From: a virus
Direction: 5' to 3' (one strand)
DNA: 64,000 bases
IMG/VR virus record: IMGVR_UViG_3300017565_000003
In this document: positions 1-64,000 of the stretch, piece by piece
Layout: each line of letters begins with the position of its first letter
How positions within the stretch are numbered: position 1 is the stretch's first letter
The notes under the pieces: model-generated
Databases searched by the model: none
Told to the model about the DNA's origin: nothing
Seen by the model: only the letters and a program-made list of their open reading frames with translations
Made by a program: the position numbers and the translations under genes

Positions 1-1
1 C

Positions 2-469
2 TTTAAAGATGAAAGTAGATACGGTGATGGGATAACAACAATCAAGTCATTAAATAAGTTCATTGGAGTTGTTTCAGAAGAGTGTGTTGAAAACTTTGCC
101 GACCTAATGGATAAAGTAGAAAGAAATACATATTATTCACCTATTGATCACACCAAAGATGAGTATTTACCTTATACCCTTGAAGAATTTAAAACTAAAT
201 TCGAGATCAAAAGTTGGGATGTTAGTTTTTACACTCCAGATGGAATTTCAATAAAAGTTAACAGAGAAAAATATGGCACTTCAACAGATAATTTAAAAAT
301 TGAAAGAAAGGTTGAATATCAGAGAGAAGGATATTGGCGTTCAACTTATACAGATTGGAAATATGAATATGAGGAAGTTGGTAGTGTAGAAGATTTGTTT
401 GAAAAATACAAGCCACATTATTTAAATAAATACTTAGCAAACGGAAAATTATATCGGGAGGGAAAATAA
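2..469 (+). CDS. hypothetical phage protein, 5'-truncated
   Basis: Frame of ORF 107..469 is open back to position 2. Confidence 0.7.
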   Translation, partial: FKDESRYGDGITTIKSLNKFIGVVSEECVENFADLMDKVERNTYYSPIDHTKDEYLPYTLEEFKTKFEIKSWDVSFYTPDGISIKVNREKYGTSTDNLKIERKVEYQREGYWRSTYTDWKYEYEEVGSVEDLFEKYKPHYLNKYLANGKLYREGK

Positions 470-472
470 TAT

Positions 473-886
473 ATGAGTAATTCAAATGATCAAAGAATAC
501 TAGAATTAAAGAAACAAATTGAAGCTAAGAAAGAGAAGCTAGGAAAGACAACAAGATTTTCTCCAGTGACAAATTGTTCATTAGAGTTAGATGGAGATAG
601 ATATAACATCCAGGCCTTAAATAAAGAACAGTTAATCATGCTTATGGTTAAATTAAATTCTTATCTAATTTCTGCAAAAGCATTAGAAGTAGCTGAAGAT
701 TTCGCTATCAGTGGCTATCATGTTTCAGACTGGATAGGAGATATTCAGGATAAAGTTGAAATCTTAGCAAGAAAAGATGAGGAAAAGCAATTGAAATTAA
801 TGGAAAGTAAGTTAACCCAGTTATTATCTGAGCGAAAAAAAGTTGAGCTGGAAATTGATGAGATTGAATCATTGCTGAAAGATTAA
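473..886 (+). CDS. hypothetical coiled-coil protein
   Basis: 137-aa ORF with RBS; helical charged termini. Confidence 0.7.
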   Translation: MSNSNDQRILELKKQIEAKKEKLGKTTRFSPVTNCSLELDGDRYNIQALNKEQLIMLMVKLNSYLISAKALEVAEDFAISGYHVSDWIGDIQDKVEILARKDEEKQLKLMESKLTQLLSERKKVELEIDEIESLLKD

Positions 887-919
887 GTTAAAAGCAAGTT
901 TATATAAAGGAGGAGAAAC

Positions 920-1117
920 ATGAAGATAATTACAAAAGATAATTTTTGCAGAGACTTATTTACTGAACAAGTTATTGCGGAAAATGTTAACGAGGTTATT
1001 GGTAAAGAGTTGGTAAAGGAATGGAACGAAAAACATTGGAATCAACACTCTGATTATTACTTAGCTTTAGTTGATGATGAATATGAGCTATATGATGGAT
1101 ATGCTGATTTACTATAA
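920..1117 (+). CDS. small hypothetical protein
   Basis: Strong RBS AAAGGAGG; bounded by palindromic junction sites at 888 and 1114. Confidence 0.7.
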   Translation: MKIITKDNFCRDLFTEQVIAENVNEVIGKELVKEWNEKHWNQHSDYYLALVDDEYELYDGYADLL

Positions 1118-1153
1118 AACTTACTATTTAACTAAAAGAAAAGAGGGAGTAGT

Positions 1154-1798
1154 ATGAAACTTAAACCAAGGTACTATAAGTTTCTGCTCAAAGCTCTCAT
1201 AGGAATTGTACTTTCATTCACACTACTAACTACGTACCGAGCAGCAACATCGGAAAACGAAATTGCACCAACTAGAATTATCCAGCATGATGGACAGATA
1301 TCTAATTCAGAATACATAATTAGCAAGGAATTAATCTTAGGAAAACTTCAGTCAAAGAGTGAAATCGTCTCAGTTGAACAAGAAATTAATAAGACAGATA
1401 CTAAAGTAGATGATGGATTCTTTGGCACAAGGTCGACAGAAATGAACGTCAGTGGTACATATAAAATGGGAATTAGCGTTGAGAACATACATATTACATA
1501 CATAGATAATGACAGTAAAACTGTTTACATAGAGCTAGGAAAACCGGAATTAATTAGCCTTGAGATTCCTTATAGCGAAGTTGATGTAGAAAAAGTTAGC
1601 GGTTGGCTTCGTTTGAGCATGTCAGAGGAAGAAACTAAAAACTTTTATAAGACAGTACATAGCAATATCAAGAAAGAAATACTTAACGACAAAGAAATAA
1701 TGTCACAAGCCAATTTAAACAATCAACGTGTTATCAAGGAATTGATTATCAATCTACCAGGCGTAGAGCAAATTGTTTTCTCGGAGGTGCTACGATGA
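1154..1798 (+). CDS. DUF4230-like membrane-anchored protein
   Basis: N-terminal TM segment; G-x-Y-K-x-G-I and V-x-I-x-L-x-x-P-E-L pattern. Confidence 0.6.
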   Translation: MKLKPRYYKFLLKALIGIVLSFTLLTTYRAATSENEIAPTRIIQHDGQISNSEYIISKELILGKLQSKSEIVSVEQEINKTDTKVDDGFFGTRSTEMNVSGTYKMGISVENIHITYIDNDSKTVYIELGKPELISLEIPYSEVDVEKVSGWLRLSMSEEETKNFYKTVHSNIKKEILNDKEIMSQANLNNQRVIKELIINLPGVEQIVFSEVLR

Positions 1799-1986
1799 AC
1801 TTTAGAGAAGAAGTAAAAATGGCAGTCGAGGAATCATTGAGAGGGTACGGTGCTTCTGAATCAGCAATTAGATTTGCTTTAATCGGAGTTGATACAGGGT
1901 TCTCTGCGGGGACATTAAATGACTCTGAAAGAGAAGTTCAAGTTGACATGTTAAAGGCACTATTAAATACAGAAACAATTAATTAA
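1795..1986 (+). CDS. small hypothetical protein
   Basis: RBS GGAGG, ATGA overlap with upstream stop. Confidence 0.6.
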   Translation: MNFREEVKMAVEESLRGYGASESAIRFALIGVDTGFSAGTLNDSEREVQVDMLKALLNTETIN

Positions 1987-2018
1987 AAGTAAACTAAACA
2001 GTTTTAAAAGGAGTTAAA

Positions 2019-2165
2019 ATGGAAGCGAGTAAGTGCTATGAGTTATTGCAGCAATATGATAAATGTGAAGATTGCCAGACTAAGGATCTTACTGTAGACG
2101 TACATGGAAATGTGTTTATACGAAGTTGTAAATGTGGTTGGAAGATTGAAATTAAAGATAAATGA
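2019..2165 (+). CDS. small Zn-ribbon protein (DUF3797-like), not in ORF track
   Basis: RBS AAGGAG; MEASKCYELLQQYDKCEDC...RSCKCGW, 48 aa. Confidence 0.6.
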   Translation: MEASKCYELLQQYDKCEDCQTKDLTVDVHGNVFIRSCKCGWKIEIKDK

Positions 2166-2259
2166 AAAGTTTGTGAAATTTGAAGTCTGAAAAACGTTGA
2201 TATTGTTAGGTTTTAAAATTGAATTCACAAACTAAATCTAAATAAAAACATACTTTTAT
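2165..2259. repeat. accessory inverted-repeat element (type A) ending in palindromic junction site
   Basis: AGTTTGTGAA (2168)/TTCACAAACT (2224) IR, then ATAAAA-ACATAC-TTTTAT at 2242; same layout at 56332-56427. Confidence 0.75.
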
Positions 2260-2278
2260 TGTGAAAGGAGATTATTTA

Positions 2279-2647
2279 TTGGCATATAAATATACCAGTC
2301 CATTAGAAAAAGGATTTCATAAGTTTAAATTAACCAAAAAGCAGCACAATGACATCTTTAAATACCGCAAGATAAGATGGACAGATGAATACGAATATTA
2401 TTACAATGATAATTCAATTCTTCTACATAAATTTTATAGCTGGAGAATTGTGGCTCTGTCTACCGTATTATTTCCGGTAACAATTTTCCTTGTTGGAATT
2501 CTTAATATAAAAGAAGCGTGGAGAGACTTGATCAAACTGTATAAGCAGAAAGAGTCAGGATCATTTGTAAGTGAAGTAATATGGAGTAAGGATGAAAAGT
2601 ATCAACAGGTTTTAAAGGCTATGATAAAAAACTTAAAAATAATATAA
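2279..2647 (+). CDS. hypothetical membrane protein
   Basis: RBS AAGGAG then TTG at 2279; one hydrophobic segment. Confidence 0.6.
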   Translation: MAYKYTSPLEKGFHKFKLTKKQHNDIFKYRKIRWTDEYEYYYNDNSILLHKFYSWRIVALSTVLFPVTIFLVGILNIKEAWRDLIKLYKQKESGSFVSEVIWSKDEKYQQVLKAMIKNLKII

Positions 2648-2666
2648 ATAAATTTAACAAATAGGG

Positions 2667-2695
2667 TTTACAAAGATAAATTTATCTATTATAAT
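2667..2695 (+). promoter_or_regulatory. sigma-A promoter with embedded palindromic operator
   Basis: TTTACA-17bp-TATAAT; perfect palindrome AGATAAATTTATCT at 2674-2687. Confidence 0.85.
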
Positions 2696-2730
2696 CAGTA
2701 TATAGTCAGTTAAGGAAAGGAGTTGAGAAG

Positions 2731-3087
2731 TTGAAAACAAAGGTTTTAAAATTAACACAAGAGGCATTTAACTACTATAGAGAAAACACCAATGAGCGAA
2801 ATAAAAACATTACATATGATCAAGCTTGTAAGAAGATTAGTAGAAACGTTTTGTTAGCTAAAGAAGTTAAACTGCGAGACAAGTTTCAGAGATTGACAGG
2901 AATGAAACTTTATCATTATGGCAACTTGCATATTTATCTTAGATGGAACAGAGTAATCAAGCTAGTTAATCATAAAGGTGGAAAACATTATGGTGGCTGG
3001 CAGCAAGATATTATGAAACATATTGAACTAAGTGAACAATTAGGAATTGAAGATAATAAGTACAGCAAGCAGTTAAACTTTAATTAA
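2731..3087 (+). CDS. hypothetical basic protein
   Basis: RBS AAGGAG, TTG start, 118 aa. Confidence 0.65.
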   Translation: MKTKVLKLTQEAFNYYRENTNERNKNITYDQACKKISRNVLLAKEVKLRDKFQRLTGMKLYHYGNLHIYLRWNRVIKLVNHKGGKHYGGWQQDIMKHIELSEQLGIEDNKYSKQLNFN

Positions 3088-3243
3088 ATTATAACACAAA
3101 TTTTAAGGAGGTGAGAGCATATCGACATTAATAAATCACCACCAGGCTAGATACAATTAGCTTTTTACCTAGAACACATACAAGTAAAATTAATTATTTA
3201 TAATATAAAAATACAACGGATATTATTAGGAGGAAATACATAT

Positions 3244-4491
3244 ATGGCAAGATTATATAACTCATTTGAATTCATCGGTAACATCAACATTCCAAAGGAT
3301 AAAAGTAAATTCCATGATGTACGTGAGAGTGCATCTGGTTGGGTAGGACACCGATTAAACTTTGGGGTACAAGAATCAAAAACAAACAGCGCATTTGTTG
3401 AGTTGTACGGTGGTTATTCTAAATCAAAGCCTAACAAAGTGTTTACATTCAGTAAAGGAACTGAAAGCGAAAAAGGATCTAAACTTGAGATTCCTTGGGA
3501 TGAGCGTTTAAATCCTGAGACACTCGATATGGTTGCTGACTTCAAAAAGATTGTAGTTGATTTAACGACTGACTTTGAATTGAAAGAAGAAGTTAATCAG
3601 ATCCTTTATCAAATTAGAAGTCTTGAATACCAAGATAAATTAACTCCTGAAGACCAAGAAAAATTATCTTCATTAAAAAAGGAATTAACTGAAAAAGCTG
3701 CTGACCGTCATGAATTCATACATAACTATGATGCAATTGAATTCCTATCTAGCAAACTAGAAGATTATAAGGAATATAAATTTAGATTAACTGGTAGTCT
3801 TGACCTAAGTGCGAATAAAGGTAAGTTCTACCGTAAGTTTAATCCAGAATTAATTGAAATTGTGGAAAATGATACACCTTCGCAACTAAGATCAACTATG
3901 GATATCTTCTTTACTAAAGATGCTGTAGATGACAAAGACTTCAATAAAGAAAAGAAAGTTTTCATTGATGGATATGTACTTGGTTATGACAGTGGAGTTA
4001 AGAAAGATCAGTTCTTCCCAATGCAATTTGTAATCAATGGTCAGAAGTTAGACTTTGAAAATGAAACTCATGTCAAACGTTTTGAATTCCTTAAAAATAA
4101 ATTTAATGTAAAAGGTAAAGGGGTTTACCATCTTCAATGGTTAGTGAATATCTTCCGTGGAGCTGATACGGTAGAGTTTACTGAAAATGATTTAACACCT
4201 CAACAAAAAGAAGCAATTGAATTTGGATTTAATAAACTAGAAGATTTTGCTCCAAAAGGTGGAATGCTTGGGGAAACAGTTTACGAAAATCGACTAGTAA
4301 AACCAACTCTTGAGTTAATTAATGATGCTAATGACTTCAGAGAAGGTGCAGTTGAATCTACATATGAGCTAGACGATTTAGACTTTACATTTGCAGAACC
4401 ACAAAGTAAACCTGCTGAAACAGTTGAAACTAAAACTGAAAGTACTCCTAAAGTAGATATCGACAAAGATTTAGATGACTTGTTTGCATAA
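3244..4491 (+). CDS. YorF-like protein, probable ssDNA-binding protein
   Basis: Position ahead of the AAA ATPase as in SPbeta; acidic C-tail DLDDLFA. Confidence 0.55.
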   Translation: MARLYNSFEFIGNINIPKDKSKFHDVRESASGWVGHRLNFGVQESKTNSAFVELYGGYSKSKPNKVFTFSKGTESEKGSKLEIPWDERLNPETLDMVADFKKIVVDLTTDFELKEEVNQILYQIRSLEYQDKLTPEDQEKLSSLKKELTEKAADRHEFIHNYDAIEFLSSKLEDYKEYKFRLTGSLDLSANKGKFYRKFNPELIEIVENDTPSQLRSTMDIFFTKDAVDDKDFNKEKKVFIDGYVLGYDSGVKKDQFFPMQFVINGQKLDFENETHVKRFEFLKNKFNVKGKGVYHLQWLVNIFRGADTVEFTENDLTPQQKEAIEFGFNKLEDFAPKGGMLGETVYENRLVKPTLELINDANDFREGAVESTYELDDLDFTFAEPQSKPAETVETKTESTPKVDIDKDLDDLFA

Positions 4492-4492
4492 A

Positions 4493-4514
4493 AAGAAGGG
4501 GATTTCCCCTTCTT
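4493..4514 (+). terminator. hairpin/terminator
   Basis: AAGAAGGGGA/TCCCCTTCTT stem right after the stop. Confidence 0.6.
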
Positions 4515-4556
4515 GTAAGTAAAATAAATTAATTATTAAGAGGAGAGATTTATAAT

Positions 4557-6698
4557 ATGGGTAGAAAATTTGGTAAAAAGAATGTAATTAAAATTGATCC
4601 ACTTGCTTATAACGTTGGACTAATTGGAGAATCGGGAATTGGTAAAACAACATTAGCAGTTGAATATTGCGAGCAATTAGCAGGTGAAGATGGATACATT
4701 TTAGCTAACATTGGTAAAGAAGATGGTGTAGATGCTATTCCAAATGCTATTTATGAGAATATTCCTGACTGGGAGACTTTTGAAGAGTTTGTGGAAGATA
4801 TTGTTGAAAATCGTACAACAGATTACAAGGATTTAAAAGTAGTTGTATATGACACTATTGATGAGTTATTCCGTATTGCAGAACCGGAAGTGATTAGATT
4901 ACATAACAAAGCACATCCTGATAAGAAAACTACTTCAATCAAAGCTGCATTTGGTGGATTAACCTTAGCTATATAAGTCCACATATATCAGTAATGGTAT
5001 ATTAGAAAACTTTGTGAACTGTGATTGCAAGCAGGTGTCTATTTAACGATTAGTAACAGTAGGAAATGACTGCTAATAAATAGGCTAACAGGGGAAGCTT
5101 AGTCGTTTAGATATGCTAATCCTGTGGTAAGCATGTTTGATTAGAAATAAATTTAATGGAGGTGGCTAGTTTGCCACGAAAAATAGATGTTGTTATAGGA
5201 GATAAATTTAACAGACTAACGATAATTAAAGATTTGGGGAAAAGACAGGTTGGATCTAGTGGTGAATATCAATATGTATTAGTTGAGTGCGAGTGTGGAA
5301 ACAAACGAGAAATGTCATTTAATGATGTTCGCCAAGGTCACAGTAAGTCTTGCGGTTGTTACAACGTTGAGAAAATTAAAGAAAGAATGACTAAACACGG
5401 TCATTCGAATACAAGATTATATCGCATATGGAAAGATATGAGAAGACGTTGTAATAATCCAAGTAGAAGGAATTATCCAGACTACGGTGGAAGAGGTATT
5501 GAGGTTTGTAGTGAATGGAATAACTTTCAAAGTTTCTACAACTGGTCATTGGAAAATGGATATGAAGAACATTTGACTATTGAAAGAAAAAATGTTGATG
5601 GAAATTATGAACCTGGTAATTGCGAATGGATACCTCGTAAGAAACAGAATGGTAACACTAGAAAAACTAAGCATTTTAAAGCCATTTCCCCAAATGGTGA
5701 AATATATGAAACTAAGAATGTTCGTGAATTTTCACGAGAACATAGCTTAGACAGGAATGAAGTTAGTAACTGTTTGAATAACAAAAGAGATACATATAAA
5801 GGTTGGAAATTTGAATTAATATAAATAACATCTAATCAAACATGAAACTCAAGAGACTATCGAAAGGGTAGCTGAAAAGCGAGTAACCGAGTAGAGTAGG
5901 GTGGATTTTGCTACCACTCGAAGTGCAAAGTATCCCAATGGGATAATGATATAGTCCATGTCCATTAGAAATAGTGGGTAACATGTTATGGCTGGAGAAG
6001 ATAAAGCTATTGAATTAGTATTAGAAAAGATTTGGGAACTGAAATCAGTTGGTGTATCAATGATGATTATCGGACATACAAAACGTAAAAATCAATCAGA
6101 CGTTGCAACTGGTGAAGAATACGAAACACTTACAGCAAACTTAACTAACCGTTACTTCAATGCAATTAAAACTAAATTACATATTCTTGGTGTAGCTTCG
6201 ATTGATCGTTCCATTGAAAAACAACGTATTAAGCAAAAAGTTGGTGCAGACAAGATTGTTGGTAAAATTACAGGCGAAAGTCGAATTATTACATTCCGTG
6301 ATGACAACTTTAACATTGACTCTAAATCACGTTTTAATGAAATTACACCACAAATTGATTTAGATGTAGATCAGTTTAAAGAAGCTGTGGAAGATGCTAT
6401 CAAGAAAGCACATTCTAAACAAAAAGGTGCTAAATCTTTAGATGAGACTAAACAAGAACAACAAAAAGCTAAAGAAGTAGAAATTGAAAAAGTTGTTGAA
6501 GAAACTAATCGTACTAAAGTCAATGCTGAAGAGAATGAAGAGTTAATTGAAGTGATTCAGAATAAATTTGCGAGTGCATCAGATGATGTAAAAGTTAAAG
6601 TAAAAGAAATTATGACTGAATATAAATTCTCATCCTTCAAAGATCCAGAAACTATTTCAACTGTTGCCTTACGTAATATCGTTGAATTAATAGGTTAA
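4557..6698 (+). CDS. YorG-like AAA_24/Sak4-type ATPase, spliced join(4557..4959,5986..6698), 371 aa
   Basis: Walker A GESGIGKT and Walker B VVVYDT in exon 1; splicing gives in-frame AAFGG-F-MAGEDK. Confidence 0.85.
4960..5985 (+). ncRNA. group I self-splicing intron (1026 nt)
   Basis: P1 exon GTGGAT pairs with GTCCAC including U.G at the 5' splice site; R element TCAAGAGACTAT; S element AATGATATAGTCC; P7 GACTAT/ATAGTC; terminal G at 5985. Confidence 0.92.
5171..5824 (+). CDS. intron-encoded HNH/His-Me homing endonuclease
   Basis: RBS GGAGGTG + TTG; CECG..SCGC, YGGRGIEVC..W, TIERKNVDGNYEPGNCEW; enclosed by 14-bp stem CATGTTTGATTAGA/TCTAATCAAACATG. Confidence 0.85.
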   Translation: MPRKIDVVIGDKFNRLTIIKDLGKRQVGSSGEYQYVLVECECGNKREMSFNDVRQGHSKSCGCYNVEKIKERMTKHGHSNTRLYRIWKDMRRRCNNPSRRNYPDYGGRGIEVCSEWNNFQSFYNWSLENGYEEHLTIERKNVDGNYEPGNCEWIPRKKQNGNTRKTKHFKAISPNGEIYETKNVREFSREHSLDRNEVSNCLNNKRDTYKGWKFELI

Positions 6699-6757
6699 TA
6701 ATTTTATAGGGGAGTGTTAATTCATTCCCCTTTTATTTATAAAACGGTGGTGAAATT

Positions 6758-7297
6758 GTGGCTAGAAAAGTAGTGTGTAAGATATGTAAAACAAAAGGTG
6801 AATCAGATAAGTTCTACAAAGTGACTGATGAAAAGGGTAGGAATTCTTATTATTGTTCTCAAGAGGAATATGAAAACTTGATTAATGAGCGATTGAAATT
6901 CAAGAATTTAATGGAATACGTAGCAGTAGAAATTCTTGAATATGAAGATGGTCAAATTGTTCCTCCTTCAATGGTGAAGAAAATAACTAAACTTAATGAG
7001 TTTTATGATTACGATGTGATTCATGAGTGCTTCAAAGTGAATAAAGAAACTATTCAGTACTGGATTAAGGTTAAAGATTTCTCTAGTGAATATGGAATGG
7101 CTAGTTATACTATGAAAATTATAGAGGGGAGTATAAATGACATCTATAACAAATGGAAGTTTAAAAAGCAGCAAGAAGTAAAACAAGAAAATACTTTAGT
7201 AGATTTGAGTTACATTGATCAAATTGAAGATAAACCAACAATTAAAACTAATAATGATACAGGAATCTTGTCATTCTTAGATGAGGAGGACATTTGA
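6758..7297 (+). CDS. YorH-like replication protein (CxxC N-terminus)
   Basis: Position between ATPase and helicase; CKIC...YYCS. Confidence 0.55.
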   Translation: MARKVVCKICKTKGESDKFYKVTDEKGRNSYYCSQEEYENLINERLKFKNLMEYVAVEILEYEDGQIVPPSMVKKITKLNEFYDYDVIHECFKVNKETIQYWIKVKDFSSEYGMASYTMKIIEGSINDIYNKWKFKKQQEVKQENTLVDLSYIDQIEDKPTIKTNNDTGILSFLDEEDI

Positions 7298-8272
7298 TTG
7301 GAGTATCGTGGAATTGAATTATCAGACAGTGTAAATTTATTTAATAAGGATAAACGATCTGGAACAATTAATCAAAGGATAAAAACTAGTTTGGACAAAT
7401 TAATTGATTTATTAAATGTTAATAATCACAAAATCCTAAGTGTATATTTTGGTGAAGATACTAAAATATTAATAGATTTCAATTGTGGTCATGAATCACA
7501 TTGGATTTCACCATCAAAGTATAAACTAGGAAGAGGTTGTCCAGGGTGTGGTAATTTGATTATTTCAGAAAAACAAAATAAACGAGCAAAAGATAAATTT
7601 ATACTATTAGTTGAAAATAATGGACATTTACTTTTAAGTGAGTATATTAATGCTAAATCAAAAATTCTTATAGATTATAATTGTGGACACAAACCCCATT
7701 GGGTTACACCAAATAACTATAAAAAAGAAAACGGAAGTGGATGTCCTAAGTGTTCTGGAAAATGTCCAGAACAAGCAAAAATAAATTTAACTAAATTAAT
7801 AGAATCAAATGGACATGAATTGTTAAGTAATTATGAAAACGCAAATACTAAAGTGCTGATTGAATTTAAATGTGGTCATAGTCCTTATTGGATTTTACCA
7901 AATGGGTATAGAAACGGACGAGGATGTCTTTTGTGTTCAGAATCGAAAGGAGAAAAAAGAGTGAGGGAATGGTTGATTACTAATAACATTCAATTTGATT
8001 CACAAAAAGAATTCGAAGGATTAATGGGTGTTGGGGGAGGGAATTTATCTTATGATTTTTATTTACCAAAACAAAATCTATTGATTGAATATCAGGGTGA
8101 ATTCCATGATGGTACTGCTTTTCAACAAACTGATGAGGAATTTAAAATCCAACAAGAACATGATCTTAGAAAGATGGACTATTCTAAAATAAATAACATT
8201 GAACTACTAGAAATTTGGTATTGGGACTTTGATAATATTGAAGAAATACTTAAACGTGAATTAATTAAGTAA
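7298..8272 (+). CDS. free-standing endonuclease: tandem Zn-ribbon repeats + Vsr/DUF559-like domain
   Basis: 3x CGH..W..P....GxGCPxC; SKGEK..YDFY..IEYQGEFHD. Confidence 0.75.
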   Translation: MEYRGIELSDSVNLFNKDKRSGTINQRIKTSLDKLIDLLNVNNHKILSVYFGEDTKILIDFNCGHESHWISPSKYKLGRGCPGCGNLIISEKQNKRAKDKFILLVENNGHLLLSEYINAKSKILIDYNCGHKPHWVTPNNYKKENGSGCPKCSGKCPEQAKINLTKLIESNGHELLSNYENANTKVLIEFKCGHSPYWILPNGYRNGRGCLLCSESKGEKRVREWLITNNIQFDSQKEFEGLMGVGGGNLSYDFYLPKQNLLIEYQGEFHDGTAFQQTDEEFKIQQEHDLRKMDYSKINNIELLEIWYWDFDNIEEILKRELIK

Positions 8273-8288
8273 AGGAATGTGATTAGGA

Positions 8289-9755
8289 ATGAAACCACTA
8301 GATAGTTATCCTCCAGAATTGACAGCACAAAGAGATCACATGGAAGCAAATTTCATATTCTGCTTATGGAAAAATCCAGAATTATTTTCTGATTATGAAA
8401 AAGAAGTGAGAGCAGATAGAGATTTATTAACAGAAGACGGACGCTTCTATTATTCTCTTGCTTACGAGATGTACAAATTAGGATATAAGAGTTTTGATGA
8501 CGCTAGTATCTTCAGTTATGTTGAAGGTAAAGAAACTCTTAAGAATGGGTTTACCAGAAGGGGTGGTTACAAAACTGTTGATGAAATAAAGAGGATATTG
8601 AATGAGGAGAACATTGAAACTTATTACGATGAATTAGTTAAATTTAATATGCTTCTTAAACTACATGACAAAGGATTTAATGTAGTTAATGAGATTGATA
8701 AGTTTAAGAAAATGACAAGTGTTCAACTGTACGATTACTTTGAATACCAGTTGGACAATGTATTCTTAAATCGTGGAAATGGTGTAAAAATTGAGGACTT
8801 AGACTTTAATGATGACTTCATAGAAGCTTGTGATGCTGGAGAGGAAATGGGATTAAGTTATGCGGCAGCATGTCCTTTATTAAACTTTCACACTTTAGGT
8901 TTACATAGATCAAATGTACAAATATTTGCAGGATTTAGTGGAACTGGTAAGACAAGTTTTTGCATTAATTCATACATATTATCAATACTTGATCAAGGTG
9001 AAAACGTTACAATCATTGCTAATGAGATGAATAAACGATCTTGGCAACATATATTAATGGCCACAATCTTGAGTCAAAAGTTAGATTATTATGGTCTACC
9101 ACGAAAGAAGCAGAAAATGGGTAATTTAGCAGCTGAACAAAAAGAGAAGATGGAAGAAGCTAGAGAATATTTTAACGAACACTATAAAGGTAGGCTCAAA
9201 TTTGCAAAGATATATGATTACAGTACTGAAGATGTTAAAAAGATCATTAGAAAGATGGCTAAACAAGGTTTTAAATATGCGTTGTACGACACTTTTAAGA
9301 GTGAGGATTCATCTTCTGCACAAATGACTGGTGAATTGATTGAGTCGTCTAAACAATTACTTCAGGTGGCTGAAAAAGAAGATGTAGGAATTATCATAAC
9401 AATGCAGTTGGCAATTTACATGGAAAATACACGATATCTTACAGCAGCATGTTTATCTGGTGCAAAAGGAGTTAAAGAAATTGTTTCCGAATTAGTATTG
9501 ACTAGACAAGTTTGGGAGGATGAATTTAACGGGGAGAAGTATGATATCAAGCCATATAGATACAAGAAAGATTCAAATGGTAAATTCACAAAAATAAAAG
9601 AAGAAATTACATTAAAGCATGATAAAAAGTATATGATTCTATTCTTAGATAAAACAAGGAATGATGAGGGAGATACCACACTGCTTTATCAGTTTGATGG
9701 TGCTTGGAATAAATGGACTGAAATAGGTTATTGTACACCAAAGCATCAACGGTAG
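8289..9755 (+). CDS. DnaB-like replicative helicase (YorI-like)
   Basis: GFSGTGKT Walker A, YDTFK, MQL, KTRN motifs. Confidence 0.85.
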   Translation: MKPLDSYPPELTAQRDHMEANFIFCLWKNPELFSDYEKEVRADRDLLTEDGRFYYSLAYEMYKLGYKSFDDASIFSYVEGKETLKNGFTRRGGYKTVDEIKRILNEENIETYYDELVKFNMLLKLHDKGFNVVNEIDKFKKMTSVQLYDYFEYQLDNVFLNRGNGVKIEDLDFNDDFIEACDAGEEMGLSYAAACPLLNFHTLGLHRSNVQIFAGFSGTGKTSFCINSYILSILDQGENVTIIANEMNKRSWQHILMATILSQKLDYYGLPRKKQKMGNLAAEQKEKMEEAREYFNEHYKGRLKFAKIYDYSTEDVKKIIRKMAKQGFKYALYDTFKSEDSSSAQMTGELIESSKQLLQVAEKEDVGIIITMQLAIYMENTRYLTAACLSGAKGVKEIVSELVLTRQVWEDEFNGEKYDIKPYRYKKDSNGKFTKIKEEITLKHDKKYMILFLDKTRNDEGDTTLLYQFDGAWNKWTEIGYCTPKHQR

Positions 9756-9763
9756 GTGAGCAT

Positions 9764-10786
9764 ATGGATGTTTATACACTTAAGAATTACATAATGAGTA
9801 AACCGGATTATATAGAGTTAATTCTCGAAAAAACTGGATTTTATTATATAGAGTATAACAAACGAAAAGGGGAATATAGATGCGCTAGAGAAGAAGGGAG
9901 GAACCCTACTTCTGTTAGAGTTGACAAACATACTTTATCTGCAACTTGTTTTTCAACTAACTTAAAAGGTGATCTAATCACTCTAGTTCAGGGTAAATTA
10001 AACACTTCTTTTCCTAAAACAATAAGGAAAATTGCTGATATTGTTGAGTTTAAAGATGTTGAAAAACAAGAGGAATATACACTACCGTTTGGTGGTTTTT
10101 ATAAGAAGATTGCTAAATTAAAAGATGATGACTATCTTGATGTTGAAACTTATTCTGACAATATCCTAGATCGTTTTGAAAAAATTCCTAATATGTTGTT
10201 CTATGAAGATGGTATCTTACCTCAAGTTCAACGAAGATATAACATTGGGTACGATTCAACTACAACTAGAATTAGTGTTCCCTGGTACAGTTTAGATGGA
10301 AGAATATGTGGAGTTATGGGGAGGTTGAATAAAAGGGAAGTGTCAGAAGATGAAACTAAATGGTTTCCGATAATTCCTTTTCCAAAATCAAAAACACTGT
10401 ACGGATTTATCGATAACTATAATTCCATTCAAGAAAAGTCTATTGTAATGATTGGTGAATCTGAAAAGCACAGTTTACAGCTATCAAGTAAAGGATTGAA
10501 TGTGGGTATTTCATTGGGTGGAAGTTTCATGAGTGAAGTTCAAGCGAATCACATTAAGTCACTGTTTCCAGAAAAGATAATTGTCATGATGGATGAAGGA
10601 CTTGAACAGGATCATAGCTACGAAATAGCAAAACAATTAAAGTCAGATAAATATTACAAGAATAAAGTAGGATACATATATGACAAAAACAATCTTTATC
10701 TACAAAAGGATAGTAAAATCGCTCCTGCTGACTTAGATAAGGATACATTACAGAGGTTAATTAGGGATTGTACAATTTGGATTTAA
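9764..10786 (+). CDS. DNA primase (YorJ-like, TOPRIM)
   Basis: RISVPW..GR, IGESEK, MDEG motifs; follows helicase. Confidence 0.8.
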   Translation: MDVYTLKNYIMSKPDYIELILEKTGFYYIEYNKRKGEYRCAREEGRNPTSVRVDKHTLSATCFSTNLKGDLITLVQGKLNTSFPKTIRKIADIVEFKDVEKQEEYTLPFGGFYKKIAKLKDDDYLDVETYSDNILDRFEKIPNMLFYEDGILPQVQRRYNIGYDSTTTRISVPWYSLDGRICGVMGRLNKREVSEDETKWFPIIPFPKSKTLYGFIDNYNSIQEKSIVMIGESEKHSLQLSSKGLNVGISLGGSFMSEVQANHIKSLFPEKIIVMMDEGLEQDHSYEIAKQLKSDKYYKNKVGYIYDKNNLYLQKDSKIAPADLDKDTLQRLIRDCTIWI

Positions 10787-10798
10787 GGAGATGATGGA

Positions 10799-11881
10799 TT
10801 GAGAGCTGAAGATAAATTACAGGAGTTAAAAGATGCTGGAATTAAAGTGTATTCATTTTCTAAATTAGGCTCATTCATTAATTGTGAATTTGAATATTAT
10901 AATAGCTACATTCTCAAGAATCGAGGTGTAGAAAATGTCTATACGTTATTGGGAAGTTGTATACATAATAATTTAGAGGATATTTACAGTGGAAGTGGAG
11001 ATAAATCATCTTTTAAAACTAACTATACAGATAAATTAATCGAATTAGAAATGTCGGGAATTACCTTTCCCAATGATAAGATAGGTGACAGTTATAAAGC
11101 TGATGTACTTCATTTTGTTGAAAACTTTAACAAACTTAATACTAAAATGATACAGGAGCAATTGATCGTTTTTGAAATAGCAGATGGAATATGGATGCAA
11201 GGTTATATTGATGCAATTATTCCAAGTGAAAAAGGTAATCCATTCGTTAATATCATTGACTGGAAAACATCGAGTAAATTCTCAGGTAAAAAGTTAAATG
11301 AAGCAGGAAGACAGTTATTAATGTATAAGATTGGCCTTGAAGCAACTACAAATAAGAAAGTGGATAAAGTCATGTGGTGTATGGTTAAATACATCAATGT
11401 TTGTAGTATGCAAAAGAACGGTAAAGTTAAAAAGAAAATGTGTAATCGTGGAAAATGGGTTAAAGAACTTACAAAGCAATTGGAAAAAGATTTACATACA
11501 TTGAGTATAGATGAATTTGAACTTGAGTTATTACTAGACAAAGCAATTAGTGATAACAATCTCGAATCTTTACCAAAAGAAATTCAAGATAAATACTGGT
11601 TGGAAGATTGTTATGTGGAATATGAGATTACTGATGAGAAAGTTGAAGAATTCAAAAAGCATGTAGTTGATACTGTCAATGAAATCGAAAATAAGGATAA
11701 AGAAAATGAAGATGTTTGGGAAGCTGTTGAAATAAGTAAATTTAACTCATTTTATTGCAGCACTCTATGTGGTCATCGAAAAACGTGTAAACATTACAAA
11801 AAGTTTCTTGAAGAAAATGCCGATGGATTTGATAAAAAGGACAAGAAAAATGAAATTGACTTTGATGACTTGTTTAAATAA
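10799..11881 (+). CDS. PD-(D/E)XK exonuclease, Cas4/AddB-like with 4-Cys staple
   Basis: SFSK..C; GYIDA..IIDWKTS; QLLMY; C-terminal C-x3-C-x5-C. Confidence 0.8.
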   Translation: MRAEDKLQELKDAGIKVYSFSKLGSFINCEFEYYNSYILKNRGVENVYTLLGSCIHNNLEDIYSGSGDKSSFKTNYTDKLIELEMSGITFPNDKIGDSYKADVLHFVENFNKLNTKMIQEQLIVFEIADGIWMQGYIDAIIPSEKGNPFVNIIDWKTSSKFSGKKLNEAGRQLLMYKIGLEATTNKKVDKVMWCMVKYINVCSMQKNGKVKKKMCNRGKWVKELTKQLEKDLHTLSIDEFELELLLDKAISDNNLESLPKEIQDKYWLEDCYVEYEITDEKVEEFKKHVVDTVNEIENKDKENEDVWEAVEISKFNSFYCSTLCGHRKTCKHYKKFLEENADGFDKKDKKNEIDFDDLFK

Positions 11882-11913
11882 TAAGTGAATTATACATAAA
11901 TTGAGGTGATGAT

Positions 11914-12444
11914 GTGGAGGAGATTTGGAAAGACATTGAAGGATATGAAGGTCTTTATCAGGTTAGTAATTTTGGCAGGGTTAAATCATTGAATAGAATC
12001 ATTGATAAATACCATCATGTAAAAGAAAGAATATTAAAACATCAAATTGACAGAAAAGGTTATCATACTCTTATGCTATCAAAAGATAATAAACAAAAAA
12101 GGTATGAAATACATAGATTGTTTGGGTTGACATTTATTTCTCAAGAATGTGAATGTTTCAATCATAAAGATGGTAATAAAGATGACAATAGTGTTAGTAA
12201 TTTAGATGCAGCAACTTTTTCAGAAAACATCAATCATGCTGTTGATATATTAAAAAATCATGGAAGAGCATTATGTGTAACTATAGAAGACAAAGAAGGT
12301 AAGAAGTTTGAATTCGGATCTATGAGTAAGGCTGAAAAATTCTTAAATAAGAGTTCACATTGGTTAAAATGGAGACGAAATAAATATGGTAACAAGTTTG
12401 TATATGAAGATTTTAAAATAGAAATAAAGGGGAAGTCTTCGTGA
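11914..12444 (+). CDS. NUMOD4-HNH homing endonuclease
   Basis: EIWKDIEGYEGLYQVSNFGRVKS; HRL..NHKDGNKDDN..NL. Confidence 0.9.
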   Translation: MEEIWKDIEGYEGLYQVSNFGRVKSLNRIIDKYHHVKERILKHQIDRKGYHTLMLSKDNKQKRYEIHRLFGLTFISQECECFNHKDGNKDDNSVSNLDAATFSENINHAVDILKNHGRALCVTIEDKEGKKFEFGSMSKAEKFLNKSSHWLKWRRNKYGNKFVYEDFKIEIKGKSS

Positions 12445-14225
12445 GAAAAATATTTTATGATTTCGAGGTTCTTTCAAATCTTAAAACTGCTACTGGTCAA
12501 TCTTTTTGGCTAGTAGTGTTAATTGACTATGATAGTGGTAAAGGTAAGGTAATTGAAAATGATTTAGACATGTTAAAAAAATACTACAATCTTTTTAAAA
12601 ATGATGTATTCATTGGATACAATAGTAGACAATATGATCAATATATTTTTAAAGGATTACTATTGGGAATGGACGCAGGTTATATTAATGATAGGCTAAT
12701 AGTAGATGGAATCAAAGGTCACAATATTGTAAAAGATGCTTGGAAAATTCCTTTTAATAATTTCGATGTAACTACTGGTTTTCATAGTTTAAAACAATTG
12801 GAAGGATTTTTAGCAAGTAGAATTAAAGAATCGTCAGTGCCTTTTACCATAGATAGATCATTAACAGACCAGGAGATGCAAGAAATTACAGACTACTGTA
12901 TATACGATGTAAAACAAACAATTGAAGTTTTTGACAATAGAAAAGAAGAATACGAGAGTCAATTATCTTTATTAAATGCTTTTAATTTGGATATGAAGTA
13001 TTTCAATAAAACTAAAGCTCAATTATCGGCACATATTCTTGGAGCAGAAAAGCATCCAAATAGGGGAGATGAATTTGATTTTAGTTTCCCTGATACTTTG
13101 AGGGTTTCAGAAAAATATAAGCATATTGTAGATTGGTACAAAGATCCTGAAAATAGAGACTACAGCAAAAAGTTAAAAGTAGATGTAGCAGGAGTTCCAC
13201 ATGTCTTTGCCTTTGGAGGAATTCACGGTGCTCTACCTAAATATAAAGACGAAGGAATCATTCTATGCTGCGATGTAGCTTCATTATATCCTTCTTTAAT
13301 GATTGAGTATGGATACATTAGTAGAAATGTAAGAGATCCTTTGAAATACACTCAAATTAGGGATACACGTTTAGAGTTAAAACGTAAAAAAGACCCTACG
13401 CAATTACCTTACAAAATCGTACTTAACGCAACGTATGGGGCTATGAAAGATCAATATAACCCTTTGTATGATCCATTGATGGCCAACAATGTTTGTTTAG
13501 CTGGTCAGTTGTTATTACTTGACTTGATTGAAAAAATTGAGCCATATTGTAAACTAATTCAATCAAATACAGATGGAGTTTTCATGAAGGTTGAAAAAGA
13601 ATCTGATATTGATGTTATTAAAGAAGTTGCTAAGGAATGGGAACAGAGAACACGTTTAGATTTAGAATGGGAAGTTTTTGATAAGATCTATCAGAAAGAT
13701 GTAAATAACTATGTAATTATTGATAAAGATGGTAAGTACAAATCTAAAGGCGCTTATGTTAAGAAGCTAAACAACCTTGATTATGATCTACCTATTGTCA
13801 ATAAAGCACTGATTAACTACTTCACAAAGGATATTCCGGTTGCTAATACAATTAACGAATGTGATGAATTAAGAGATTTTCAAAAAATTGTTAAAGTATC
13901 AAGTAAATATAAACATGCATTACATGGTGAAAAGAAGTTACCTGAAAAAGTATTACGTGTGTTTGCTTCCAAGGATGAAAATGCACCAGGAGTATTTAAG
14001 GTTAAATGGAAAGTGAAAGATGGAATTGAACAGGATGTAGCTGAGAAAATAGGAAATACGCCTGAACGCTGCTTCATTAACAACGACAATATTAAAGGGA
14101 CAAAGGTTCCCGATGAATTAGATAAGGAATATTATATAGAGATGGCACAGAAGAGGTTAAATGATTTCTTAGGAATCTCCAATAGAAAGAAAAAGAAGTC
14201 TAAAAAAGATGAGGAAAAAGCTTAA
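12441..14225 (+). CDS. family B DNA polymerase with 3'-5' exonuclease
   Basis: FYDFE/GYN..YD exonuclease motifs; DVASLYPS, K-x3-N-x2-YG, NTDG. Confidence 0.9.
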   Translation: MRKIFYDFEVLSNLKTATGQSFWLVVLIDYDSGKGKVIENDLDMLKKYYNLFKNDVFIGYNSRQYDQYIFKGLLLGMDAGYINDRLIVDGIKGHNIVKDAWKIPFNNFDVTTGFHSLKQLEGFLASRIKESSVPFTIDRSLTDQEMQEITDYCIYDVKQTIEVFDNRKEEYESQLSLLNAFNLDMKYFNKTKAQLSAHILGAEKHPNRGDEFDFSFPDTLRVSEKYKHIVDWYKDPENRDYSKKLKVDVAGVPHVFAFGGIHGALPKYKDEGIILCCDVASLYPSLMIEYGYISRNVRDPLKYTQIRDTRLELKRKKDPTQLPYKIVLNATYGAMKDQYNPLYDPLMANNVCLAGQLLLLDLIEKIEPYCKLIQSNTDGVFMKVEKESDIDVIKEVAKEWEQRTRLDLEWEVFDKIYQKDVNNYVIIDKDGKYKSKGAYVKKLNNLDYDLPIVNKALINYFTKDIPVANTINECDELRDFQKIVKVSSKYKHALHGEKKLPEKVLRVFASKDENAPGVFKVKWKVKDGIEQDVAEKIGNTPERCFINNDNIKGTKVPDELDKEYYIEMAQKRLNDFLGISNRKKKKSKKDEEKA

Positions 14226-14232
14226 ATACTCC

Positions 14233-14277
14233 TTTACATAATTGTCCATTCAGAATATAATAAAGATAAATTTATCT
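14233..14277 (+). promoter_or_regulatory. sigma-A promoter plus operator
   Basis: TTTACA-17bp-TATAAT; AGATAAATTTATCT at 14264-14277. Confidence 0.85.
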
Positions 14278-14302
14278 ATTATAAATACAAAGGAGTGATC
14301 TT

Positions 14303-14995
14303 ATCAAGTTAAACAATAAAGATAAACTAATCATACTTATAATATTCGTAAATATAGTCGTAGCAGCATACATACTAACAAATTTACTACAGTCAGATTC
14401 AAAAATTGACGAAAATGAGCAAGAAAATGAAGTCTCAATAAAAGAGAAAATTTATTTAGAGTTAAACGGATGGCTTATAGAACCTTATGAGCCATCTCCA
14501 ATCAATAATCTAAGAAAAGGTCAACAATTAGCATTACAGAACACATTAGATAAATACAAAGCAGCTAGACAAAAACAGGATAGATTAGCAGAGTTAGAAA
14601 GACAAAGGAAACTAGAAGAAGAAAGAAAAAGGAAGGAGGCGGAGAAACGTGAAAAAGCGAAACAAGTTAGCAGGAGTAATCAGAAAGAACGTCAAAGAAT
14701 TAATGCTGTCGTTACCAGTTATACAAATGGCGTAGAGTCAACAGGGAAATCACCTGGTCATCCTGCATATGGAATTACTGCAAGTGGACGAAAAACAGAG
14801 AGAGGTGTAACAGTCGCTTGTCCTCCTTACATTGAACTTGGAACATGGGTAGTTATTGAGAATGTAGGAAAACGAAGATGCGATGATCGTGGAAGCGATA
14901 TTATAGGAAATAGATTTGATGTCTATATGAAGTATTTAGATAATGCTATTAATTTCGGAAGACAAGAACTAGAAGTGATTATACTGGAGGGATGA
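14303..14995 (+). CDS. YorM-like 3D-domain cell-wall protein, ATC start, not in ORF track
   Basis: RBS AAGGAGTGA; 230 open codons; TM anchor, coiled coil, GITASG..DDRG..RFDVY. Confidence 0.85.
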   Translation: MKLNNKDKLIILIIFVNIVVAAYILTNLLQSDSKIDENEQENEVSIKEKIYLELNGWLIEPYEPSPINNLRKGQQLALQNTLDKYKAARQKQDRLAELERQRKLEEERKRKEAEKREKAKQVSRSNQKERQRINAVVTSYTNGVESTGKSPGHPAYGITASGRKTERGVTVACPPYIELGTWVVIENVGKRRCDDRGSDIIGNRFDVYMKYLDNAINFGRQELEVIILEG

Positions 14996-14996
14996 G

Positions 14997-16085
14997 ATGG
15001 GAACCAAGTTAACTTATGAAAGTGTTAAAAGCTATATAGAATCATTTGGGTATAAACTATTATCAGAAGAATATGTAAATTCAAGTGTTAAATTAACCGT
15101 TGAGTGCAATATAGGGCATGAATATAATGTATCGTGGGGCAAGTTCCAATCAGGTAGAAGATGTCCATATTGTTCTAATAGGGTCAAAACAACTAAAGAA
15201 GAGGTTATAAGCAATTTACAGTCTGAAGGCTATAAATTAAAAAGCGAAGAGTATGTAAACAGCAACATTCCAATTTTGATAGAATGTTCAAACGGACATG
15301 AATGGAAAGTTACATATCAAAAGTTTAAACAGGGTAGAAGATGTCCAAGGTGTACAGGTAGATATAGAGAGTATACTGGTCATATTAAATGGAACATCGA
15401 TTTGGTTAAAGCTGAAATTGAGAAAAATAATTATCAGATGATTTCCACTGAATATAAAAACTCAGATTCTCGAATAGAGATGATTTGTGACAAGGGTCAT
15501 GAGATTGAGATAAGATGGGGTCATTTTGCCAGAGGTGTAAGATGTAAACAATGTAGATCGGAAGAACATGCTTATTTTCAAAAACATACTGATGACGAGG
15601 TAGATCAAATTCTCGGTGATATTGGCTATAAGCGACTCTCTGAATATAAGAATAATCATTCTAAACTCAAAGTTAAATGTAATAATGGACATGAGTCAGA
15701 AATGCTTCTTAGCAACATTAAATCAGGCGTAAGATGTAAGTATTGTAGATACTCAAAAGGTGAAAAGAAAATTATTGATTACCTAGATGAGCAGCATATA
15801 AATTACGATAGAGAATACAGAGTGTTTAACGAGGAACTTGATACTCATATGGTATTTGATTTCGTTATTTTTAATAAAGATGGAGAATCCACAAGATACA
15901 TAGAATACGATGGAATTCAGCACTTTGAGGAAAGAGATTTTTTCAGAGAGAGTTTACAAACAATTCAACAAAGAGATAGGATAAAAGATAATTATTGTTC
16001 TAGCATGAATATACCACTTCTAAGAATTCCATATACGAAGTATAATAATGTTGAGGAAGAACTAAATAAATTTATATATAAGTAA
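14997..16085 (+). CDS. free-standing endonuclease: 4 Zn-ribbon repeats + Vsr/DUF559-like domain
   Basis: C-x2-GH...GxRCxxC x4; SKGEK..FDF..IEYDGIQH. Confidence 0.75.
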   Translation: MGTKLTYESVKSYIESFGYKLLSEEYVNSSVKLTVECNIGHEYNVSWGKFQSGRRCPYCSNRVKTTKEEVISNLQSEGYKLKSEEYVNSNIPILIECSNGHEWKVTYQKFKQGRRCPRCTGRYREYTGHIKWNIDLVKAEIEKNNYQMISTEYKNSDSRIEMICDKGHEIEIRWGHFARGVRCKQCRSEEHAYFQKHTDDEVDQILGDIGYKRLSEYKNNHSKLKVKCNNGHESEMLLSNIKSGVRCKYCRYSKGEKKIIDYLDEQHINYDREYRVFNEELDTHMVFDFVIFNKDGESTRYIEYDGIQHFEERDFFRESLQTIQQRDRIKDNYCSSMNIPLLRIPYTKYNNVEEELNKFIYK

Positions 16086-16119
16086 ATTTAATATAAATTC
16101 TAAGGGAGGGTAGAGGCTA

Positions 16120-16317
16120 ATGCCTAAATACTTTACATACGACTTACAAACAAGAGTTAAAGTAAATGATCATGCAATAAAAGGAATGCCTTCTGACGTA
16201 GATAAGGAAGGTGTGATAATCGAACATTTAGACTCCTGGCAATACGATTATTTAGTACTGTTAGACAATGGCTCACTTGGAACATTTAGAGAAATCGAAT
16301 TAAATAAACTTAACTAA
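16120..16317 (+). CDS. yorP: YorP-like protein
   Basis: MPKY...G.IIEHL.S..YDY.V resembles SPbeta YorP; syntenic. Confidence 0.65.
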   Translation: MPKYFTYDLQTRVKVNDHAIKGMPSDVDKEGVIIEHLDSWQYDYLVLLDNGSLGTFREIELNKLN

Positions 16318-16330
16318 TGAGGTGGGCAAA

Positions 16331-16486
16331 GTGTTTACTGTAGGTGAGAAAGTTCAGCTAATACATACCGGAGAACCAGGAAAAGTATTAATGATTGATC
16401 ATCAACATGAACAAGTAGAAGTTGAGTTTGAAGATAATAGCTGTGCAGTTTATAAAATTAATCAGATTGAGAAGGTGGATAAATGA
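16331..16486 (+). CDS. small YorQ-like protein, not in ORF track
   Basis: RBS GAGGTG, GTG start, VFTVGEKVQLIHTGEPG. Confidence 0.55.
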   Translation: MFTVGEKVQLIHTGEPGKVLMIDHQHEQVEVEFEDNSCAVYKINQIEKVDK

Positions 16487-16989
16487 CAGTTTACATATTA
16501 GAAGGTAATGAGTGTAATTTTAAAACAACAGTAGCAGAAAAGTTAAGTAAACAAATGAGCATTCCAGTTGTTAAAGGATCTTCATTTGAATTATCACAGT
16601 GTAGTAATGAAGCATTGTTTGAACACTTTAAGCAAATGGCTCAATTAGACAATGTGATTATTGACAGATTTATCTATAGTAATCGTGTTTATGCAACTTT
16701 ATATGAAGACTTTGCAATCTTAACAGATGGGCAGCGTAAAGAAATTGAGGATATATTGAAAGGTAAAACAACTGTAGCATACCTATTCGCAGATGGAGAA
16801 GTTATTAAAGAGCGAATTAGCGAGCGTGGAGATGATTATGTTGATGTCTCTATGGTTGAAAAGATAAATTATACATACATTGGAACTATGTTGGATTCTA
16901 CCTTAAAAGTAGTTTCCTATGATACAGAGGAATGGAATAGTTCAGCAATCGCAGAGGATTTAGCAGATAGATATGAACAAAACGATTGA
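16483..16989 (+). CDS. nucleoside/nucleotide kinase (YorR-like)
   Basis: ILEGNECNFKTT P-loop; IIDRFIYS..VY. Confidence 0.8.
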   Translation: MTVYILEGNECNFKTTVAEKLSKQMSIPVVKGSSFELSQCSNEALFEHFKQMAQLDNVIIDRFIYSNRVYATLYEDFAILTDGQRKEIEDILKGKTTVAYLFADGEVIKERISERGDDYVDVSMVEKINYTYIGTMLDSTLKVVSYDTEEWNSSAIAEDLADRYEQND

Positions 16990-17194
16990 AAATGTTGAAG
17001 GATTAATTAGAGTTTTTGGAGATAAGATCAAGACAGACAATCACCTACTTCTATTGTATTGGTTACATGTAGACGAAGTGGAGATGGATAAAGAAACCAT
17101 TTCCACTAAGGACTTCTTACAAAATGCAACTAATCCGGCTGATATTATTAATGCGAAAATTATGTTGGATTGTACCAGAGGAGTAATTAAATGA
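16973..17194 (+). CDS. hypothetical protein
   Basis: 73-aa ORF overlapping the kinase stop. Confidence 0.5.
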   Translation: MNKTIENVEGLIRVFGDKIKTDNHLLLLYWLHVDEVEMDKETISTKDFLQNATNPADIINAKIMLDCTRGVIK

Positions 17195-17369
17195 GTTTAC
17201 TAATAGGAGTTATTATTGGAATAGTTTTACGAATGGTATTTGATTGCATAATATCTATGTATAAACATTCAAAAATTAACTAAATATACATTAATTATAC
17301 ATATATTATGAATAAATATACACTAATTTCAACATAAAATGATTGTTTTAAAGAGAGGAGAGAGAATAA

Positions 17370-17708
17370 ATGTCTGAAATAAGATGTAACAAAGTTTCAG
17401 TAATTGTCTACACAGAGAATCCTAAAGAAAGACAAAAGTATTTTAATTTATTCAAATTTATTTTTCAAGGTCAAATAACCAAAGAAATACAATCATCAGA
17501 TAGAAAAGAGTTTGAGACTTATAGATTCAGATTTAGATTTTATCCTAAACTCCAAAGTGCTAGAGGATATAAAGCACATTACGTCTTGAATCTAACACAA
17601 GATATTGAATTTCATCAGTGTGTAGCTTTACCAAATACAAGTATGTTTGACTCATTAAAACGTGATAAACAGTGGCAAGAATTATTTGAAGATATGGGGG
17701 AGTTGTAA
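17370..17708 (+). CDS. hypothetical protein
   Basis: RBS GAGGAG; follows junction site at 17334. Confidence 0.6.
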   Translation: MSEIRCNKVSVIVYTENPKERQKYFNLFKFIFQGQITKEIQSSDRKEFETYRFRFRFYPKLQSARGYKAHYVLNLTQDIEFHQCVALPNTSMFDSLKRDKQWQELFEDMGEL

Positions 17709-18020
17709 GAATGAATTGTGATGAATGTAACTGTTTCACTGAATATTGGACAGAAGAAGATGATGGTAATTTATGTCCTAAATGTTATGCTGATTTAGTT
17801 GGGTTGAGCGTAGAGGAAGTTTGGAGGTGTGTGTAATAAATGTCAATGCTTGATGCTAATGATTGTCAATTGGGCGAAATTTATAAGGATGTAAATTCTG
17901 AAATGAGATTTATTGTAGTTTTAAGAGATGGTAGTAAATGTTTTCAAGTTTTAGGGGAAGAAGATACCTATACAACTCAATTAAATCCTAAATATCATAT
18001 AAGAATACAGGGGGAAATAA

Positions 18021-18548
18021 ATGAAAATCGAAAGAAAATGGTCTATGCCTAACAGCAGAACATTTAAAATTAAACCTATACATGAATTAATCAAAGGTGA
18101 ATTAATTGAAGGTGTAATTCTTGATCCATTCGCAAATGAAATGTCAATAAAGGAATTAATGACTGACAAACACAAATACATAACCAATGATTTAGATGAA
18201 CAATATGACACAGATTATCACATGGACGCTTTAGAATTCTTGCAGCAATTTGAAGATAATTCAGTTGATATGATACTTTATGATCCACCTTATTCACCTA
18301 GACAAGTAAGTGAATGTTACAAGAATCTAGGTAGAACAGTAAATATGCAAACGACTCAGGCATCTTATTGGGGTAATCAGAAAAAAGAGATTGCTAGAAT
18401 AGTAAAGTCTGGAGGTAAAGTGATTACGTTTGGTTGGAATAGTGGCGGTATTGGTAAGAAGAATGGATTTGAAATACATAAAATATTAATGGTTGCTCAT
18501 GGTGGATGGCATAACGATACGATTTGTACGGTTGAAATTAAAAAGTAA
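18021..18548 (+). CDS. small N6A/N4C DNA methyltransferase-like protein
   Basis: ILDPFA motif I; YDPPY motif IV. Confidence 0.75.
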   Translation: MKIERKWSMPNSRTFKIKPIHELIKGELIEGVILDPFANEMSIKELMTDKHKYITNDLDEQYDTDYHMDALEFLQQFEDNSVDMILYDPPYSPRQVSECYKNLGRTVNMQTTQASYWGNQKKEIARIVKSGGKVITFGWNSGGIGKKNGFEIHKILMVAHGGWHNDTICTVEIKK

Positions 18549-18605
18549 ATTATACATAACTAAATAAAATAATCGTTTCATTAAAACTTTAAAAGGAGAG
18601 ATTAA

Positions 18606-19628
18606 ATGAATAATAGAATTAAGTTTGCATCACTTTTCACGGGCATCGGTGCACCAGAAAAAGCCTTTAAAGAATTAGGGATTGAATTGGAACATGTTGG
18701 CTTTTGTGAAAATCATGAAGAAACATCAAAGGCCTTCAGCTTTATACATAATTTAGATGAATCTTTAAACTTAGGTGATGTCACTGCAATAGACTGGGAT
18801 AGTGTTCCAGACTTTGATCTACTTTGGTATTCACCACCTTGCCAGTCATTTTCTAGACAGGGTAAAGAGTTAGGCATGGAAGATGAACGAGGAATACTAT
18901 TCTTCGATGCATTAAAAGGAATTAAAGCGAAACGGCCTAAAATTGCAATCATGGAAAATGTCGATAATTTAGCAGGTAAAAAATTTAAAGATGAATTTAA
19001 CATTATGTTAGAGAGACTAGAAGAGTTAGATTATACGAACTATCATAAAGTGTTAAACGCATCTGACTATAACGTTGCTCAAAATAGAAAGAGAATATTC
19101 ATAATTAGCATAAGAAATGATCTCGATATCACATATGAATTTCCAAAAGCTTTACCGTTAACAAATTCATTATCTGATTACCTAGAAAAAGATGCAGAAC
19201 CGACAATTTTACATAATATATACGGTGGATTTAAAGAGAAGTGTGCTAGGGTGTTTAAGAAACATTCACCGACGATTAGAACTGCTGCAGGTGGAGGACA
19301 TATACCGAGTGTTGTTTTAAAGGATAGCAAAAGAATAATCAAAGAAAACAAATTAAATAAGCAAAATAAATTATTTTACATAGAAAAAGACGAATTCTTA
19401 ATTGAGGATGATAAGTATTACTTAGAAAAAGAAGGTGTTCAAGAAGGGAGAGACTATGTTGTAAGTCGCCAAATGACACCGAGAGAAACATTTAGGCTAC
19501 AGGGCTTTTCAGATGAAGACTTTGATAAAGTAAAAGATCATTTTAAAGACACTTTACTGTATAGAATGTCAGGGAATAGTATCCCTGTGCCAATGCTAAA
19601 GGAATTATTAAAACCTTTATTTAAATAA
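18606..19628 (+). CDS. C5-cytosine DNA methyltransferase
   Basis: FTGIG, SPPCQSFS, ENV, QNRKR, SGNS motifs. Confidence 0.93.
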   Translation: MNNRIKFASLFTGIGAPEKAFKELGIELEHVGFCENHEETSKAFSFIHNLDESLNLGDVTAIDWDSVPDFDLLWYSPPCQSFSRQGKELGMEDERGILFFDALKGIKAKRPKIAIMENVDNLAGKKFKDEFNIMLERLEELDYTNYHKVLNASDYNVAQNRKRIFIISIRNDLDITYEFPKALPLTNSLSDYLEKDAEPTILHNIYGGFKEKCARVFKKHSPTIRTAAGGGHIPSVVLKDSKRIIKENKLNKQNKLFYIEKDEFLIEDDKYYLEKEGVQEGRDYVVSRQMTPRETFRLQGFSDEDFDKVKDHFKDTLLYRMSGNSIPVPMLKELLKPLFK

Positions 19629-19692
19629 ATTATACATAATATAAATAAAATGTTTCTATTAAACAGTGTCAAATAAATTAAGAGGTGATCGA

Positions 19693-20523
19693 TTGAAAAA
19701 GTTAGAAAGTCCGTGTGCTTATCAGGGTGGAAAACAACGATTAGCAAAACAGATAACAGATATTATATTTAAGGAAAATAGCATTAATGCCGAAACTAAG
19801 TTTTATGATTTATGTTGTGGTAGTGGAGCTATGTCAATTGAGTTAATTAGAAGGGGGATAAAGCCAAGTAATATAACAATGTTAGATGCTAGTCCTTGGG
19901 GATTATTTTGGAGTCAAATTGGGTCAATGGATTTTAGCATTAGTAGATTTGTAGATTACATAAATGATATTCCGAAAGATGTTTCTAAAATACAATCACA
20001 TATAAAAGATTTATATAAGCAACCTGCCAATATTGATACTGTTTATAAGTTTTTATTACTACAAGCATCTAGTTTTGGATCAAAAGCAATATGGCTCAAA
20101 AGTGAAACCGAATGGGCTACATCTAGTTTTAGAAGCTATTGGTTGCCAACCGAAACATCTAAAAGAAGAAGTCCGGTTAATCCAATGATGCCAATGCCTA
20201 ATACACTTTTGGAAAGAGTGAGGAACATCAGCTTTCAAATGGCAGGAATAAATGGAATACATAGCAATATAGAACTATTTGATAAATTTAATGATAATTC
20301 AATCATATACATAGATCCACCATACTTAAATACATCTGGATATGGGTATACATTTGATTTAAATAATTACATAAATAAATTAAATAAAAGGATATACATA
20401 AGTGAAGGTTATAAGTTTACTGAAGGTGCATATTTGATGAGTGGTAAACGTGATAAAGGTGGCATTAACGGTAATAGAAAATCATCAAATGAGGAGTGGT
20501 TAAATGTCTATGAAAGAGTATGA
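19693..20523 (+). CDS. Dam-like (D12 class) adenine methyltransferase
   Basis: YQGGK, DLCCGSG, YIDPPY. Confidence 0.85.
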   Translation: MKKLESPCAYQGGKQRLAKQITDIIFKENSINAETKFYDLCCGSGAMSIELIRRGIKPSNITMLDASPWGLFWSQIGSMDFSISRFVDYINDIPKDVSKIQSHIKDLYKQPANIDTVYKFLLLQASSFGSKAIWLKSETEWATSSFRSYWLPTETSKRRSPVNPMMPMPNTLLERVRNISFQMAGINGIHSNIELFDKFNDNSIIYIDPPYLNTSGYGYTFDLNNYINKLNKRIYISEGYKFTEGAYLMSGKRDKGGINGNRKSSNEEWLNVYERV

Positions 20524-20689
20524 AGTCAATTTCTTAATTAGTGGTAATTATCTAATTGATGCAGAGAATGAAGAAAAGGCTAGAGACATTGTTAATGAGT
20601 TTATTAACGGTCGATGGAAAGAATTAGAGCTACTATTGCAAACTGGAATTAAAGATGATGATTATACAACTGACGTAATTGAAATTTAA
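20504..20689 (+). CDS. small hypothetical protein
   Basis: RBS GAGGAG; 61 aa. Confidence 0.55.
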   Translation: MSMKEYEVNFLISGNYLIDAENEEKARDIVNEFINGRWKELELLLQTGIKDDDYTTDVIEI

Positions 20690-20746
20690 ATAAAATTTAC
20701 ATTTTATCTTAACATAAATAAATTAAATTAATATGAGGTGATCGAT

Positions 20747-21469
20747 ATAAGATACTTTGGAGGAAAGGCTAGAATTGCAAAGCCTATAGTTGAATATTTA
20801 AAGTCGATTAGGGAAGAAGGTCAGCCATATATAGAACCATTTGTAGGTGGAGGTTGGGTAATGTCACTCATGGATGGCGAAAGAATTGCTTGTGACAAAC
20901 ATACATATTTAATTGCAATGTACAAAGAAATTCAAAATGGTTGGATTCCACCTACTAATCTTACAAAGGAAGAATATGAGTATATTAAAAATAACAGAGA
21001 TGAAAAACCGTATCTTACTGGATTCGTAGGTTTCGGCTGTAGTTTCGCAGGAAAATGGTTTGGTGGGTTTGCTTCAAGCAAAGATAGAAATTATTGTTTA
21101 AATGCTCATAACTCCATAATGAAGAAGATGGAAACAATGAAAGACGTTAAATTTTATGATTGTGATTATAAAGAAATAAACCCAAAAGGATTATTAATAT
21201 ATTGTGATCCTCCTTATCAGGGAACTACTCAGTATGGCTTAGTGGGAAACTTTGATTCAAATGAATTTTGGGATGTAGTAAGAGAATGGTCAAAAGATAA
21301 TATGGTGGTAGTTAGCGAATATAACGCACCAGAAGATTTTGTTGAAGTGTGGTCTAAAGATGTTAAAACAGATATAAGAAATAAAGATAATAAAAAAGAG
21401 CAACGTATTGAAAAATTATTCTTACATAAAAGTAATTTAAAACAAATTATACATAATGAAACTGCTTAA
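20747..21469 (+). CDS. Dam-like (D12 class) adenine methyltransferase, probable ATA start
   Basis: YFGGK, EPFVGGG, YCDPPY; the track GTG lies inside the RBS GAGGTGA. Confidence 0.85.
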   Translation: MRYFGGKARIAKPIVEYLKSIREEGQPYIEPFVGGGWVMSLMDGERIACDKHTYLIAMYKEIQNGWIPPTNLTKEEYEYIKNNRDEKPYLTGFVGFGCSFAGKWFGGFASSKDRNYCLNAHNSIMKKMETMKDVKFYDCDYKEINPKGLLIYCDPPYQGTTQYGLVGNFDSNEFWDVVREWSKDNMVVVSEYNAPEDFVEVWSKDVKTDIRNKDNKKEQRIEKLFLHKSNLKQIIHNETA

Positions 21470-21510
21470 AAGCTATATTATAATCAAAAATAAACTAAAT
21501 TATAAAGGGG

Positions 21511-22928
21511 ATGGATAACATGAACAAGTTCTCGATTGGCGAAAAGGTTGTGGTAACAGGTAAGGAAGGTATTGGGACAGTTAAAACTATTAAGAAAACA
21601 GAATTTATCAACGAGGATCTTAATGTAAGCACTTCGTATGAATACTTAGTACAAGTCGGTGAGTCCTGGAATAAAAAGTGGTATCAAGAATCAAATTTAA
21701 GTTATTATTTAAATGATGAAATCTCAGTAAATAAGGTATTAATTAACGTAAATTTATTACATAATTTAGAGTTTGCTAAACAATTAAAATATGAGAATGA
21801 TAAATTGGAGATAAAAAAGAATGCGAAAAGTTAAGTTAGAGCTACATAATCATAAAGGTGAAGTCGTCAGTGAAGATGAATTGGTTATTTCTGAAGGTGA
21901 TAAGATTATTGTTAGTGTAAATAAGGATGTTACTCAGAAGGAATTCACTGAAATACATAATATTGTTGATAAATTTCTTACAACAGATAGCAAATTACTT
22001 TCATTACAAAATTATGTAGAGCTGAAGATTTTAAAAGTAAAATAATCAACATGTATGTCTATATGTAGTGTCTAACTTAGTCACAACCACTATATATAGA
22101 CATAAAATTAACATAAAACGAGAGTTTTATTTAAAGGAGATTGATAGTATGAAATTCATTAAAAGTTCTGTCCCAGATGTAAAAGTAGAATCTGCCAACA
22201 GTGATACATTTGAAATTAAATCAATGCAATATTTAGACGAATCAGATGACAGAGTTTATTTAAAATGTGCCGAGTATGTAGAGCAGTTTAAAAGAGGATT
22301 TGTGTGTGACTTGGTGTGCGAATATGAAACTGTTAACGCCAATCAAGAGGATAGTGAAACACAAACTGATAACATTAGAGACTTAGTTTTAGTATACGTA
22401 AATAAAACATATGACAATGAATACGTACCAGTTTTTGAATACATATTTTTCAAATAGAACAGGAGGAAATTAGTGAAGAAGTATTTTGTAAGATGTTGCT
22501 CTCAGAACGATCAGAATATAACACTTAAAATTAAAGCTGAGAGTGAAGACGCAGCAAGGGATGAGGCATATAAAACATATAAAGTTAAGCAAGTATTTAA
22601 TATAAGCGAGGAAACACCAAAGGTTAATTGTGAATGGGGGAGAAAACACTCTTCTCCACATATTATCCAGCGTAAAGGTAAGTATTTGACGGTGTTTTGT
22701 TAATTTATTTGAAAGGGGTAAACTATGAAATCTTACATATCTGAGCATACAAAAGATTCACTTAAGCAGCAGACATCTGTTTCAATAGATTTAGTGGATG
22801 AATTAAGGCGAGCATTTGAAGAGGATAGAGAAGCGATAAAAGATAGTAAATGGCCTGAATACGAAGCATTTATAGATAAGATCCTGGTTAGACTTGAGCA
22901 ATTAAAAGCTGAATTGGAAGATATATAA
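21511..22928 (+). other. run of small hypothetical phage genes (21511-21834, 21821-22045, 22149-22457, 22473-22703, 22725-22928)
   Basis: Closely packed ORFs with RBSs; no recognisable motifs. Confidence 0.6.
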
Positions 22929-22933
22929 AATAA

Positions 22934-22986
22934 AAATAAATTTATCTAATTTAGGTATTTACATAAATAAAATTAACTGTTATATT
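22934..22986 (+). promoter_or_regulatory. sigma-A promoter (extended -10) plus operator
   Basis: AAATAAATTTATCT 22934-22947; TTTACA-17bp-TATATT with TG. Confidence 0.75.
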
Positions 22987-23423
22987 ATTAGTACAGACAG
23001 AAACAACCACGACAAGCTAATAAGAGAGTGAGATACAACACTCACTCTTACTACATACAAAGGGGATAGAGAGTTGCAAAACGTAGTGTTTGAAACTTGG
23101 GCTGTTGTTGGAATGGGATTAGGAGTCTTAGGGTTATGGGGATTAGGAACAATGTTCACTATGGCTATTTTAATAGCTGGCAGCAGAGCAGATGACTTGA
23201 TGTATGGGGAGGATCAATACAATGAACAATCATGAGAAAGTGTTAGAACTTAGACAACAAGAAAAAGAATTGATCAGGCAGCGAGATAATATAGAAGATA
23301 TGTTAGAGGAAATTTACTTTAGGATTGATAAGTTACAAGAAGAAACACAGCGTGAAAAGTTACATAATTGATTAAATGGTTTATCTCGAATATAATCTAA
23401 TATAAGAACAAATATTCGGGTAG

Positions 23424-24832
23424 GTGCTAAATGTGAAGGCGAACGTTCCAGATGAATACGAAGATACAGCTTATGAATATACATATAATAGGTTAATGGT
23501 TGATGTATTAAATAAGAAAATTGCTAGAGCTGAATCAGAAGGTAAAGACAGTTATAAGAATTGGCTAGAAGGTAAATTGAAACAAGTGTTAGCTGAACAA
23601 GGTGAGATGAGAAAGTTTCTAAAGGAACATAGGATCAAGGTAACTGAGATTGAAGAGGTTGATGATTTATTCGTAATGTATAAGATTTTTGTTCACAGTG
23701 AGAATGGTGGATATAAAGAAGGTCACCAGAAGATATGGCGAGCAGCATTAAAGAAAAGATTAGCTGATAAATTAAATGAGTTGTTGAGTTAGCATAAATA
23801 GAAACTTTACATTAAGGAGAGATGATGATGAGTGAGATAAATTTTATCAAAAGAAATGAAAATGGAAAGTTGGAAGTGAACAGAAATGAGTGGTCGATGT
23901 TCAGAAATGGTTTATTATCAATGGCTAGTAACGAAAGGGAATTAGAGTTTATCGGACAACTCGTGGAAGATTTACAAATGGAGTATGAAGAAAGATTAGA
24001 GGAATTTGAAGAATTGCTGTAATTTAGAAGCCAAGGAAATAGTTCATAAACAAACTTACCTACTTTGAAAGGTGGTGAGTGATACGAGTAGACTTAACAG
24101 GGTATGTATGGTTTGCACCGAATATATTGATGGTATTGTACATAGTTGTTTCTTTCCAGTTGATAAAAACGATAGATTAGAAGTCACAGGTCATGAGATG
24201 TGTTTGAGAAATACTATTAGTAGCTGGGATGGTAAGAAGCGTGGACTTGAGGAGACTAAGAGAGTGTTAGGATTGGAGGTTGAGTAGATGAGGTTGCAGT
24301 TAGATGATAGATATTCTATTAGTGCTGACAAGATGAATTTCACATTACATAGATTAGATGATGTTAAAGATAAAGAAACCGGTGAAGTAACTGGACAGAA
24401 GGAGAAGGATATTGGCTACTTTGGGTTACACCTGGATCATGCTTTAAAACGCTATGCAACTGAGAAGATTAGGGACACAGAAAATGTCAATGTTGATGAA
24501 TTGGTTAGTGTGTTAAAAGGCTTAGAAAGACACATTGAGCGAGTCGTTAAAAAAGAAAATATCTATTATGTTCCGAAGGAGGGGAAAGAGTGAGTTGGAT
24601 TGACAGAGACCTACAATCAAAACAGGTATTAGAATCGGATTTAAGCAACCGTGAAAGAGAATTAATTAAGCTGTATGTCAATTGTGCTATCAAAGAAAGA
24701 GTTAATCCTAAACGTTGGCAATACTTTGACGGTATTCAAACAGGGATAGCACAGACATTGAGGCTACTTGAAAGAGAAGATATATGGGATTTAATTGCTT
24801 ATGAATTTTCTTATCATGATGAATTAATATAA
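23424..24832 (+). other. run of small hypothetical phage genes (23424-23792, 23822-24022, 24072-24287, 24288-24593, 24590-24832)
   Basis: Closely packed ORFs; no recognisable motifs. Confidence 0.55.
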
Positions 24833-24875
24833 ATTTCGGTTTTTATCTTAAATAAATTTAATATGAGGTGATTAA

Positions 24876-25562
24876 ATGAGTAATCGTAAAGCAGAAGTGT
24901 TAAATAAGTATCTATACAATCTATCGCAGCTAGGATACACAAGAGATGATGAGAAAGTTAAAGCTATTATAAAAGAAATTGAAACTGAGATGGGATTATT
25001 GACAAATGATCCTTCTGATACAGTTGTTAAGGATAGTAGTAAAGCCTTAGTCATTGCGATAAAAGATTGTTCAGGATCAATGGGATTTTGGGAGAATAAT
25101 GTTGGCAAAGAATATTATGAATTAGCATTACGATCTTTGAAGGAAAAGTATGTTGATATAAAGGAAATTTTTATCAATCATTCAACAATCGCAAATGAAT
25201 CTGAAAAGGAGAAATTCTTTGTAAAATATGAATCAGGTGGAACCATTATGAGTTCTGGATTAAACGCTTTAGTTAATCATTTACATACAGATAGAGAAGT
25301 AATTGTCATTCAAATCTCTGATGGAGATAATTTAAGCTCAGATAATGGTAGATGTGTAAAATTACTTACTGATGAAATTCTTCCTAAAGTTAAATATTTT
25401 AAATACATAGAGACAAATCAATACAATAGACATTCTACTATTCTAAGTGTATCTGGATATAAGAAAATCGAAAACTTTGACAACTTCTCGAAGCTGATTA
25501 TTAAAGCTAAAGATGATGCATTAAAAGGTTTACGATTAGCAGAGGAAATTAATTCAATTTAA
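24876..25562 (+). CDS. YhbH/YeaH (DUF444)-like vWA-domain protein, C-terminal half only
   Basis: DCSGSMGFWE, FF..YESGGTI.SS, SDGDNLSSDNGRCVKL, NQYNRHST resemble the Bacillus YhbH C-terminus. Confidence 0.8.
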   Translation: MSNRKAEVLNKYLYNLSQLGYTRDDEKVKAIIKEIETEMGLLTNDPSDTVVKDSSKALVIAIKDCSGSMGFWENNVGKEYYELALRSLKEKYVDIKEIFINHSTIANESEKEKFFVKYESGGTIMSSGLNALVNHLHTDREVIVIQISDGDNLSSDNGRCVKLLTDEILPKVKYFKYIETNQYNRHSTILSVSGYKKIENFDNFSKLIIKAKDDALKGLRLAEEINSI

Positions 25563-25802
25563 TTAAAAGATTTACTATATGGAGAAATGAGGTGAGTAAT
25601 GAAGATGACCCTCGAAATATTAGTTGGAATTTTAGCTGTATTTTTCCTTTATATATTAATTGCTATCGTATGGCAGCAGGTTGAGTTAAAGTTTTATGGT
25701 AAAATAACACCTAGAAAACTGGATGATATTATTGCTATTATCTTGGCAATTTCACTATATTTTAATCTGAAATAAATCATAAAAATAAATTTAATTATTA
25801 TA

Positions 25803-25831
25803 TTTACAATAAATTAAACAAGTGTTATATT
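25803..25831 (+). promoter_or_regulatory. sigma-A promoter ahead of the nrd cluster
   Basis: TTTACA-17bp-TATATT with TG; degenerate operator-like repeats overlap. Confidence 0.7.
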
Positions 25832-25905
25832 AAGCCTACCACTTATAAGGAGGTGAGCAATAGTTTTATCGGACTAAAAATTAAATATTAAAGGGGAGAG
25901 AATAA

Positions 25906-26229
25906 GTGGGGAAAGTTAAAAAGTATGTTCCAAAAAGTTTCGTATATTCTGCCAGGGAAGTTACAGATGAAAAGGAAGCTATTTCACAGTATGGTTCAAT
26001 GCCAGTTTGCAGCGATGAAATGATACTTACTGATCTATACGGTAATGAACAACCTGAGTCAAAGGAACACTTACAAGAACGTTACATAGAAGTTGAAATC
26101 GAAGAGGATAAACTGAAAGTTGATAAGGATGAAATGGCCTATCAATATGCAAACTTTTACTTAAACAATACTGAAGATGAGTTATACATAAGCTTCCAGG
26201 AGGAAGTAAGAGAAAGAAATAACAAGTGA
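25906..26229 (+). CDS. hypothetical acidic protein
   Basis: RBS AAGGGGAG, GTG start. Confidence 0.6.
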   Translation: MGKVKKYVPKSFVYSAREVTDEKEAISQYGSMPVCSDEMILTDLYGNEQPESKEHLQERYIEVEIEEDKLKVDKDEMAYQYANFYLNNTEDELYISFQEEVRERNNK

Positions 26230-26307
26230 TGAGAGTTAGAATTGATTAGAATAGTTTATATAAGTAAACTAAACATATAAATATATTAGGAAAGAGTGTG
26301 AAGTAAG

Positions 26308-26529
26308 ATGATTAAAATGTACACTAAAACAGTTTGTCCTAAATGTATGGTAGCAAAAGCCTTTTTTACCAACAACGATGTGGATTTTGAAGTTGTTAAT
26401 TTAGATGAGGATCTAGAGTCTGCTGAAAAATTACGTAAATTAAACTTTATGGGTGTACCAATTGTTGAACATGAGGGTAAGTACTATACAAATACGGCTG
26501 AATTCCAGGAGCTTGTAGACAGTCTGTAA
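26308..26529 (+). CDS. nrdH: glutaredoxin-like NrdH
   Basis: CPKC; GVP; precedes nrdI. Confidence 0.85.
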   Translation: MIKMYTKTVCPKCMVAKAFFTNNDVDFEVVNLDEDLESAEKLRKLNFMGVPIVEHEGKYYTNTAEFQELVDSL

Positions 26530-26903
26530 TGATTGTTTATACATCTAGAACAGGAAACGTCAGGTATATAGAGAGTAAATTAAACTTACCTAGCTGTGAA
26601 ATACATGATGGTTTAGTAACGACTTACCCTTACTTTCTATTTACCTATACAGATGGACTAGGAGATATTCCAAAACATGTTGTTGAGTTTTTAAATATCA
26701 GCAACAATCAACAAAACTTAAAAGGAATTATTGTTTCTGGTAATACAAACTTCGGTGATTCTTTCTGTAAGCCTGCTGAAACAATTAGTAAGTGGTTCAA
26801 CATACCAATCATCAGAAAGATTGATCTAAGAGGGAACAAGGAAGATTTAACAGTCATTAGACAACAATACTACAAACTTATAGAGGTGAATGACAGTAGA
26901 TGA
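26529..26903 (+). CDS. nrdI: flavodoxin NrdI
   Basis: SRTGNV, TYTDGLG, SGNTNFG..FC. Confidence 0.92.
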   Translation: MIVYTSRTGNVRYIESKLNLPSCEIHDGLVTTYPYFLFTYTDGLGDIPKHVVEFLNISNNQQNLKGIIVSGNTNFGDSFCKPAETISKWFNIPIIRKIDLRGNKEDLTVIRQQYYKLIEVNDSR

Positions 26904-28993
26904 AAGAGTATTTAAAGTTAAACAATGAAGTTCTAAACACTTACTCATTAACTGGAAAGATTGATAGAGAAAAAGATGCTGAAGCAGCAAGACGTTATTT
27001 CTTAGATGAAATTAACATTAAAACTGTGTTCTTTCATAATTTAAAGGAAAAGTTGGATTATTTAGTTGAAGAAGGTTATTACGAAGAAGGATTTATAGAT
27101 AAATATGATTTCAAATTCATCAAGAAAATCTTTGACATTGCTTATAAATATAAGTTCCGTTTCCCAACGTTTATGAGTGCTTTTAAGTTTTATAACAACT
27201 ATGCACTTAAAACAAGAGATGGAAAGAACATTCTTGAACGTTATGAAGATCGAGTAGCTATTGTTGCACTATACTTGGCAAATGGTGATGAAAAGTTTGC
27301 TGAAAAATCAGTCCGTCATATGATGGAATCCTACCAGGCAGCAACTCCTACAACCCTTAACTGTGGTAAAAAAGCTCGTGGTGAGTTTGTATCTTGCTTT
27401 AAATTAATGGTTGATGACTCAATGAATAGTATTGCTCATAATATCGGAAATGCCTTACAGCTATCAAAACTAGGCGGTGGCGTGGGCATCTCACTTATCG
27501 ACCTAAGATGTGCTGGTGATCCAATTAAAGGTGTAGAAGATAGAGCGAGTGGCGTAATGCCTGTTGCTAAACTTCTTGAGAATAGTTTCAGTTATGCCAA
27601 TCAACTTGGAGCAAGGGCAGGATCAGGCGTGGTATGGTTAAACATTTTTCACGGTGATATCATCGACTTTTTATCAGCTAAGAAACCAAACGCAGATGAA
27701 AAGATTCGACTTGCAACATTATCAACTGGAATTGTTATACCTGACATATTCTTTAAATTAATGAAAGAAGATAAAGACATCTTCTTATTTAGCCCATATG
27801 ACATTCAAAAGAAATATGGGAAACGTATGTCTGAGTTGTTTATGTCAGATATTTATTATGAGTTACTAGATGATCCAAATGTACGTAAATTAAAGAAAAT
27901 CAATGCACGTAAATTATACACTGAAGTCAAGAAAACACAGATAGAATCAGGTTATCCTTTTGAAATGAATGAGCAGAATGTACATAAAGGTAATCCTCTA
28001 AATAAATTAGGAAAAGTAAAGATTTCTAATCTCTGTACGGAGGTGCTCCAGCTACAAGAGACTTCAGAGATTAACGATTATGATGAAGTTGATTTAATTG
28101 GTCAAGACGTATCATGTAACTTAGGTTCACTTGATATACATAATGCAGTAAAAACTAAAGACTTCGAAGACTTGATTGAAACATCAACTCGATTATTAAC
28201 TGCTGTTTCTGATATGACTAATATTTCAAATGTTCCTTCAGTAGCAAAAGGTAATGAAGAGATGCATTCAATTGGTCTTGGAGTTATGAATACTCATGGT
28301 CATTTAATGGCTAGCGATATTAGATACGGAAGCAAAGAATCGATTAACTTTATTGATGTGTTATTCTCTGCAATAAACTTCTATTCTATCAAAGCATCAA
28401 ACAAGATTGCTAAAGAAAGAGGAATTACATTTAAAGGCTTTGAAAAGTCTGATTATGCAACTGGTATTTATTTTGATCAGTACATTAATACTCCAATCGA
28501 AATTGAGTTTGATAAAGTAAAAAAAGCTTTAGGTAATGTTAAACCAATTACAACTGAACAATGGAAAGAACTTAAAGAGGATGTAATGAAACACGGTCTA
28601 TACCATTCATTTAGACTTTGTGTTGCTCCCACAGGATCGATTTCATACGTGAGATCAGCGACAGCCTCCCTCTCACCAATCACAGAGCGTGTTGAAGTTC
28701 GTGATTACGGTGACAGTAGAACAATCTATCCAATGCCATTCTTAACTGCTGATAACCATGAAGACTATAAAGAAGCATATGAGATGGATATGTATGAAAT
28801 GGTTGATTTATATTCAACTGCACAAAAACACGTTGATCAAGGATTAAGTATGACGTTGTATATTACAGATGAATGGGATACAGAGCGATTGACACGTTTA
28901 TATTATTATGCTTGGTTAAAAGGAATTAAAACAACCTATTATGTGAGACAACGAATGAGAACATTGGAGGAATGTGTTTCATGCTCAATTTAA
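26900..28993 (+). CDS. nrdE: class Ib ribonucleotide reductase alpha subunit
   Basis: VSCF, SNLCTE, VAPTGSIS, C-terminal CVSC. Confidence 0.96.
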   Translation: MKEYLKLNNEVLNTYSLTGKIDREKDAEAARRYFLDEINIKTVFFHNLKEKLDYLVEEGYYEEGFIDKYDFKFIKKIFDIAYKYKFRFPTFMSAFKFYNNYALKTRDGKNILERYEDRVAIVALYLANGDEKFAEKSVRHMMESYQAATPTTLNCGKKARGEFVSCFKLMVDDSMNSIAHNIGNALQLSKLGGGVGISLIDLRCAGDPIKGVEDRASGVMPVAKLLENSFSYANQLGARAGSGVVWLNIFHGDIIDFLSAKKPNADEKIRLATLSTGIVIPDIFFKLMKEDKDIFLFSPYDIQKKYGKRMSELFMSDIYYELLDDPNVRKLKKINARKLYTEVKKTQIESGYPFEMNEQNVHKGNPLNKLGKVKISNLCTEVLQLQETSEINDYDEVDLIGQDVSCNLGSLDIHNAVKTKDFEDLIETSTRLLTAVSDMTNISNVPSVAKGNEEMHSIGLGVMNTHGHLMASDIRYGSKESINFIDVLFSAINFYSIKASNKIAKERGITFKGFEKSDYATGIYFDQYINTPIEIEFDKVKKALGNVKPITTEQWKELKEDVMKHGLYHSFRLCVAPTGSISYVRSATASLSPITERVEVRDYGDSRTIYPMPFLTADNHEDYKEAYEMDMYEMVDLYSTAQKHVDQGLSMTLYITDEWDTERLTRLYYYAWLKGIKTTYYVRQRMRTLEECVSCSI

Positions 28994-29940
28994 AACAATA
29001 CGAGGGCATCAACTGGAATAGGCCTACAAGTGAATTAGCAGATGTATTTTGGAAACAACAAACTAAGCAATATTGGTTGGAAACGGAAATTCCGGTATCG
29101 AAAGACCTTCTTAAATGGAAGTCATTTGAGAATCAAGATACATATAGAAAAGTATTAGGTGGCTTAACGCTGCTTGATACTATTCAAACGAATATTGGGA
29201 TGAATGAAATTGTTAAACATTTAGATGACTTACAAGAGAAAGCAGTATTAACTTTCTTTGGTGCAATGGAAGCTATTCATGCTCGTAGTTATAGTTATAT
29301 ATTTACTACACTTTGTTCTAACCAGGAGATTGATGAAGTATTCCAATGGGTTAAGGAAAATGAATATCTACAATATAAGGCCAATAAAATTAGTGAGCAA
29401 TATAAGAGTATCACAGATAAAGAGTCTTTATGGAAAGCAATGTTCTCATCTGTATTACTAGAAAGTTTTTTATTCTACTCAGGATTCTTTTATCCGTTGT
29501 ATTTAGGTGGTCAGGGACTCTTAAAAAACAGCGCAGAGATAATTTCTCTAATTCTCAGAGATGAAAGTATCCATGGGGTTGCAGTTGGTTACTTTGCACA
29601 AAATATATTCAAAGAATTCAACAAAGAGAAGCAAGATGAGTTAAAGTTGTGGGGATATGAATTTCTTCTAGATCTATATGAGAATGAAATGAAATACACT
29701 GAAGATTTATATAGCAATGTCGGCTTATCATCAGAAGTTAAAAAGTATGTGAGATACAACGCCAACAAAGCGTTAGCAAACTTAGGCTTAGATAAAATGT
29801 TTGATGATGAAGTAATTGATCCAATTGTTATGAATGGTATTAGAACAGATAGCGTTACACACGACTTCTTTTCGCAGAAAGGAAATTCATATACAATTGC
29901 TAATGTAAAACCAATTACTGATGATACATTTAAGTTTTAA
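28972..29940 (+). CDS. nrdF: class Ib ribonucleotide reductase beta subunit
   Basis: LTLLDT, EAIHARSY, RDESIHG, HDFFS. Confidence 0.96.
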   Translation: MCFMLNLKQYEGINWNRPTSELADVFWKQQTKQYWLETEIPVSKDLLKWKSFENQDTYRKVLGGLTLLDTIQTNIGMNEIVKHLDDLQEKAVLTFFGAMEAIHARSYSYIFTTLCSNQEIDEVFQWVKENEYLQYKANKISEQYKSITDKESLWKAMFSSVLLESFLFYSGFFYPLYLGGQGLLKNSAEIISLILRDESIHGVAVGYFAQNIFKEFNKEKQDELKLWGYEFLLDLYENEMKYTEDLYSNVGLSSEVKKYVRYNANKALANLGLDKMFDDEVIDPIVMNGIRTDSVTHDFFSQKGNSYTIANVKPITDDTFKF

Positions 29941-30008
29941 TTATTATAAATAAATTTAATTGTATGTATAGAGGGCTTTAGTGTCCTCTATATTAAGGAG
30001 GACTGTTA

Positions 30009-30803
30009 TTGTATAAACTTTATACTACTAATGGATTTGAAGTATTAGTGGATAAGGATATTTATGAAAAATTCAAAGATAAGAAGTTAAACACATCTGG
30101 TAAATCTTCATCACCTTATGTACAGATATATAGAGATGGTAGAAAAATATCCTTGCATAGAATAATTATGAATGCTCCACCAGGTAAGGTAGTTGATCAT
30201 ATAAATCATAATACACTGGACAATAGGAGAGAGAATCTAAGGGTTTGTAGTAACTCAGAAAATTTAGCTAACGCTAGAAAGACTACAAATAGGAAAACAA
30301 CTTCCAAGTATAGAGGTGTATATTATGAAGAAGGTCTTAATGCTTGGGTATCGAGAGTTTACAAAGACGAAAAAAGAGTTTACTATGGGGTATTTAATAC
30401 AGAAGAATCGGCAGCAAATGCATTTAATTATTACCTACTTAAACATTACGGGGAATTTGCACATTTAAATGATGTTCCGTATATGAGTAAGGAAGAGTTT
30501 GAAAGAGAAAGACATATAAAACAAGTGGCTAGATATAAATCTCGATTCAAATATGTAAACTGGGATAAACAGCATGAAAAGTGGAGAGTAGTAGTTAGAC
30601 ACAAGAATGAAAGATTTCACCTAGGTAGGTACATTAATGACGTTGAATGTGCAATCCTTATAAATCAATTTTACATACATAATAACTTAATTGAACTATC
30701 TAAAAAGGATATTGTACCAAAGGAATTAAATATTCTTACAGAAGAAGAACTTGCAACCGTTAATGATGAATTGAAGGAAAAATACTTAAAGCAAATTACA
30801 TAA
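30009..30803 (+). CDS. HNH-AP2 homing endonuclease (two AP2 domains)
   Basis: LHR..VDHINHNTLDNRRENLR; SKYRGV..W and SRFKYV.W AP2 repeats. Confidence 0.88.
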   Translation: MYKLYTTNGFEVLVDKDIYEKFKDKKLNTSGKSSSPYVQIYRDGRKISLHRIIMNAPPGKVVDHINHNTLDNRRENLRVCSNSENLANARKTTNRKTTSKYRGVYYEEGLNAWVSRVYKDEKRVYYGVFNTEESAANAFNYYLLKHYGEFAHLNDVPYMSKEEFERERHIKQVARYKSRFKYVNWDKQHEKWRVVVRHKNERFHLGRYINDVECAILINQFYIHNNLIELSKKDIVPKELNILTEEELATVNDELKEKYLKQIT

Positions 30804-30830
30804 ATAAACTAATCACAAAGGAGACTACAT

Positions 30831-31448
30831 ATGACATATAACAAAATGGATGAACAAATTATCGTAAGTCCTAGATCAACAACATTCTCAAACGAACAAT
30901 TAACATTCCAAGGTGTAAATAGTGATCCTACATCAACTCAACAAATCGTTGCTAATATGGCTTCTGACTATTCAGTGATGCGTAGAGGAGATGCAGAAGA
31001 TAATCCTGAATATAAGCAACCTATCCCTTATTGTGTAATTAAACAAGGTGGTAAAGTATTCGGATATAAACGTTTATCTGGTGGAGGAGAAACACGTTTA
31101 CACAATCAAATCTCATTAGGTGTAGGTGGACATACAAATGATATAAAGGGTTTAGATTTCTATGGTATTATCTCGGAAAATCTTAAACGTGAACTAGATG
31201 AAGAACTTCACATTAACCAGGATAAAATCACTTTACATACCATTGGTTTAATCAATGACGATGAAAATGAAGTAGGTCGTGTACATATTGGAATGTTAGT
31301 TGTAGCTGAGTTAGATGAAGGGGAAACTGTTTCAGTTAAAGAAACTGATCAGCTAGAAGGCGTTTGGTTTACTGTTGATAAGTTAAAGCAGCCAGAAGTA
31401 TTTGAGTCACTTGAAACATGGTCACAGTTTGTAGTAGATATCTTATAA
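30831..31448 (+). CDS. YmaB-like NUDIX-fold phosphoesterase
   Basis: RRGDAE..YKQPIPY, GETRLH..SLGVGGH, RELDEE, NEVGRVH; ymaB follows nrdF in Bacillus. Confidence 0.8.
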   Translation: MTYNKMDEQIIVSPRSTTFSNEQLTFQGVNSDPTSTQQIVANMASDYSVMRRGDAEDNPEYKQPIPYCVIKQGGKVFGYKRLSGGGETRLHNQISLGVGGHTNDIKGLDFYGIISENLKRELDEELHINQDKITLHTIGLINDDENEVGRVHIGMLVVAELDEGETVSVKETDQLEGVWFTVDKLKQPEVFESLETWSQFVVDIL

Positions 31449-31464
31449 AAAGGAGAGATTAATA

Positions 31465-31710
31465 ATGTTCCGAGTTGAAAAACAACTAGACAATCAAATC
31501 ACTATCACACTTAATTCAGAATCAACTTTAACACTACATAGCATCCTAGAATACTTCACACGAGCTGACGATATCGAGGATAAAGCAAATGACACTGAGC
31601 TTAATATGGCTAACACTCTGTCAGAGGAATTATTATATTACATCAAAGATAATCTTAGTGAACAGATTGATTCTGAAGTAATCCAATATATTAACGATTC
31701 ATACAAGTAA
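31465..31710 (+). CDS. hypothetical protein
   Basis: RBS AAGGAG; 81 aa. Confidence 0.55.
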   Translation: MFRVEKQLDNQITITLNSESTLTLHSILEYFTRADDIEDKANDTELNMANTLSEELLYYIKDNLSEQIDSEVIQYINDSYK

Positions 31711-31773
31711 ACTATACATACTGAGAAGGGGTTAATATTTCTCCTTCTCTTTTCAAATGAAAGGGGATAAGGA

Positions 31774-32610
31774 ATGACATACGTAGACGATATTTTTATA
31801 CAGAATGCAGAAGAAATCTTGAACCAAGAATGGGAAGTTGATAACAGAGCTACATGGAAAGACGGTTCTCCTGTTAAGACTAAACGTATTCTACAAGTTG
31901 TAAATAAATATGATTTATCAAAAGGCTTACCTATTTCAACTTTACGTGACATTAATTATACAGCAGCTATAGATGAGATTGTTTGGATATATATGAAAAT
32001 GTCTAATAATATCAAGGATTTAAACTCTAAGATATGGAATTCATGGGCAAATGATAAAGGTGAAGTAGTTAAAGCATACGGACATCAAATAGCTAAACCT
32101 ACTATGGGACATCCATCACAAATACATTACGTATTACATGAGATTAAGAATAACCCTACTAGCAGACGTATCATGATGAATATGTTTAATGCTGAAGAAC
32201 AACATACTAAAGCAACTGAATCACTTGTAGAGTGCGCATATGCGACTCATTTTAGTGTTAAAGACGGTAAGTTACATATGACATTAATTCAAAGATCAGG
32301 CGATTTCTTGACAGCAGCAGGTGCTGGGGGGTGGAATTTGACGCAGTATTCAGCCATTTTATGTGCTATTGCAAAAGAATGCAATCTTCAACCTGGTATT
32401 CTTACTCATTTAGTACAGGATCTCCATATGTACAACAAACATGAGGCACAAGTATTAGAAATGATTAGGCGATATGAAGAGTTAGAAGATTATGACTTAC
32501 CTACATTAAAGATTGCCGATAAACCGTTCTTTGAGTTAACTGCTGAAGACTTTACATTAGAAGGATATAAGAATCATGGATCAATTGGGCGAATTGAGGT
32601 TGCCGTATAA
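31774..32610 (+). CDS. thyA: thymidylate synthase
   Basis: PTSRR, catalytic Cys, QRSGD..N, HMYNKH. Confidence 0.9.
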   Translation: MTYVDDIFIQNAEEILNQEWEVDNRATWKDGSPVKTKRILQVVNKYDLSKGLPISTLRDINYTAAIDEIVWIYMKMSNNIKDLNSKIWNSWANDKGEVVKAYGHQIAKPTMGHPSQIHYVLHEIKNNPTSRRIMMNMFNAEEQHTKATESLVECAYATHFSVKDGKLHMTLIQRSGDFLTAAGAGGWNLTQYSAILCAIAKECNLQPGILTHLVQDLHMYNKHEAQVLEMIRRYEELEDYDLPTLKIADKPFFELTAEDFTLEGYKNHGSIGRIEVAV

Positions 32611-33114
32611 ATGAGTATTAACTTAATAGCATGTATAGACAAGTCAAGAGGAATAGGTAGTAATGGTTCACTATTAACCAAGCCTCCATTAGACTTTAAA
32701 CACTTTAGAGAATTAACAATGGGAAATATAGTAGTATTTGGCAGATCAACATTTGAAGAGATAGGTAAGCCATTGCACGGAAGACACAGCATCGTCCTAA
32801 GTAAGCAGGATGATGTTAATCTACCTAATGGTGTATTTCACTATAAGTCAATAAATCAATTGCTAAAAGAATACTCCAACTATTCAGAGGAAAATGTAGA
32901 ATTGTTTATCTGTGGTGGAATGCAAGTTTATCGGGATCTATTACCGTATGCAAATAAGATATACTTAACTACAGTAGACAACGTATTTGAAAACTCTGAC
33001 CGTTTCTTTCCAGAGTTTTCAATTGATGATTGGAAAGTTGTATCTAATATTAAAAATAAAGCAACAGAAGAATATCCATATGATTATTACTTTGTAGAGT
33101 ATCATAGAAAATAA
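32611..33114 (+). CDS. dfrA: dihydrofolate reductase
   Basis: GIG..D..HF..LT, GRSTF, L.GR, ICGG..VY, DRFFP. Confidence 0.92.
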   Translation: MSINLIACIDKSRGIGSNGSLLTKPPLDFKHFRELTMGNIVVFGRSTFEEIGKPLHGRHSIVLSKQDDVNLPNGVFHYKSINQLLKEYSNYSEENVELFICGGMQVYRDLLPYANKIYLTTVDNVFENSDRFFPEFSIDDWKVVSNIKNKATEEYPYDYYFVEYHRK

Positions 33115-33167
33115 AAATAAATTTATCTAATAAAAGTATTTACATAAATAAATTTATCTATTATACT
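33115..33167 (+). promoter_or_regulatory. sigma-A promoter with two operators
   Basis: AAATAAATTTATCT at 33115 and 33146; TTTACA-17bp-TATACT. Confidence 0.85.
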
Positions 33168-33229
33168 TAGAGTAGTTAAAGGGTAGCACCTAAGACTACT
33201 CTTATTTTATTATAAAGGAGGAATTAGAT

Positions 33230-33904
33230 GTGGCAAGAAATAAACGTAGACTATCAAACAAAGAACTACGTAACTTACAGAAAATCGAGAAACTTTTAGA
33301 TAATCATTCTAAGGAGGTGAAAGAGAATAATCAACCGACTGTGCAACGCAAAGTTGAAATGAAAGCACGTGATCCATTTGCGACAATCAAGCTCAGTTCA
33401 CATGCGTACAAAAGAGCGAATGAGCGCTTCAATATGGATGAGAATAGAGCACCAGGTTACTTTAGAGACGTTTTAAGGAAAGCTAAAAGAATAGGGTTAC
33501 ATAAAGATAAATACGGCAATGATTCAGTTGTTTATGCGTATGGAAGGATAGCAGTATATGTTGAACCAGATTTATCAGAGATTAAGACAGTATTGAAGCA
33601 ACATTCCATAGTATACGAACCTATTAAGTCAACTGTAGCAGAATTACATGCTAAGGAACTGCGTAAAATTGAACGTACAGAAAGAGCAAGAATTAGAAAG
33701 TTAGAACAAGAGGAACTTAAAGCAAACGTTGAAATTGCTAGTGCAAAATTACGTATGCATAAAACACGATCTGAATCAGTTAGAATGGCTTGTCAGGCAC
33801 ATATTAATGGAATCGAGCAATACATAGAACAGTTGAAAAGTGAAATAACTGAGATCCAAGCAAGTAAGAGACAACTATGCAAAAGCATGGTAGCAGTGGT
33901 TTAA
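33230..33904 (+). CDS. hypothetical basic/coiled-coil protein
   Basis: RBS AAAGGAGG, GTG start, 224 aa. Confidence 0.65.
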   Translation: MARNKRRLSNKELRNLQKIEKLLDNHSKEVKENNQPTVQRKVEMKARDPFATIKLSSHAYKRANERFNMDENRAPGYFRDVLRKAKRIGLHKDKYGNDSVVYAYGRIAVYVEPDLSEIKTVLKQHSIVYEPIKSTVAELHAKELRKIERTERARIRKLEQEELKANVEIASAKLRMHKTRSESVRMACQAHINGIEQYIEQLKSEITEIQASKRQLCKSMVAVV

Positions 33905-33936
33905 TATAAATAAACTAAACAATACATAACTAGGAG

Positions 33937-34134
33937 ATGAATAGAATGGTAAATAAAAATATTCAATTAGACGGTAACAAGGTGATCAATCGTATTAACT
34001 CAAGAATTAACGCATTGCAGAATCTAATCAGTATGGATATTACTGAATCACCTGAGTTAAAGATTAAAGTTAAAGAGTTGATTAGTATGAGAGATGAAAT
34101 TTTAGCCGGAGAGTTTAATATCTCAATATGGTAA
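33937..34134 (+). CDS. small hypothetical protein
   Basis: RBS AGGAG; 65 aa. Confidence 0.5.
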   Translation: MNRMVNKNIQLDGNKVINRINSRINALQNLISMDITESPELKIKVKELISMRDEILAGEFNISIW

Positions 34135-34164
34135 AAGGAGCAGCAAACGCCACTCCTTAGCAAA

Positions 34165-34362
34165 TTAGAATCTACCCATTGATTGTTGAGCCATTTGAAC
34201 AAGACGTTTTGTGATTTCTCCACCAACTGAACCATTTGCACGAGATGTTGTTTCAGCACCAAGACGTACGCCAAACTCTTGTGTAATTTCAAGCTTCATT
34301 TGATTAATAGCTTGTTGAGCACCATTAACTACTAGTTGATTGCCATTGTTGTTACGTGCCAT
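34165..34362 (-). CDS. alpha/beta-type small acid-soluble spore protein (SspC-like)
   Basis: [30 protein letters not shown]. Confidence 0.96.
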
Positions 34363-34418
34363 TAAAAAAACAACTCCTTTTGATTATTAGAATTGGATTA
34401 TTGCTTGTTCCTTAATGG

Positions 34419-34448
34419 TAGTTTGGATTATTAGTTGGTGAATATACA
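34419..34448 (-). promoter_or_regulatory. sigma-G-type promoter of the SASP gene
   Basis: Minus strand TGTATA-17bp-CAAACTA. Confidence 0.65.
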
Positions 34449-34513
34449 TGTAAATTATGGAAAGTGATAAAGCATGTGTTTTATTTAAATAAATTAGAGG
34501 AGGAGAAAAGAAG

Positions 34514-35749
34514 ATGTATGATTGGAATCCAGTTTATAATTTAGTTATAGAGATTAAAAATGAATATAAAGAAAAGTTTGGCTTAGACACATTGCACTTT
34601 GAGACTTGGTTGAGTAAATTGAATAAAGATAAATATAACGATATTTTTGAATGCTTGCAAATTAACCAGTTTAACGAATTTATATTAATTAGGTACGGTC
34701 TAGCTGAAATGCAAGAAGGCATGTGGCTAGACCCTAATTCAATCTATAGAGAATGTAGAAGTATTGTAATTGACTTAAAAGAAGAAGAACTTGTTCTAAC
34801 CCCTTTTAGAAAATTCTTTAATTTAAATGAAGTAGAGGAAAATAAATTGGAAGTAGTTGAAGAGAAATTTATTAATTCATCAAATGTTGAAATTGCCAAT
34901 AAACTCGATGGATCAATGCAAAACGCTAGATGGTATAAAGGTAGAGTTTTTACGTCAGGTAGTATGGCGTTAGATCCGAATGAATCATGGAGATTAGAAG
35001 AAGGTTATTCAATGCTAGATGATCTATATGTAAAAATGATTAAAGAGCATCCGCAATTCACATTTATCTTTGAATACATATCATTAAAAGATGCACATGT
35101 AGTCTTATATAGCAATAAAGACGAGGGAATGCATTTAATCGGAATTAGAAATAGCTGTACTGGGGAACAATTGCCTTATTCGAAAGTAATTGAAATTGCT
35201 AACAAATACAGTATTAAAGTAGTTAATTTAGAAAATAAAACGTTGCAGCAACTACTGGACGAGATGAAGGAATTCCAATCACATGAGAAAGAGGGATGGG
35301 TTTTAAATATCGATGGTCATTATATTAAACTAAAATGTGATGATTATGTGAGCATTCATAGACTATTAGATAAAGTTTCTTCTGTGAATGTAATTATTGA
35401 GTCCATTGCTGACGATAAATTTGATGACTTAATTTCAAAAATACCTGATAAATATAAAGAAAGAGTTAACAACATTGCAGGTTTAATTTTTGACTACCTT
35501 AAGAAAACGAGCATTAAAATTAAAGAACTATATGAACAAGCACCAAAAGATAATAGAAAAGATTTTATGATTTGGGTTGAAAATAATGTTCCTCATGAAA
35601 TTAAGCATTATTTAAGAAATGAGTATCTAAGGAAGGAATATAACTTACTTAAAAAAGGACTCTTAGGTTATAAGAGAATGTCTGATTTAGGTTATGCTGA
35701 GTCATACTCTGTATTATTTACAAGCGTAGGAGGGGAGTTAAATGAGTAA
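34514..35749 (+). CDS. T4 Rnl1-like RNA ligase
   Basis: RECR, PFRKFFNLNE, KLDGS (motif I), FEY, EGWV, KLK. Confidence 0.88.
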   Translation: MYDWNPVYNLVIEIKNEYKEKFGLDTLHFETWLSKLNKDKYNDIFECLQINQFNEFILIRYGLAEMQEGMWLDPNSIYRECRSIVIDLKEEELVLTPFRKFFNLNEVEENKLEVVEEKFINSSNVEIANKLDGSMQNARWYKGRVFTSGSMALDPNESWRLEEGYSMLDDLYVKMIKEHPQFTFIFEYISLKDAHVVLYSNKDEGMHLIGIRNSCTGEQLPYSKVIEIANKYSIKVVNLENKTLQQLLDEMKEFQSHEKEGWVLNIDGHYIKLKCDDYVSIHRLLDKVSSVNVIIESIADDKFDDLISKIPDKYKERVNNIAGLIFDYLKKTSIKIKELYEQAPKDNRKDFMIWVENNVPHEIKHYLRNEYLRKEYNLLKKGLLGYKRMSDLGYAESYSVLFTSVGGELNE

Positions 35750-36560
35750 TTTACTAGAATGTTTAAATAAACAAAAACAAATCTTAGAGTCACAAGGATA
35801 TTCAGTTGCATATATCTGCATTTACGGATCACAAAATTATGGATTAGATATTAGCACTGAAGAATATAAGTCAGATATTGATATGAAAGCAATTGTTGTT
35901 CCAAGTTTAGATGACCTGGTTAGAAACAGTAAACCAGTATCGACTACAATTGAAACTGAATGGGGGCAATGTGACTTAAAAGACATTCGACCTTATTTTC
36001 AAACATTGCTTAAAGCTAATCCTGCATATATTGAAACATTGTTTACTGAGTACCATGCCGTAGACGATAAATTCAAAGGTGAATTTGAACATATTTTCAA
36101 TTTAAGGGAGAAATTAGTCAGTACATTATCAGCACAATTCATTAGATCCATGTATGGAATGATGTGTGAGAAATCAAAAGCCTTATGCCATCCATATCCT
36201 ACTATTGCACATAAGATTGAGAAGTATGGTTACGATGGTAAACAACTTCATCATATTTATAGACTGTGGTTAATGATGAACGATTACTTTAAGCATGAGT
36301 TGTCTTTGGAGATGTGCTTCTATCCATCGTCACAATTTGATGTAGATACTTTAATCGATTTCAAGTTAAACAAGCCAACATTAGATGAAGCTAAATTAAT
36401 CTCAGATGAAATTTTAACCAAAGCTAAAGAATTTAAAGATTCAGTGTTAAATGGTATCGATGAAGGAAAATTAGATTATTCAATTAAAGATGATTTCATT
36501 AGACTTTCACAAGATATCATAAAGAATAAAATTATTGAGGAAATTAAAGGAGGTATTTAA
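35742..36560 (+). CDS. Pol-beta-superfamily nucleotidyltransferase (RlaP/YcgL-like)
   Basis: YGSQNYG...SDID; K.NP..IE.LF; YD.K.L.H..RL. Confidence 0.78.
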   Translation: MSNLLECLNKQKQILESQGYSVAYICIYGSQNYGLDISTEEYKSDIDMKAIVVPSLDDLVRNSKPVSTTIETEWGQCDLKDIRPYFQTLLKANPAYIETLFTEYHAVDDKFKGEFEHIFNLREKLVSTLSAQFIRSMYGMMCEKSKALCHPYPTIAHKIEKYGYDGKQLHHIYRLWLMMNDYFKHELSLEMCFYPSSQFDVDTLIDFKLNKPTLDEAKLISDEILTKAKEFKDSVLNGIDEGKLDYSIKDDFIRLSQDIIKNKIIEEIKGGI

Positions 36561-37543
36561 TGAGTAAATTAATTGTGCTATGTGGCTTACCTGCTAGTGG
36601 TAAATCGACTTTATCTCAAGATTTAAAAAAGAAATATAATGCGATTGTTTTATCATCAGATGAATTGCGGTCTGAATTATTAGGAGACGCAAACAGACAA
36701 GATCAAAACACAAATGTATTTGAAGAGATGAATAAACGAGCTAAACAATATTTAGAATCAGGAACAAATGTTATATATGATGCTACAAACATTAACAGAA
36801 AAAGACGTATTCACTTAATTGAAAATGAACTTAAAGCAGATGAATATCATATTTATTATGTTAATACTCCTATGTCAAAGTGCGTTTGTAATGATATGGT
36901 TAGAGAACGTAAAGTTGGGTTTGAACCAATTGATAGAATGTATAAAAATTTACATATTCCTACTGTTCTAGAGGGGTGGAATAAAGTTATTTTTGTTAAT
37001 CAAGATTATGTTTTAGAGTCGTTTAACAAGGAAATGTTCGAATATATTTTAAGCAACAATGAACCAGAACATGACGATTTATTTACTGAGTTGGGAAAGT
37101 TATTTAGTGAATTTACAGAGGTTCATGATGTTCCACAAGATTCATCATATCATTCTTTTTCGATTAGTAGGCACATTTACTATACATATAAGTACATATT
37201 AGAAAATTACAAAGGTAATAGATTATTAGAAATGAAGGTTGCTGCATTGTTCCATGACTTAGGCAAAGGTTACTGTAAGACATTTTACAACCATAAAGGT
37301 GAAGAAAAAAGATACGCAAGCTTTATTGGTCATGAGAATGTATCCGCACAATTAGCATCTGTTTATTTGAGTCAATTAGGCTATGAAGATTCATTTATTA
37401 AATATGTTGTTGATCTAATTCAGTTTCACATGACACCGATGAATATGAGTGAGAAACAAGAGAAGAAGTTGAGAGGATTATTAACCGAGGAACAGTATGA
37501 GGATTTAATGTTTTTGCATGAAGCAGATTTGAGTGCTAAGTGA
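36560..37543 (+). CDS. polynucleotide kinase (AAA_33) fused to HD phosphohydrolase
   Basis: GLPASGKST, SSDELR, DATN; H..HDLGK..GHE..SA..H..D. Confidence 0.88.
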   Translation: MSKLIVLCGLPASGKSTLSQDLKKKYNAIVLSSDELRSELLGDANRQDQNTNVFEEMNKRAKQYLESGTNVIYDATNINRKRRIHLIENELKADEYHIYYVNTPMSKCVCNDMVRERKVGFEPIDRMYKNLHIPTVLEGWNKVIFVNQDYVLESFNKEMFEYILSNNEPEHDDLFTELGKLFSEFTEVHDVPQDSSYHSFSISRHIYYTYKYILENYKGNRLLEMKVAALFHDLGKGYCKTFYNHKGEEKRYASFIGHENVSAQLASVYLSQLGYEDSFIKYVVDLIQFHMTPMNMSEKQEKKLRGLLTEEQYEDLMFLHEADLSAK

Positions 37544-37577
37544 TATAAGAAAACTAAACTATTTTAGAGGTGATTGG

Positions 37578-38144
37578 TTGGCTAACGAATTAAAACTAAC
37601 AGTACAGGGTATTCCTCCATCAGTTAACCATTATATGGGATACAGAGGAGTTAGAAAAGGTAATTCTTGTATGGTTATGGCTTATACAAAGCCTGAAGCT
37701 AATAAATTTAAGAAAGAATTTTCTACATATGCAAAAGAACAAGTTAAGCTGCAAAGTTGGGACATAGAGAATACAAGAGACATTCATCATTATGTAGACT
37801 GTGTGTTTTACTTTGACCGAACAGATAAAGATGAGCAAAACTATATGAAGGTTCTCTGTGACACATTAAACGGAATAGCATACATAGATGATAAGAAAGT
37901 ATTAACCAGGACACACGAAGTTTATTACGACTCAGATAATCCAAGAATTGAAATTACGATTAAGCCTGTTAAATACAGAGGAATATTTGAATCAGAAATA
38001 CATATGAACGAGTTTGAAGAAAAGTGTAAAACGTGCAAGAGGTATAAGAGAAATTGTTCAATATTGAAGAAGGCCAAAGAGGGTAGAGTGCAGGAAGAAA
38101 TTGATGAGGAATTTATTTGTGGGAAGTTTAGTGAGGTTAAGTAG
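37578..38144 (+). CDS. RusA-like Holliday junction resolvase
   Basis: PPSVNHY; DEQNYMKVLCDTL..IDD..PRIEI. Confidence 0.82.
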   Translation: MANELKLTVQGIPPSVNHYMGYRGVRKGNSCMVMAYTKPEANKFKKEFSTYAKEQVKLQSWDIENTRDIHHYVDCVFYFDRTDKDEQNYMKVLCDTLNGIAYIDDKKVLTRTHEVYYDSDNPRIEITIKPVKYRGIFESEIHMNEFEEKCKTCKRYKRNCSILKKAKEGRVQEEIDEEFICGKFSEVK

Positions 38145-38279
38145 GTATATATATAATAAGGAAGTTATTTGATTTTCACATAATATTTATATAAGTAAAC
38201 TAAATTATTTATATTAACTTGATAAAATAGTTATAGGACGAGTTTACAATTGCATATATACATAATGAGGTGGATGGGG

Positions 38280-38468
38280 ATGAACAACGAAGAGGGGAAT
38301 CAGAAGGAGTTTGTGACGGTTCAAGGCAAGGAGTATGAAGTATTTAAAGAAATAAAGAAAAAAAGATACTCGATTAAATTTGTAAAACAAGAAAATTTAA
38401 ATAAAAACATTGATGAATACATTAGAATTGTTGCACAATTACTGTATGAGGATGCTTTAAGTTCTTGA
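38280..38468 (+). CDS. SprB-like recombination directionality factor (positional)
   Basis: 62 aa; last early gene before the att-like IR and the convergent serine recombinase. Confidence 0.5.
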   Translation: MNNEEGNQKEFVTVQGKEYEVFKEIKKKRYSIKFVKQENLNKNIDEYIRIVAQLLYEDALSS

Positions 38469-38494
38469 CCTCATGCAGTTTCTTTTCGATTATG

Positions 38495-38550
38495 TTTTGT
38501 AGTGATGATAAAGAAACCGATTCATGAGTATTTTGATCATCACTACAAAA
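38495..38550. other. attP-like site
   Basis: Perfect 15-bp IR TTTTGTAGTGATGAT/ATCATCACTACAAAA around a 26-bp core, next to the recombinase stop. Confidence 0.75.
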
Positions 38551-38566
38551 GAAAAACCCTTTGATA

Positions 38567-40183
38567 TCAAGGGTTGATGATTAAATCATATCTTAAAAGA
38601 GGTACAATATAAAATTCCGCAGGGGTTCTTCCTCTACCCTTTTTAGTTACTGTAACAGATACTTCTTCAAAAGTAGATCTTAATAATTTATTTTTTCTCT
38701 CCTTACTTTTTAGCCTTGTGTAACTGTCTAATACGTTTTTTATATGTGTACGTATTTTATCAATTGAAACTTGCTCATCCTCTAATTCAGGTGTCTCTAA
38801 ATGATCCATTGATAATTTCAATTCTTGTTGTTCTTTATCTAAGGCTGATTTCCGTTCAATAAACATTTCATCAGTGTAAATACCCAATTCATATTTTTCA
38901 TAAATAAAGTTCAATCTGTCCTTGATTTCTTTCTCTTTATTCTTTATTTGCTCTAACATTTGCTCTTTAGATTGCGAATTAGAATTTTCCTTTTTCCTTT
39001 TAACAATATCTAATAAATATTCTTTAAGATCCAAATCATCCATATCACGAATCTCCTTTAAAGCATCAAGGACAGCATCTTCAACATCTCTATATTTAAC
39101 ACTCATACAATTGCCTCTAAGGCACTTAAGAAATTCTTTATAATAAATTACTTCACTGTCATCTTTACGCTTATATTTCTGTCTCTGAGCATTACGAATT
39201 AGTTTTCCCCCACATACTGAACAAGTACAGACAGATGCTAGCTCATTTGGTGCAAAATCTAATGGGTTATGGGGGAGGGAAAGCTTATTCTTAATCTTAT
39301 CTTGCACCTTTTCCCAATAATCTTTTTCAATAATTGGTTCGTGTGCATCCTCTACATATATATGTTCAGACTTAGGTCGTTCAATACGCTTACCTTCTTT
39401 GTTTCGTTCATGTGTACGATACTTAATTACACCTTTGTACAAGTCATTCGTGAGTATTTTCTTAACTTGAGTATAACTCCATACCTTTTTACCTTTAGCA
39501 GTCTTAATACCTATGTTAGATAGGTGAGTAGCAATTGCTTGATAACTTACTTCCTGTCCATTTAAACCGGTCATGAACAAGTCATAAATTAATCTAATTG
39601 TCTTTGCCTCATCCTCATTGATTTCTAATCTTTGAGTTTTTTTATTGTAAGAGTATCCAATTGGTGTCGCCCCCGACATCCACTTGCCTTGTGAGCTATA
39701 TAAAGCTCTTGCACCAACCATACGTTCCTTTATCATTTCATACTCTTCACGAGCCAAGAACAACTCGAAACGAATAGACCTATGATCATTTGTATTTCTA
39801 ATATCATATATTCTCGTAGGAGTAATAACTAATAAGCGATTATCTCTGAGAAGGTTGATAACTCTGTCTGCATCCCCCATATTACCCCTCGACAAACGAG
39901 AGAGTTCTTTGACTGCTATTGCTTGGAACTTACCTGATTCTAACTCACCAATAGCTTGTTGAAAAATCGGCCTGCCTGAAATTGAGTCGCCCGAACCTAT
40001 TTCTTGGTATAGTTCATATGGTGTTTCTAGATTATCAAGTGTACCAGTCATTAGAGTCTTCTGTTCACTTAAAGTATCCTCACCTGTACGCTTCTCTCGT
40101 TCTATATCTTGACGAGACTTACGAATATATCCCAGCACTTTTGTTACTCCATGTGCTTTTACTATGTCTTTTAGATTAAACAA
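38567..40183 (-). CDS. large serine recombinase (SprA-like integrase)
   Basis: YIRKS catalytic Ser, SRLSR, recombinase domain, CSVCG Zn ribbon, coiled coil; RBS AAGGAGTGA + TTG at 40183. Confidence 0.93.
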   Translation of the reverse strand: MFNLKDIVKAHGVTKVLGYIRKSRQDIEREKRTGEDTLSEQKTLMTGTLDNLETPYELYQEIGSGDSISGRPIFQQAIGELESGKFQAIAVKELSRLSRGNMGDADRVINLLRDNRLLVITPTRIYDIRNTNDHRSIRFELFLAREEYEMIKERMVGARALYSSQGKWMSGATPIGYSYNKKTQRLEINEDEAKTIRLIYDLFMTGLNGQEVSYQAIATHLSNIGIKTAKGKKVWSYTQVKKILTNDLYKGVIKYRTHERNKEGKRIERPKSEHIYVEDAHEPIIEKDYWEKVQDKIKNKLSLPHNPLDFAPNELASVCTCSVCGGKLIRNAQRQKYKRKDDSEVIYYKEFLKCLRGNCMSVKYRDVEDAVLDALKEIRDMDDLDLKEYLLDIVKRKKENSNSQSKEQMLEQIKNKEKEIKDRLNFIYEKYELGIYTDEMFIERKSALDKEQQELKLSMDHLETPELEDEQVSIDKIRTHIKNVLDSYTRLKSKERKNKLLRSTFEEVSVTVTKKGRGRTPAEFYIVPLLRYDLIINP

Positions 40184-40657
40184 ACTATCACTCCTTTTGC
40201 GAATGCTAATAATTATGTCAGATAATAAATTATTATATTTCACATTAGCAAAAGTATCAATGATTTTATTTGTGTTTATTAGATAAATTTAATTATGAAT
40301 AGTTTAGTGTGATAAAGGGAGGGAGAAGTGAAGGGAGTTGAAGGAAGTTATACGGTAGGGGAGAGGTGATAATATAATTATGTAAAGTAGATAATTCCAA
40401 GTGGATAAACGCCAGTTTAGACGCTTGACCAAGCATTTAGACGCTCTTGTTCTTTGTCTTAAATGTGCGGTAGGATGTTTTGTTGAGGGTTATAATTGGG
40501 GAAAGCTCAGTTTACAAAGAACGTAAACTTCACCTTGCATTTCCCCAAACCCCATTGCACATAGACTTTTAATAATTGATAAAAAATTGCGGTTTCAATC
40601 TACTAGTATGTACTATAAGGTTTATATAATAGAAGAGAGAAACCGCAAAATTTTAAT

Positions 40658-41710
40658 TTAGCTGAGAAGTTTATCTAATTCATCTATTAATTCAGGTGAA
40701 AATATTTCTTCTTCAAGTTGGACGTTTCTAATTTGGAATAACATGTTAGGAGTATTTATATCGATTAGGAGGTCAGCCAATTGTTCGAAGTTGTCTAAGT
40801 AGGATTTTGTCATTCTAACTTTTCCCATTTTTCTTGAAGTAAATGCATTTTCATGTCTCTTTTGTGCATTAGATAAGAGGTTGGTGTATATTAGTTGATT
40901 TAATTCTTCTTTTGACTCTTTACGTTTTACTTGTTCAAGAAGTAAATTAACTAACTCATTTCGTTCTTCAATTATATATTTAGCATTGATTGTTATATCA
41001 TAAGCAGTGTAATAAAAATCAATATCTGTTTGATCTTGTAGGAGTATTTTAGTTTTTGCTCTAAATTTCTTCCAGTCTTTAGACACTCTAACATCTGATA
41101 TTTTCTTATAGCCTAATTGCTCAAGTATTTCTTTTTCGATTTCCATAATCAATTCTAGTTCATCACTTGTCGCTGTTCTTGTTGAAATGTTATCTTTATC
41201 AGATACCTTAATTATCTTATTGTACATGATGACACGCTTATCCATAAGCGAATTTAATGCAGTCTCAACTATACTTTTAAAGCTGCTAGTACTTGTATTA
41301 TAAAAGTCATAAATGACTCGTTCTTCAATTTCAGTGTATTTGGAAAGTTTCTGTATAAGTTCTCTACACTCACTGTAATTGCAATTTACCATGCCAATAG
41401 TTAACATTAATTTACTTCTGCTTATAGAGACATGACCTTCACATCGAGCAAGTAGATCAGTTATTAATAACTGGACGAGGTTTCCATAAATACTATTCTT
41501 ACCTCTGTTATCAATCTTTGGTAGGGGAGTGGCATAAACCTCTTCAATGTAAAATTTATGTCCCATTTTATTATATTTACAGTATCTTGCTAATTCTTTA
41601 AACTGAGCTTCTTTTACATCTTTGCCGTTTTTAACTTCCCATCCTAATTCATTGCACAACACCTTATAATTTTTAAATGTTACACCTGGTTTTAATACTT
41701 CGACTTTCAT
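40658..41710 (-). CDS. hypothetical phage protein, possibly DNA-binding/Rep-like
   Basis: 350-aa basic ORF with RBS GGAGG; downstream IR. Confidence 0.6.
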   Translation of the reverse strand: MKVEVLKPGVTFKNYKVLCNELGWEVKNGKDVKEAQFKELARYCKYNKMGHKFYIEEVYATPLPKIDNRGKNSIYGNLVQLLITDLLARCEGHVSISRSKLMLTIGMVNCNYSECRELIQKLSKYTEIEERVIYDFYNTSTSSFKSIVETALNSLMDKRVIMYNKIIKVSDKDNISTRTATSDELELIMEIEKEILEQLGYKKISDVRVSKDWKKFRAKTKILLQDQTDIDFYYTAYDITINAKYIIEERNELVNLLLEQVKRKESKEELNQLIYTNLLSNAQKRHENAFTSRKMGKVRMTKSYLDNFEQLADLLIDINTPNMLFQIRNVQLEEEIFSPELIDELDKLLS

Positions 41711-41736
41711 AGTTAATACCTCCGAATTTAATAAGC

Positions 41737-41919
41737 TTATTTATGATTAATTTGTTTGTATTCATCTAAAGCGTTTTGCAGTTGATCATTAATTTCATAA
41801 AGACTAAATATTTTATTCGTATTCATGTCCTTTGCGATTGTAATAAAATAGACCCCTTTTGACTTAAGGAATTGTGACACTTTTTGGTTATAGCAGAAGA
41901 AATAATTAGATTTTTTCAT
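41737..41919 (-). CDS. small DUF5659-like protein
   Basis: F..YNQ....FL..KG.....F.....L..AL..Y pattern shared with two paralogues. Confidence 0.55.
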   Translation of the reverse strand: MKKSNYFFCYNQKVSQFLKSKGVYFITIAKDMNTNKIFSLYEINDQLQNALDEYKQINHK

Positions 41920-42016
41920 TGATTTTCATCTCCTTGTTAAAATTAGAAAAATAAAAAAGAGAGCCAAAGCGACCCTCTGATATTTCTGTTTATGTGTACA
42001 ATTAATTTTACTTATG

Positions 42017-42787
42017 TTATATTTTTAAGCGATCATTAAGTATTTCTTCAATTTTATCAAAATCCCAATATGGAATACGTAAGAGGGGAATGTTGTTATC
42101 TTTACAGTATTGATTCTTAATTTGATCACGATGTTTTAATTGCTCAAATTGTTCTTTTGCCCATTCTTTACCTCGACTAGCAAAATCAACAGGTTTGAAG
42201 TGATGCTGACCATCATATTCTATTATATGTATTAATTCTTTTTGGTTATTAAATAGAGCAAAATCGAATAACAAGGGTAAAACATGGGCACAATCTTTAA
42301 ACTTGTACTGTACTTCATATATAATTTTATTCTTTTCTACCCAAGTAGCTATAGATTCTTCACCTTTTGAAGAGTTACATCTTGGACATCTTCTTCCATA
42401 ATGAATAAAATTATTAGGTAGGGCATCCCACTCATGACCACATAGTAAATGTTTCATTTTAATAGTGGTATATCTTTCTATGTACTCGCCTAATACGTCA
42501 TATTCACCATTAGTTAATTCCTTAACTTGTTGCCTGAACTCTTCAGTAGTTGGTTTTACCTTACCTGAACATCTAGGACACTTGCTTTTACCAGAAAGTA
42601 AATTACCTGGATAAACATTCCACTTATAACCACATTTGTTATGTCTTATACGCACTGGTTTTGCAACAGTTTTATAAATACCTAATACAGTGTATTCATC
42701 ACCAAAAGCATCTTCAACACGTTTTACCCAATTCTCATGTTTTAATTGAGCCTTTTCTTCTTTTGTTAATTTTATTGCTGTAGTCAT
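42017..42787 (-). CDS. free-standing endonuclease: Zn-ribbon repeats + Vsr/DUF559-like domain
   Basis: H..CG..W...P.N.....CPRC x2; SKGE..FDF..IEYDGQHH. Confidence 0.78.
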   Translation of the reverse strand: MTTAIKLTKEEKAQLKHENWVKRVEDAFGDEYTVLGIYKTVAKPVRIRHNKCGYKWNVYPGNLLSGKSKCPRCSGKVKPTTEEFRQQVKELTNGEYDVLGEYIERYTTIKMKHLLCGHEWDALPNNFIHYGRRCPRCNSSKGEESIATWVEKNKIIYEVQYKFKDCAHVLPLLFDFALFNNQKELIHIIEYDGQHHFKPVDFASRGKEWAKEQFEQLKHRDQIKNQYCKDNNIPLLRIPYWDFDKIEEILNDRLKI

Positions 42788-42883
42788 TATTATTCCTCCA
42801 TTAGTTGCAAAAATTTGTTGAACGCAAAAAAGACCGCACAATAGGTGAGGTCTTGAGTATTGAAATATGTAATTATGTTTAAT

Positions 42884-43045
42884 TTACTTATAATTTTTAA
42901 TTTTCTCTATCAAGTCGTCTGTGTTATTAAATATAAATACATTCCGATTTGATTTATTAGACTTTTCCATTCGTTTGAGTACAAAGCCTTTTTGCATTAG
43001 GTATCCGGCTAAACGTTGATTGAATATGACATATTCTTTTTTCAC
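42884..43045 (-). CDS. small DUF5659-like protein
   Basis: IFNQRLAGYLMQKGF..MEKS..RNVFIFN; paralogue of 56114-56305. Confidence 0.65.
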   Translation of the reverse strand: MKKEYVIFNQRLAGYLMQKGFVLKRMEKSNKSNRNVFIFNNTDDLIEKIKNYK

Positions 43046-43127
43046 AATAATTTCCTCACAATACATTTTGAAAATCTGTACGAAACTTATCTTTTATTTA
43101 ATTTACTTATAAAAATCATAATAAAAT

Positions 43128-43246
43128 AGAGGATAGGACGCTGAAACCCTTGGTACGTAAGGCTTCGTAGCACCTAATCCTCTAAATAGTTGAAAACGCT
43201 GAATTTACCTCATTTTTATTAAGTTAAGATAAAAACCCGAATTTAT
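43128..43246. repeat. accessory element (type B) ending in palindromic junction site
   Basis: AAACCCTTGGTA at 43144, exactly 85 bp before the site at 43229; same at 49490/49575. Confidence 0.7.
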
Positions 43247-43252
43247 TCTAAA

Positions 43253-43489
43253 TTACATTACGTCAATCTCATTCGTATCAACGTCTATCATCTTCTTATC
43301 TACTCCTAATGCCTTAGCTAATATGTTGTATAATTGACGATCTGGATTGACAAACTTACCTTCTAATCCGTTTTCCTTAATAGCTTTCTCAATGCGTTCT
43401 TTTTCTGCTACATCCTTTAAATCAACTGTAATAGTATTAATCATAAAGTAATTATCCTCATAAGAATGGTCAAGAACAACATAAATCAT
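43253..43489 (-). CDS. small hypothetical protein
   Basis: RBS AAGGAGAG; 78 aa. Confidence 0.6.
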   Translation of the reverse strand: MIYVVLDHSYEDNYFMINTITVDLKDVAEKERIEKAIKENGLEGKFVNPDRQLYNILAKALGVDKKMIDVDTNEIDVM

Positions 43490-43593
43490 ATATAGCTCTC
43501 CTTTTTTTATTTTTATTATAACAGTGGAGAAGGGGAGAGTTGTATATATGAATTTTCATTAAGAGTTAATGCGGAATTTTCTCCGATAACATA

Positions 43594-45528
43594 TTAATCT
43601 GTAAAAAAACTAACTGTATTAAGTATTGCAAAGCCAACATCTGTTCCACTCACCGTTACATTTCCGTTTGTATCTACCGTCACACGACAATTTGCCGTTC
43701 CTCCTGCGTTTGTAGAAGAAAAGGTCATAAATTGAGTAGGTCTAAATCCTGAAGGTAACTGAAAGGCTGTACTACCTGATGCTCCACCACCAACAACGCC
43801 TCTTAAGTACACTTTACCCATTCCGTCTTTACGATAAGACACAGGGTGACTAGCATTTTCTGTCCAACTGTTCACGAAGGTCGGTTTAACCCATTTTCTC
43901 AGCGTGTTTGGATTTTTGATGTACTCAACTACATTTCGTTTATAACCACGATACAGTGAACACCAAGTTATATTTGCGCTTCGTTCATTTGGAGTTCCTG
44001 CTGGAGCTCCTATTCCTACTATCAAACGAGAACTAGGTGTGTTTAGCTTGTAAAGGAAGTGAAATTTAACGATACCTTCATACGAGCCTGATTTTCCATA
44101 GTCGCTGTAAATGACGTTATAGCTTTCATCTTGTAAAAGAAAATATCCACCTTCGGTTAAAACACTTCCATTGAGAGATACGGTGTAGTATTTCCCTTTT
44201 TCCATTGGTGCGGTTAACTCGTAAATCCCTGCTGTTGATGATGCGGTTGTTCCTTTTGCTGAGTCTCCGTCAATTATCAAGTTTTGATTATCAAAAGCAT
44301 AGTCTACGTTTGCGAATGGAAATCGAGCAGCTAACACACATTGATCCATATAACTGTTTGAAGCTTCGTAATAAACACTAGACATTCCGTTGTCAAACTG
44401 AACCATAGCAGAAATTGTGTCATTCTTCTTATGGAGAAACATCCCAACATGGTCAATTTTCATAAATGCATTTTCTCGTGCTTCTTGGTTTAGGTCACCA
44501 TTCCCATCAAAGAAAGTCCAACTAAAGAATAAAATATCCCCTGGTTGGAGATTTGAACGATCTTCATTTACTTTAAACGCATAACCTTTGTCGTTTGCAT
44601 ATTTAGCTAATTGATTTGCTAAACGAAATTTGTATCCGTCAATATTTAGAAAGAATAGGTTTGATTCCTTATTTTTTGTTTTCCCGTTATATCTTGAATT
44701 TTCAAAAGGGATACCATGTAGCAATAAGTTTGCAAAGGAACTACAATCAATTTGATATTTACTGTTAACCGTTTGAACGTTAGCGTCATAAGCTGTGTAA
44801 CTATTACCATAGACGAATTGACTAATGTTATCCTCATACGTTTGTGCAATTCTAAGGATTCTTTCAATAATCCCGTCTGAATTATTAATGATCGAAGGCG
44901 ATTCAGCTAAAACGTCACTCACTTCTGCAAAACTAATAGGGATTTCAGTAGAACTTAAAGTAGTCACATTCATCACTTTCAAATCAGAAATATATGCAGT
45001 AAACGATGAAGCGAAATCAACATATAGATTATTATTTGATTGTGTCATGGTTGATAAGTCTAACTCAAATTCAACTTTATTCCATTGATTCGCAATACCT
45101 AAGTTTACGGGCTTACCACTCATATAAGCCATTCTCATGAAAATCGTTTTATTTGAAACGGTAGGATATACATAGAATGAAATCTTTAGTTTTTCACCAG
45201 TAATCATTTTCTCAGTCAACACAAAAGAGAAGTCCTTATTAGGGTCTGTTGATCCTTCATAATTTGTTACTTGGATTTGTAAAGACTTTTTATTACCGTA
45301 TTGAGGCGAGGTTATCCCTGCGGAAAAGGTATAAACTGAACTTCTCGCCTGAATATAAGGCAATTCTTCAAAATCGGAGTTTTTAATTAGACTTTTCTTA
45401 TCTAATAATATTTCTTCTTGATTCGCTTTGTCTGCCAATTGTGAATTAGTTTCCTGTATCTCATCAAACACTGTTTTCTTAGTTATTTTATTTTCAACGA
45501 ATCTTGAGTCAATTCTATTGGTTGACAT
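43594..45528 (-). CDS. tail-fibre-like protein with CBM-like and NlpC/P60 domains
   Basis: IDCSSF...DHVGM Cys/His dyad; C-terminal G.V.LRG...LPSGFRP fibre motif; N-terminal SQLAD. Confidence 0.65.
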   Translation of the reverse strand: MSTNRIDSRFVENKITKKTVFDEIQETNSQLADKANQEEILLDKKSLIKNSDFEELPYIQARSSVYTFSAGITSPQYGNKKSLQIQVTNYEGSTDPNKDFSFVLTEKMITGEKLKISFYVYPTVSNKTIFMRMAYMSGKPVNLGIANQWNKVEFELDLSTMTQSNNNLYVDFASSFTAYISDLKVMNVTTLSSTEIPISFAEVSDVLAESPSIINNSDGIIERILRIAQTYEDNISQFVYGNSYTAYDANVQTVNSKYQIDCSSFANLLLHGIPFENSRYNGKTKNKESNLFFLNIDGYKFRLANQLAKYANDKGYAFKVNEDRSNLQPGDILFFSWTFFDGNGDLNQEARENAFMKIDHVGMFLHKKNDTISAMVQFDNGMSSVYYEASNSYMDQCVLAARFPFANVDYAFDNQNLIIDGDSAKGTTASSTAGIYELTAPMEKGKYYTVSLNGSVLTEGGYFLLQDESYNVIYSDYGKSGSYEGIVKFHFLYKLNTPSSRLIVGIGAPAGTPNERSANITWCSLYRGYKRNVVEYIKNPNTLRKWVKPTFVNSWTENASHPVSYRKDGMGKVYLRGVVGGGASGSTAFQLPSGFRPTQFMTFSSTNAGGTANCRVTVDTNGNVTVSGTDVGFAILNTVSFFTD

Positions 45529-45705
45529 AAAATCATCTCCTTAATAGGAATAAAAAAAGAGACCTCATCTCTGAAGTCTCATGTAAATATTTCTAAATAA
45601 AATTTAATTTTTATCTTGATGAATAAAAGGGTGGGCGAGAGGGATAATAAGTTTTAACATTCTATCACCGCACCTTAGAAGAGGGAGAGGTAAAAGTCTC
45701 CCTAA

Positions 45706-45942
45706 TTATTTCCATTCACCCTTATATTTTTCTAGTACTTCTTTTTGTTTCTTAGCAGTAGGGGAAGCGTAAGTATTTTTCCAAACTGCATATCCAACTA
45801 AAAGTAAAGGAATTCCATTCTCAATTAATCCCATAAAGGAATTAATCATGTCTTCAGTTAAAATGTTGTATCCTATTGAAGCTAAGAATAATTTAAGTGA
45901 ACCTAAAAACCCTGCAATTAAAATCAAATGATCTTTTTTCAT
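45706..45942 (-). CDS. holin
   Basis: Two hydrophobic segments, WKN, basic tail. Confidence 0.7.
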   Translation of the reverse strand: MKKDHLILIAGFLGSLKLFLASIGYNILTEDMINSFMGLIENGIPLLLVGYAVWKNTYASPTAKKQKEVLEKYKGEWK

Positions 45943-45967
45943 TAATAATCACTCCTAATAGTTAAAT

Positions 45968-46309
45968 TTACTTTAAATTAAACATAACAATTAAATAGGC
46001 AAGAACTAATCCACCGACAATTTTTAATACAAAATCAGTTGTTATCTTTTTCTTCTCTTTGTTTCCATCTTCTAATTCGCCAACACGGACATCAAGAGAA
46101 TCCATTTTCCCATTAAGCCTCGTAAGGTTGTCATTAACTTTATCTAATGTATCAGACTGCTTATTATTTGTTTCAATAACCATTTCCATCAAAGTTTCTA
46201 ATCTTGGCATTTTCTCCGATTTAACTTCTAAAGAGTTAAGCCTCTTTTCATGCGAATCAGTTTTTTCTTTAACTTGACTCACTGCTTTCACAATCTCTAA
46301 GTTATCCAT
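45968..46309 (-). CDS. XhlA/BhlA-like lysis membrane protein
   Basis: HEKRL..LE coiled coil + C-terminal TM; adjacent to holin. Confidence 0.65.
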   Translation of the reverse strand: MDNLEIVKAVSQVKEKTDSHEKRLNSLEVKSEKMPRLETLMEMVIETNNKQSDTLDKVNDNLTRLNGKMDSLDVRVGELEDGNKEKKKITTDFVLKIVGGLVLAYLIVMFNLK

Positions 46310-46451
46310 TTTCTCAACCCTACCTTATTAGTTAATAGTGACGAGGTACATAAAATGTGGTAAGATTATTTATGTACTGTAAAGTGCAAAAGACATCTGT
46401 TTGACTCAACCTCAGCAGATGTCTTTTTTTTTATCGCAATATCTTGTGTAA

Positions 46452-47642
46452 TTAAATTCTTTCTATGAAATCTCCGACTCTCGCAGCCATTCTCTTTTGT
46501 CCTTCATTATTAGGGTGAGTACCATCTCCGTTAACAAAGAAATTAGTGTTTTGTGTAGGATTGTATGGAGAAAAGCCGAGATTGCTGTACAAATCGAGAA
46601 CTGGTAAGGAATAATAATCCCCAATACTTTTCACAGCATTGCAATAATCTATCACCTTACTTCCTAAAGCGTTCGTATAGTCTCCATTTGTACCTGATGC
46701 ATTATATCGCCTAATTGGTGTGATCAATCCAATTGTAGTCATCGGATAACGATTTTGAAGGAACTCTATTGACTTTCTATATCTCGAATAGAATGTTGTA
46801 CCGGTTACAGAATCATCAGTAATTGTACCGACTGGAACATTGAAGCCGTGATCATTTGTTCCTGCCATAATTGTGATTAATTTAGGAGCATACTCTGTTG
46901 GTGGCATATTAACTATGACATTATCGTAAATTTGCCCAATTGTATATCCACTTACTGCTTGGTTTTGTACATGTATAAACCTTTCAGTTGATAACAAGTA
47001 ATGATAAGGTTTTGATGCGTAAGCATTACTTGCTCCTTCACCTTCACCCATGCCAGTGCTAATACTGTCGCCTAACACCCACCAAACTTGATTGAACCAT
47101 TGAGATCGGTAATACCCGTTTAATAAATTACTATCTATAATACTTTTTTTGTGGGGTTTATAATCTGTTGTTGAATTGAACCTATACCCACTTTCCAACA
47201 CCATGAATTTATCAATCATAGCAGATGACCAAATTCTTACATAGAGGTATCTTGCGTTATTAGGAGCTTTTGCAGCAAGAGCAGATCCACCTGAAACATA
47301 CACTTCAGAAGCATCGTAGAAACTGTATTGAGAAGTTATTGTATCGCCACGATTAAACGTATAGTTATAACCTGGTTTAACTTCAATTCGATGCGTTTCT
47401 ATTCCACCAGCAATAATATTCCCTGTTGATGAATCATGATATTGACCGTTAACTACTCTTGTTTTGTCAAATAAGTTGTAATATATAATTTCTGTTGTAC
47501 CTACTGCACCACTTCCAGAACTAAGTTCTGATAATTTTTGAGTCAGAGTTTTATTACTTTCTACGTAAACCGCATCTCCTACCGTAATAGGGTACATGTA
47601 TTCATTGCTAGTATTTTTAAGCTTTTTAATTTTACCTATCAT
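46452..47642 (-). CDS. SGNH/GDSL esterase, probably virion-associated
   Basis: LGDSIS, SG, GTND, DGTHP blocks. Confidence 0.88.
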   Translation of the reverse strand: MIGKIKKLKNTSNEYMYPITVGDAVYVESNKTLTQKLSELSSGSGAVGTTEIIYYNLFDKTRVVNGQYHDSSTGNIIAGGIETHRIEVKPGYNYTFNRGDTITSQYSFYDASEVYVSGGSALAAKAPNNARYLYVRIWSSAMIDKFMVLESGYRFNSTTDYKPHKKSIIDSNLLNGYYRSQWFNQVWWVLGDSISTGMGEGEGASNAYASKPYHYLLSTERFIHVQNQAVSGYTIGQIYDNVIVNMPPTEYAPKLITIMAGTNDHGFNVPVGTITDDSVTGTTFYSRYRKSIEFLQNRYPMTTIGLITPIRRYNASGTNGDYTNALGSKVIDYCNAVKSIGDYYSLPVLDLYSNLGFSPYNPTQNTNFFVNGDGTHPNNEGQKRMAARVGDFIERI

Positions 47643-49087
47643 ACAAACGTACCTCCAGTAAGAGTTGCGTGTATACCATTACCACTCTGATCTTGTACAT
47701 TTCCTTTAGTCATATCATAATGCGCAACTAGAACTCCTGCGTTCTTAAACTTAATGTCATAGATTTTTCCTTTCATAAATTCTGTATTATCAAACTTAGA
47801 AAATATTGATACATCATCTGTACCTACCGTAGTAAGTGTAAATCTAATGTTTGTTCTAGTATTACGTGGCACTAGATTATTATTCAGTGCAGTTTGTTTT
47901 GCCCCACCATCAACATAAATACCCGTCCAAACACTTGCGTTATAGGCATCTGCCATACTAGCATTATTTTGAATATAAGAGTTTTCAACACCGCCTCTAG
48001 CATCTAAATAAGTTTGCCAAGTATTATTTTGCTCAGGATGAAAATCCATTACAATTTCATCGAATGTAAGAGATGGAATTTTTATATAGTCACTTGTTCC
48101 ATTCATATCAAGATATAAATAAGTAGGTGTTACCGATTTTGTATAAGTCACTGTTTGAATATCACTATTGTTTCCGGTAGTATCTACGGCATAAGCCTTT
48201 ATTGTATCAGTATCAGTTAAAGTTAAAGGCGCTGTATACTGAACTCTAGTACCCGATTCTATAGGATCTGTATCGTCTAATGTATACCAAATTGTAGCAG
48301 TTTCATTGGTTGACATTATGACTTGTTGCGTATCTGTAAATGTTGCAGCAGGTGTAATTGTTAATATCGGTGCAGTTGTATCAGCAGTAGTTGTAATATC
48401 TATATCTACACCTAATGAAGTATTCCCTGATGAATCTTTTGCACGAACGCTAAATGAATACAAAGTAGAAGGGGATAATCCTGTGATAGTATAACTTATG
48501 TTTGCAGTATTGACTAAGAAAACATCATCTTTGTAGATATCGTATGATGAAATATCAGTAGATGTACTAGCAGTCCAACTTAAAGTTACACTTCTATCTG
48601 ATAGGTTACTAGATGATAAATCCGTAACATTTTCAGGGGCAGTTGAATCAGGTGTAGCAGTTGTGGCATTAACAGATATTCCATTTGAAATATTATTCGA
48701 CGTATCTTTGGTCTTTACTGTAAACGTGTAAGCAGTTGAGGTTATCAATCCACTCACGTTATACGTAGTTCCAGTAACAGTTGAAAGCAAGGTAGACCCA
48801 CGATAAATTTCATATCCACTTACATCTGTTGATGTTGATGCTGTCCAAGACAATGTTAATCCTGTCGTAGTTATATTTGATGTAGATAAATTTGTTACAT
48901 TGTTTGGGGGAGTTGTATCCGTTGTATTAGTATCAATTGCTACACTTTCTCCATCAACCCAATTTTCAAATAAGATTAAGTTGGAAGGAGCTGTTCCGTC
49001 ACCAATCTGTTCAACCCCATCGATTGTGATCCTTCCGTTGTCACTTACTCCGATCCTTGAGTTCCCTTTAAACCTAAAAAAACCCAT
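47639..49087 (-). CDS. fibronectin type III repeat protein with C-terminal LamG-like domain
   Basis: Two Fn3 repeats (LSWTAS..Y..GL...Y.F.V..KD..N). Confidence 0.8.
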   Translation of the reverse strand: MGFFRFKGNSRIGVSDNGRITIDGVEQIGDGTAPSNLILFENWVDGESVAIDTNTTDTTPPNNVTNLSTSNITTTGLTLSWTASTSTDVSGYEIYRGSTLLSTVTGTTYNVSGLITSTAYTFTVKTKDTSNNISNGISVNATTATPDSTAPENVTDLSSSNLSDRSVTLSWTASTSTDISSYDIYKDDVFLVNTANISYTITGLSPSTLYSFSVRAKDSSGNTSLGVDIDITTTADTTAPILTITPAATFTDTQQVIMSTNETATIWYTLDDTDPIESGTRVQYTAPLTLTDTDTIKAYAVDTTGNNSDIQTVTYTKSVTPTYLYLDMNGTSDYIKIPSLTFDEIVMDFHPEQNNTWQTYLDARGGVENSYIQNNASMADAYNASVWTGIYVDGGAKQTALNNNLVPRNTRTNIRFTLTTVGTDDVSIFSKFDNTEFMKGKIYDIKFKNAGVLVAHYDMTKGNVQDQSGNGIHATLTGGTFV

Positions 49088-49101
49088 TTATATCACCTCC
49101 A

Positions 49102-49383
49102 TTAATAAGCTGCTATGAATTTGTATTCAATTCCTGATTCTATGATAACGAAACTCCAAATAGGAGCGTCAATTTCATCCATTTCAAATCCATCTCCTGC
49201 ATCTAAGGCAATTGGATCACCGTTGTTAATTTTAACTCTGCACGATTGTGTATTTTTGAAACTGAATTTATAGAAACTGTAGCCATTTGACCAAGTGGAA
49301 GGGGGAGTAGGTACAACTTCGTGATTAGAGTTACTTATTTGCACACCTGGACTTCCGATGTATCCCGATCCTTTCTGAGACAT
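49102..49383 (-). CDS. small hypothetical beta-rich protein
   Basis: RBS AGGAGG before ATG 49383. Confidence 0.6.
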   Translation of the reverse strand: MSQKGSGYIGSPGVQISNSNHEVVPTPPSTWSNGYSFYKFSFKNTQSCRVKINNGDPIALDAGDGFEMDEIDAPIWSFVIIESGIEYKFIAAY

Positions 49384-49425
49384 TATTTTGTAACCTCCTA
49401 ATTTATTAAATTTACTTGTTTCTAA

Positions 49426-49592
49426 ATAAAACATGAATTTTATCCTGACTTTATTTAAGAAGAGTAGGGGAGAGGGGAATAGAGGCTCAAAACCCTTGGT
49501 ATATAAGGGATTGAGAAACTAATTCTCCTAAACTCCCAATATTACTGATTTTTACTCAATTTTCATGTTTCTAGATGAAATTGTAGTTTTAT
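49426..49592. repeat. gene-less unit: two palindromic junction sites around a type B accessory element
   Basis: ATAAAA-CATGAA-TTTTAT (49426), ATGAAA-TTGTAG-TTTTAT (49575); AAACCCTTGGTA..TAAGGG inside. Confidence 0.7.
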
Positions 49593-49611
49593 TTGAATGT
49601 TAAATTTACCT

Positions 49612-50799
49612 TTATTCAAACATTTCTGAGAAAGTAATCTTTCCAACAATACCATCAGCAAGTAGTCCACGTTTCTTTTGAAATTGTTTTACTGCTGATT
49701 CACAACCATTTCCAAAAACTCCATCGAAGCCTTTCGGATTATATCCTAAGCAGTACATCATACCCTGAATAATTCTAGTAATATTTCCTTTTGCACCCTC
49801 TTTTACTGTGCGAATAGCAGATTCAGTCTTGCTTCCAAATAGTCCATCTACAGCTAATTTAGAGCCATATTGTTTGTTTAATTCAGTTTGCAATGCTTTT
49901 ACTGCTGCTTTCTCTGTATTGTTACCGTATAATCCATCTACACCAATACCCGTTTTATAGTTTGCGTTTAACCAGGATTGGAAAGATCTTATATTATTAT
50001 TTCCACTCATTTTAGAAGGGGTTGGAGTAGGAGAAGAGGCTTTCTTGTAATTTTCTAGTGATTTTTTACTTTGTTGACCGTAAATACCGTCTACGCCAAT
50101 ACCAGCTTCTTTTTGGAATGCAATTAAAGCATCTTCGGTCTTATCTCCAAAGACTCCATCTACAGTGCCTACATTGAATCCTTTTTTATTAAGTAAAGAT
50201 TGTAGTGTTTTAACTGCTTCTCCACGATTACCCTTTCCAAGAAGAGTGGAAGTAGGTTTATTGTAAACAACTTCTGTTTTAACTTGTGTCTTAGGTGCTT
50301 CAACTTTAATTCCGTTGTCTTTATATCCTTTAACTTCACTCATAAATGTTGACTTCTTAATAGATGTACCTGGGCAGGTTTTTGCAGCGTTCTCGTTGTG
50401 AAAGCGAACGTACTTTCCTTTATTGTAAAAATACTTTGCTAATTTCAACATTGAATCTTTTTGAATCCCTTCAAACTTATCGTTTCCAATATCAAAGTTA
50501 CCGATCATTTCAACACAGAAGGGAAGACCATAGTTATGATTCAAAATTGAAGCAGGGTTAGTTCCAAAGTTACGACCTGTCATGAAAATTCCATCAGGGA
50601 AAAGGGTGACGTGTTGAGCAATATCTGAAAATCCTCTTGCTAAATGTGATCTTCTCATCCCATCTTGAACCTTCTGATAGTTACTTCCATTAAAGTTTGA
50701 GTGGTCAGGTCTCCATGTATGATGCACATGTAATTCCCGATGATTATATTTGTCCAAAAGCTTGAGTAACTCGTCAATGGTAATTAATTTGTCTGCCAT
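49612..50799 (-). CDS. endolysin: Amidase_2 + PG-binding_1 repeats
   Basis: HVHHT, VEMIGNF, H...KTCPG; repeated DG..G..T..A...FQ. Confidence 0.9.
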   Translation of the reverse strand: MADKLITIDELLKLLDKYNHRELHVHHTWRPDHSNFNGSNYQKVQDGMRRSHLARGFSDIAQHVTLFPDGIFMTGRNFGTNPASILNHNYGLPFCVEMIGNFDIGNDKFEGIQKDSMLKLAKYFYNKGKYVRFHNENAAKTCPGTSIKKSTFMSEVKGYKDNGIKVEAPKTQVKTEVVYNKPTSTLLGKGNRGEAVKTLQSLLNKKGFNVGTVDGVFGDKTEDALIAFQKEAGIGVDGIYGQQSKKSLENYKKASSPTPTPSKMSGNNNIRSFQSWLNANYKTGIGVDGLYGNNTEKAAVKALQTELNKQYGSKLAVDGLFGSKTESAIRTVKEGAKGNITRIIQGMMYCLGYNPKGFDGVFGNGCESAVKQFQKKRGLLADGIVGKITFSEMFE

Positions 50800-50987
50800 T
50801 ACAAATTCCTCCTTAAAATTTTATAAATATAAAAAAAGAGAAGTAGGGGATTAATCTACTTCTCCATGAAACAAATGATTTATGCAATTTTTATACATTT
50901 CTTAATGTGAAATTACACAATTTTATTACTTCGGAATTTTATCCAATTGCGTGTTACTTAATTGCGTATGTTGAAACAAGATAACAA

Positions 50988-51506
50988 TTAAAATCTAGGT
51001 TCTTTTCCTTGTTTAATTAAATAATCATTTAGCCATTCTGCTGAAAAAATATCGGTGATTTCTATTTCATAATTTAGTATAGAATTCATAATCTCAATAA
51101 CCTTTTCTTTTGTAATAACTTCATCTTCTATATTCCAATAATGATGCACTAATTCTTCTATGAAAACAGTTAATATCAATTGATCACTATATTCTTTTTC
51201 TCTCCATTTTTCTACAGCATAAACAGCTAAATTAAATCTAAAACCTATGGGATACTCTTCTACATCATTTTCATCTTCAATCAACTCAAAAGTCCCATCC
51301 TTAGTTAATAAAACTGTTAGTCGGGCAAGCTGATTCTTTTCGTAGCCTTCTTTTATTAATTGGTTACTTACACCAGTAAGTGCTACTGAAAACAAAAAGG
51401 CTTCCTGTTCTCTAAGTGCAAAGATTGCCCTAATCTCAATTTTATCTAATAGGAAATCAGGAATACTTGGCCCTGATGAAGTAATTTGATTTTTAAATTT
51501 ACTCAT
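50988..51506 (-). CDS. hypothetical protein with zincin-like EELVHH motif
   Basis: 172 aa, RBS GAGGTGA. Confidence 0.55.
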   Translation of the reverse strand: MSKFKNQITSSGPSIPDFLLDKIEIRAIFALREQEAFLFSVALTGVSNQLIKEGYEKNQLARLTVLLTKDGTFELIEDENDVEEYPIGFRFNLAVYAVEKWREKEYSDQLILTVFIEELVHHYWNIEDEVITKEKVIEIMNSILNYEIEITDIFSAEWLNDYLIKQGKEPRF

Positions 51507-51796
51507 TTTCTCACCTCAATAGGTGATTTTCTGCATTTTTATCGGTATTTCCTCTTTTTTCTTATTTAAATCAACAATAATTTCTTTTCTTAAATCGTAT
51601 ATATTAACAGATCCATCTTTTTTAGTCTTACTTTTTTTAAGCATTGCATCGGTTACCATCTATTACCCTCCAATAAAAAAGACATCTCATTAAGAGATGT
51701 CTTCATGTCGTTCCTTCTTCCAAACTTGTATTCCTTGGTCAATTCTCTAAGGTTAATTAATAACCAGTTTACAAGTGCTTCTACTCCGAATGTGAA

Positions 51797-51991
51797 TTAT
51801 TCAAAAAGAGCATATTCTTTATCTATCTGTTTTTCTATATACCATCTGTAGTTATTGTCATTCTTTTTGTCATACCAAGTGCAAGGAAAATCTTCTCCAG
51901 ATATTTCTTTAGCTTTTTGTTCATCAAGTGTCACAAAAATTACATCATATTCATCAAAAGATTCTCGTTCCCAAACAAGATAAATTTTCAT
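51797..51991 (-). CDS. small hypothetical protein (DUF7336-like)
   Basis: MKIYLVW...VIFV...EQKA; its RBS lies within the junction repeat. Confidence 0.55.
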   Translation of the reverse strand: MKIYLVWERESFDEYDVIFVTLDEQKAKEISGEDFPCTWYDKKNDNNYRWYIEKQIDKEYALFE

Positions 51992-52004
51992 AATTAACCT
52001 CCGA

Positions 52005-54854
52005 CTATGCATTCAGCTCAGGTAAATTGTTACCGAAACTATCTCCACCTAATGAGATATACCCACTTAATCTTCCAGATTCTAAAGGTGCATCTTTTTT
52101 AATGATATTAGTCTTTCCTAACGTTTTTGACCAAACGACGTTATTGTAAAAGCTAAACACTGTATCTCTTGCATCATCTGCATTACCGCCTGGTCTGTGG
52201 TTCGCATCTTGAAGAGACAATGCTTCACCATCATCCGTAACAATATGACAATTTTTCACGATTAATTGTTGGTTAGTTGCTCCACTTAACTGATAATTGT
52301 GTGCATACAGAGAACCGTTCATGTGTTTAGTAAATCCATCATCAAATACCCTCTTAATCAACTCACAGTCTTCTAAAATAACCTTTTGTTGATCTCTTAA
52401 TCCAATCCCAATCGCAGCGTGTTGGTGGGATTCCAACAAACAATTTTTAATTAACAGATCCCCAGCAGGAGAATTGTTGTCCATGTGGATTGCATAAGAT
52501 GGAATAGTGTATGAATCTATTGTTGCTTTTTCGTGAGTTGATTTTATTGTCATATTCATAATGTGATTATTCATTCCGATGTTTAATGGAGGAGTATAAT
52601 AGTCACCACTATGATTAACTAATACACATGTTTTCTTATTTACACCTACTATTGAAATGTATCGACCAAGTAAATCGATGCTTTCTTCGTAAGTTCCTGG
52701 CATAACTAAGACTGTCACAGGGTTATCAACATTGTCATTCGCATTGTTCACAGCTTCTAAAATTGTAGGATAATCACCGTTTTCTTTTGCCACTACAATA
52801 ATGTTTTTGTAGCTGCTTCCGGTAGCTAAACCTAAAACCTGTTCTTTATAGATTTGTGGCAGTCCACTTTGAAACTCTGTTTCAGTACTTCCTTTTTCTA
52901 ATTGAAATTTATCCACTTTTGCAGAGGTTATTGTAAACCTTGCGTAACGACAGTTTGAAGGTGTAGTGAAGGTTTTAGTCCCATCTGGCACACCACTAAT
53001 ATACATTTTATTGACATCGTAATAAGCGAATTGCTTATCTTCGTTTTTGGTATATGCTGTACTTGGTTCAAGCTCTATAAAATCTGAAGCATAAAAACCC
53101 TCGATATTACCAGAAAGATTTCCATGTGTATAAGGAATATATCTATTCTTAATAGCTTTTAATTTGTTGAATAGATTTTTTGTTTTAATGTCAGATTGGA
53201 CTGGAGTAAATTCAAGACCAATAATTCTAGAAGATTCTAGTTTAGGTGTGCCACTTTCATAAGAAGTAGCAGAAGACCCTAGTTCTAATTGTAATGTCTC
53301 TAAACCACTTAATAAAAAACTTACTCTTACAAACGCGGCATTTGCAGGTGTAGTAAAAGCATTCGTAGCATCCACTCCACTGATAAATACTTTATTACTA
53401 TCATAAAATGCTTTTTGTGAATTAACAGTGAAATAGTACTTTGTATTAGGAGCAACGGGTATATACTCACTAACTCCATAAGTGGCAAGTGCCTTTAATT
53501 GACCATCGGTATAACTAACATAATAACCTCTAGTTATATTTAGTTTATTAAATAAATTTTTATTTTTTGAAGTTGTCCCTTCTGGTACTTTAAATGCTAA
53601 CTTTTTAGCAGTAACAGCACCGTCAACAAATTTCACAGTTGTCAAACTATCGTCAGGAGGAACCGAATTAACCGGAGTATTGCCAGTCCATTGCTGCTTC
53701 ACTTCATCAGAGAAATATGTTTCATCAAGTAATCCATAATTTTTATTAATTTGCAACACGGAAATATCAGTAGTTGCTTTGTCCATTTTCTCTGTTTGTA
53801 TGGTAGTAATCTCATTCGATTTTTCTGCCAATTGCGAAGTAACTTTTGTTAATTCACTCTCAGTATTATTCAATTTTGTTGCATGATTACTCAATACTCC
53901 ACTGTGGTTTGATACAGTTGTTTGGATATCCGATTGAAGGGGAATTGACTCTGAAAAGTAGTCTACGATAACTTCTGTGCCAGCAGGAAGTCCTTCAGTA
54001 AAAGTTATACTTTGATTAGTGGTTTCTTCATAATTGTCAGGCCACTTTTGTGGAACTCCACCAATTGTAACTTTTGTTCTATATTGAAATTGATCGTACG
54101 TATATTGTAAATTAAATACTTTCTGACCTTCAGTTGCTTCAAAAACATCTCGATGTGTCGTAACTGTTCCCGTTCCGTCATTTCCTTTTCTAGCGACTAA
54201 AGACCAGTTAGGATCAGAAGGGGAGTCTGTCGGAGTGTTTCCTTTGGTTTGTCTCTTAGCCATATAAGAATTTCCATTTAGACTGACAATGTTGTTTTTC
54301 TTATAAGTCGTAGTGGTATTATAAGGTTCAACAAACTTAGTTTCATCTACAATAGCTTGAGTATTAGTAGCAGCAGTTTGAGCTGCATTTGCTTTTTCTT
54401 GTGCTAAATTTGCCTTCTCGTTAGCTAAAGTAGCTGCTGTGTTTGCTTCGTTTTTAGCGATTGAAGTAGAATCAGTTAATTGTTGTAAAACTTCTGTCAC
54501 TTCACCATTCTCATCTGTTTGTGTATATACTCGACTAGAAGGCATGAAAACAATTCCACGACCATAGAATTCGATTGTATAAGTTTTACCTTCATTTAAA
54601 TCATCAAATAGTAAAATCCCATTAGTCCAATCTACTAAAACGTCATCTTGAGAGGGAATTCCTTCACTTATAATATTTAAAGTGTCTGTCTCATTTTTAA
54701 TTGTTAGAGATTGAAATTTGTCTGGGATTTCTTTAAGTTGTATCTTATTGTTTCTTACTTTATCTACTTGATTTATCGGAAAATAAGGATCGTCTGAATT
54801 TCCCTTACGCATCCTATAAATTACTGGGTCTTGATAATTGTCAAGTATCGACAT
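52005..54854 (-). CDS. tail spike/receptor-binding protein with C-terminal pectin-lyase-like beta-helix
   Basis: NLFNK..QLE.G..T.YE repeats; VAK..GDY.TI..A..V.PG.Y.E; internal SQLAE. Confidence 0.75.
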   Translation of the reverse strand: MSILDNYQDPVIYRMRKGNSDDPYFPINQVDKVRNNKIQLKEIPDKFQSLTIKNETDTLNIISEGIPSQDDVLVDWTNGILLFDDLNEGKTYTIEFYGRGIVFMPSSRVYTQTDENGEVTEVLQQLTDSTSIAKNEANTAATLANEKANLAQEKANAAQTAATNTQAIVDETKFVEPYNTTTTYKKNNIVSLNGNSYMAKRQTKGNTPTDSPSDPNWSLVARKGNDGTGTVTTHRDVFEATEGQKVFNLQYTYDQFQYRTKVTIGGVPQKWPDNYEETTNQSITFTEGLPAGTEVIVDYFSESIPLQSDIQTTVSNHSGVLSNHATKLNNTESELTKVTSQLAEKSNEITTIQTEKMDKATTDISVLQINKNYGLLDETYFSDEVKQQWTGNTPVNSVPPDDSLTTVKFVDGAVTAKKLAFKVPEGTTSKNKNLFNKLNITRGYYVSYTDGQLKALATYGVSEYIPVAPNTKYYFTVNSQKAFYDSNKVFISGVDATNAFTTPANAAFVRVSFLLSGLETLQLELGSSATSYESGTPKLESSRIIGLEFTPVQSDIKTKNLFNKLKAIKNRYIPYTHGNLSGNIEGFYASDFIELEPSTAYTKNEDKQFAYYDVNKMYISGVPDGTKTFTTPSNCRYARFTITSAKVDKFQLEKGSTETEFQSGLPQIYKEQVLGLATGSSYKNIIVVAKENGDYPTILEAVNNANDNVDNPVTVLVMPGTYEESIDLLGRYISIVGVNKKTCVLVNHSGDYYTPPLNIGMNNHIMNMTIKSTHEKATIDSYTIPSYAIHMDNNSPAGDLLIKNCLLESHQHAAIGIGLRDQQKVILEDCELIKRVFDDGFTKHMNGSLYAHNYQLSGATNQQLIVKNCHIVTDDGEALSLQDANHRPGGNADDARDTVFSFYNNVVWSKTLGKTNIIKKDAPLESGRLSGYISLGGDSFGNNLPELNA

Positions 54855-54855
54855 A

Positions 54856-56064
54856 TTAATTGACCTCCTTTGAACTGCTTTTTCTTTTTACTAACCATTG
54901 TTCAAACTGAAACAAGGTGTTGTCTCCATAGCCATATATATATTGTGGAAAGAATCTTTATCTTTTGTGTGGCATTTATCACAAAGAGTTATACCATTGT
55001 TCACATTAATTCTTTTTTCTTTACACCAGTTGTACCCGTCTAAATGATGGGCGTTTAAATTTCCTCCTGAATCATCTCCACAACACTGACAAGTATAATT
55101 GTCACGTTGGTAAACTTTTAAACGCCATTCAGAGTATCCTGTCACATTTCTACCAATCTCTCTCTTCTTTTGTGAGAGTATGATTCCACCTAGAATGATT
55201 TTTTCCTCTATTTCTATCAATAAAACAATTTCTACATCTTCTTCCATTTATAAACGCATGTAGTTTTATTTTACTTTCATTACCACAGGCACAAATATAT
55301 CTAAGATTATCATTACTGGAAACATAAGTATCATTTAATAGAACACAGTTGTTTTCTTTAAATACTCTTTTTACAAATTCGATATCATATTTAAGGTTTG
55401 CATTTCTTAATTTTTCAGATCTACAATAACTACATCTATGTCCTCTCATAAAGTTTTCTAAATTTATTGTATCTTGGTTTCCACATTCACATAAGTAATC
55501 TAAGTTCTGACGTATATTTTTGTAATCATTGGATAGTAAAATGCAATCATTTTCCTTGAAAATTTTTCTGACTTCTTCAATTGACTTTCTTAAACGTTCA
55601 GCATTTTTTTGAATGGAGCACATTTTACATCCGTACCCTTTTAAAAGACTTTTAATGGTTAGTTTATCTTCATGTCCTTTGTTGCAAATATATCTATGAG
55701 GTATTTTGTACCCTAAATATTCCTCTTCTAATAGAATGTAATCTTTCTTTTCAAATTCCGTTTTTACTTCTTCGAAAGAATATTTGGTTCTCTTTTTAGC
55801 CCCTTTAATACTTTTACATTCCATGCAAGCATCGCTAGTTGAACCGTCTTTTTTTGATTTATTATATTCACGAAAAGCCTTAAGAATTTTGTTACCACAA
55901 AAATCACATATAACTTGTATTGAAATTGTAGAATTTGGTGAAAGATCGAAAATGTCTATTTCTAATTCACTGTGAATTTTAGTAAACTCATAACCTTTAT
56001 CGATTAATCGTTTTTTATTATTGTTATTCCATTTAATATTTACTTTTTGAGGTAATATTAACAT
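54856..56064 (-). pseudogene. Zn-repeat + HNH endonuclease with two frameshifts
   Basis: Frame breaks in (GA)n near 55160 and (AT)n near 54938; corrected frame gives RDNYTCQCC..AHH..NGITLC..CH..FHNIYGYG. Confidence 0.75.
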
Positions 56065-56113
56065 TTGAAAAACACTCCGTTTTTGAATAATTTATATATG
56101 AATGATAAAATTG

Positions 56114-56305
56114 TTAAAGATGGTCTTTGTGGTATTCCATAAAACTGTCGTAATTGCTAATTGCTTTTCTCAATTCGTCTGAATCATTAAATATAAAGAC
56201 ATTCATTTTGTGATTATGCTTGGATTTTTCCATTTTCTTTAAGGTAAAGCCCGATAAGGCTAGATAGCCTGCCACTTTCTGATTGAAAACAACTATTTTT
56301 TTCAA
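56114..56305 (-). CDS. small DUF5659-like protein
   Basis: VFNQKVAGYL..GF.LK.MEKS..NVFIFN. Confidence 0.65.
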   Translation of the reverse strand: MKKIVVFNQKVAGYLALSGFTLKKMEKSKHNHKMNVFIFNDSDELRKAISNYDSFMEYHKDHL

Positions 56306-56331
56306 TAAAGCAACCTCCTTACAAAAAATAA

Positions 56332-56427
56332 AAAAGTTTGTGAAATTTTAGTGTGTTAAAACCCTTATAAATAGTGAGTTTCACAAACTAATTCACAAAC
56401 TTTTTCTTAATAAAAGTCGTATTTTAT
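56332..56427. repeat. accessory IR element (type A) ending in palindromic junction site
   Basis: AAAAGTTTGTGAAATTT identical to 2165-2181; TTCACAAACT at 56392; ATAAAA-GTCGTA-TTTTAT at 56410. Confidence 0.75.
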
Positions 56428-56633
56428 ATTAAATTTATTTTTAATAATTTTCCATCTTCAACCTTGAATAGTTCGGGTGTCATGGTTATATCTATATCAT
56501 CTGTTACAAAGAAATATTGATACTGTTTTTCAGGAATTATTCTTCTTCCAATCTCAGCTTCTAAGAATTGACCTGTTTCACTTACGTTACAAAACACTAA
56601 TATAGGGGAAGGGGAGTAGATGACATCAGACAT
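56424..56633 (-). CDS. small tail-associated protein
   Basis: RBS AGGAGG; follows the Tal-like gene. Confidence 0.55.
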   Translation of the reverse strand: MSDVIYSPSPILVFCNVSETGQFLEAEIGRRIIPEKQYQYFFVTDDIDITMTPELFKVEDGKLLKINLI

Positions 56634-56635
56634 AA

Positions 56636-59206
56636 TTATCCCTCCTGCCAAATTCTAATTATACGAGCATAAGCATTTATTTCACTTGTAGCTGCCCTCA
56701 ATCGAACATAAAATGCTTTTTGTGTTCCAGTGGGTGTTCCTAAATCAATTGTAAGTATTTCACCATGAGTTGCACTTGAGCTACCTTGATTGGTAAATGT
56801 TTTAGTCATCAGGTAAGTTTCAAATTCTGACTCCATAACATAGAAATTACCAGCGTAATTATAAGAATTAGAAGATACATAGTATGCAACTTGCATTTTT
56901 AAATATCTGCCCTCATGTCTGTAGGTATAGAAATTCATATTCTTTGGCGATGTGGCGTTTGTTCTATAGTAAACACCGTCAATAGCTACCGATCCGTCTG
57001 TAGCTATAAAAGGAGGGTCATGAGGGAATACGCTAAAGTTTAAATTGGCATATCCATCATTAATTACATCAAACCCATCAGGTCTTTTAATAGTTATTTT
57101 CTTGGTGACAATCTGACCATTAGAATTAATTGAAAGATTATCTTCCCAAGTTACACCATTATCTGAACTTGTTGAAATTTTGATTCCCTCAGTGGCATTC
57201 ATTGATACTTTTACGGTATTATCTGATTTTTTAACAGTCATTCCAGTTTCAGAATCAATAGATACTCCATTTTGCCCGCCTATAAGGTTAAAGGAAGATC
57301 CCTGGATAGTTGCTCCCTCTGAATCAAATGTAAACTTGCCTGATTCATTCTCAATAATTAAATTTACACCTGCTATAATTTTACCCATTAGACGTTCTGC
57401 AACAATTCCATCAGGTAGAATGGCAGTTTGCCAATCTTGCCCTCCATTTTTACTTAGGGCTAGACAACCAGCTTGGATTATAAGTATATCGTTTGGATAC
57501 TTAGGATTTGTAATCAGAATCCCTCTTTCATTTATCTGAACAGACTCATCTGCACCTGCAATAATCCTTCTTTTTGTCGCATCCCACGTATTATTGATAA
57601 TATCATTAACTTCACCTAAATCGGTGACAGTTTTATTCCACTTATACTTATTCATTTCAACAGATGTAGAAGTGGAGTATGTCTTTTTGAACATTTCCAA
57701 CTCAGGATCTTTTTTCTTAATTTCTCGGATGTCTTTAATCGTTAAACTGATTTCACCATTACTGTAAGATATATCCGAAATTAAAGCTCTAATATTGATA
57801 CCTAAAATTTCATGATAGATGATTACAGAGTCAGACAAGTACAGTTTATCCCAATTCCTCTGTTCTTCAAGCAACTCTAAGAAATTAACAATATCAATAT
57901 CTATTGTAACTTTAGGTTTACGTATCTCTTCAAATTTAAGTTTAGCGTCATCGTATAATTCTTGAATAACTTCATATGAACTATCAGTCCAATTACGCTC
58001 AATAATATATTGGTTACGTTCTTGAATGAGAGTAGGGGAGAAGTTGTTTTCAATAGATAAAGTTGATTTTAATGCAGCAATGTTAGTAGCAACTGTAGAA
58101 ATATTACTTTCAACAGTATCAATTTCACTTTGCTTTGTATTAACTTCAACTTGTTTAGCGCTTAATCTAGTATTTATCTCAGCAGTAGGATCATCATTGG
58201 CCTTAGCAATATCCAACTCATCTTGAATAACTTTCAATTCAGTATTAAGAGTAGCAAGTTCAGCTTCTTTAGTTGCCAATTGTTCATTATAAGTTTTCAA
58301 GTTTGTAAGATAAGTTTGAAATTCACCACTTTTAGATTCTACTAATTCTTCATAGTCTAGGATTGCATGACACAAATCCTCAGACATATAATCACTTTTC
58401 TTAATAGTATTCTTATTCTCATCACGTTCAAAAGGGAAGAGGAAGTAGTTAAAAGATTCAATGTAGTTAGAACCAGTTGGATTAACTGTTTGAATGGATA
58501 CTCCATCTTTGCCAAATACTTTTAATCTAGTAACCATTTCCTCAGCCGAACTCGTTTTATTAACTGATTTAAGATACTTACCGTAAGAGAAACGTAGACC
58601 TCTGTTTATTCCCAGTTGGTCAGGATGTCCTAAGTTGACTCGTCTATTTTCAGTATCAAAAGTAACCATGACACCGAACGTATCAGCAATTTGACTAACA
58701 AAGTCTAAAACAGAAATGTCAGATACATCAAATGATCTATATTTACTTGTTATCTCATTATAGATTGTTCCAACACTCCAAATTGTATCAGAAAGAGCAT
58801 CTTCTAATATTTGAGAAGGGGAGTATGAGGTTACACTTAATGAACCAATTAATTTATCACTTAATTCATACTCTAGTGATTTAGCAGATACTTGCTTAGA
58901 ATCTCCTTCACTTCCTGAAGAGTCGCTTAATTCTGTTATCATGTACCATTGGGAAACATTATTCCATTGAAGTTTAATTAGAAATCTTTCTCTTAATTCT
59001 TCAACTACTTTACTTTTAACTAATTCATGTTCACGTTCGACAAAGTAGGGGACTTGAAAAGATAAAGTTGATAAGTCACTTAGTGAGAAATTAAATGATT
59101 CATCTGAGAAGTCTACAATATTACGTATCTTTTCACGGTTAGGTTTATGTAGAGATAGTTTTAATTTCTTAGGCTTCTTTGATAGTGAAATAGAATGAAG
59201 CAACAA
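56636..59206 (-). CDS. tail-associated hub/endopeptidase protein (YomG/Tal-like)
   Basis: Follows Dit; YGKYLK..TRL..FG; coiled coil; GIVAERL.G. Confidence 0.75.
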   Translation of the reverse strand: MLLHSISLSKKPKKLKLSLHKPNREKIRNIVDFSDESFNFSLSDLSTLSFQVPYFVEREHELVKSKVVEELRERFLIKLQWNNVSQWYMITELSDSSGSEGDSKQVSAKSLEYELSDKLIGSLSVTSYSPSQILEDALSDTIWSVGTIYNEITSKYRSFDVSDISVLDFVSQIADTFGVMVTFDTENRRVNLGHPDQLGINRGLRFSYGKYLKSVNKTSSAEEMVTRLKVFGKDGVSIQTVNPTGSNYIESFNYFLFPFERDENKNTIKKSDYMSEDLCHAILDYEELVESKSGEFQTYLTNLKTYNEQLATKEAELATLNTELKVIQDELDIAKANDDPTAEINTRLSAKQVEVNTKQSEIDTVESNISTVATNIAALKSTLSIENNFSPTLIQERNQYIIERNWTDSSYEVIQELYDDAKLKFEEIRKPKVTIDIDIVNFLELLEEQRNWDKLYLSDSVIIYHEILGINIRALISDISYSNGEISLTIKDIREIKKKDPELEMFKKTYSTSTSVEMNKYKWNKTVTDLGEVNDIINNTWDATKRRIIAGADESVQINERGILITNPKYPNDILIIQAGCLALSKNGGQDWQTAILPDGIVAERLMGKIIAGVNLIIENESGKFTFDSEGATIQGSSFNLIGGQNGVSIDSETGMTVKKSDNTVKVSMNATEGIKISTSSDNGVTWEDNLSINSNGQIVTKKITIKRPDGFDVINDGYANLNFSVFPHDPPFIATDGSVAIDGVYYRTNATSPKNMNFYTYRHEGRYLKMQVAYYVSSNSYNYAGNFYVMESEFETYLMTKTFTNQGSSSATHGEILTIDLGTPTGTQKAFYVRLRAATSEINAYARIIRIWQEG

Positions 59207-59218
59207 AAAACCTCCTTT

Positions 59219-59986
59219 CTAAATGATAAACTCATATTTGAATTGAATCTTACATTTACCTTTTAGATTAATTTTATTTACACCTCTTGGAATGGAAAGG
59301 AAGACATCGTTCGAATTGTCATACAAATAGCGACCAACTATGTCAGTTTCAATTTCTTGGTTTTCACAATCAATTTTAATTTTCTCATCAGCATATAGTC
59401 CTGATATTTCTAACATTTCTCCACCATTAGATAAATTTGTGATTGATATATCTGTATCAGATGTACATTCTATAAAGATAAGGGGAGAGCATTCTTCGTC
59501 TCCATTATTAGTGAAATCAATAATTGTACCTTGAATTGGATTGTTAGATAAATCATAGATTTCACTTGTGTAAACAGGGGAGAAGGCATAAGGGGCATTA
59601 CACTTCATTTCAATTTGAACATATCCCTCTTCAATTCCATTATGTAAAGATCGTGCAGAACCTTGATACATTGCGTAATAAATACGTCCACCGTTATTTT
59701 CAAACCAAAGAGGTTTATAATACTTCTGGTTAATCCATCTTGCAACTTGTCGAACCTTTTCATCAGACATACCTTTTTCAAACCATAGAGAAAGAGGGAT
59801 CACTAATGTGTCCCTCTCAATGTCTTTAAAATATGGTTTATCTCGACCTCTTATTTTCTCTTCATTGATTGTCCGGTCAGCCAGGAAGTGTTCTTCAAAT
59901 AATCCTGAGTCCGTTGAAACTTGAAGTACACCCATGTCTCTACTTTTAATATTGTCGTACATAAAATGCAAGGAGTCTCTTATCAT
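59219..59986 (-). CDS. distal tail protein (Dit, YomH-like)
   Basis: F.YD..S.DMG; Y..L.F...R.YYA; C..PYA; L..G.N. Confidence 0.78.
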   Translation of the reverse strand: MIRDSLHFMYDNIKSRDMGVLQVSTDSGLFEEHFLADRTINEEKIRGRDKPYFKDIERDTLVIPLSLWFEKGMSDEKVRQVARWINQKYYKPLWFENNGGRIYYAMYQGSARSLHNGIEEGYVQIEMKCNAPYAFSPVYTSEIYDLSNNPIQGTIIDFTNNGDEECSPLIFIECTSDTDISITNLSNGGEMLEISGLYADEKIKIDCENQEIETDIVGRYLYDNSNDVFLSIPRGVNKINLKGKCKIQFKYEFII

Positions 59987-62900
59987 ACGTTAAATACCAC
60001 CCCTTTGTTTCTAAGTTTATCTCCTAAGCCTTTCAAGAACTCATCTGCACCTTTTTGACCACCGGTTACTTTATCGATGGATACATTTAAAGTGACATTA
60101 TTTGTTGGTTGCTGAGTTGAAGAGGAATTGTTAAGTTTAGGTATTTGGAATTTAGGAATCATATTGGCGAAAGAGCGAGTAATCTCAATAGCTTTAAGGA
60201 AGTTACTAGTATCAGACTTATTTAAAACAAGCTCCTTTTCGTGAAGCATGGCTAATTTACCTTGACTACTACTGCCGAAAGCACCAGTATAACCTCCAGT
60301 ATCAAATGAAGACATTTTCAAGTCAATATCTTCAGCTTTAACCCATAAATCACCACTACCTAGCTTATACATCCCACCATTTGCACTAGAGTAACCTGTG
60401 ATTCCATAGGATTCTCCAGTTGACAACCTTCTTTTATATACCCAATTCCCTTTATTGTCACGAGTTAAAAGATTGGTATCATTTTTAATAACTGCTCTTT
60501 GTTGGAATTGATCGTTAGCCTCAGCTAGTGCAGAACGTGCTTTACCAATGCTGTCTATGAATGTTGTAGCAATTGTTTCACCTAGATATTTCATGTTGTT
60601 TGCTGCATTCTGAGCAAAGTATTTCAGATCCTTGGATATAGCATCAAAGTTACCTACTAGTATGTCTTTCCTAATTTGAGCAAATTTACGTTCATCATTA
60701 AGAAATTTTTCATAGTAGTCGTTAACTTCTTCACGTTCTTTCTCTAATCGATCACGTTCGGACTCCAAGCTATTATCCAGTTCTTCTCTTCTAATGTCAT
60801 ACTCTCTATCATCAAAGAAGTCTTGTAAGTCTTTTTCTCGATCAGTTAATTCTTTTTGTATTTCAGCAAGACGAGCACGAGCCTCTCTAGAATCATCCAT
60901 ACTTAACAAATCACGCTCTTCTTTTAGCATGGCAATTTCTTCTTGGCGATCATCTAAGTCATTTTGATAAGCTTTTTCTTCACGCTCTTTTTCCATCATT
61001 TTGAGTTTTTCATCATGAGCTTTTTCATACGCTTTTAACTCATCATCAATTGCCTGTAGAGCTGCGTCACGCTGTTTCTCATAGGCTTCTTTATACAGTT
61101 CAACAATTTCATCACCAAGAGTTTCATAGGCTGTACGGAAGTCGTTATTTAAACTTGCTATATTTTGCTTAATAGAATAATACTGAGAATTAGCTTCAGT
61201 TAACATATCTTCCAATTGGTCTTTTTGAGAAGCAGAGAGGTCTTTGTTGTATTTAATCTGATCTCTTAAATATTTAATTTGCTTATATTGCAATACCAAT
61301 TGTTGCTGAAGAATGTCCTGCTTTTTCATCATTTCATTATTCCATTCCTTAGATAATTCCTTTTGTCTAGAAATAGAATACTCTGCTAAATCAATACTAT
61401 CCTGTAATAAACTTTGTTCACGCTGGTAATTCTCAACACGAGAGTTGATCATGTCCATTTGTAGTTCCAAGAATGCTTGACGCATTTGCTGATACTGAGT
61501 ATTGGCCTCAGTCAGCATATCATTGAGTTGAAGCTTTTGTTCAGAAGTTAACGCCTTATTATATTTAATTTGTTGCATTAAGTAGTTAACTTGTTCTTTC
61601 TGAAGGTAAACTTGACGACTGGTAATTTTACGTCTGTCTTCCATTGCCTTAGCCCACTGTTTAGAACCTACAGATTCTTTTGTAATTTGCGCTTCAGCAG
61701 CAGCTAAGTTATCCTCTGTCAAAGATTGTTCACGTTGATAATAAGCGATGCGAGACTCAACTAAAGCCATTTGCAATTGTTGAATTTCAGCCTGAGCAGA
61801 CATAATGTCGTTGTATAGACCTTGTGAAGTTCCTCTAGCGTTATCTAACGCTTGTTGAGCATCAGCAGCAGAACTGCTTACACTTCCTCCGACAGATGAG
61901 AGTTGGTTCATATAAGCTTGAGGATCAATTGCTTTACCATTCTGTTCAATTTGAAGATGTAGGTGAGCACCAGTTGAACGCCCAGTGTTTCCGACCTTAC
62001 CTAAAGTTTGACCGGATGAAACAGTTTGACCTGCTTTGACGTTTAAACCTTTTTGTAAATGCATGTATTTTGCAACTGTACCATCATCTTGTTGGACAAC
62101 TACCCAATAACCAGCCGTTTTACTGTAAGCAGCAGTGATAACTTTCCCTGCACGTAATGACTTAACTGGATCGCCTTGCTTCCCATTTGCTAAGTCTAAA
62201 CCTTTGTGAGCAGATGAACGGAATGATTCTTGTTGTCCAAACTTAGATGTTGTTCGGAAATTGCTGTTGTAATAATCAACAACTGACTGAGATGCAGAAG
62301 AGAAAGTTGTAGCAATATTGGAAGCAGAGCCAGCCAATTTATTAAAATTACCCAAAACTTTATTTACGTAATTTTGTGTTTCTTTAAATGGGGGAATACC
62401 ACCGTATTTTCTAACATTTCCAGGGCCTGCATTATACGCTGCTAAAGCTTTGGACAAATCGTTACCAAAAGCTTTTAACTGTTGAGAGATATACTTTGTT
62501 CCACCCATGATATTTTGATAAGGGTCGAATGAGTTAGTGACACCTAATCCACTAGCAGTTCCTGGCATCAGTTGCATTAATCCTCTTGCCCCAGCAGATG
62601 AGACAGCTTTAGGATTGAATCCTGATTCTTGTTGAATAATAGCTGCAATTAAGAAAGGATTGACTCCGTATTTTTGAGCTGCTTGGTTGATATAAGATGC
62701 ATATTTACCGCCATAAGTGCCTGAAGTGGAAGATGATGAATAGTTACTGCCACTTGATGACGGTGAAACTGTTTGGACACCATATTGTGTAACATTGCCA
62801 GATTTAATTTGTTGATTAATCTCGTTACGTTGATCCTTGAGGACTTTAACCTTAGATTCTAGAAGTTTGATTTCGTCTTTAATTGATTGACGATACTTAC

Positions 62901-64000
62901 TAGAGTAATTAGTTAATTGCCCTTGTAGAATCTTTTGGCGTTCGAGAGAAGTGTTTATTTCATCTAATCTAAGTTGGAGCTTGTTGGCGATGTAGATTTG
63001 TCTCTCCATTTCCTTACTTTGCTCTTCGGCAGCCTTTTTAACATTTTCAGCAGATTTGTAATATTGGCCATTATAATCCACAGCATTTGATAAAGAAGAG
63101 GTATATTCATCTAACTTTTCCGTAATATCAGCTAAAACATCAGACTCCATATTGCGAGCTTCCATACCAAACTTATAAGCAGTCATACCGTCTTGAGTTT
63201 CTAGGAATGGGTCATCAGCACGTTCTTTAGCCATAGTATATAGAGCATCAGAAGCTTGTTTATAAGCGTTTATCATATCTTTAAGAAGAGTAATACGATT
63301 TTTAACACCTATTGCAGCGTTTAAAGTCATCTGTTCCTCAGCAGATAGTTGTCCACTGGCGAGCTTATCGATGGCTTGCAACATTATGTCGGATTGCTCT
63401 ACTTCCTTCTCCATGCTTTCAATATGCATTTTTCCACCGGAAGCCAAGTGTGGATAAATAGTTGCGAGTTGTTCATATGCGGAACGTAACGTTTCTTTTT
63501 GTTCTGCTGATAGACTCTCTTGTGCAGACAGGGAGGAGTAGAGTGCAATTAATTCACGAGTAGAAGATAGTTCTTGGCTAGTTGTACCGATTAACTGTTG
63601 GGATAATTCAATTTTCTCTTCTTGTGCATCTGTGACACCTTCGATTGAATCAGATAGGACATCGTTAGCACCAGCTTCTTCATAAGTAGCATTAGCTAGT
63701 TGCTCTGAGGCTTCTTTAGTTTTGTCATAGGAAATCTCAAACTCGGATAACTGAGCATTTGTTGCGCCCATATTCTTCGCTAAATCTAAGATGTCTTGTT
63801 TAGCTTTATCGAATCCACTTGAATTCTCAGACTCATAAGCTCTTTGCATTTCATCAGATAGATTACCTAACTGAGTTGCATATGCTTCTAGTTCAGTTGC
63901 ATTCAAATCTGATAAATCCATAGATGATACAAGAGAAGTAATTTCCTTTTGAATAGAAGGGTCAATGTCTAACGTATTAAATGCTTGTGAGATTTTTAAC
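59983..64000 (-). CDS. tape measure protein with SLT and M23 domains (CwlP/YomI-like), 5'-truncated
   Basis: QESGFNP..GLMQLMP..AYNAG; H.G.D..YMHL..STGAHLH; frame open to the window end. Confidence 0.92.
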   Translation of the reverse strand, partial: LKISQAFNTLDIDPSIQKEITSLVSSMDLSDLNATELEAYATQLGNLSDEMQRAYESENSSGFDKAKQDILDLAKNMGATNAQLSEFEISYDKTKEASEQLANATYEEAGANDVLSDSIEGVTDAQEEKIELSQQLIGTTSQELSSTRELIALYSSLSAQESLSAEQKETLRSAYEQLATIYPHLASGGKMHIESMEKEVEQSDIMLQAIDKLASGQLSAEEQMTLNAAIGVKNRITLLKDMINAYKQASDALYTMAKERADDPFLETQDGMTAYKFGMEARNMESDVLADITEKLDEYTSSLSNAVDYNGQYYKSAENVKKAAEEQSKEMERQIYIANKLQLRLDEINTSLERQKILQGQLTNYSSKYRQSIKDEIKLLESKVKVLKDQRNEINQQIKSGNVTQYGVQTVSPSSSGSNYSSSSTSGTYGGKYASYINQAAQKYGVNPFLIAAIIQQESGFNPKAVSSAGARGLMQLMPGTASGLGVTNSFDPYQNIMGGTKYISQQLKAFGNDLSKALAAYNAGPGNVRKYGGIPPFKETQNYVNKVLGNFNKLAGSASNIATTFSSASQSVVDYYNSNFRTTSKFGQQESFRSSAHKGLDLANGKQGDPVKSLRAGKVITAAYSKTAGYWVVVQQDDGTVAKYMHLQKGLNVKAGQTVSSGQTLGKVGNTGRSTGAHLHLQIEQNGKAIDPQAYMNQLSSVGGSVSSSAADAQQALDNARGTSQGLYNDIMSAQAEIQQLQMALVESRIAYYQREQSLTEDNLAAAEAQITKESVGSKQWAKAMEDRRKITSRQVYLQKEQVNYLMQQIKYNKALTSEQKLQLNDMLTEANTQYQQMRQAFLELQMDMINSRVENYQREQSLLQDSIDLAEYSISRQKELSKEWNNEMMKKQDILQQQLVLQYKQIKYLRDQIKYNKDLSASQKDQLEDMLTEANSQYYSIKQNIASLNNDFRTAYETLGDEIVELYKEAYEKQRDAALQAIDDELKAYEKAHDEKLKMMEKEREEKAYQNDLDDRQEEIAMLKEERDLLSMDDSREARARLAEIQKELTDREKDLQDFFDDREYDIRREELDNSLESERDRLEKEREEVNDYYEKFLNDERKFAQIRKDILVGNFDAISKDLKYFAQNAANNMKYLGETIATTFIDSIGKARSALAEANDQFQQRAVIKNDTNLLTRDNKGNWVYKRRLSTGESYGITGYSSANGGMYKLGSGDLWVKAEDIDLKMSSFDTGGYTGAFGSSSQGKLAMLHEKELVLNKSDTSNFLKAIEITRSFANMIPKFQIPKLNNSSSTQQPTNNVTLNVSIDKVTGGQKGADEFLKGLGDKLRNKGVVFNV

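Follow-up and report, generated by a model that had tools for sequence, protein, structure and literature searches.

Why does a short palindrome with an ever-changing centre recur between the accessory genes of a large SPbeta-like phage? We addressed this question in a stretch of viral DNA of 64,000 nucleotides (IMG/VR record IMGVR_UViG_3300017565_000003; the whole stretch is referred to as the window). The original prediction, made from the letters of the window, had described the palindromes as dif/Xer-like sites of an integron-like system that adds, removes or reorders accessory genes. Based on our analysis, the sites most likely mark built-in crossover points for swapping gene cassettes. 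The cassette idea is thereby partly supported: it is borne out as exchange at the same address and not as integron-style reordering.

The core of the palindrome consists of the strict 16 bases TAAAA-N6-TTTTA. All six predicted perfect ATAAAA-N6-TTTTAT 18-mers are present (Table 1), compared to 0.21 expected in the whole window from shuffled sequences, close to the earlier estimate of about 0.15. In intergenic DNA with 12-bp margins, shuffled backgrounds predict 0.024 perfect and 0.74 one-mismatch copies, and we found 5 and 7, respectively; all seven one-mismatch 18-mers of the window are intergenic. The spacing is equally strict: TAAAA-Nk-TTTTA has its sole peak at k = 6, where the window has 7 copies; each other spacing gives 0–2. 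Two-mismatch copies are weakly enriched in intergenic DNA (12 versus 6.7 expected) and not enriched over the whole window (37 versus 37.9 expected). Degenerate copies can therefore not be accepted from the core alone.

To score the flanks, we used a matrix trained on 70 sites of other phages and compared each copy with intergenic background. The resulting consensus, T-Y-T-n-n-A-TAAAA-N6-TTTTA-T-n-n-A-R-A, matches the extended 11-6-11 symmetry that had been read from the window. Information in the arms reaches position -5/+22, the strict part being the inner 5–6 bases only, and the left and right arms give the same consensus, raw and symmetrised, as a dyad. The six perfect copies all score within the top 1% of the background. 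Most of the degenerate copies proposed originally fall in the top 2% and one (19645) in the top 4%, whereas those at 888 and 34467 find no flank support. The matrix also adds sites at 14438, 3151, 43080 and 51673, for a total of around 20 supported sites in the window. Every one of them has a different 6-bp centre, as had been noticed, and most follow a stop codon and precede the next ribosome binding site (RBS). We found no description of the motif itself in the literature.

Table 1. Palindromic sites of the window and the genes or blocks next to them; flank scores are ranks against intergenic background.
Feature	Coordinates	Strand	Centre	Flank score	Context
Perfect site	2242..2259	.	ACATAC	top 0.1%	1 bp before next ORF, RBS immediately after
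Perfect site	20690..20707	.	TTTACA	top 1%	abuts upstream stop codon; precedes D12 methyltransferase cassette
Perfect site	22113..22130	.	CGAGAG	top 1%	RBS 3 nt downstream
Perfect site	45597..45614	.	TTTAAT	top 1%	between minus-strand late genes
Perfect site	49426..49443	.	CATGAA	top 1%	overlaps start end of minus-strand ORF 49102-49434
Perfect site	56410..56427	.	GTCGTA	top 1%	sole site matched by a same-centre site in a relative (L004)
Perfect 16-mer (1 mismatch in 18-mer)	17334..17351	.	TGATTG	top 2%	
One-mismatch site	14438..14455	.		best in window	212 bp after replication block; new here
One-mismatch site	18564..18581	.		top 2%	C5 methyltransferase cassette, left boundary
Degenerate site	19645..19662	.		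moderate (top 4%)	C5 methyltransferase cassette, right boundary
Degenerate site (1 mismatch in 16-mer)	21466..21483	.		top 2%	D12 methyltransferase cassette, right boundary
One-mismatch site	24829..24846	.		top 2%	DUF444 (YhbH-like) cassette, left boundary
Degenerate site (2 mismatches in 16-mer)	25563..25580	.		strong (top 2%)	DUF444 cassette, right boundary
One-mismatch site	43229..43246	.		top 2%	between minus-strand genes
One-mismatch site	49575..49592	.		top 2%	adjoins gene of peptidoglycan-binding lysin-like protein
Degenerate site	50866..50883	.		supporting (top 2%)	opposite side of lysin-like gene
Degenerate site	1114..1131	.		supporting (top 2%)	overlaps stop codon of 65-aa ORF
Degenerate site	3151..3168	.		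supporting	spacer immediately upstream of conserved replication block
One-mismatch copy	34467..34484	.		non-supporting (top 18%)	before RNA ligase gene
Two-mismatch copy	888..905	.		indistinguishable from chance	predicted originally
C5 cytosine DNA methyltransferase	18606..19628	+			single-gene cassette between two sites
D12-class N6-adenine methyltransferase	20738..21469	+			single-gene cassette between two sites
Conserved replication block	3244..14225	+			syntenic in relatives, site-free; sites and non-homologous genes on both sides
Large serine recombinase, SprA-like integrase	38567..40243	-			only site-specific recombinase of the window

The genes around the sites fit the claim that consecutive sites enclose one or a few genes: sites lie on both sides of each methyltransferase gene, of the DUF444 gene and of the lysin-like gene, as single-gene cassettes. 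We found no credible copies within the replication block or the nrd-thy block, in line with the first reading of the window, and the conserved replication block of three relatives is likewise devoid of sites, with sites and non-homologous genes at its flanks. One would not expect the serine recombinase of the window to use 5-6-5 palindromes as substrates. A Pfam search for the tyrosine recombinase domain PF00589 among the scanned window ORFs gave none, in agreement with the prediction. ORF 40658-41710 was considered as a YomM-like recombinase and rejected, having no similarity; it belongs to PHROG 36702, a function-unassigned family. General recombination functions are encoded in the window (Sak4-like, PD-(D/E)XK nuclease, RusA), as are several HNH and PD-(D/E)XK nucleases.

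The motif is not restricted to this phage. We counted 34 copies in SPbeta (control 2), 23 in Tsamsa (control 3), 25 in Kirov (control 1), 31 in PJN02 (control 2) and 23 in BcoS-136 (control 6), and it is the same across phages of different host species. By comparison, the 4.5 Mb genome of B. rugosus, which may not be the host of the window phage, has 72 copies versus 40 in the control, many of those listed lying within an SPbeta-like prophage. The motif is thus a family-wide, phage-specific signature, and this Bacillus chromosome is at background. Scans of viral contigs with exact 18-mers gave 3, 21 and 25 matches, which is about the chance level; a few were in motif-rich contigs, and the neighbouring proteins were non-homologous. 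We also considered the YonO late promoter as the identity of the motif and rejected it, as no site is found at the known start site upstream of yonK.

Next, we compared SPbeta (82–127 kb) with phi3T, Goe11, SPbetaL4 and SPR. Eleven of the 62 clusters of HSP ends are found at most 5 bp from a perfect site, compared to 3.3 expected (p ~2e-4), and perfect sites leave the other 51 unaccounted for. A breakpoint is present in 11 of the 13 site-bearing gaps and in 22 of the 54 others (p = 0.005). Across the SPbeta group, homology between phages begins or ends at the outer edge of the sites, and junction alignments have the entire 16-mer in common with either flank unrelated. In related phages, breakpoints of gene gain, loss and replacement coincide with sites. 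Site density and mosaicism may both be mere properties of accessory regions.

The centres themselves persist between relatives. Among 76 comparisons of exact 16-mers in the SPbeta group, 49 retain the 16-mer, with homology on both flanks in 10, on one flank in 21 and on neither in 18 (the corresponding numbers for control intergenic 16-mers are 1275, 99 and 24). Shared centres have no order inversions in any of the four SPbeta relatives. Even across a subfamily boundary, Tsamsa and Kirov (genes 67–85% identical) share 8 identical 16-mers that are collinear and have both 40-bp flanks unrelated. Such collinear persistence, together with joints at the same centre, would fit spacer-dependent pairing, short of proof of strand exchange. 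It does not fit two parts of the original prediction: that the mechanism reorders genes, as centres are position-specific and strictly collinear among relatives, and that non-matching overlaps are tolerated, as exchange appears confined to sites with identical centres. Ordinary or relaxed homologous recombination at islands of 16–30 bp would also let the centres persist.

For the lineage of the window itself, megablast against phages gave no close relatives, and scans of viral sequences, genomes and metagenomes reached a best protein identity of about 66–79%. Because a close relative is absent, conservation of the centre can be tested at one site only. The one relative informative for the breakpoint test is a 4.3-kb contig (L004), with a tail gene 79% identical to that of the window. 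Around 12 bp before site 56410, identity rises to 98% over 129 bp; the centre is the same and the left flank is unrelated. Another relative, G001, has no centres in common with the window, and other related loci give only low-complexity or out-of-position matches.

We also examined recombinants obtained in the laboratory between SPbeta and phi3Ts, using the junction coordinates in Supplementary Table 1 of Dragos et al. (10.1101/2020.05.06.055103) and not deposited junction sequences. In that study, 15 of 16 junctions formed via long homology; on our mapping, 2 of 17 lie on sites. Junction 7, tabulated as '30 bp', is a 31-bp island made of a TAAAA-TGCATA-TTTTA site. In SPbeta, the sole 'non-homologous' junction falls inside the centre of site 116415; in phi3Ts, it is 15 bp away from the site with that centre. 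The junctions of the deposited hybrids Hyb1-3 are of the long-homology type, which leaves coordinates as the only check on the two short ones. The 's' fragment replaced between phi3T and phi3Ts does not end at sites.

Which protein could read the sites? Only 13 SPbeta ORFs are conserved in both Tsamsa and Kirov, including YomM, YopP and YopR, and they contain no nuclease except a RecJ-like exonuclease. YopP- and YomM-like proteins are present in every motif-bearing phage examined and still have the His, the Tyr and the Arg of box I. In some of them, SPbeta YopP and YomM included, Lys takes the place of the second catalytic Arg; activity of the two SPbeta proteins may be reduced or lost. YopR (MrpR) is a repressor with a tyrosine-recombinase fold and dispersed sites in SPbeta; it binds the 15-bp operator SPBRE, and its ten ChAP-seq peaks were all ascribed to SPBRE promoters (PMC10516654). 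Like our motif, SPBRE is repeated between genes at dispersed places in this phage family, and its reader has this fold; it differs in its non-palindromic core ATATGTATA, its around 10 promoter sites and its role in repression rather than exchange. We rejected it as the identity of the motif, since the core shared by the ten published SPBRE-bearing promoters, AATATGTATA, is unrelated to the palindrome. Binding by a repressor with no recombination activity, which the original prediction had set as grounds for giving up recombination, concerns a different motif in the case of MrpR.

Taken together, we consider it slightly more probable than not that the sites are protein-read dyads acting as crossover joints for the exchange of genes or blocks between related phages. 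The double-stranded dyads, with arms T-Y-T-n-n-A-TAAAA and a spacer of exactly 6 bp, would probably be read by a paired phage protein, and the units exchanged there between related phages would be one gene or a small block of genes. As the arms are common and the 6-bp centre is position-specific, productive exchange would take place between equivalently placed sites, replacing the genes on either side while gene order stays. Rare arm-level exchange between unlike centres could add or delete a cassette. We infer that the protein catalyses or stimulates the exchange and that the catalyst may be a family-conserved protein of the tyrosine-recombinase fold (YopP-/YomM-like), encoded outside the window. 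More tentatively, with the odds against this fuller version, the genomes of large siphophages of Bacillus (SPbeta-, Tsamsa- and Kirov-like and the window phage) would be naturally equipped throughout with heterospecific sites, at which the candidate YopP-/YomM-like protein pairs identical centres and co-infecting or resident relatives swap genes at fixed addresses.

Other readings account for part of the same evidence. Sites just upstream of RBSs inside operons could suggest an RNA-level element, an intercistronic hairpin acting on mRNA processing, stability or translation, but this is the least probable explanation, to be given almost no weight: folding predicts only marginal hairpins (0 to -4.5 kcal/mol, A-U-only stems, often no better than shuffles), and site variants disrupt pairing (A-C mismatches, TTTTAA forms) with no compensation, base identity being conserved instead. 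In SPbeta, moreover, sites also lie between convergent and divergent genes. Folding likewise found no stable G+C-rich stem followed by a U tract, as in an intrinsic terminator, at the sites. It is very unlikely that host machinery of the XerC/XerD type (CodV/RipX) hijacks the sites, as for plasmid pdif modules. The two arms of about 11 bp and the 6-bp centre do equal the layout of dif, and no phage tyrosine recombinase would be needed in the window; yet the symmetric arms offer no separate XerC and XerD halves, the motif is at background in the B. rugosus chromosome and it is the same in phages of different host species. To our knowledge, the arms bear no resemblance to Bacillus dif. The likeness to dif/Xer sites put forward originally thus stands for the layout and not for membership.

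A serious alternative, though less likely than not in our judgment, is that the sites are regulatory or architectural docking sites, stoperator- or operator-like, for a dimeric phage DNA-binding protein, perhaps of recombinase fold with lost catalysis, as MrpR. Mosaic joints would then arise only passively, the sites being the sole conserved islands amid fast-turnover genes, where phage annealing/exonuclease functions or RecA recombine. Arms that conserve base identity and not pairing, the usual place between stop codon and RBS, the Lys of SPbeta YopP and YomM and the family precedent of a tyrosine-recombinase fold turned repressor (PMC10516654) all speak for docking, as do the recombination functions of the window and the long homology in 15 of 16 laboratory junctions. 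However, a pure operator leaves the ordered survival of unrecognised 6-bp centres unexplained, unless recombination depends on the site. Centres survive the replacement of both flanks even across phage subfamilies, sites between convergent or divergent SPbeta genes are hard to reconcile with docking, and two laboratory junctions are at sites even though, for homologous recombination to be efficient, 16–30 bp is a very short length. Cleavage could also produce addressed joints. Restriction enzymes with interrupted palindromic sites leave overhangs in the centre, and a phage nuclease cutting in the N6 centre would leave site-specific overhangs by which a ligase joins compatible ends of co-infecting genomes. 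An interrupted palindrome with a free N6 and order-preserving centres would fit, SPbeta-group phages encode DNA ligases and the window has its HNH and PD-(D/E)XK nucleases. Nonetheless, no nuclease is associated with the sites, the 13 conserved ORFs offer only the RecJ-like exonuclease, and around 30 double-strand cuts in its own genome would be hazardous to the phage, so that we regard cleavage as highly improbable.

The proposed crossover joints read by a phage protein can be placed among known systems. As in integrons, promoterless single-gene cassettes form an operon-like string with a short palindromic site at each boundary. The integron analogy of the original prediction ends there: the window has no intI, attI or Pc and no folded site of the attC type. 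While attC sites are imperfect, 57–141 bp long and recombined as folded single strands, the sites here are perfect dyads of 16–28 bp, and whereas integron cassettes lack a positional address and can reorder, the phage sites keep a fixed order with position-specific centres. Closer are the heterospecific lox/FRT sites of Cre and Flp, which serve recombinase-mediated cassette exchange. Their inverted arms, which bind the recombinase, likewise surround a short spacer; its identity selects the partner, as that of the centre would here, and exchange between like sites swaps the intervening DNA with its order unchanged. They differ in being engineered 13-8-13 sets with a known enzyme; the phages carry around 20–35 natural 5(11)-6-5(11) sites per genome, for which the basis is comparative together with two mapped junctions. 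In the pdif/dif modules of Acinetobacter plasmids, 11-6-11 sites also flank small accessory modules in varied contexts. Those sites alternate in orientation, have an XerC arm that differs from the XerD arm and rely on host Xer, unlike the symmetric, phage-specific sites described here, which are at background in the B. rugosus chromosome. The PeSL elements of T4-type phages are likewise short, repeated and intergenic in plastic early regions; they are units of a promoter and a stem-loop/terminator that recombine by homology and are proposed to mediate modular shuffling between phages. Our sites differ from PeSLs by a strict dyad, fixed spacing, site-specific centres and the lack of a stable stem, and an RBS 3–6 nt after some of them (22113, 2242) leaves no room for a -10 box and start site there. 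Finally, the stoperators of cluster A mycobacteriophages are also scattered by the tens in intergenic DNA as short sites of a phage protein. They are asymmetric (13–14 bp), oriented with transcription, have no variable centre and are not associated with mosaic breakpoints.

The origin of phage mosaicism is a long-standing question, usually answered by illegitimate recombination followed by selection or by relaxed homologous recombination. If true, addressed joints would add to these a third route to mosaic phage genomes, a programmed one. They would be the natural equivalent of recombinase-mediated cassette exchange and, for viruses, a gene-cassette system of a new class. They would explain the easy movement of anti-defence, methyltransferase and other accessory genes among SPbeta-like phages, assign a role to the orphan core genes yopP and yomM, and potentially offer genome engineering an orthogonal set of sites that is ready to use. 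Direct testing is possible in the best-studied member, SPbeta of B. subtilis, together with phi3T. Should the sites instead be docking sites, the motif would still be an undescribed regulon-like site across several phage subfamilies.

Sites of the form TAAAA-N6-TTTTA, in which the N6 is the centre, are strongly over-represented in the window. The six perfect copies of the longer dyad ATAAAA-N6-TTTTAT lie where the original prediction placed them, compared to 0.21 expected from whole-window shuffles. This excess is stronger in intergenic DNA only, with 5 perfect copies (0.024 expected) and 7 one-mismatch copies (0.74 expected); two-mismatch copies barely exceed background. The core is strict and the spacing peaks sharply at 6. 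A flanking-position matrix trained on 70 sites, all from other phages, stretches the dyad to about 11-6-11, the symmetry proposed from the window itself. The matrix also backs most of the suggested degenerate copies independently, rejects those at 888 and 34467, and adds four sites. Core and flank scoring together give around 20 sites, none of them credibly inside the replication or nrd-thy blocks, as originally noted.

Centres persist where their surroundings do not. Comparing 19 SPbeta sites with four relatives (76 comparisons, 40-bp flanks), we found the exact 16-mer kept in 49, with homologous flanks on both sides in 10, on one side in 21 and on neither in 18. The corresponding numbers for ordinary intergenic 16-mers, used as a control, are 1275, 99 and 24. 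Each relative shares 10-14 of its 15-17 centres, perfectly collinear. Tsamsa and Kirov, which belong to different subfamilies and whose homologous genes are 67-85% identical, have 8 16-mers in common, identical and equally ordered, between flanks that are unrelated on both sides, compared to less than one expected by chance (rough estimate).

Gene-swap breakpoints in relatives fall at sites more often than expected, as the original prediction would have it. The SPbeta group was chosen for this test because it has close relatives: when SPbeta 82-127 kb is compared with phi3T, Goe11, SPbetaL4 and SPR, 11 of 62 homology-end clusters are no more than 5 bp from a perfect site, compared to 3.3 for random intergenic positions (p value about 2e-4). 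In the same comparison, a breakpoint is found in 11 of 13 gaps with a site and in 22 of 54 without (p value = 0.005). Homology starts or stops at the 16-mer's outer boundary, so that the entire site including its centre is common and the unrelated flank can be on either side. For example, centre AGACTG is found with two left and three right flanks, all different. The SPbeta methyltransferase cassette is swapped at sites 113664 and 115044; in parallel, methyltransferase cassettes in the window are also bounded by sites.

Two laboratory junctions point the same way. Dragos et al. list, for evolved SPbeta/phi3Ts recombinants, 16 junctions at homology regions and one non-homologous junction (bioRxiv 10.1101/2020.05.06.055103, Suppl. 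Table 1). We calibrated their coordinates by junction 8; positions given here are those of records NC_001884 (SPbeta) and MT366945 (phi3Ts). Junction 7 ('30 bp'; SPbeta 69424, phi3Ts 62416-62446) is a 31-bp island corresponding to a TAAAA-TGCATA-TTTTA site; the DNA flanking it on either side is unrelated. The sole non-homologous junction (N1) falls at SPbeta 116423, within centre TATTCC of site 116415; on the phi3Ts side it lies at the end of a CDS, 15 bp away from the same-centre site of that phage (107397-107412). Both junctions coincide with sites whose centres are identical in the two parents, an assignment resting on tabulated coordinates because the junction sequences were not deposited. 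The authors neither mention the motif nor interpret these junctions as site exchange.

The window comes from a large SPbeta/Tsamsa-like siphophage. Its early arm (plus strand) carries the replication block, three DNA methyltransferases, nrd-thy genes, an RNA-repair trio and RusA; its late arm (minus strand) encodes YomG-like and Dit-like proteins, a YomI-like SLT+M23 tape measure, fibre-like proteins and a lysin-like protein. Deposited phages give no nucleotide-level match to the window and we found no close relative. In three IMG/VR relatives, compared at the protein level, the replication block is intact and without sites, and unrelated, site-rich genes flank it. The only fragment closer to the window, a 4.3-kb contig (L004), has a YomG-like gene 79% identical to that of the window, followed by 98% identity over 129 bp starting around 12 bp before site 56410; the centre of this site is the same in both and the left flanks are unrelated. 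Beyond this stretch comes a 1.5-kb indel whose far ends do not coincide with sites. The other window centres are not shared with relatives above chance.

Features of the window (coordinates in nucleotides)
Feature	Position	Strand
Perfect sites	2242, 20690, 22113, 45597, 49426, 56410	
Sites added by the flank matrix	3151, 14438, 43080, 51673	
Repeat of ~75 nt	2166-2241, 56331-56405	
ATTATACATAA, exact copies	11889, 18549, 19629, 21446	
Replication block	3244-14225	
Sak4-like ssDNA-annealing gene, two ORFs	4557-4976, 5988-6698	
HNH endonuclease ORF	5156-5824	
Family-B-like polymerase	12441-14225	
CapR-homology + DUF4379 zinc-ribbon + DUF2726 paralogue	14997-16085	+
CapR-homology + DUF4379 zinc-ribbon + DUF2726 paralogue	42017-42841	-
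Homing-endonuclease-like ORF (HNH_3 + AP2 domain)	30009-30803	
RNA-repair trio	34514-37543	
Large serine recombinase	38567-40243	

Several other features accompany this layout. The ~75-nt repeat, with inverted arms AGTTTGTGAAAT ... AATTCACAAACT, adjoins two perfect sites 54 kb apart, and its 56-kb copy lies inside the 129-bp stretch conserved in L004 next to the less similar gene. The HNH ORF separating the two Sak4-like parts looks like a mobile insertion: in two relative loci (L022 and L019) both parts abut and an HNH homologue is elsewhere in the replication block. The homing-endonuclease-like ORF immediately follows the nrdF-like gene within an otherwise conserved nrd-thy block, and the zinc-ribbon paralogues are found one per genome arm. 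The RNA-repair trio (T4 Rnl1-like RNA ligase, RlaP-like nucleotidyltransferase, Pnkp-like kinase + HD phosphatase) may be a counter-measure against host anticodon nucleases. The polymerase is 76-77% identical in protein to those of B. rugosus and B. glycinifermentans prophages (locus L038). Since the B. rugosus prophage otherwise has SPbeta's own centres in SPbeta order, replication modules move between rather distant family members.

We found no publication describing the motif. The identity initially expected was SPBRE, the SPbeta repeated element that serves the recombinase-fold repressor MrpR as its operator (PMC10516654); the motif common to ten published SPbeta SPBRE promoters, AATATGTATA, is unrelated to the sites. 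The YonO late promoter was also ruled out. Separately, three copies of the 11-mer ATTATACATAA sit 4-9 bp upstream of sites bounding methyltransferase cassettes. Its resemblance to the reverse complement of the SPBRE core ATATGTATA suggests a candidate MrpR-type operator of the window phage, with marginal enrichment only (13 compared to 7.2, one mismatch allowed).

Which protein could read the sites? The window lacks a tyrosine recombinase, as first reported, and every motif-bearing relative examined has two or three. The SPbeta ORFs conserved in both phages, Tsamsa and Kirov, number just 13 and include three recombinase-fold proteins, YomM, YopP and YopR. YopR/MrpR is already explained by SPBRE. 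YopP carries a XerC-superfamily domain and is given no function in PMC8612738 or PMC10516654; YomM is absent from the latter, the MrpR paper. Both families retain the first Arg as well as His and Tyr; at the position of the second Arg the SPbeta versions have Lys and others have Arg, which would leave catalytic activity uncertain.

We consider it somewhat probable that the sites are protein-recognised dyads acting as joints for cassette exchange between same-centre sites: a protein would read the dyad, and cassettes would trade between sites of equal centre. The main rival, possible but rather doubtful, is that they are regulatory docking sites passively exploited by homologous recombination, which accounts for the arms but requires recombination at 16-30 bp islands to account for the centres. 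Nuclease-plus-ligase shuffling and a hijacked host Xer system are weaker explanations. So is an RNA element: folding energies of 0 to -4.5 kcal/mol, and variants that disrupt pairing without compensation, make a terminator or structured RNA unlikely.

The motif is shared across the phage family. In SPbeta we count 13 perfect 18-mers and 34 perfect 16-mers, almost all intergenic and with the same flanks as in the window, and Tsamsa, Kirov, PJN02 and BcoS-136 have 23-31 copies each compared to 1-6 for a reversed-pattern control. A 4.5-Mb B. rugosus genome has 72 compared to 40 for the control, with many of the listed sites within its SPbeta-like prophage. This distribution makes the element phage-specific and the reading factor probably phage-encoded. 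The integron/Xer framing of the original prediction is right in its general idea, in that there are cassettes and a site resembling those of recombinases, but wrong as to membership, reordering or tolerance of non-matching overlaps. For exchange between same-centre sites, the two published junctions, 7 and N1, constitute laboratory evidence already in print, newly interpreted here as site exchange.

Follow-up and report, generated by a model that had tools for sequence, protein, structure and literature searches.

The window, a stretch of 64,000 nucleotides of viral DNA, derives from a large SPbeta-like phage. Its tail module contains genes for the tape-measure protein (59983-63921), Dit (59219-59986) and Tal (56636-59206), followed by a nuclease cassette and then, further downstream, by a gene on the minus strand (52005-54854) encoding a protein of 949 amino acids (P0002). 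This gene order, together with PHROG matches to neck-passage and tail-fibre families, the relatives of the protein and its AF2 model, identifies the product as the tail spike or receptor-binding protein. The spike is composed of an N-terminal anchor (residues 1 to ~300), in which Pfam searches did not match BppU_N, a long helix (residues 307-364), two CBM-like repeats (~433-526 and 554-655), the Pfam match to CBM_5_12 being weak, and a C-terminal part that is rich in beta structure and weakly matches pectinesterase. The helix is present in the AF2 model, in which pLDDT is low beyond residue 363.

A second fibre-like protein, of 644 amino acids and lacking a long anchor (P0001), is encoded on the minus strand at 43594-45528 and was assigned from PHROG and Foldseek matches, its relatives and an AF2 model with a mean pLDDT of 88. 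A short N-terminal helix (residues 17-36) is followed by a CBM4/22-like sandwich (59-187), an alpha/beta domain (200-410) with conserved Cys262 and His360, a second sandwich (425-527) and a C-terminal knob (548-644). The alpha/beta domain is possibly NlpC/P60-like, although this signal is weak, and sequence searches of the PDB returned no useful matches. The PHROG 'minor tail protein' matches lie in the C-terminal part of the protein, whilst the Foldseek hits include CBM4 modules as well as chains from phage baseplates or fibres. The gene possesses its own strong ribosome-binding site (AAGGAG) and ATG and is preceded by a terminator, and is therefore a gene in its own right, not a silent cassette. 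Another module without a long anchor, a GDSL esterase of 396 amino acids, is encoded at 46452-47642 (minus strand); its N-terminal domain (residues 56-152) is homologous to the two CBM-like repeats of the spike, and in relatives the GDSL module is fused to a spike-type anchor.

The spike gene and the 644-aa gene have in common a short stretch of DNA that the original prediction regarded as a repeat. Positions 45421-45445 and 53814-53838 agree, in direct orientation, at 22 of 25 nucleotides (24 of 28 when extended), and this is the sole direct pair of at least 22/25 within the 26-kb tail and lysis module (38000-64000). Triplet shuffling of the same region gave one such pair in eight shuffles (0, 0, 1, 0, 0, 0, 0, 0), and codon shuffling of the spike and 644-aa genes alone gave an expectation of 0.005 pairs. 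Both copies are read in frame on the minus strand. The spike copy (53814-53841) encodes TSQLAEKSN (residues 339-347, with S-Q-L-A-E-K-S-N at 340-347), inside the long helix at the junction between the anchor and the distal module, and the other (45421-45448) encodes NSQLADKAN (residues 28-36, with S-Q-L-A-D-K-A-N at 29-36), where the N-terminal helix of the 644-aa protein comes to its C-terminal end. As had been claimed, the two proteins are otherwise unrelated: their best BLASTP alignment covers 15 residues, at the shared stretch, with an E value of 0.72, and homology is absent from the DNA on either side. The Tal gene contains a third, weaker copy (58267-58289, minus strand; 78% identity to the copy at 45426), which encodes NEQLATK (~residues 306-312) past the Prophage_tail domain; in one relative (L008), Tal reads DNQLAQK at the corresponding position, with TTA as the leucine codon.

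Comparison of relatives places the motif at a joint in both protein families. Relatives of the spike share only residues 1 to ~340 with it, covering ~18-38% of its length, and beyond this common N-terminal third their Pfam domains are diverse, among them pectate-lyase-like, GDSL, carboxypeptidase and phosphodiesterase domains. BLASTP alignments with these N-module relatives end at residues 328-368 of the spike, those with proteins that possess its distal part begin at residues 332, 334, 335 and 337, and the motif occupies 340-345; QLAQ, QLAE or QLAD stands at the aligned position in at least 10 relatives. Its conserved anchor and differing distal parts identify the spike, at the level of sequence, as an apparently modular receptor-binding protein. 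In the second family, matches begin at residues 4-36 of the 644-aa protein, around the motif at 29-34, and the first 26-36 residues are replaced by longer anchors such as BppU_N. These N-terminal extensions comprise 83-204 residues, with SQLAQK or TQLAE in several of them, and in one relative (L015) a gene directly after Tal fuses a BppU_N anchor to a module of the 644-aa type. Homologues with a short N-terminus are found as stand-alone genes in other phages. Across 183 relatives QLA[EDQ] occurs 22 times, against 2.8 ± 1.7 in shuffles, and none of the 183 is a chimera of the spike anchor with the 644-aa module. Together, these comparisons show that SQLAE and SQLAD sit at genuine module boundaries, where partners change in the relatives of both proteins. 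A search of the literature for this peptide motif yielded no work on phages.

The breakpoints between relatives coincide with the motif in both families at protein resolution only. Scans of viral, genome and metagenome contigs yielded a single close relative with DNA, a contig of 4.3 kb (L001, the same as L039) that ends 55 codons past the junction; its nucleotide identity with the window stops at about residue 313, and not at the motif, because an extra copy of a domain is present. A megablast search of 50,697 phage records produced no close relative, and tblastn gave distant matches only. The original prediction held that conservation confined to the protein level, combined with scattered breakpoints, would speak against crossover sites in the DNA. 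Conservation does appear to be at the protein level, but the breakpoints cluster within ~15 residues of the motif, the divergence of the relatives precluding a finer placement.

In the reading that we consider probable, the shared 25-28 nucleotides encode a conserved helical linker at which fibre modules re-assort by ordinary mosaicism. In Firmicute phages the linker, with a consensus of roughly (S/T)-x-Q-L-A-(E/D/Q)-K, would form part of the helical stalk of tail fibres and spikes, where it would separate the virion-attached portion from the distal portion that binds sugars or acts as an enzyme. Judging from the AF2 monomer helices (residues 307-364 of the spike and 17-36 of the 644-aa protein), this stalk may form a trimeric coiled coil, and fusion joints would survive here because a helix kept in register tolerates them. 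The spike and the 644-aa protein would each have inherited the linker within its own family, whilst the modules on either side were re-assorted between phages over evolutionary time, presumably when co-infecting phages recombined by ordinary homology or microhomology, with no dedicated enzyme. On this account the 25-base match exists because both genes encode the same helical linker at a point of module exchange, and the likeness of the nucleotides would mainly reflect identical residues encoded by a genome that is rich in AT and biased in its codon usage. The proposal that these are in-frame exchange points for receptor-binding modules accordingly survives in an evolutionary sense, in that partners change at a recurring motif, but not as a programmed insertion and excision.

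A related alternative, to which we assign a minor share of the probability, is that the linker-coding DNA is itself a recombination hotspot. Here, ~25 nucleotides of microhomology would serve a phage recombinase in exchanging fibre genes in frame between co-infecting or resident phages, and the DNA, in addition to the peptide, would be under selection. Similar proposals have been published for other phages (PMC10408124); this is the best direct repeat of the 26-kb module, and the clustering of breakpoints near the motif is also what such a hotspot would produce. Codon use is the evidence that bears most directly on the DNA. The same codon is used at five of the six residues common to both copies, and CAA-TTG-GCA occurs at each of the four QLA sites in this lineage (spike, 644-aa protein, Tal and the L001 spike), where TTG is a minor leucine codon (14%) and CAATTG accounts for 14 of 76 QL dicodons. 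The four-site count hints at some sharing at the level of DNA, but it is biased because all four sites were spotted through DNA identity. The codon agreement between the two copies was likewise ascertained through DNA similarity and is marginal (P about 0.06 for at least five of six, given the codon usage of the window), so that it constitutes weak evidence for selection on the DNA itself. More distant relatives employ other leucine and alanine codons at the same motif, with leucine as TTA or CTT. Of the matches listed when a collection was scanned for CAATTRGCAGAAAAA as DNA, most fall in unrelated proteins, and the in-frame QLAEK sites listed in viral contigs (at least 65) comprise 51 with TTA and 14 with TTG, which argues against a general preference for this form of the DNA. 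QLAEK is a common helical pentapeptide found in unrelated phage proteins, so the motif alone is weakly diagnostic, and the core of nine nucleotides within the match represents a frequent coding of a frequent helical peptide. With three mismatches in 25 nucleotides, no flanking homology and no chimera of the two families, the crossover signal that had been proposed in the DNA was not upheld.

It is improbable that the match is pure coincidence, the same eight residues having arisen in two helical segments with neither common ancestry nor a common role. The frequency of QLAEK in unrelated proteins, the BLASTP E value between the two proteins and the one region-wide shuffle in eight that yielded a pair of equal quality would all be compatible with chance. 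Set against these are the low expectation between the two genes themselves and the eightfold enrichment of the motif in both families, in many members of which it occupies the homologous junction position. Slightly less probable again is that the linker-coding DNA with its CAATTGGCA core, present in the spike, Tal and 644-aa genes and in the spike of the closest relative, is a true splice point at which stand-alone distal modules, for instance the 644-aa gene and possibly that of the GDSL esterase, are grafted in frame onto the spike anchor. Were this the case, the modules parked outside the tail operon would represent a reservoir of host-range cassettes.

The original prediction also invoked a wider family of DNA repeats, in which CTCCGA-N6-ATT sites would close the exchanged modules on their downstream side. 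The motif has exactly three copies, all on the plus strand (43581-43595, 51784-51798 and 51999-52013), against 0.32 expected, and each was correctly described as lying at or adjoining a stop codon. The first follows directly on the stop of the 644-aa gene and the second on that of a small gene, upstream of a terminator (51704-51678); both positions are judged coincidental. The third overlaps the TAG stop of the spike gene, and its complement holds the GGAGG ribosome-binding site ahead of the ATG of the small gene at 51991, in agreement with the role predicted for it. The three copies have only nine specified bases in common, their N6 spacers and flanks being unrelated, and CTCCGA agrees with TGCCAA at three of six positions; the sites do not form a single repeat family. 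Gapped 9-mers with at least three copies number ~480 per layout in the 26-kb stretch, and over 44 layouts 29 patterns have all their copies near stops, as compared with 0.046 patterns per layout (~2 over 44 layouts) when the stops are shifted at random. The CTCCGA triple thus falls within the yield of post-hoc pattern picking. No hairpins or terminators above the level of shuffles were detected at the three sites. A further proposed member, ATCCAA-TTGCGT-GTT (50941-50955, plus strand), lies between the gene for a protein of 172 amino acids and the endolysin gene and belongs to a local tandem, AATTGCGT-N7-AATTGCGT. It has the 9-mer CCAATTGCG in common with position 53828 (two copies, 0.14 expected), and has no demonstrated link to the junction. 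A second conserved motif downstream of the exchanged module was consequently not confirmed, the CTCCGA copies sharing nine nucleotides within post-hoc expectation, and the notion of DNA repeats bracketing the modules gives way to downstream sites that are either 9-nt coincidences or a ribosome-binding site.

A programmed switch, in which a site-specific recombinase would cut and rejoin CTCCGA/TGCCAA-N6-AnT sites and thereby swap the C-terminal module of the spike for the 644-aa module by excision and insertion, is very improbable: the junction copies are direct and in frame, CTCCGA copies at gene ends exceed expectation and a large serine recombinase gene lies 3.3 kb from the 644-aa gene, but the family consensus amounts to ~5 common bases, the CTCCGA copies to nine nucleotides that many other patterns match with comparable triples, there are no inverted half-sites or hairpins at the three CTCCGA sites, and the recombinase, the only one seen (38567-40243), is of the phage-integrase type (phrog_95). 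Loss of the DNA between the two direct copies would take with it the genes for endolysin (49612-50799), an XhlA-like protein (45968-46309) and holin (45706-45942), and a programmed switch is therefore unlikely. The independence of the 644-aa gene, the stand-alone homologues with a short N-terminus in other phages and the lack of chimeras among the relatives argue in the same direction.

Read as a conserved helical linker, the motif marks the division of this SPbeta-like phage's receptor-binding proteins into anchor and distal modules, and the same short helical motif marks the joint in many fibres of Firmicute phages, which can help annotation and comparisons of host-range determinants. No new recombination system is revealed, and neither the excision/insertion model nor the proposed larger family of repeats is supported.

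Several known systems resemble this arrangement to differing degrees. The invertible fibre genes of Mu (Gin) and P1 (Cin), like shufflons, also place alternative C-terminal fibre modules in one genome and join them in frame at a short conserved sequence. In those systems the repeats are inverted, a dedicated invertase lies beside the segment and the products of either state are viable; the two copies in this phage are direct repeats separated by 8.4 kb that include essential lysis genes, with no recognisable site and no evident dedicated recombinase. Parallels are also provided by the tailspikes of E. coli phages, for which conserved motifs flanking the coding regions of receptor-binding domains have been proposed as recombination hotspots (PMC10408124), and by the motifs of T-even distal fibres (Tetart et al. 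1998, as cited in PMC10408124). In common with these, the proteins described here combine a conserved anchor, many alternative distal modules and a short conserved stretch at the junction, with exchange inferred from relatives. They differ in that the stretch is a helical peptide motif of Firmicute phages, conserved at the protein level, and in that no downstream conserved motif was confirmed. A further parallel is the BppU-type baseplate or receptor-binding protein of siphophages of Gram-positive bacteria, in which a BppU_N anchor and a helical stalk carry a distal carbohydrate-binding domain. Although the spike of this phage has a different anchor and the 644-aa protein lacks a long one, relatives of both distal modules are fused to BppU_N (L015 and P0029), with the motif in the stalk. 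The conserved helical linker of modular receptor-binding proteins is, in this respect, of an ordinary and known kind.

The direct 25-nt match between the genes for the 644-aa fibre-like protein P0001 (45421-45445) and the 949-aa tail spike P0002 (53814-53838) is exact as the original prediction described it, at 22/25 positions, and extends to 24/28. Read in frame on the coding strand, the P0001 copy is T-TCA-CAA-TTG-GCA-GAC-AAA-GCG-AAT, encoding SQLADKAN (residues 29-36), and the P0002 copy T-TCG-CAA-TTG-GCA-GAA-AAA-TCG-AAT, encoding SQLAEKSN (residues 340-347); P0001 and P0002 are unrelated outside the match, which bears out the claim that SQLA(D/E)K is shared by otherwise unrelated proteins. 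No other direct pair of at least 22/25 occurs within 38-64 kb, eight shuffles together yielded one such pair, and codon-shuffled P0001 and P0002 genes gave 0.005 pairs of this quality. The match is thus confirmed, and it lies at a true joint between modules.

In the spike, a protein search found 32 relatives covering the N-terminal third only, their distal domains being pectate-lyase-like, GDSL, Zn-carboxypeptidase, glycerophosphodiesterase and others. BLASTP alignments with relatives of the N-terminal module end at residues 328-368, whilst four proteins match the distal part instead, starting at residues 332, 334, 335 and 337. Many relatives possess QLAQ, QLAE or QLAD at the aligned position, just ahead of their own distal domain, with joint sequences such as ..TAQLAEKATNVKTFGAKGDG.. 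and ..TSQLADKATKG... The AF2 model of the spike, which is poor past residue 363, places the motif inside a helix spanning residues 307-364.

P0001 is itself modular, as seen from an exhaustive HMMER search that, with an E-value limit of 1e-10, returned 353 relatives. Matches to the best full-length relatives start at residues 4-36, with N-terminal extensions of 83-204 residues replacing the short N-terminus of P0001, and in several relatives the joint reads SQLAQK or TQLAE. The viral contig L015 joins a P0001-type module to a BppU_N anchor, in a gene directly after Tal; on contigs L013 and L014, the homologues have short N-termini and are encoded by stand-alone genes. The L013 homologue (9689-11647; 57% identical) lies inside the head module, between the minor head protein gene and the scaffold/major capsid genes, and could be a fibre of the head or neck instead of the tail. 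For P0001, AF2 predicts (mean pLDDT 88) a helix (17-36), a flexible hinge and then a CBM4-like sandwich.

The 183 relatives contain 22 instances of QLA[EDQ], compared with 2.8 +/- 1.7 in shuffles, and this enrichment, together with the helices predicted by AF2, indicates that the two copies mark homologous positions in a helical stalk between attachment and distal parts. Given the window's own codon usage, codon identity at five or more of the six shared residues has a probability of ~0.06. CAA-TTG-GCA, in which TTG is a minor Leu codon, is present at all four QLA sites of the lineage (the spike, P0001, Tal at 58267-58289 and the spike of contig L001), a count that is biased because all four were found through DNA identity. 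At the motif, the Leu codon of more distant relatives is TTA or CTT. A scan of the collection found QLAEK in numerous unrelated proteins, and among the matches listed TTA exceeded TTG by 51 to 14. The sole close relative, on L001 (the same as L039), is 82% identical to the spike at the amino-acid level across residues 1-318. At the nucleotide level, identity to the window stops at 53914 (~residue 313) because L001 has the preceding domain once more; past this point it realigns through ..NEQLAQ and then diverges, the contig stopping 55 codons later. The best reading is that the helical linker is conserved and that fibre modules on its two sides have been re-assorted between phages.

Both genes belong to a minus-strand block that runs from 38.5 kb onward in the window (32% G+C; no tRNA genes found). 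A large serine integrase (38567-40243) is followed by an HNH nuclease (42017-42841), P0001 (43594-45528), a holin (45706-45942), an XhlA-like protein (45968-46309), a GDSL esterase (46452-47642), an FN3-rich protein (47639-49087) and an endolysin (49612-50799); three genes with products of 172, 47 and 71 aa then precede the spike (52005-54854), and a split HNH nuclease cassette separates the spike from Tal (56636-59206), beyond which lie Dit and then the tape-measure gene. This layout, the serine integrase and the YomG_N domain of Tal identify an SPbeta-like phage. Strong intrinsic terminators are located at 51678-51704, after the small gene behind the spike, and at 45559-45580, ~20 nt ahead of the ribosome-binding site of P0001. 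After a short N-terminus, the GDSL esterase has one copy of a CBM-like repeat, 32% identical (E 4e-7) to that found in two copies in the spike; relatives have the esterase module joined to a spike-type anchor, and this phage therefore encodes two or more distal modules separately.

Nuclease cassettes lie downstream of P0001 and upstream of the spike, and mobile cassettes thus flank the whole spike-lysis-fibre block. Each of the small paralogous genes (41737-41919, 42884-43066 and 56114-56305, the latter two 55% identical) lies immediately upstream of a gene for an HNH nuclease. The nuclease adjoining the spike (54891-56064) is in two overlapping frames, one zinc-finger-rich (55150-56064) and one with the HNH motif (54891-55247), pointing to a frameshift or to gene decay. 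A non-coding stretch of 129 nt (56312-56440), including the palindrome TAAAAGTCGTATTTTA, shares 98.4% identity with the sequence immediately preceding the L001 spike gene (2733-2861), whereas its flanking genes are only 79-85% identical. In the window, ~1.4 kb holding the 56114-56305 gene and the HNH nuclease separates this stretch from the spike start; this resembles the insertion of a homing-nuclease cassette precisely at the start codon. Exact TAAAA-N6-TTTTA palindromes number seven in the window against 1.3 expected: three are intergenic in the tail/lysis module (45598-45613, between holin and P0001; 49427-49442; 56411-56426) and four lie in 2-22 kb. The gene-less stretches 43060-43260 and 49406-49612 are 75% identical, with the common core AAACCCTTGGTA.

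The original prediction went further, proposing in-frame crossover sites for swapping receptor-binding modules by insertion or excision. The position of the pair at a genuine module joint upholds part of this model, but a programmed switch between the copies is unlikely: they are direct and the 8.4 kb between them carries the genes for endolysin, XhlA and holin, P0001 starts from an AAGGAG ribosome-binding site and ATG of its own closely behind an intrinsic terminator, the 183 relatives include no chimera of this spike's anchor and the P0001 module, and no credible recombination sites were found. The proposed second repeat family is likewise unsupported beyond the one junction pair, since CTCCGA agrees with TGCCAA at only 3/6 positions and the 50941 site has just a 9-mer in common with 53828. 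Three CTCCGA-N6-ATT sites do exist near gene ends (0.32 expected), and the complement of the 51999 copy does supply GGAGG ahead of the small gene's ATG, but nine specified bases are all the copies share, and no notable hairpin occurs at any of them. Across this 26-kb stretch (38-64 kb), ~480 gapped 9-mers per layout have at least three copies, and 29 patterns over 44 layouts have every copy near stops (shifted-stop control, 0.046 patterns per layout); one CTCCGA triple is therefore the yield of free pattern choice. A tandem AATTGCGT-N7-AATTGCGT at 50945-50967, intergenic between the 172-aa and endolysin genes, may be a regulatory site.

A conserved linker with re-assorted modules is an already known pattern for receptor-binding proteins, and conserved motifs flanking the binding domain have been proposed to favour recombination in other phages (PMC10408124).
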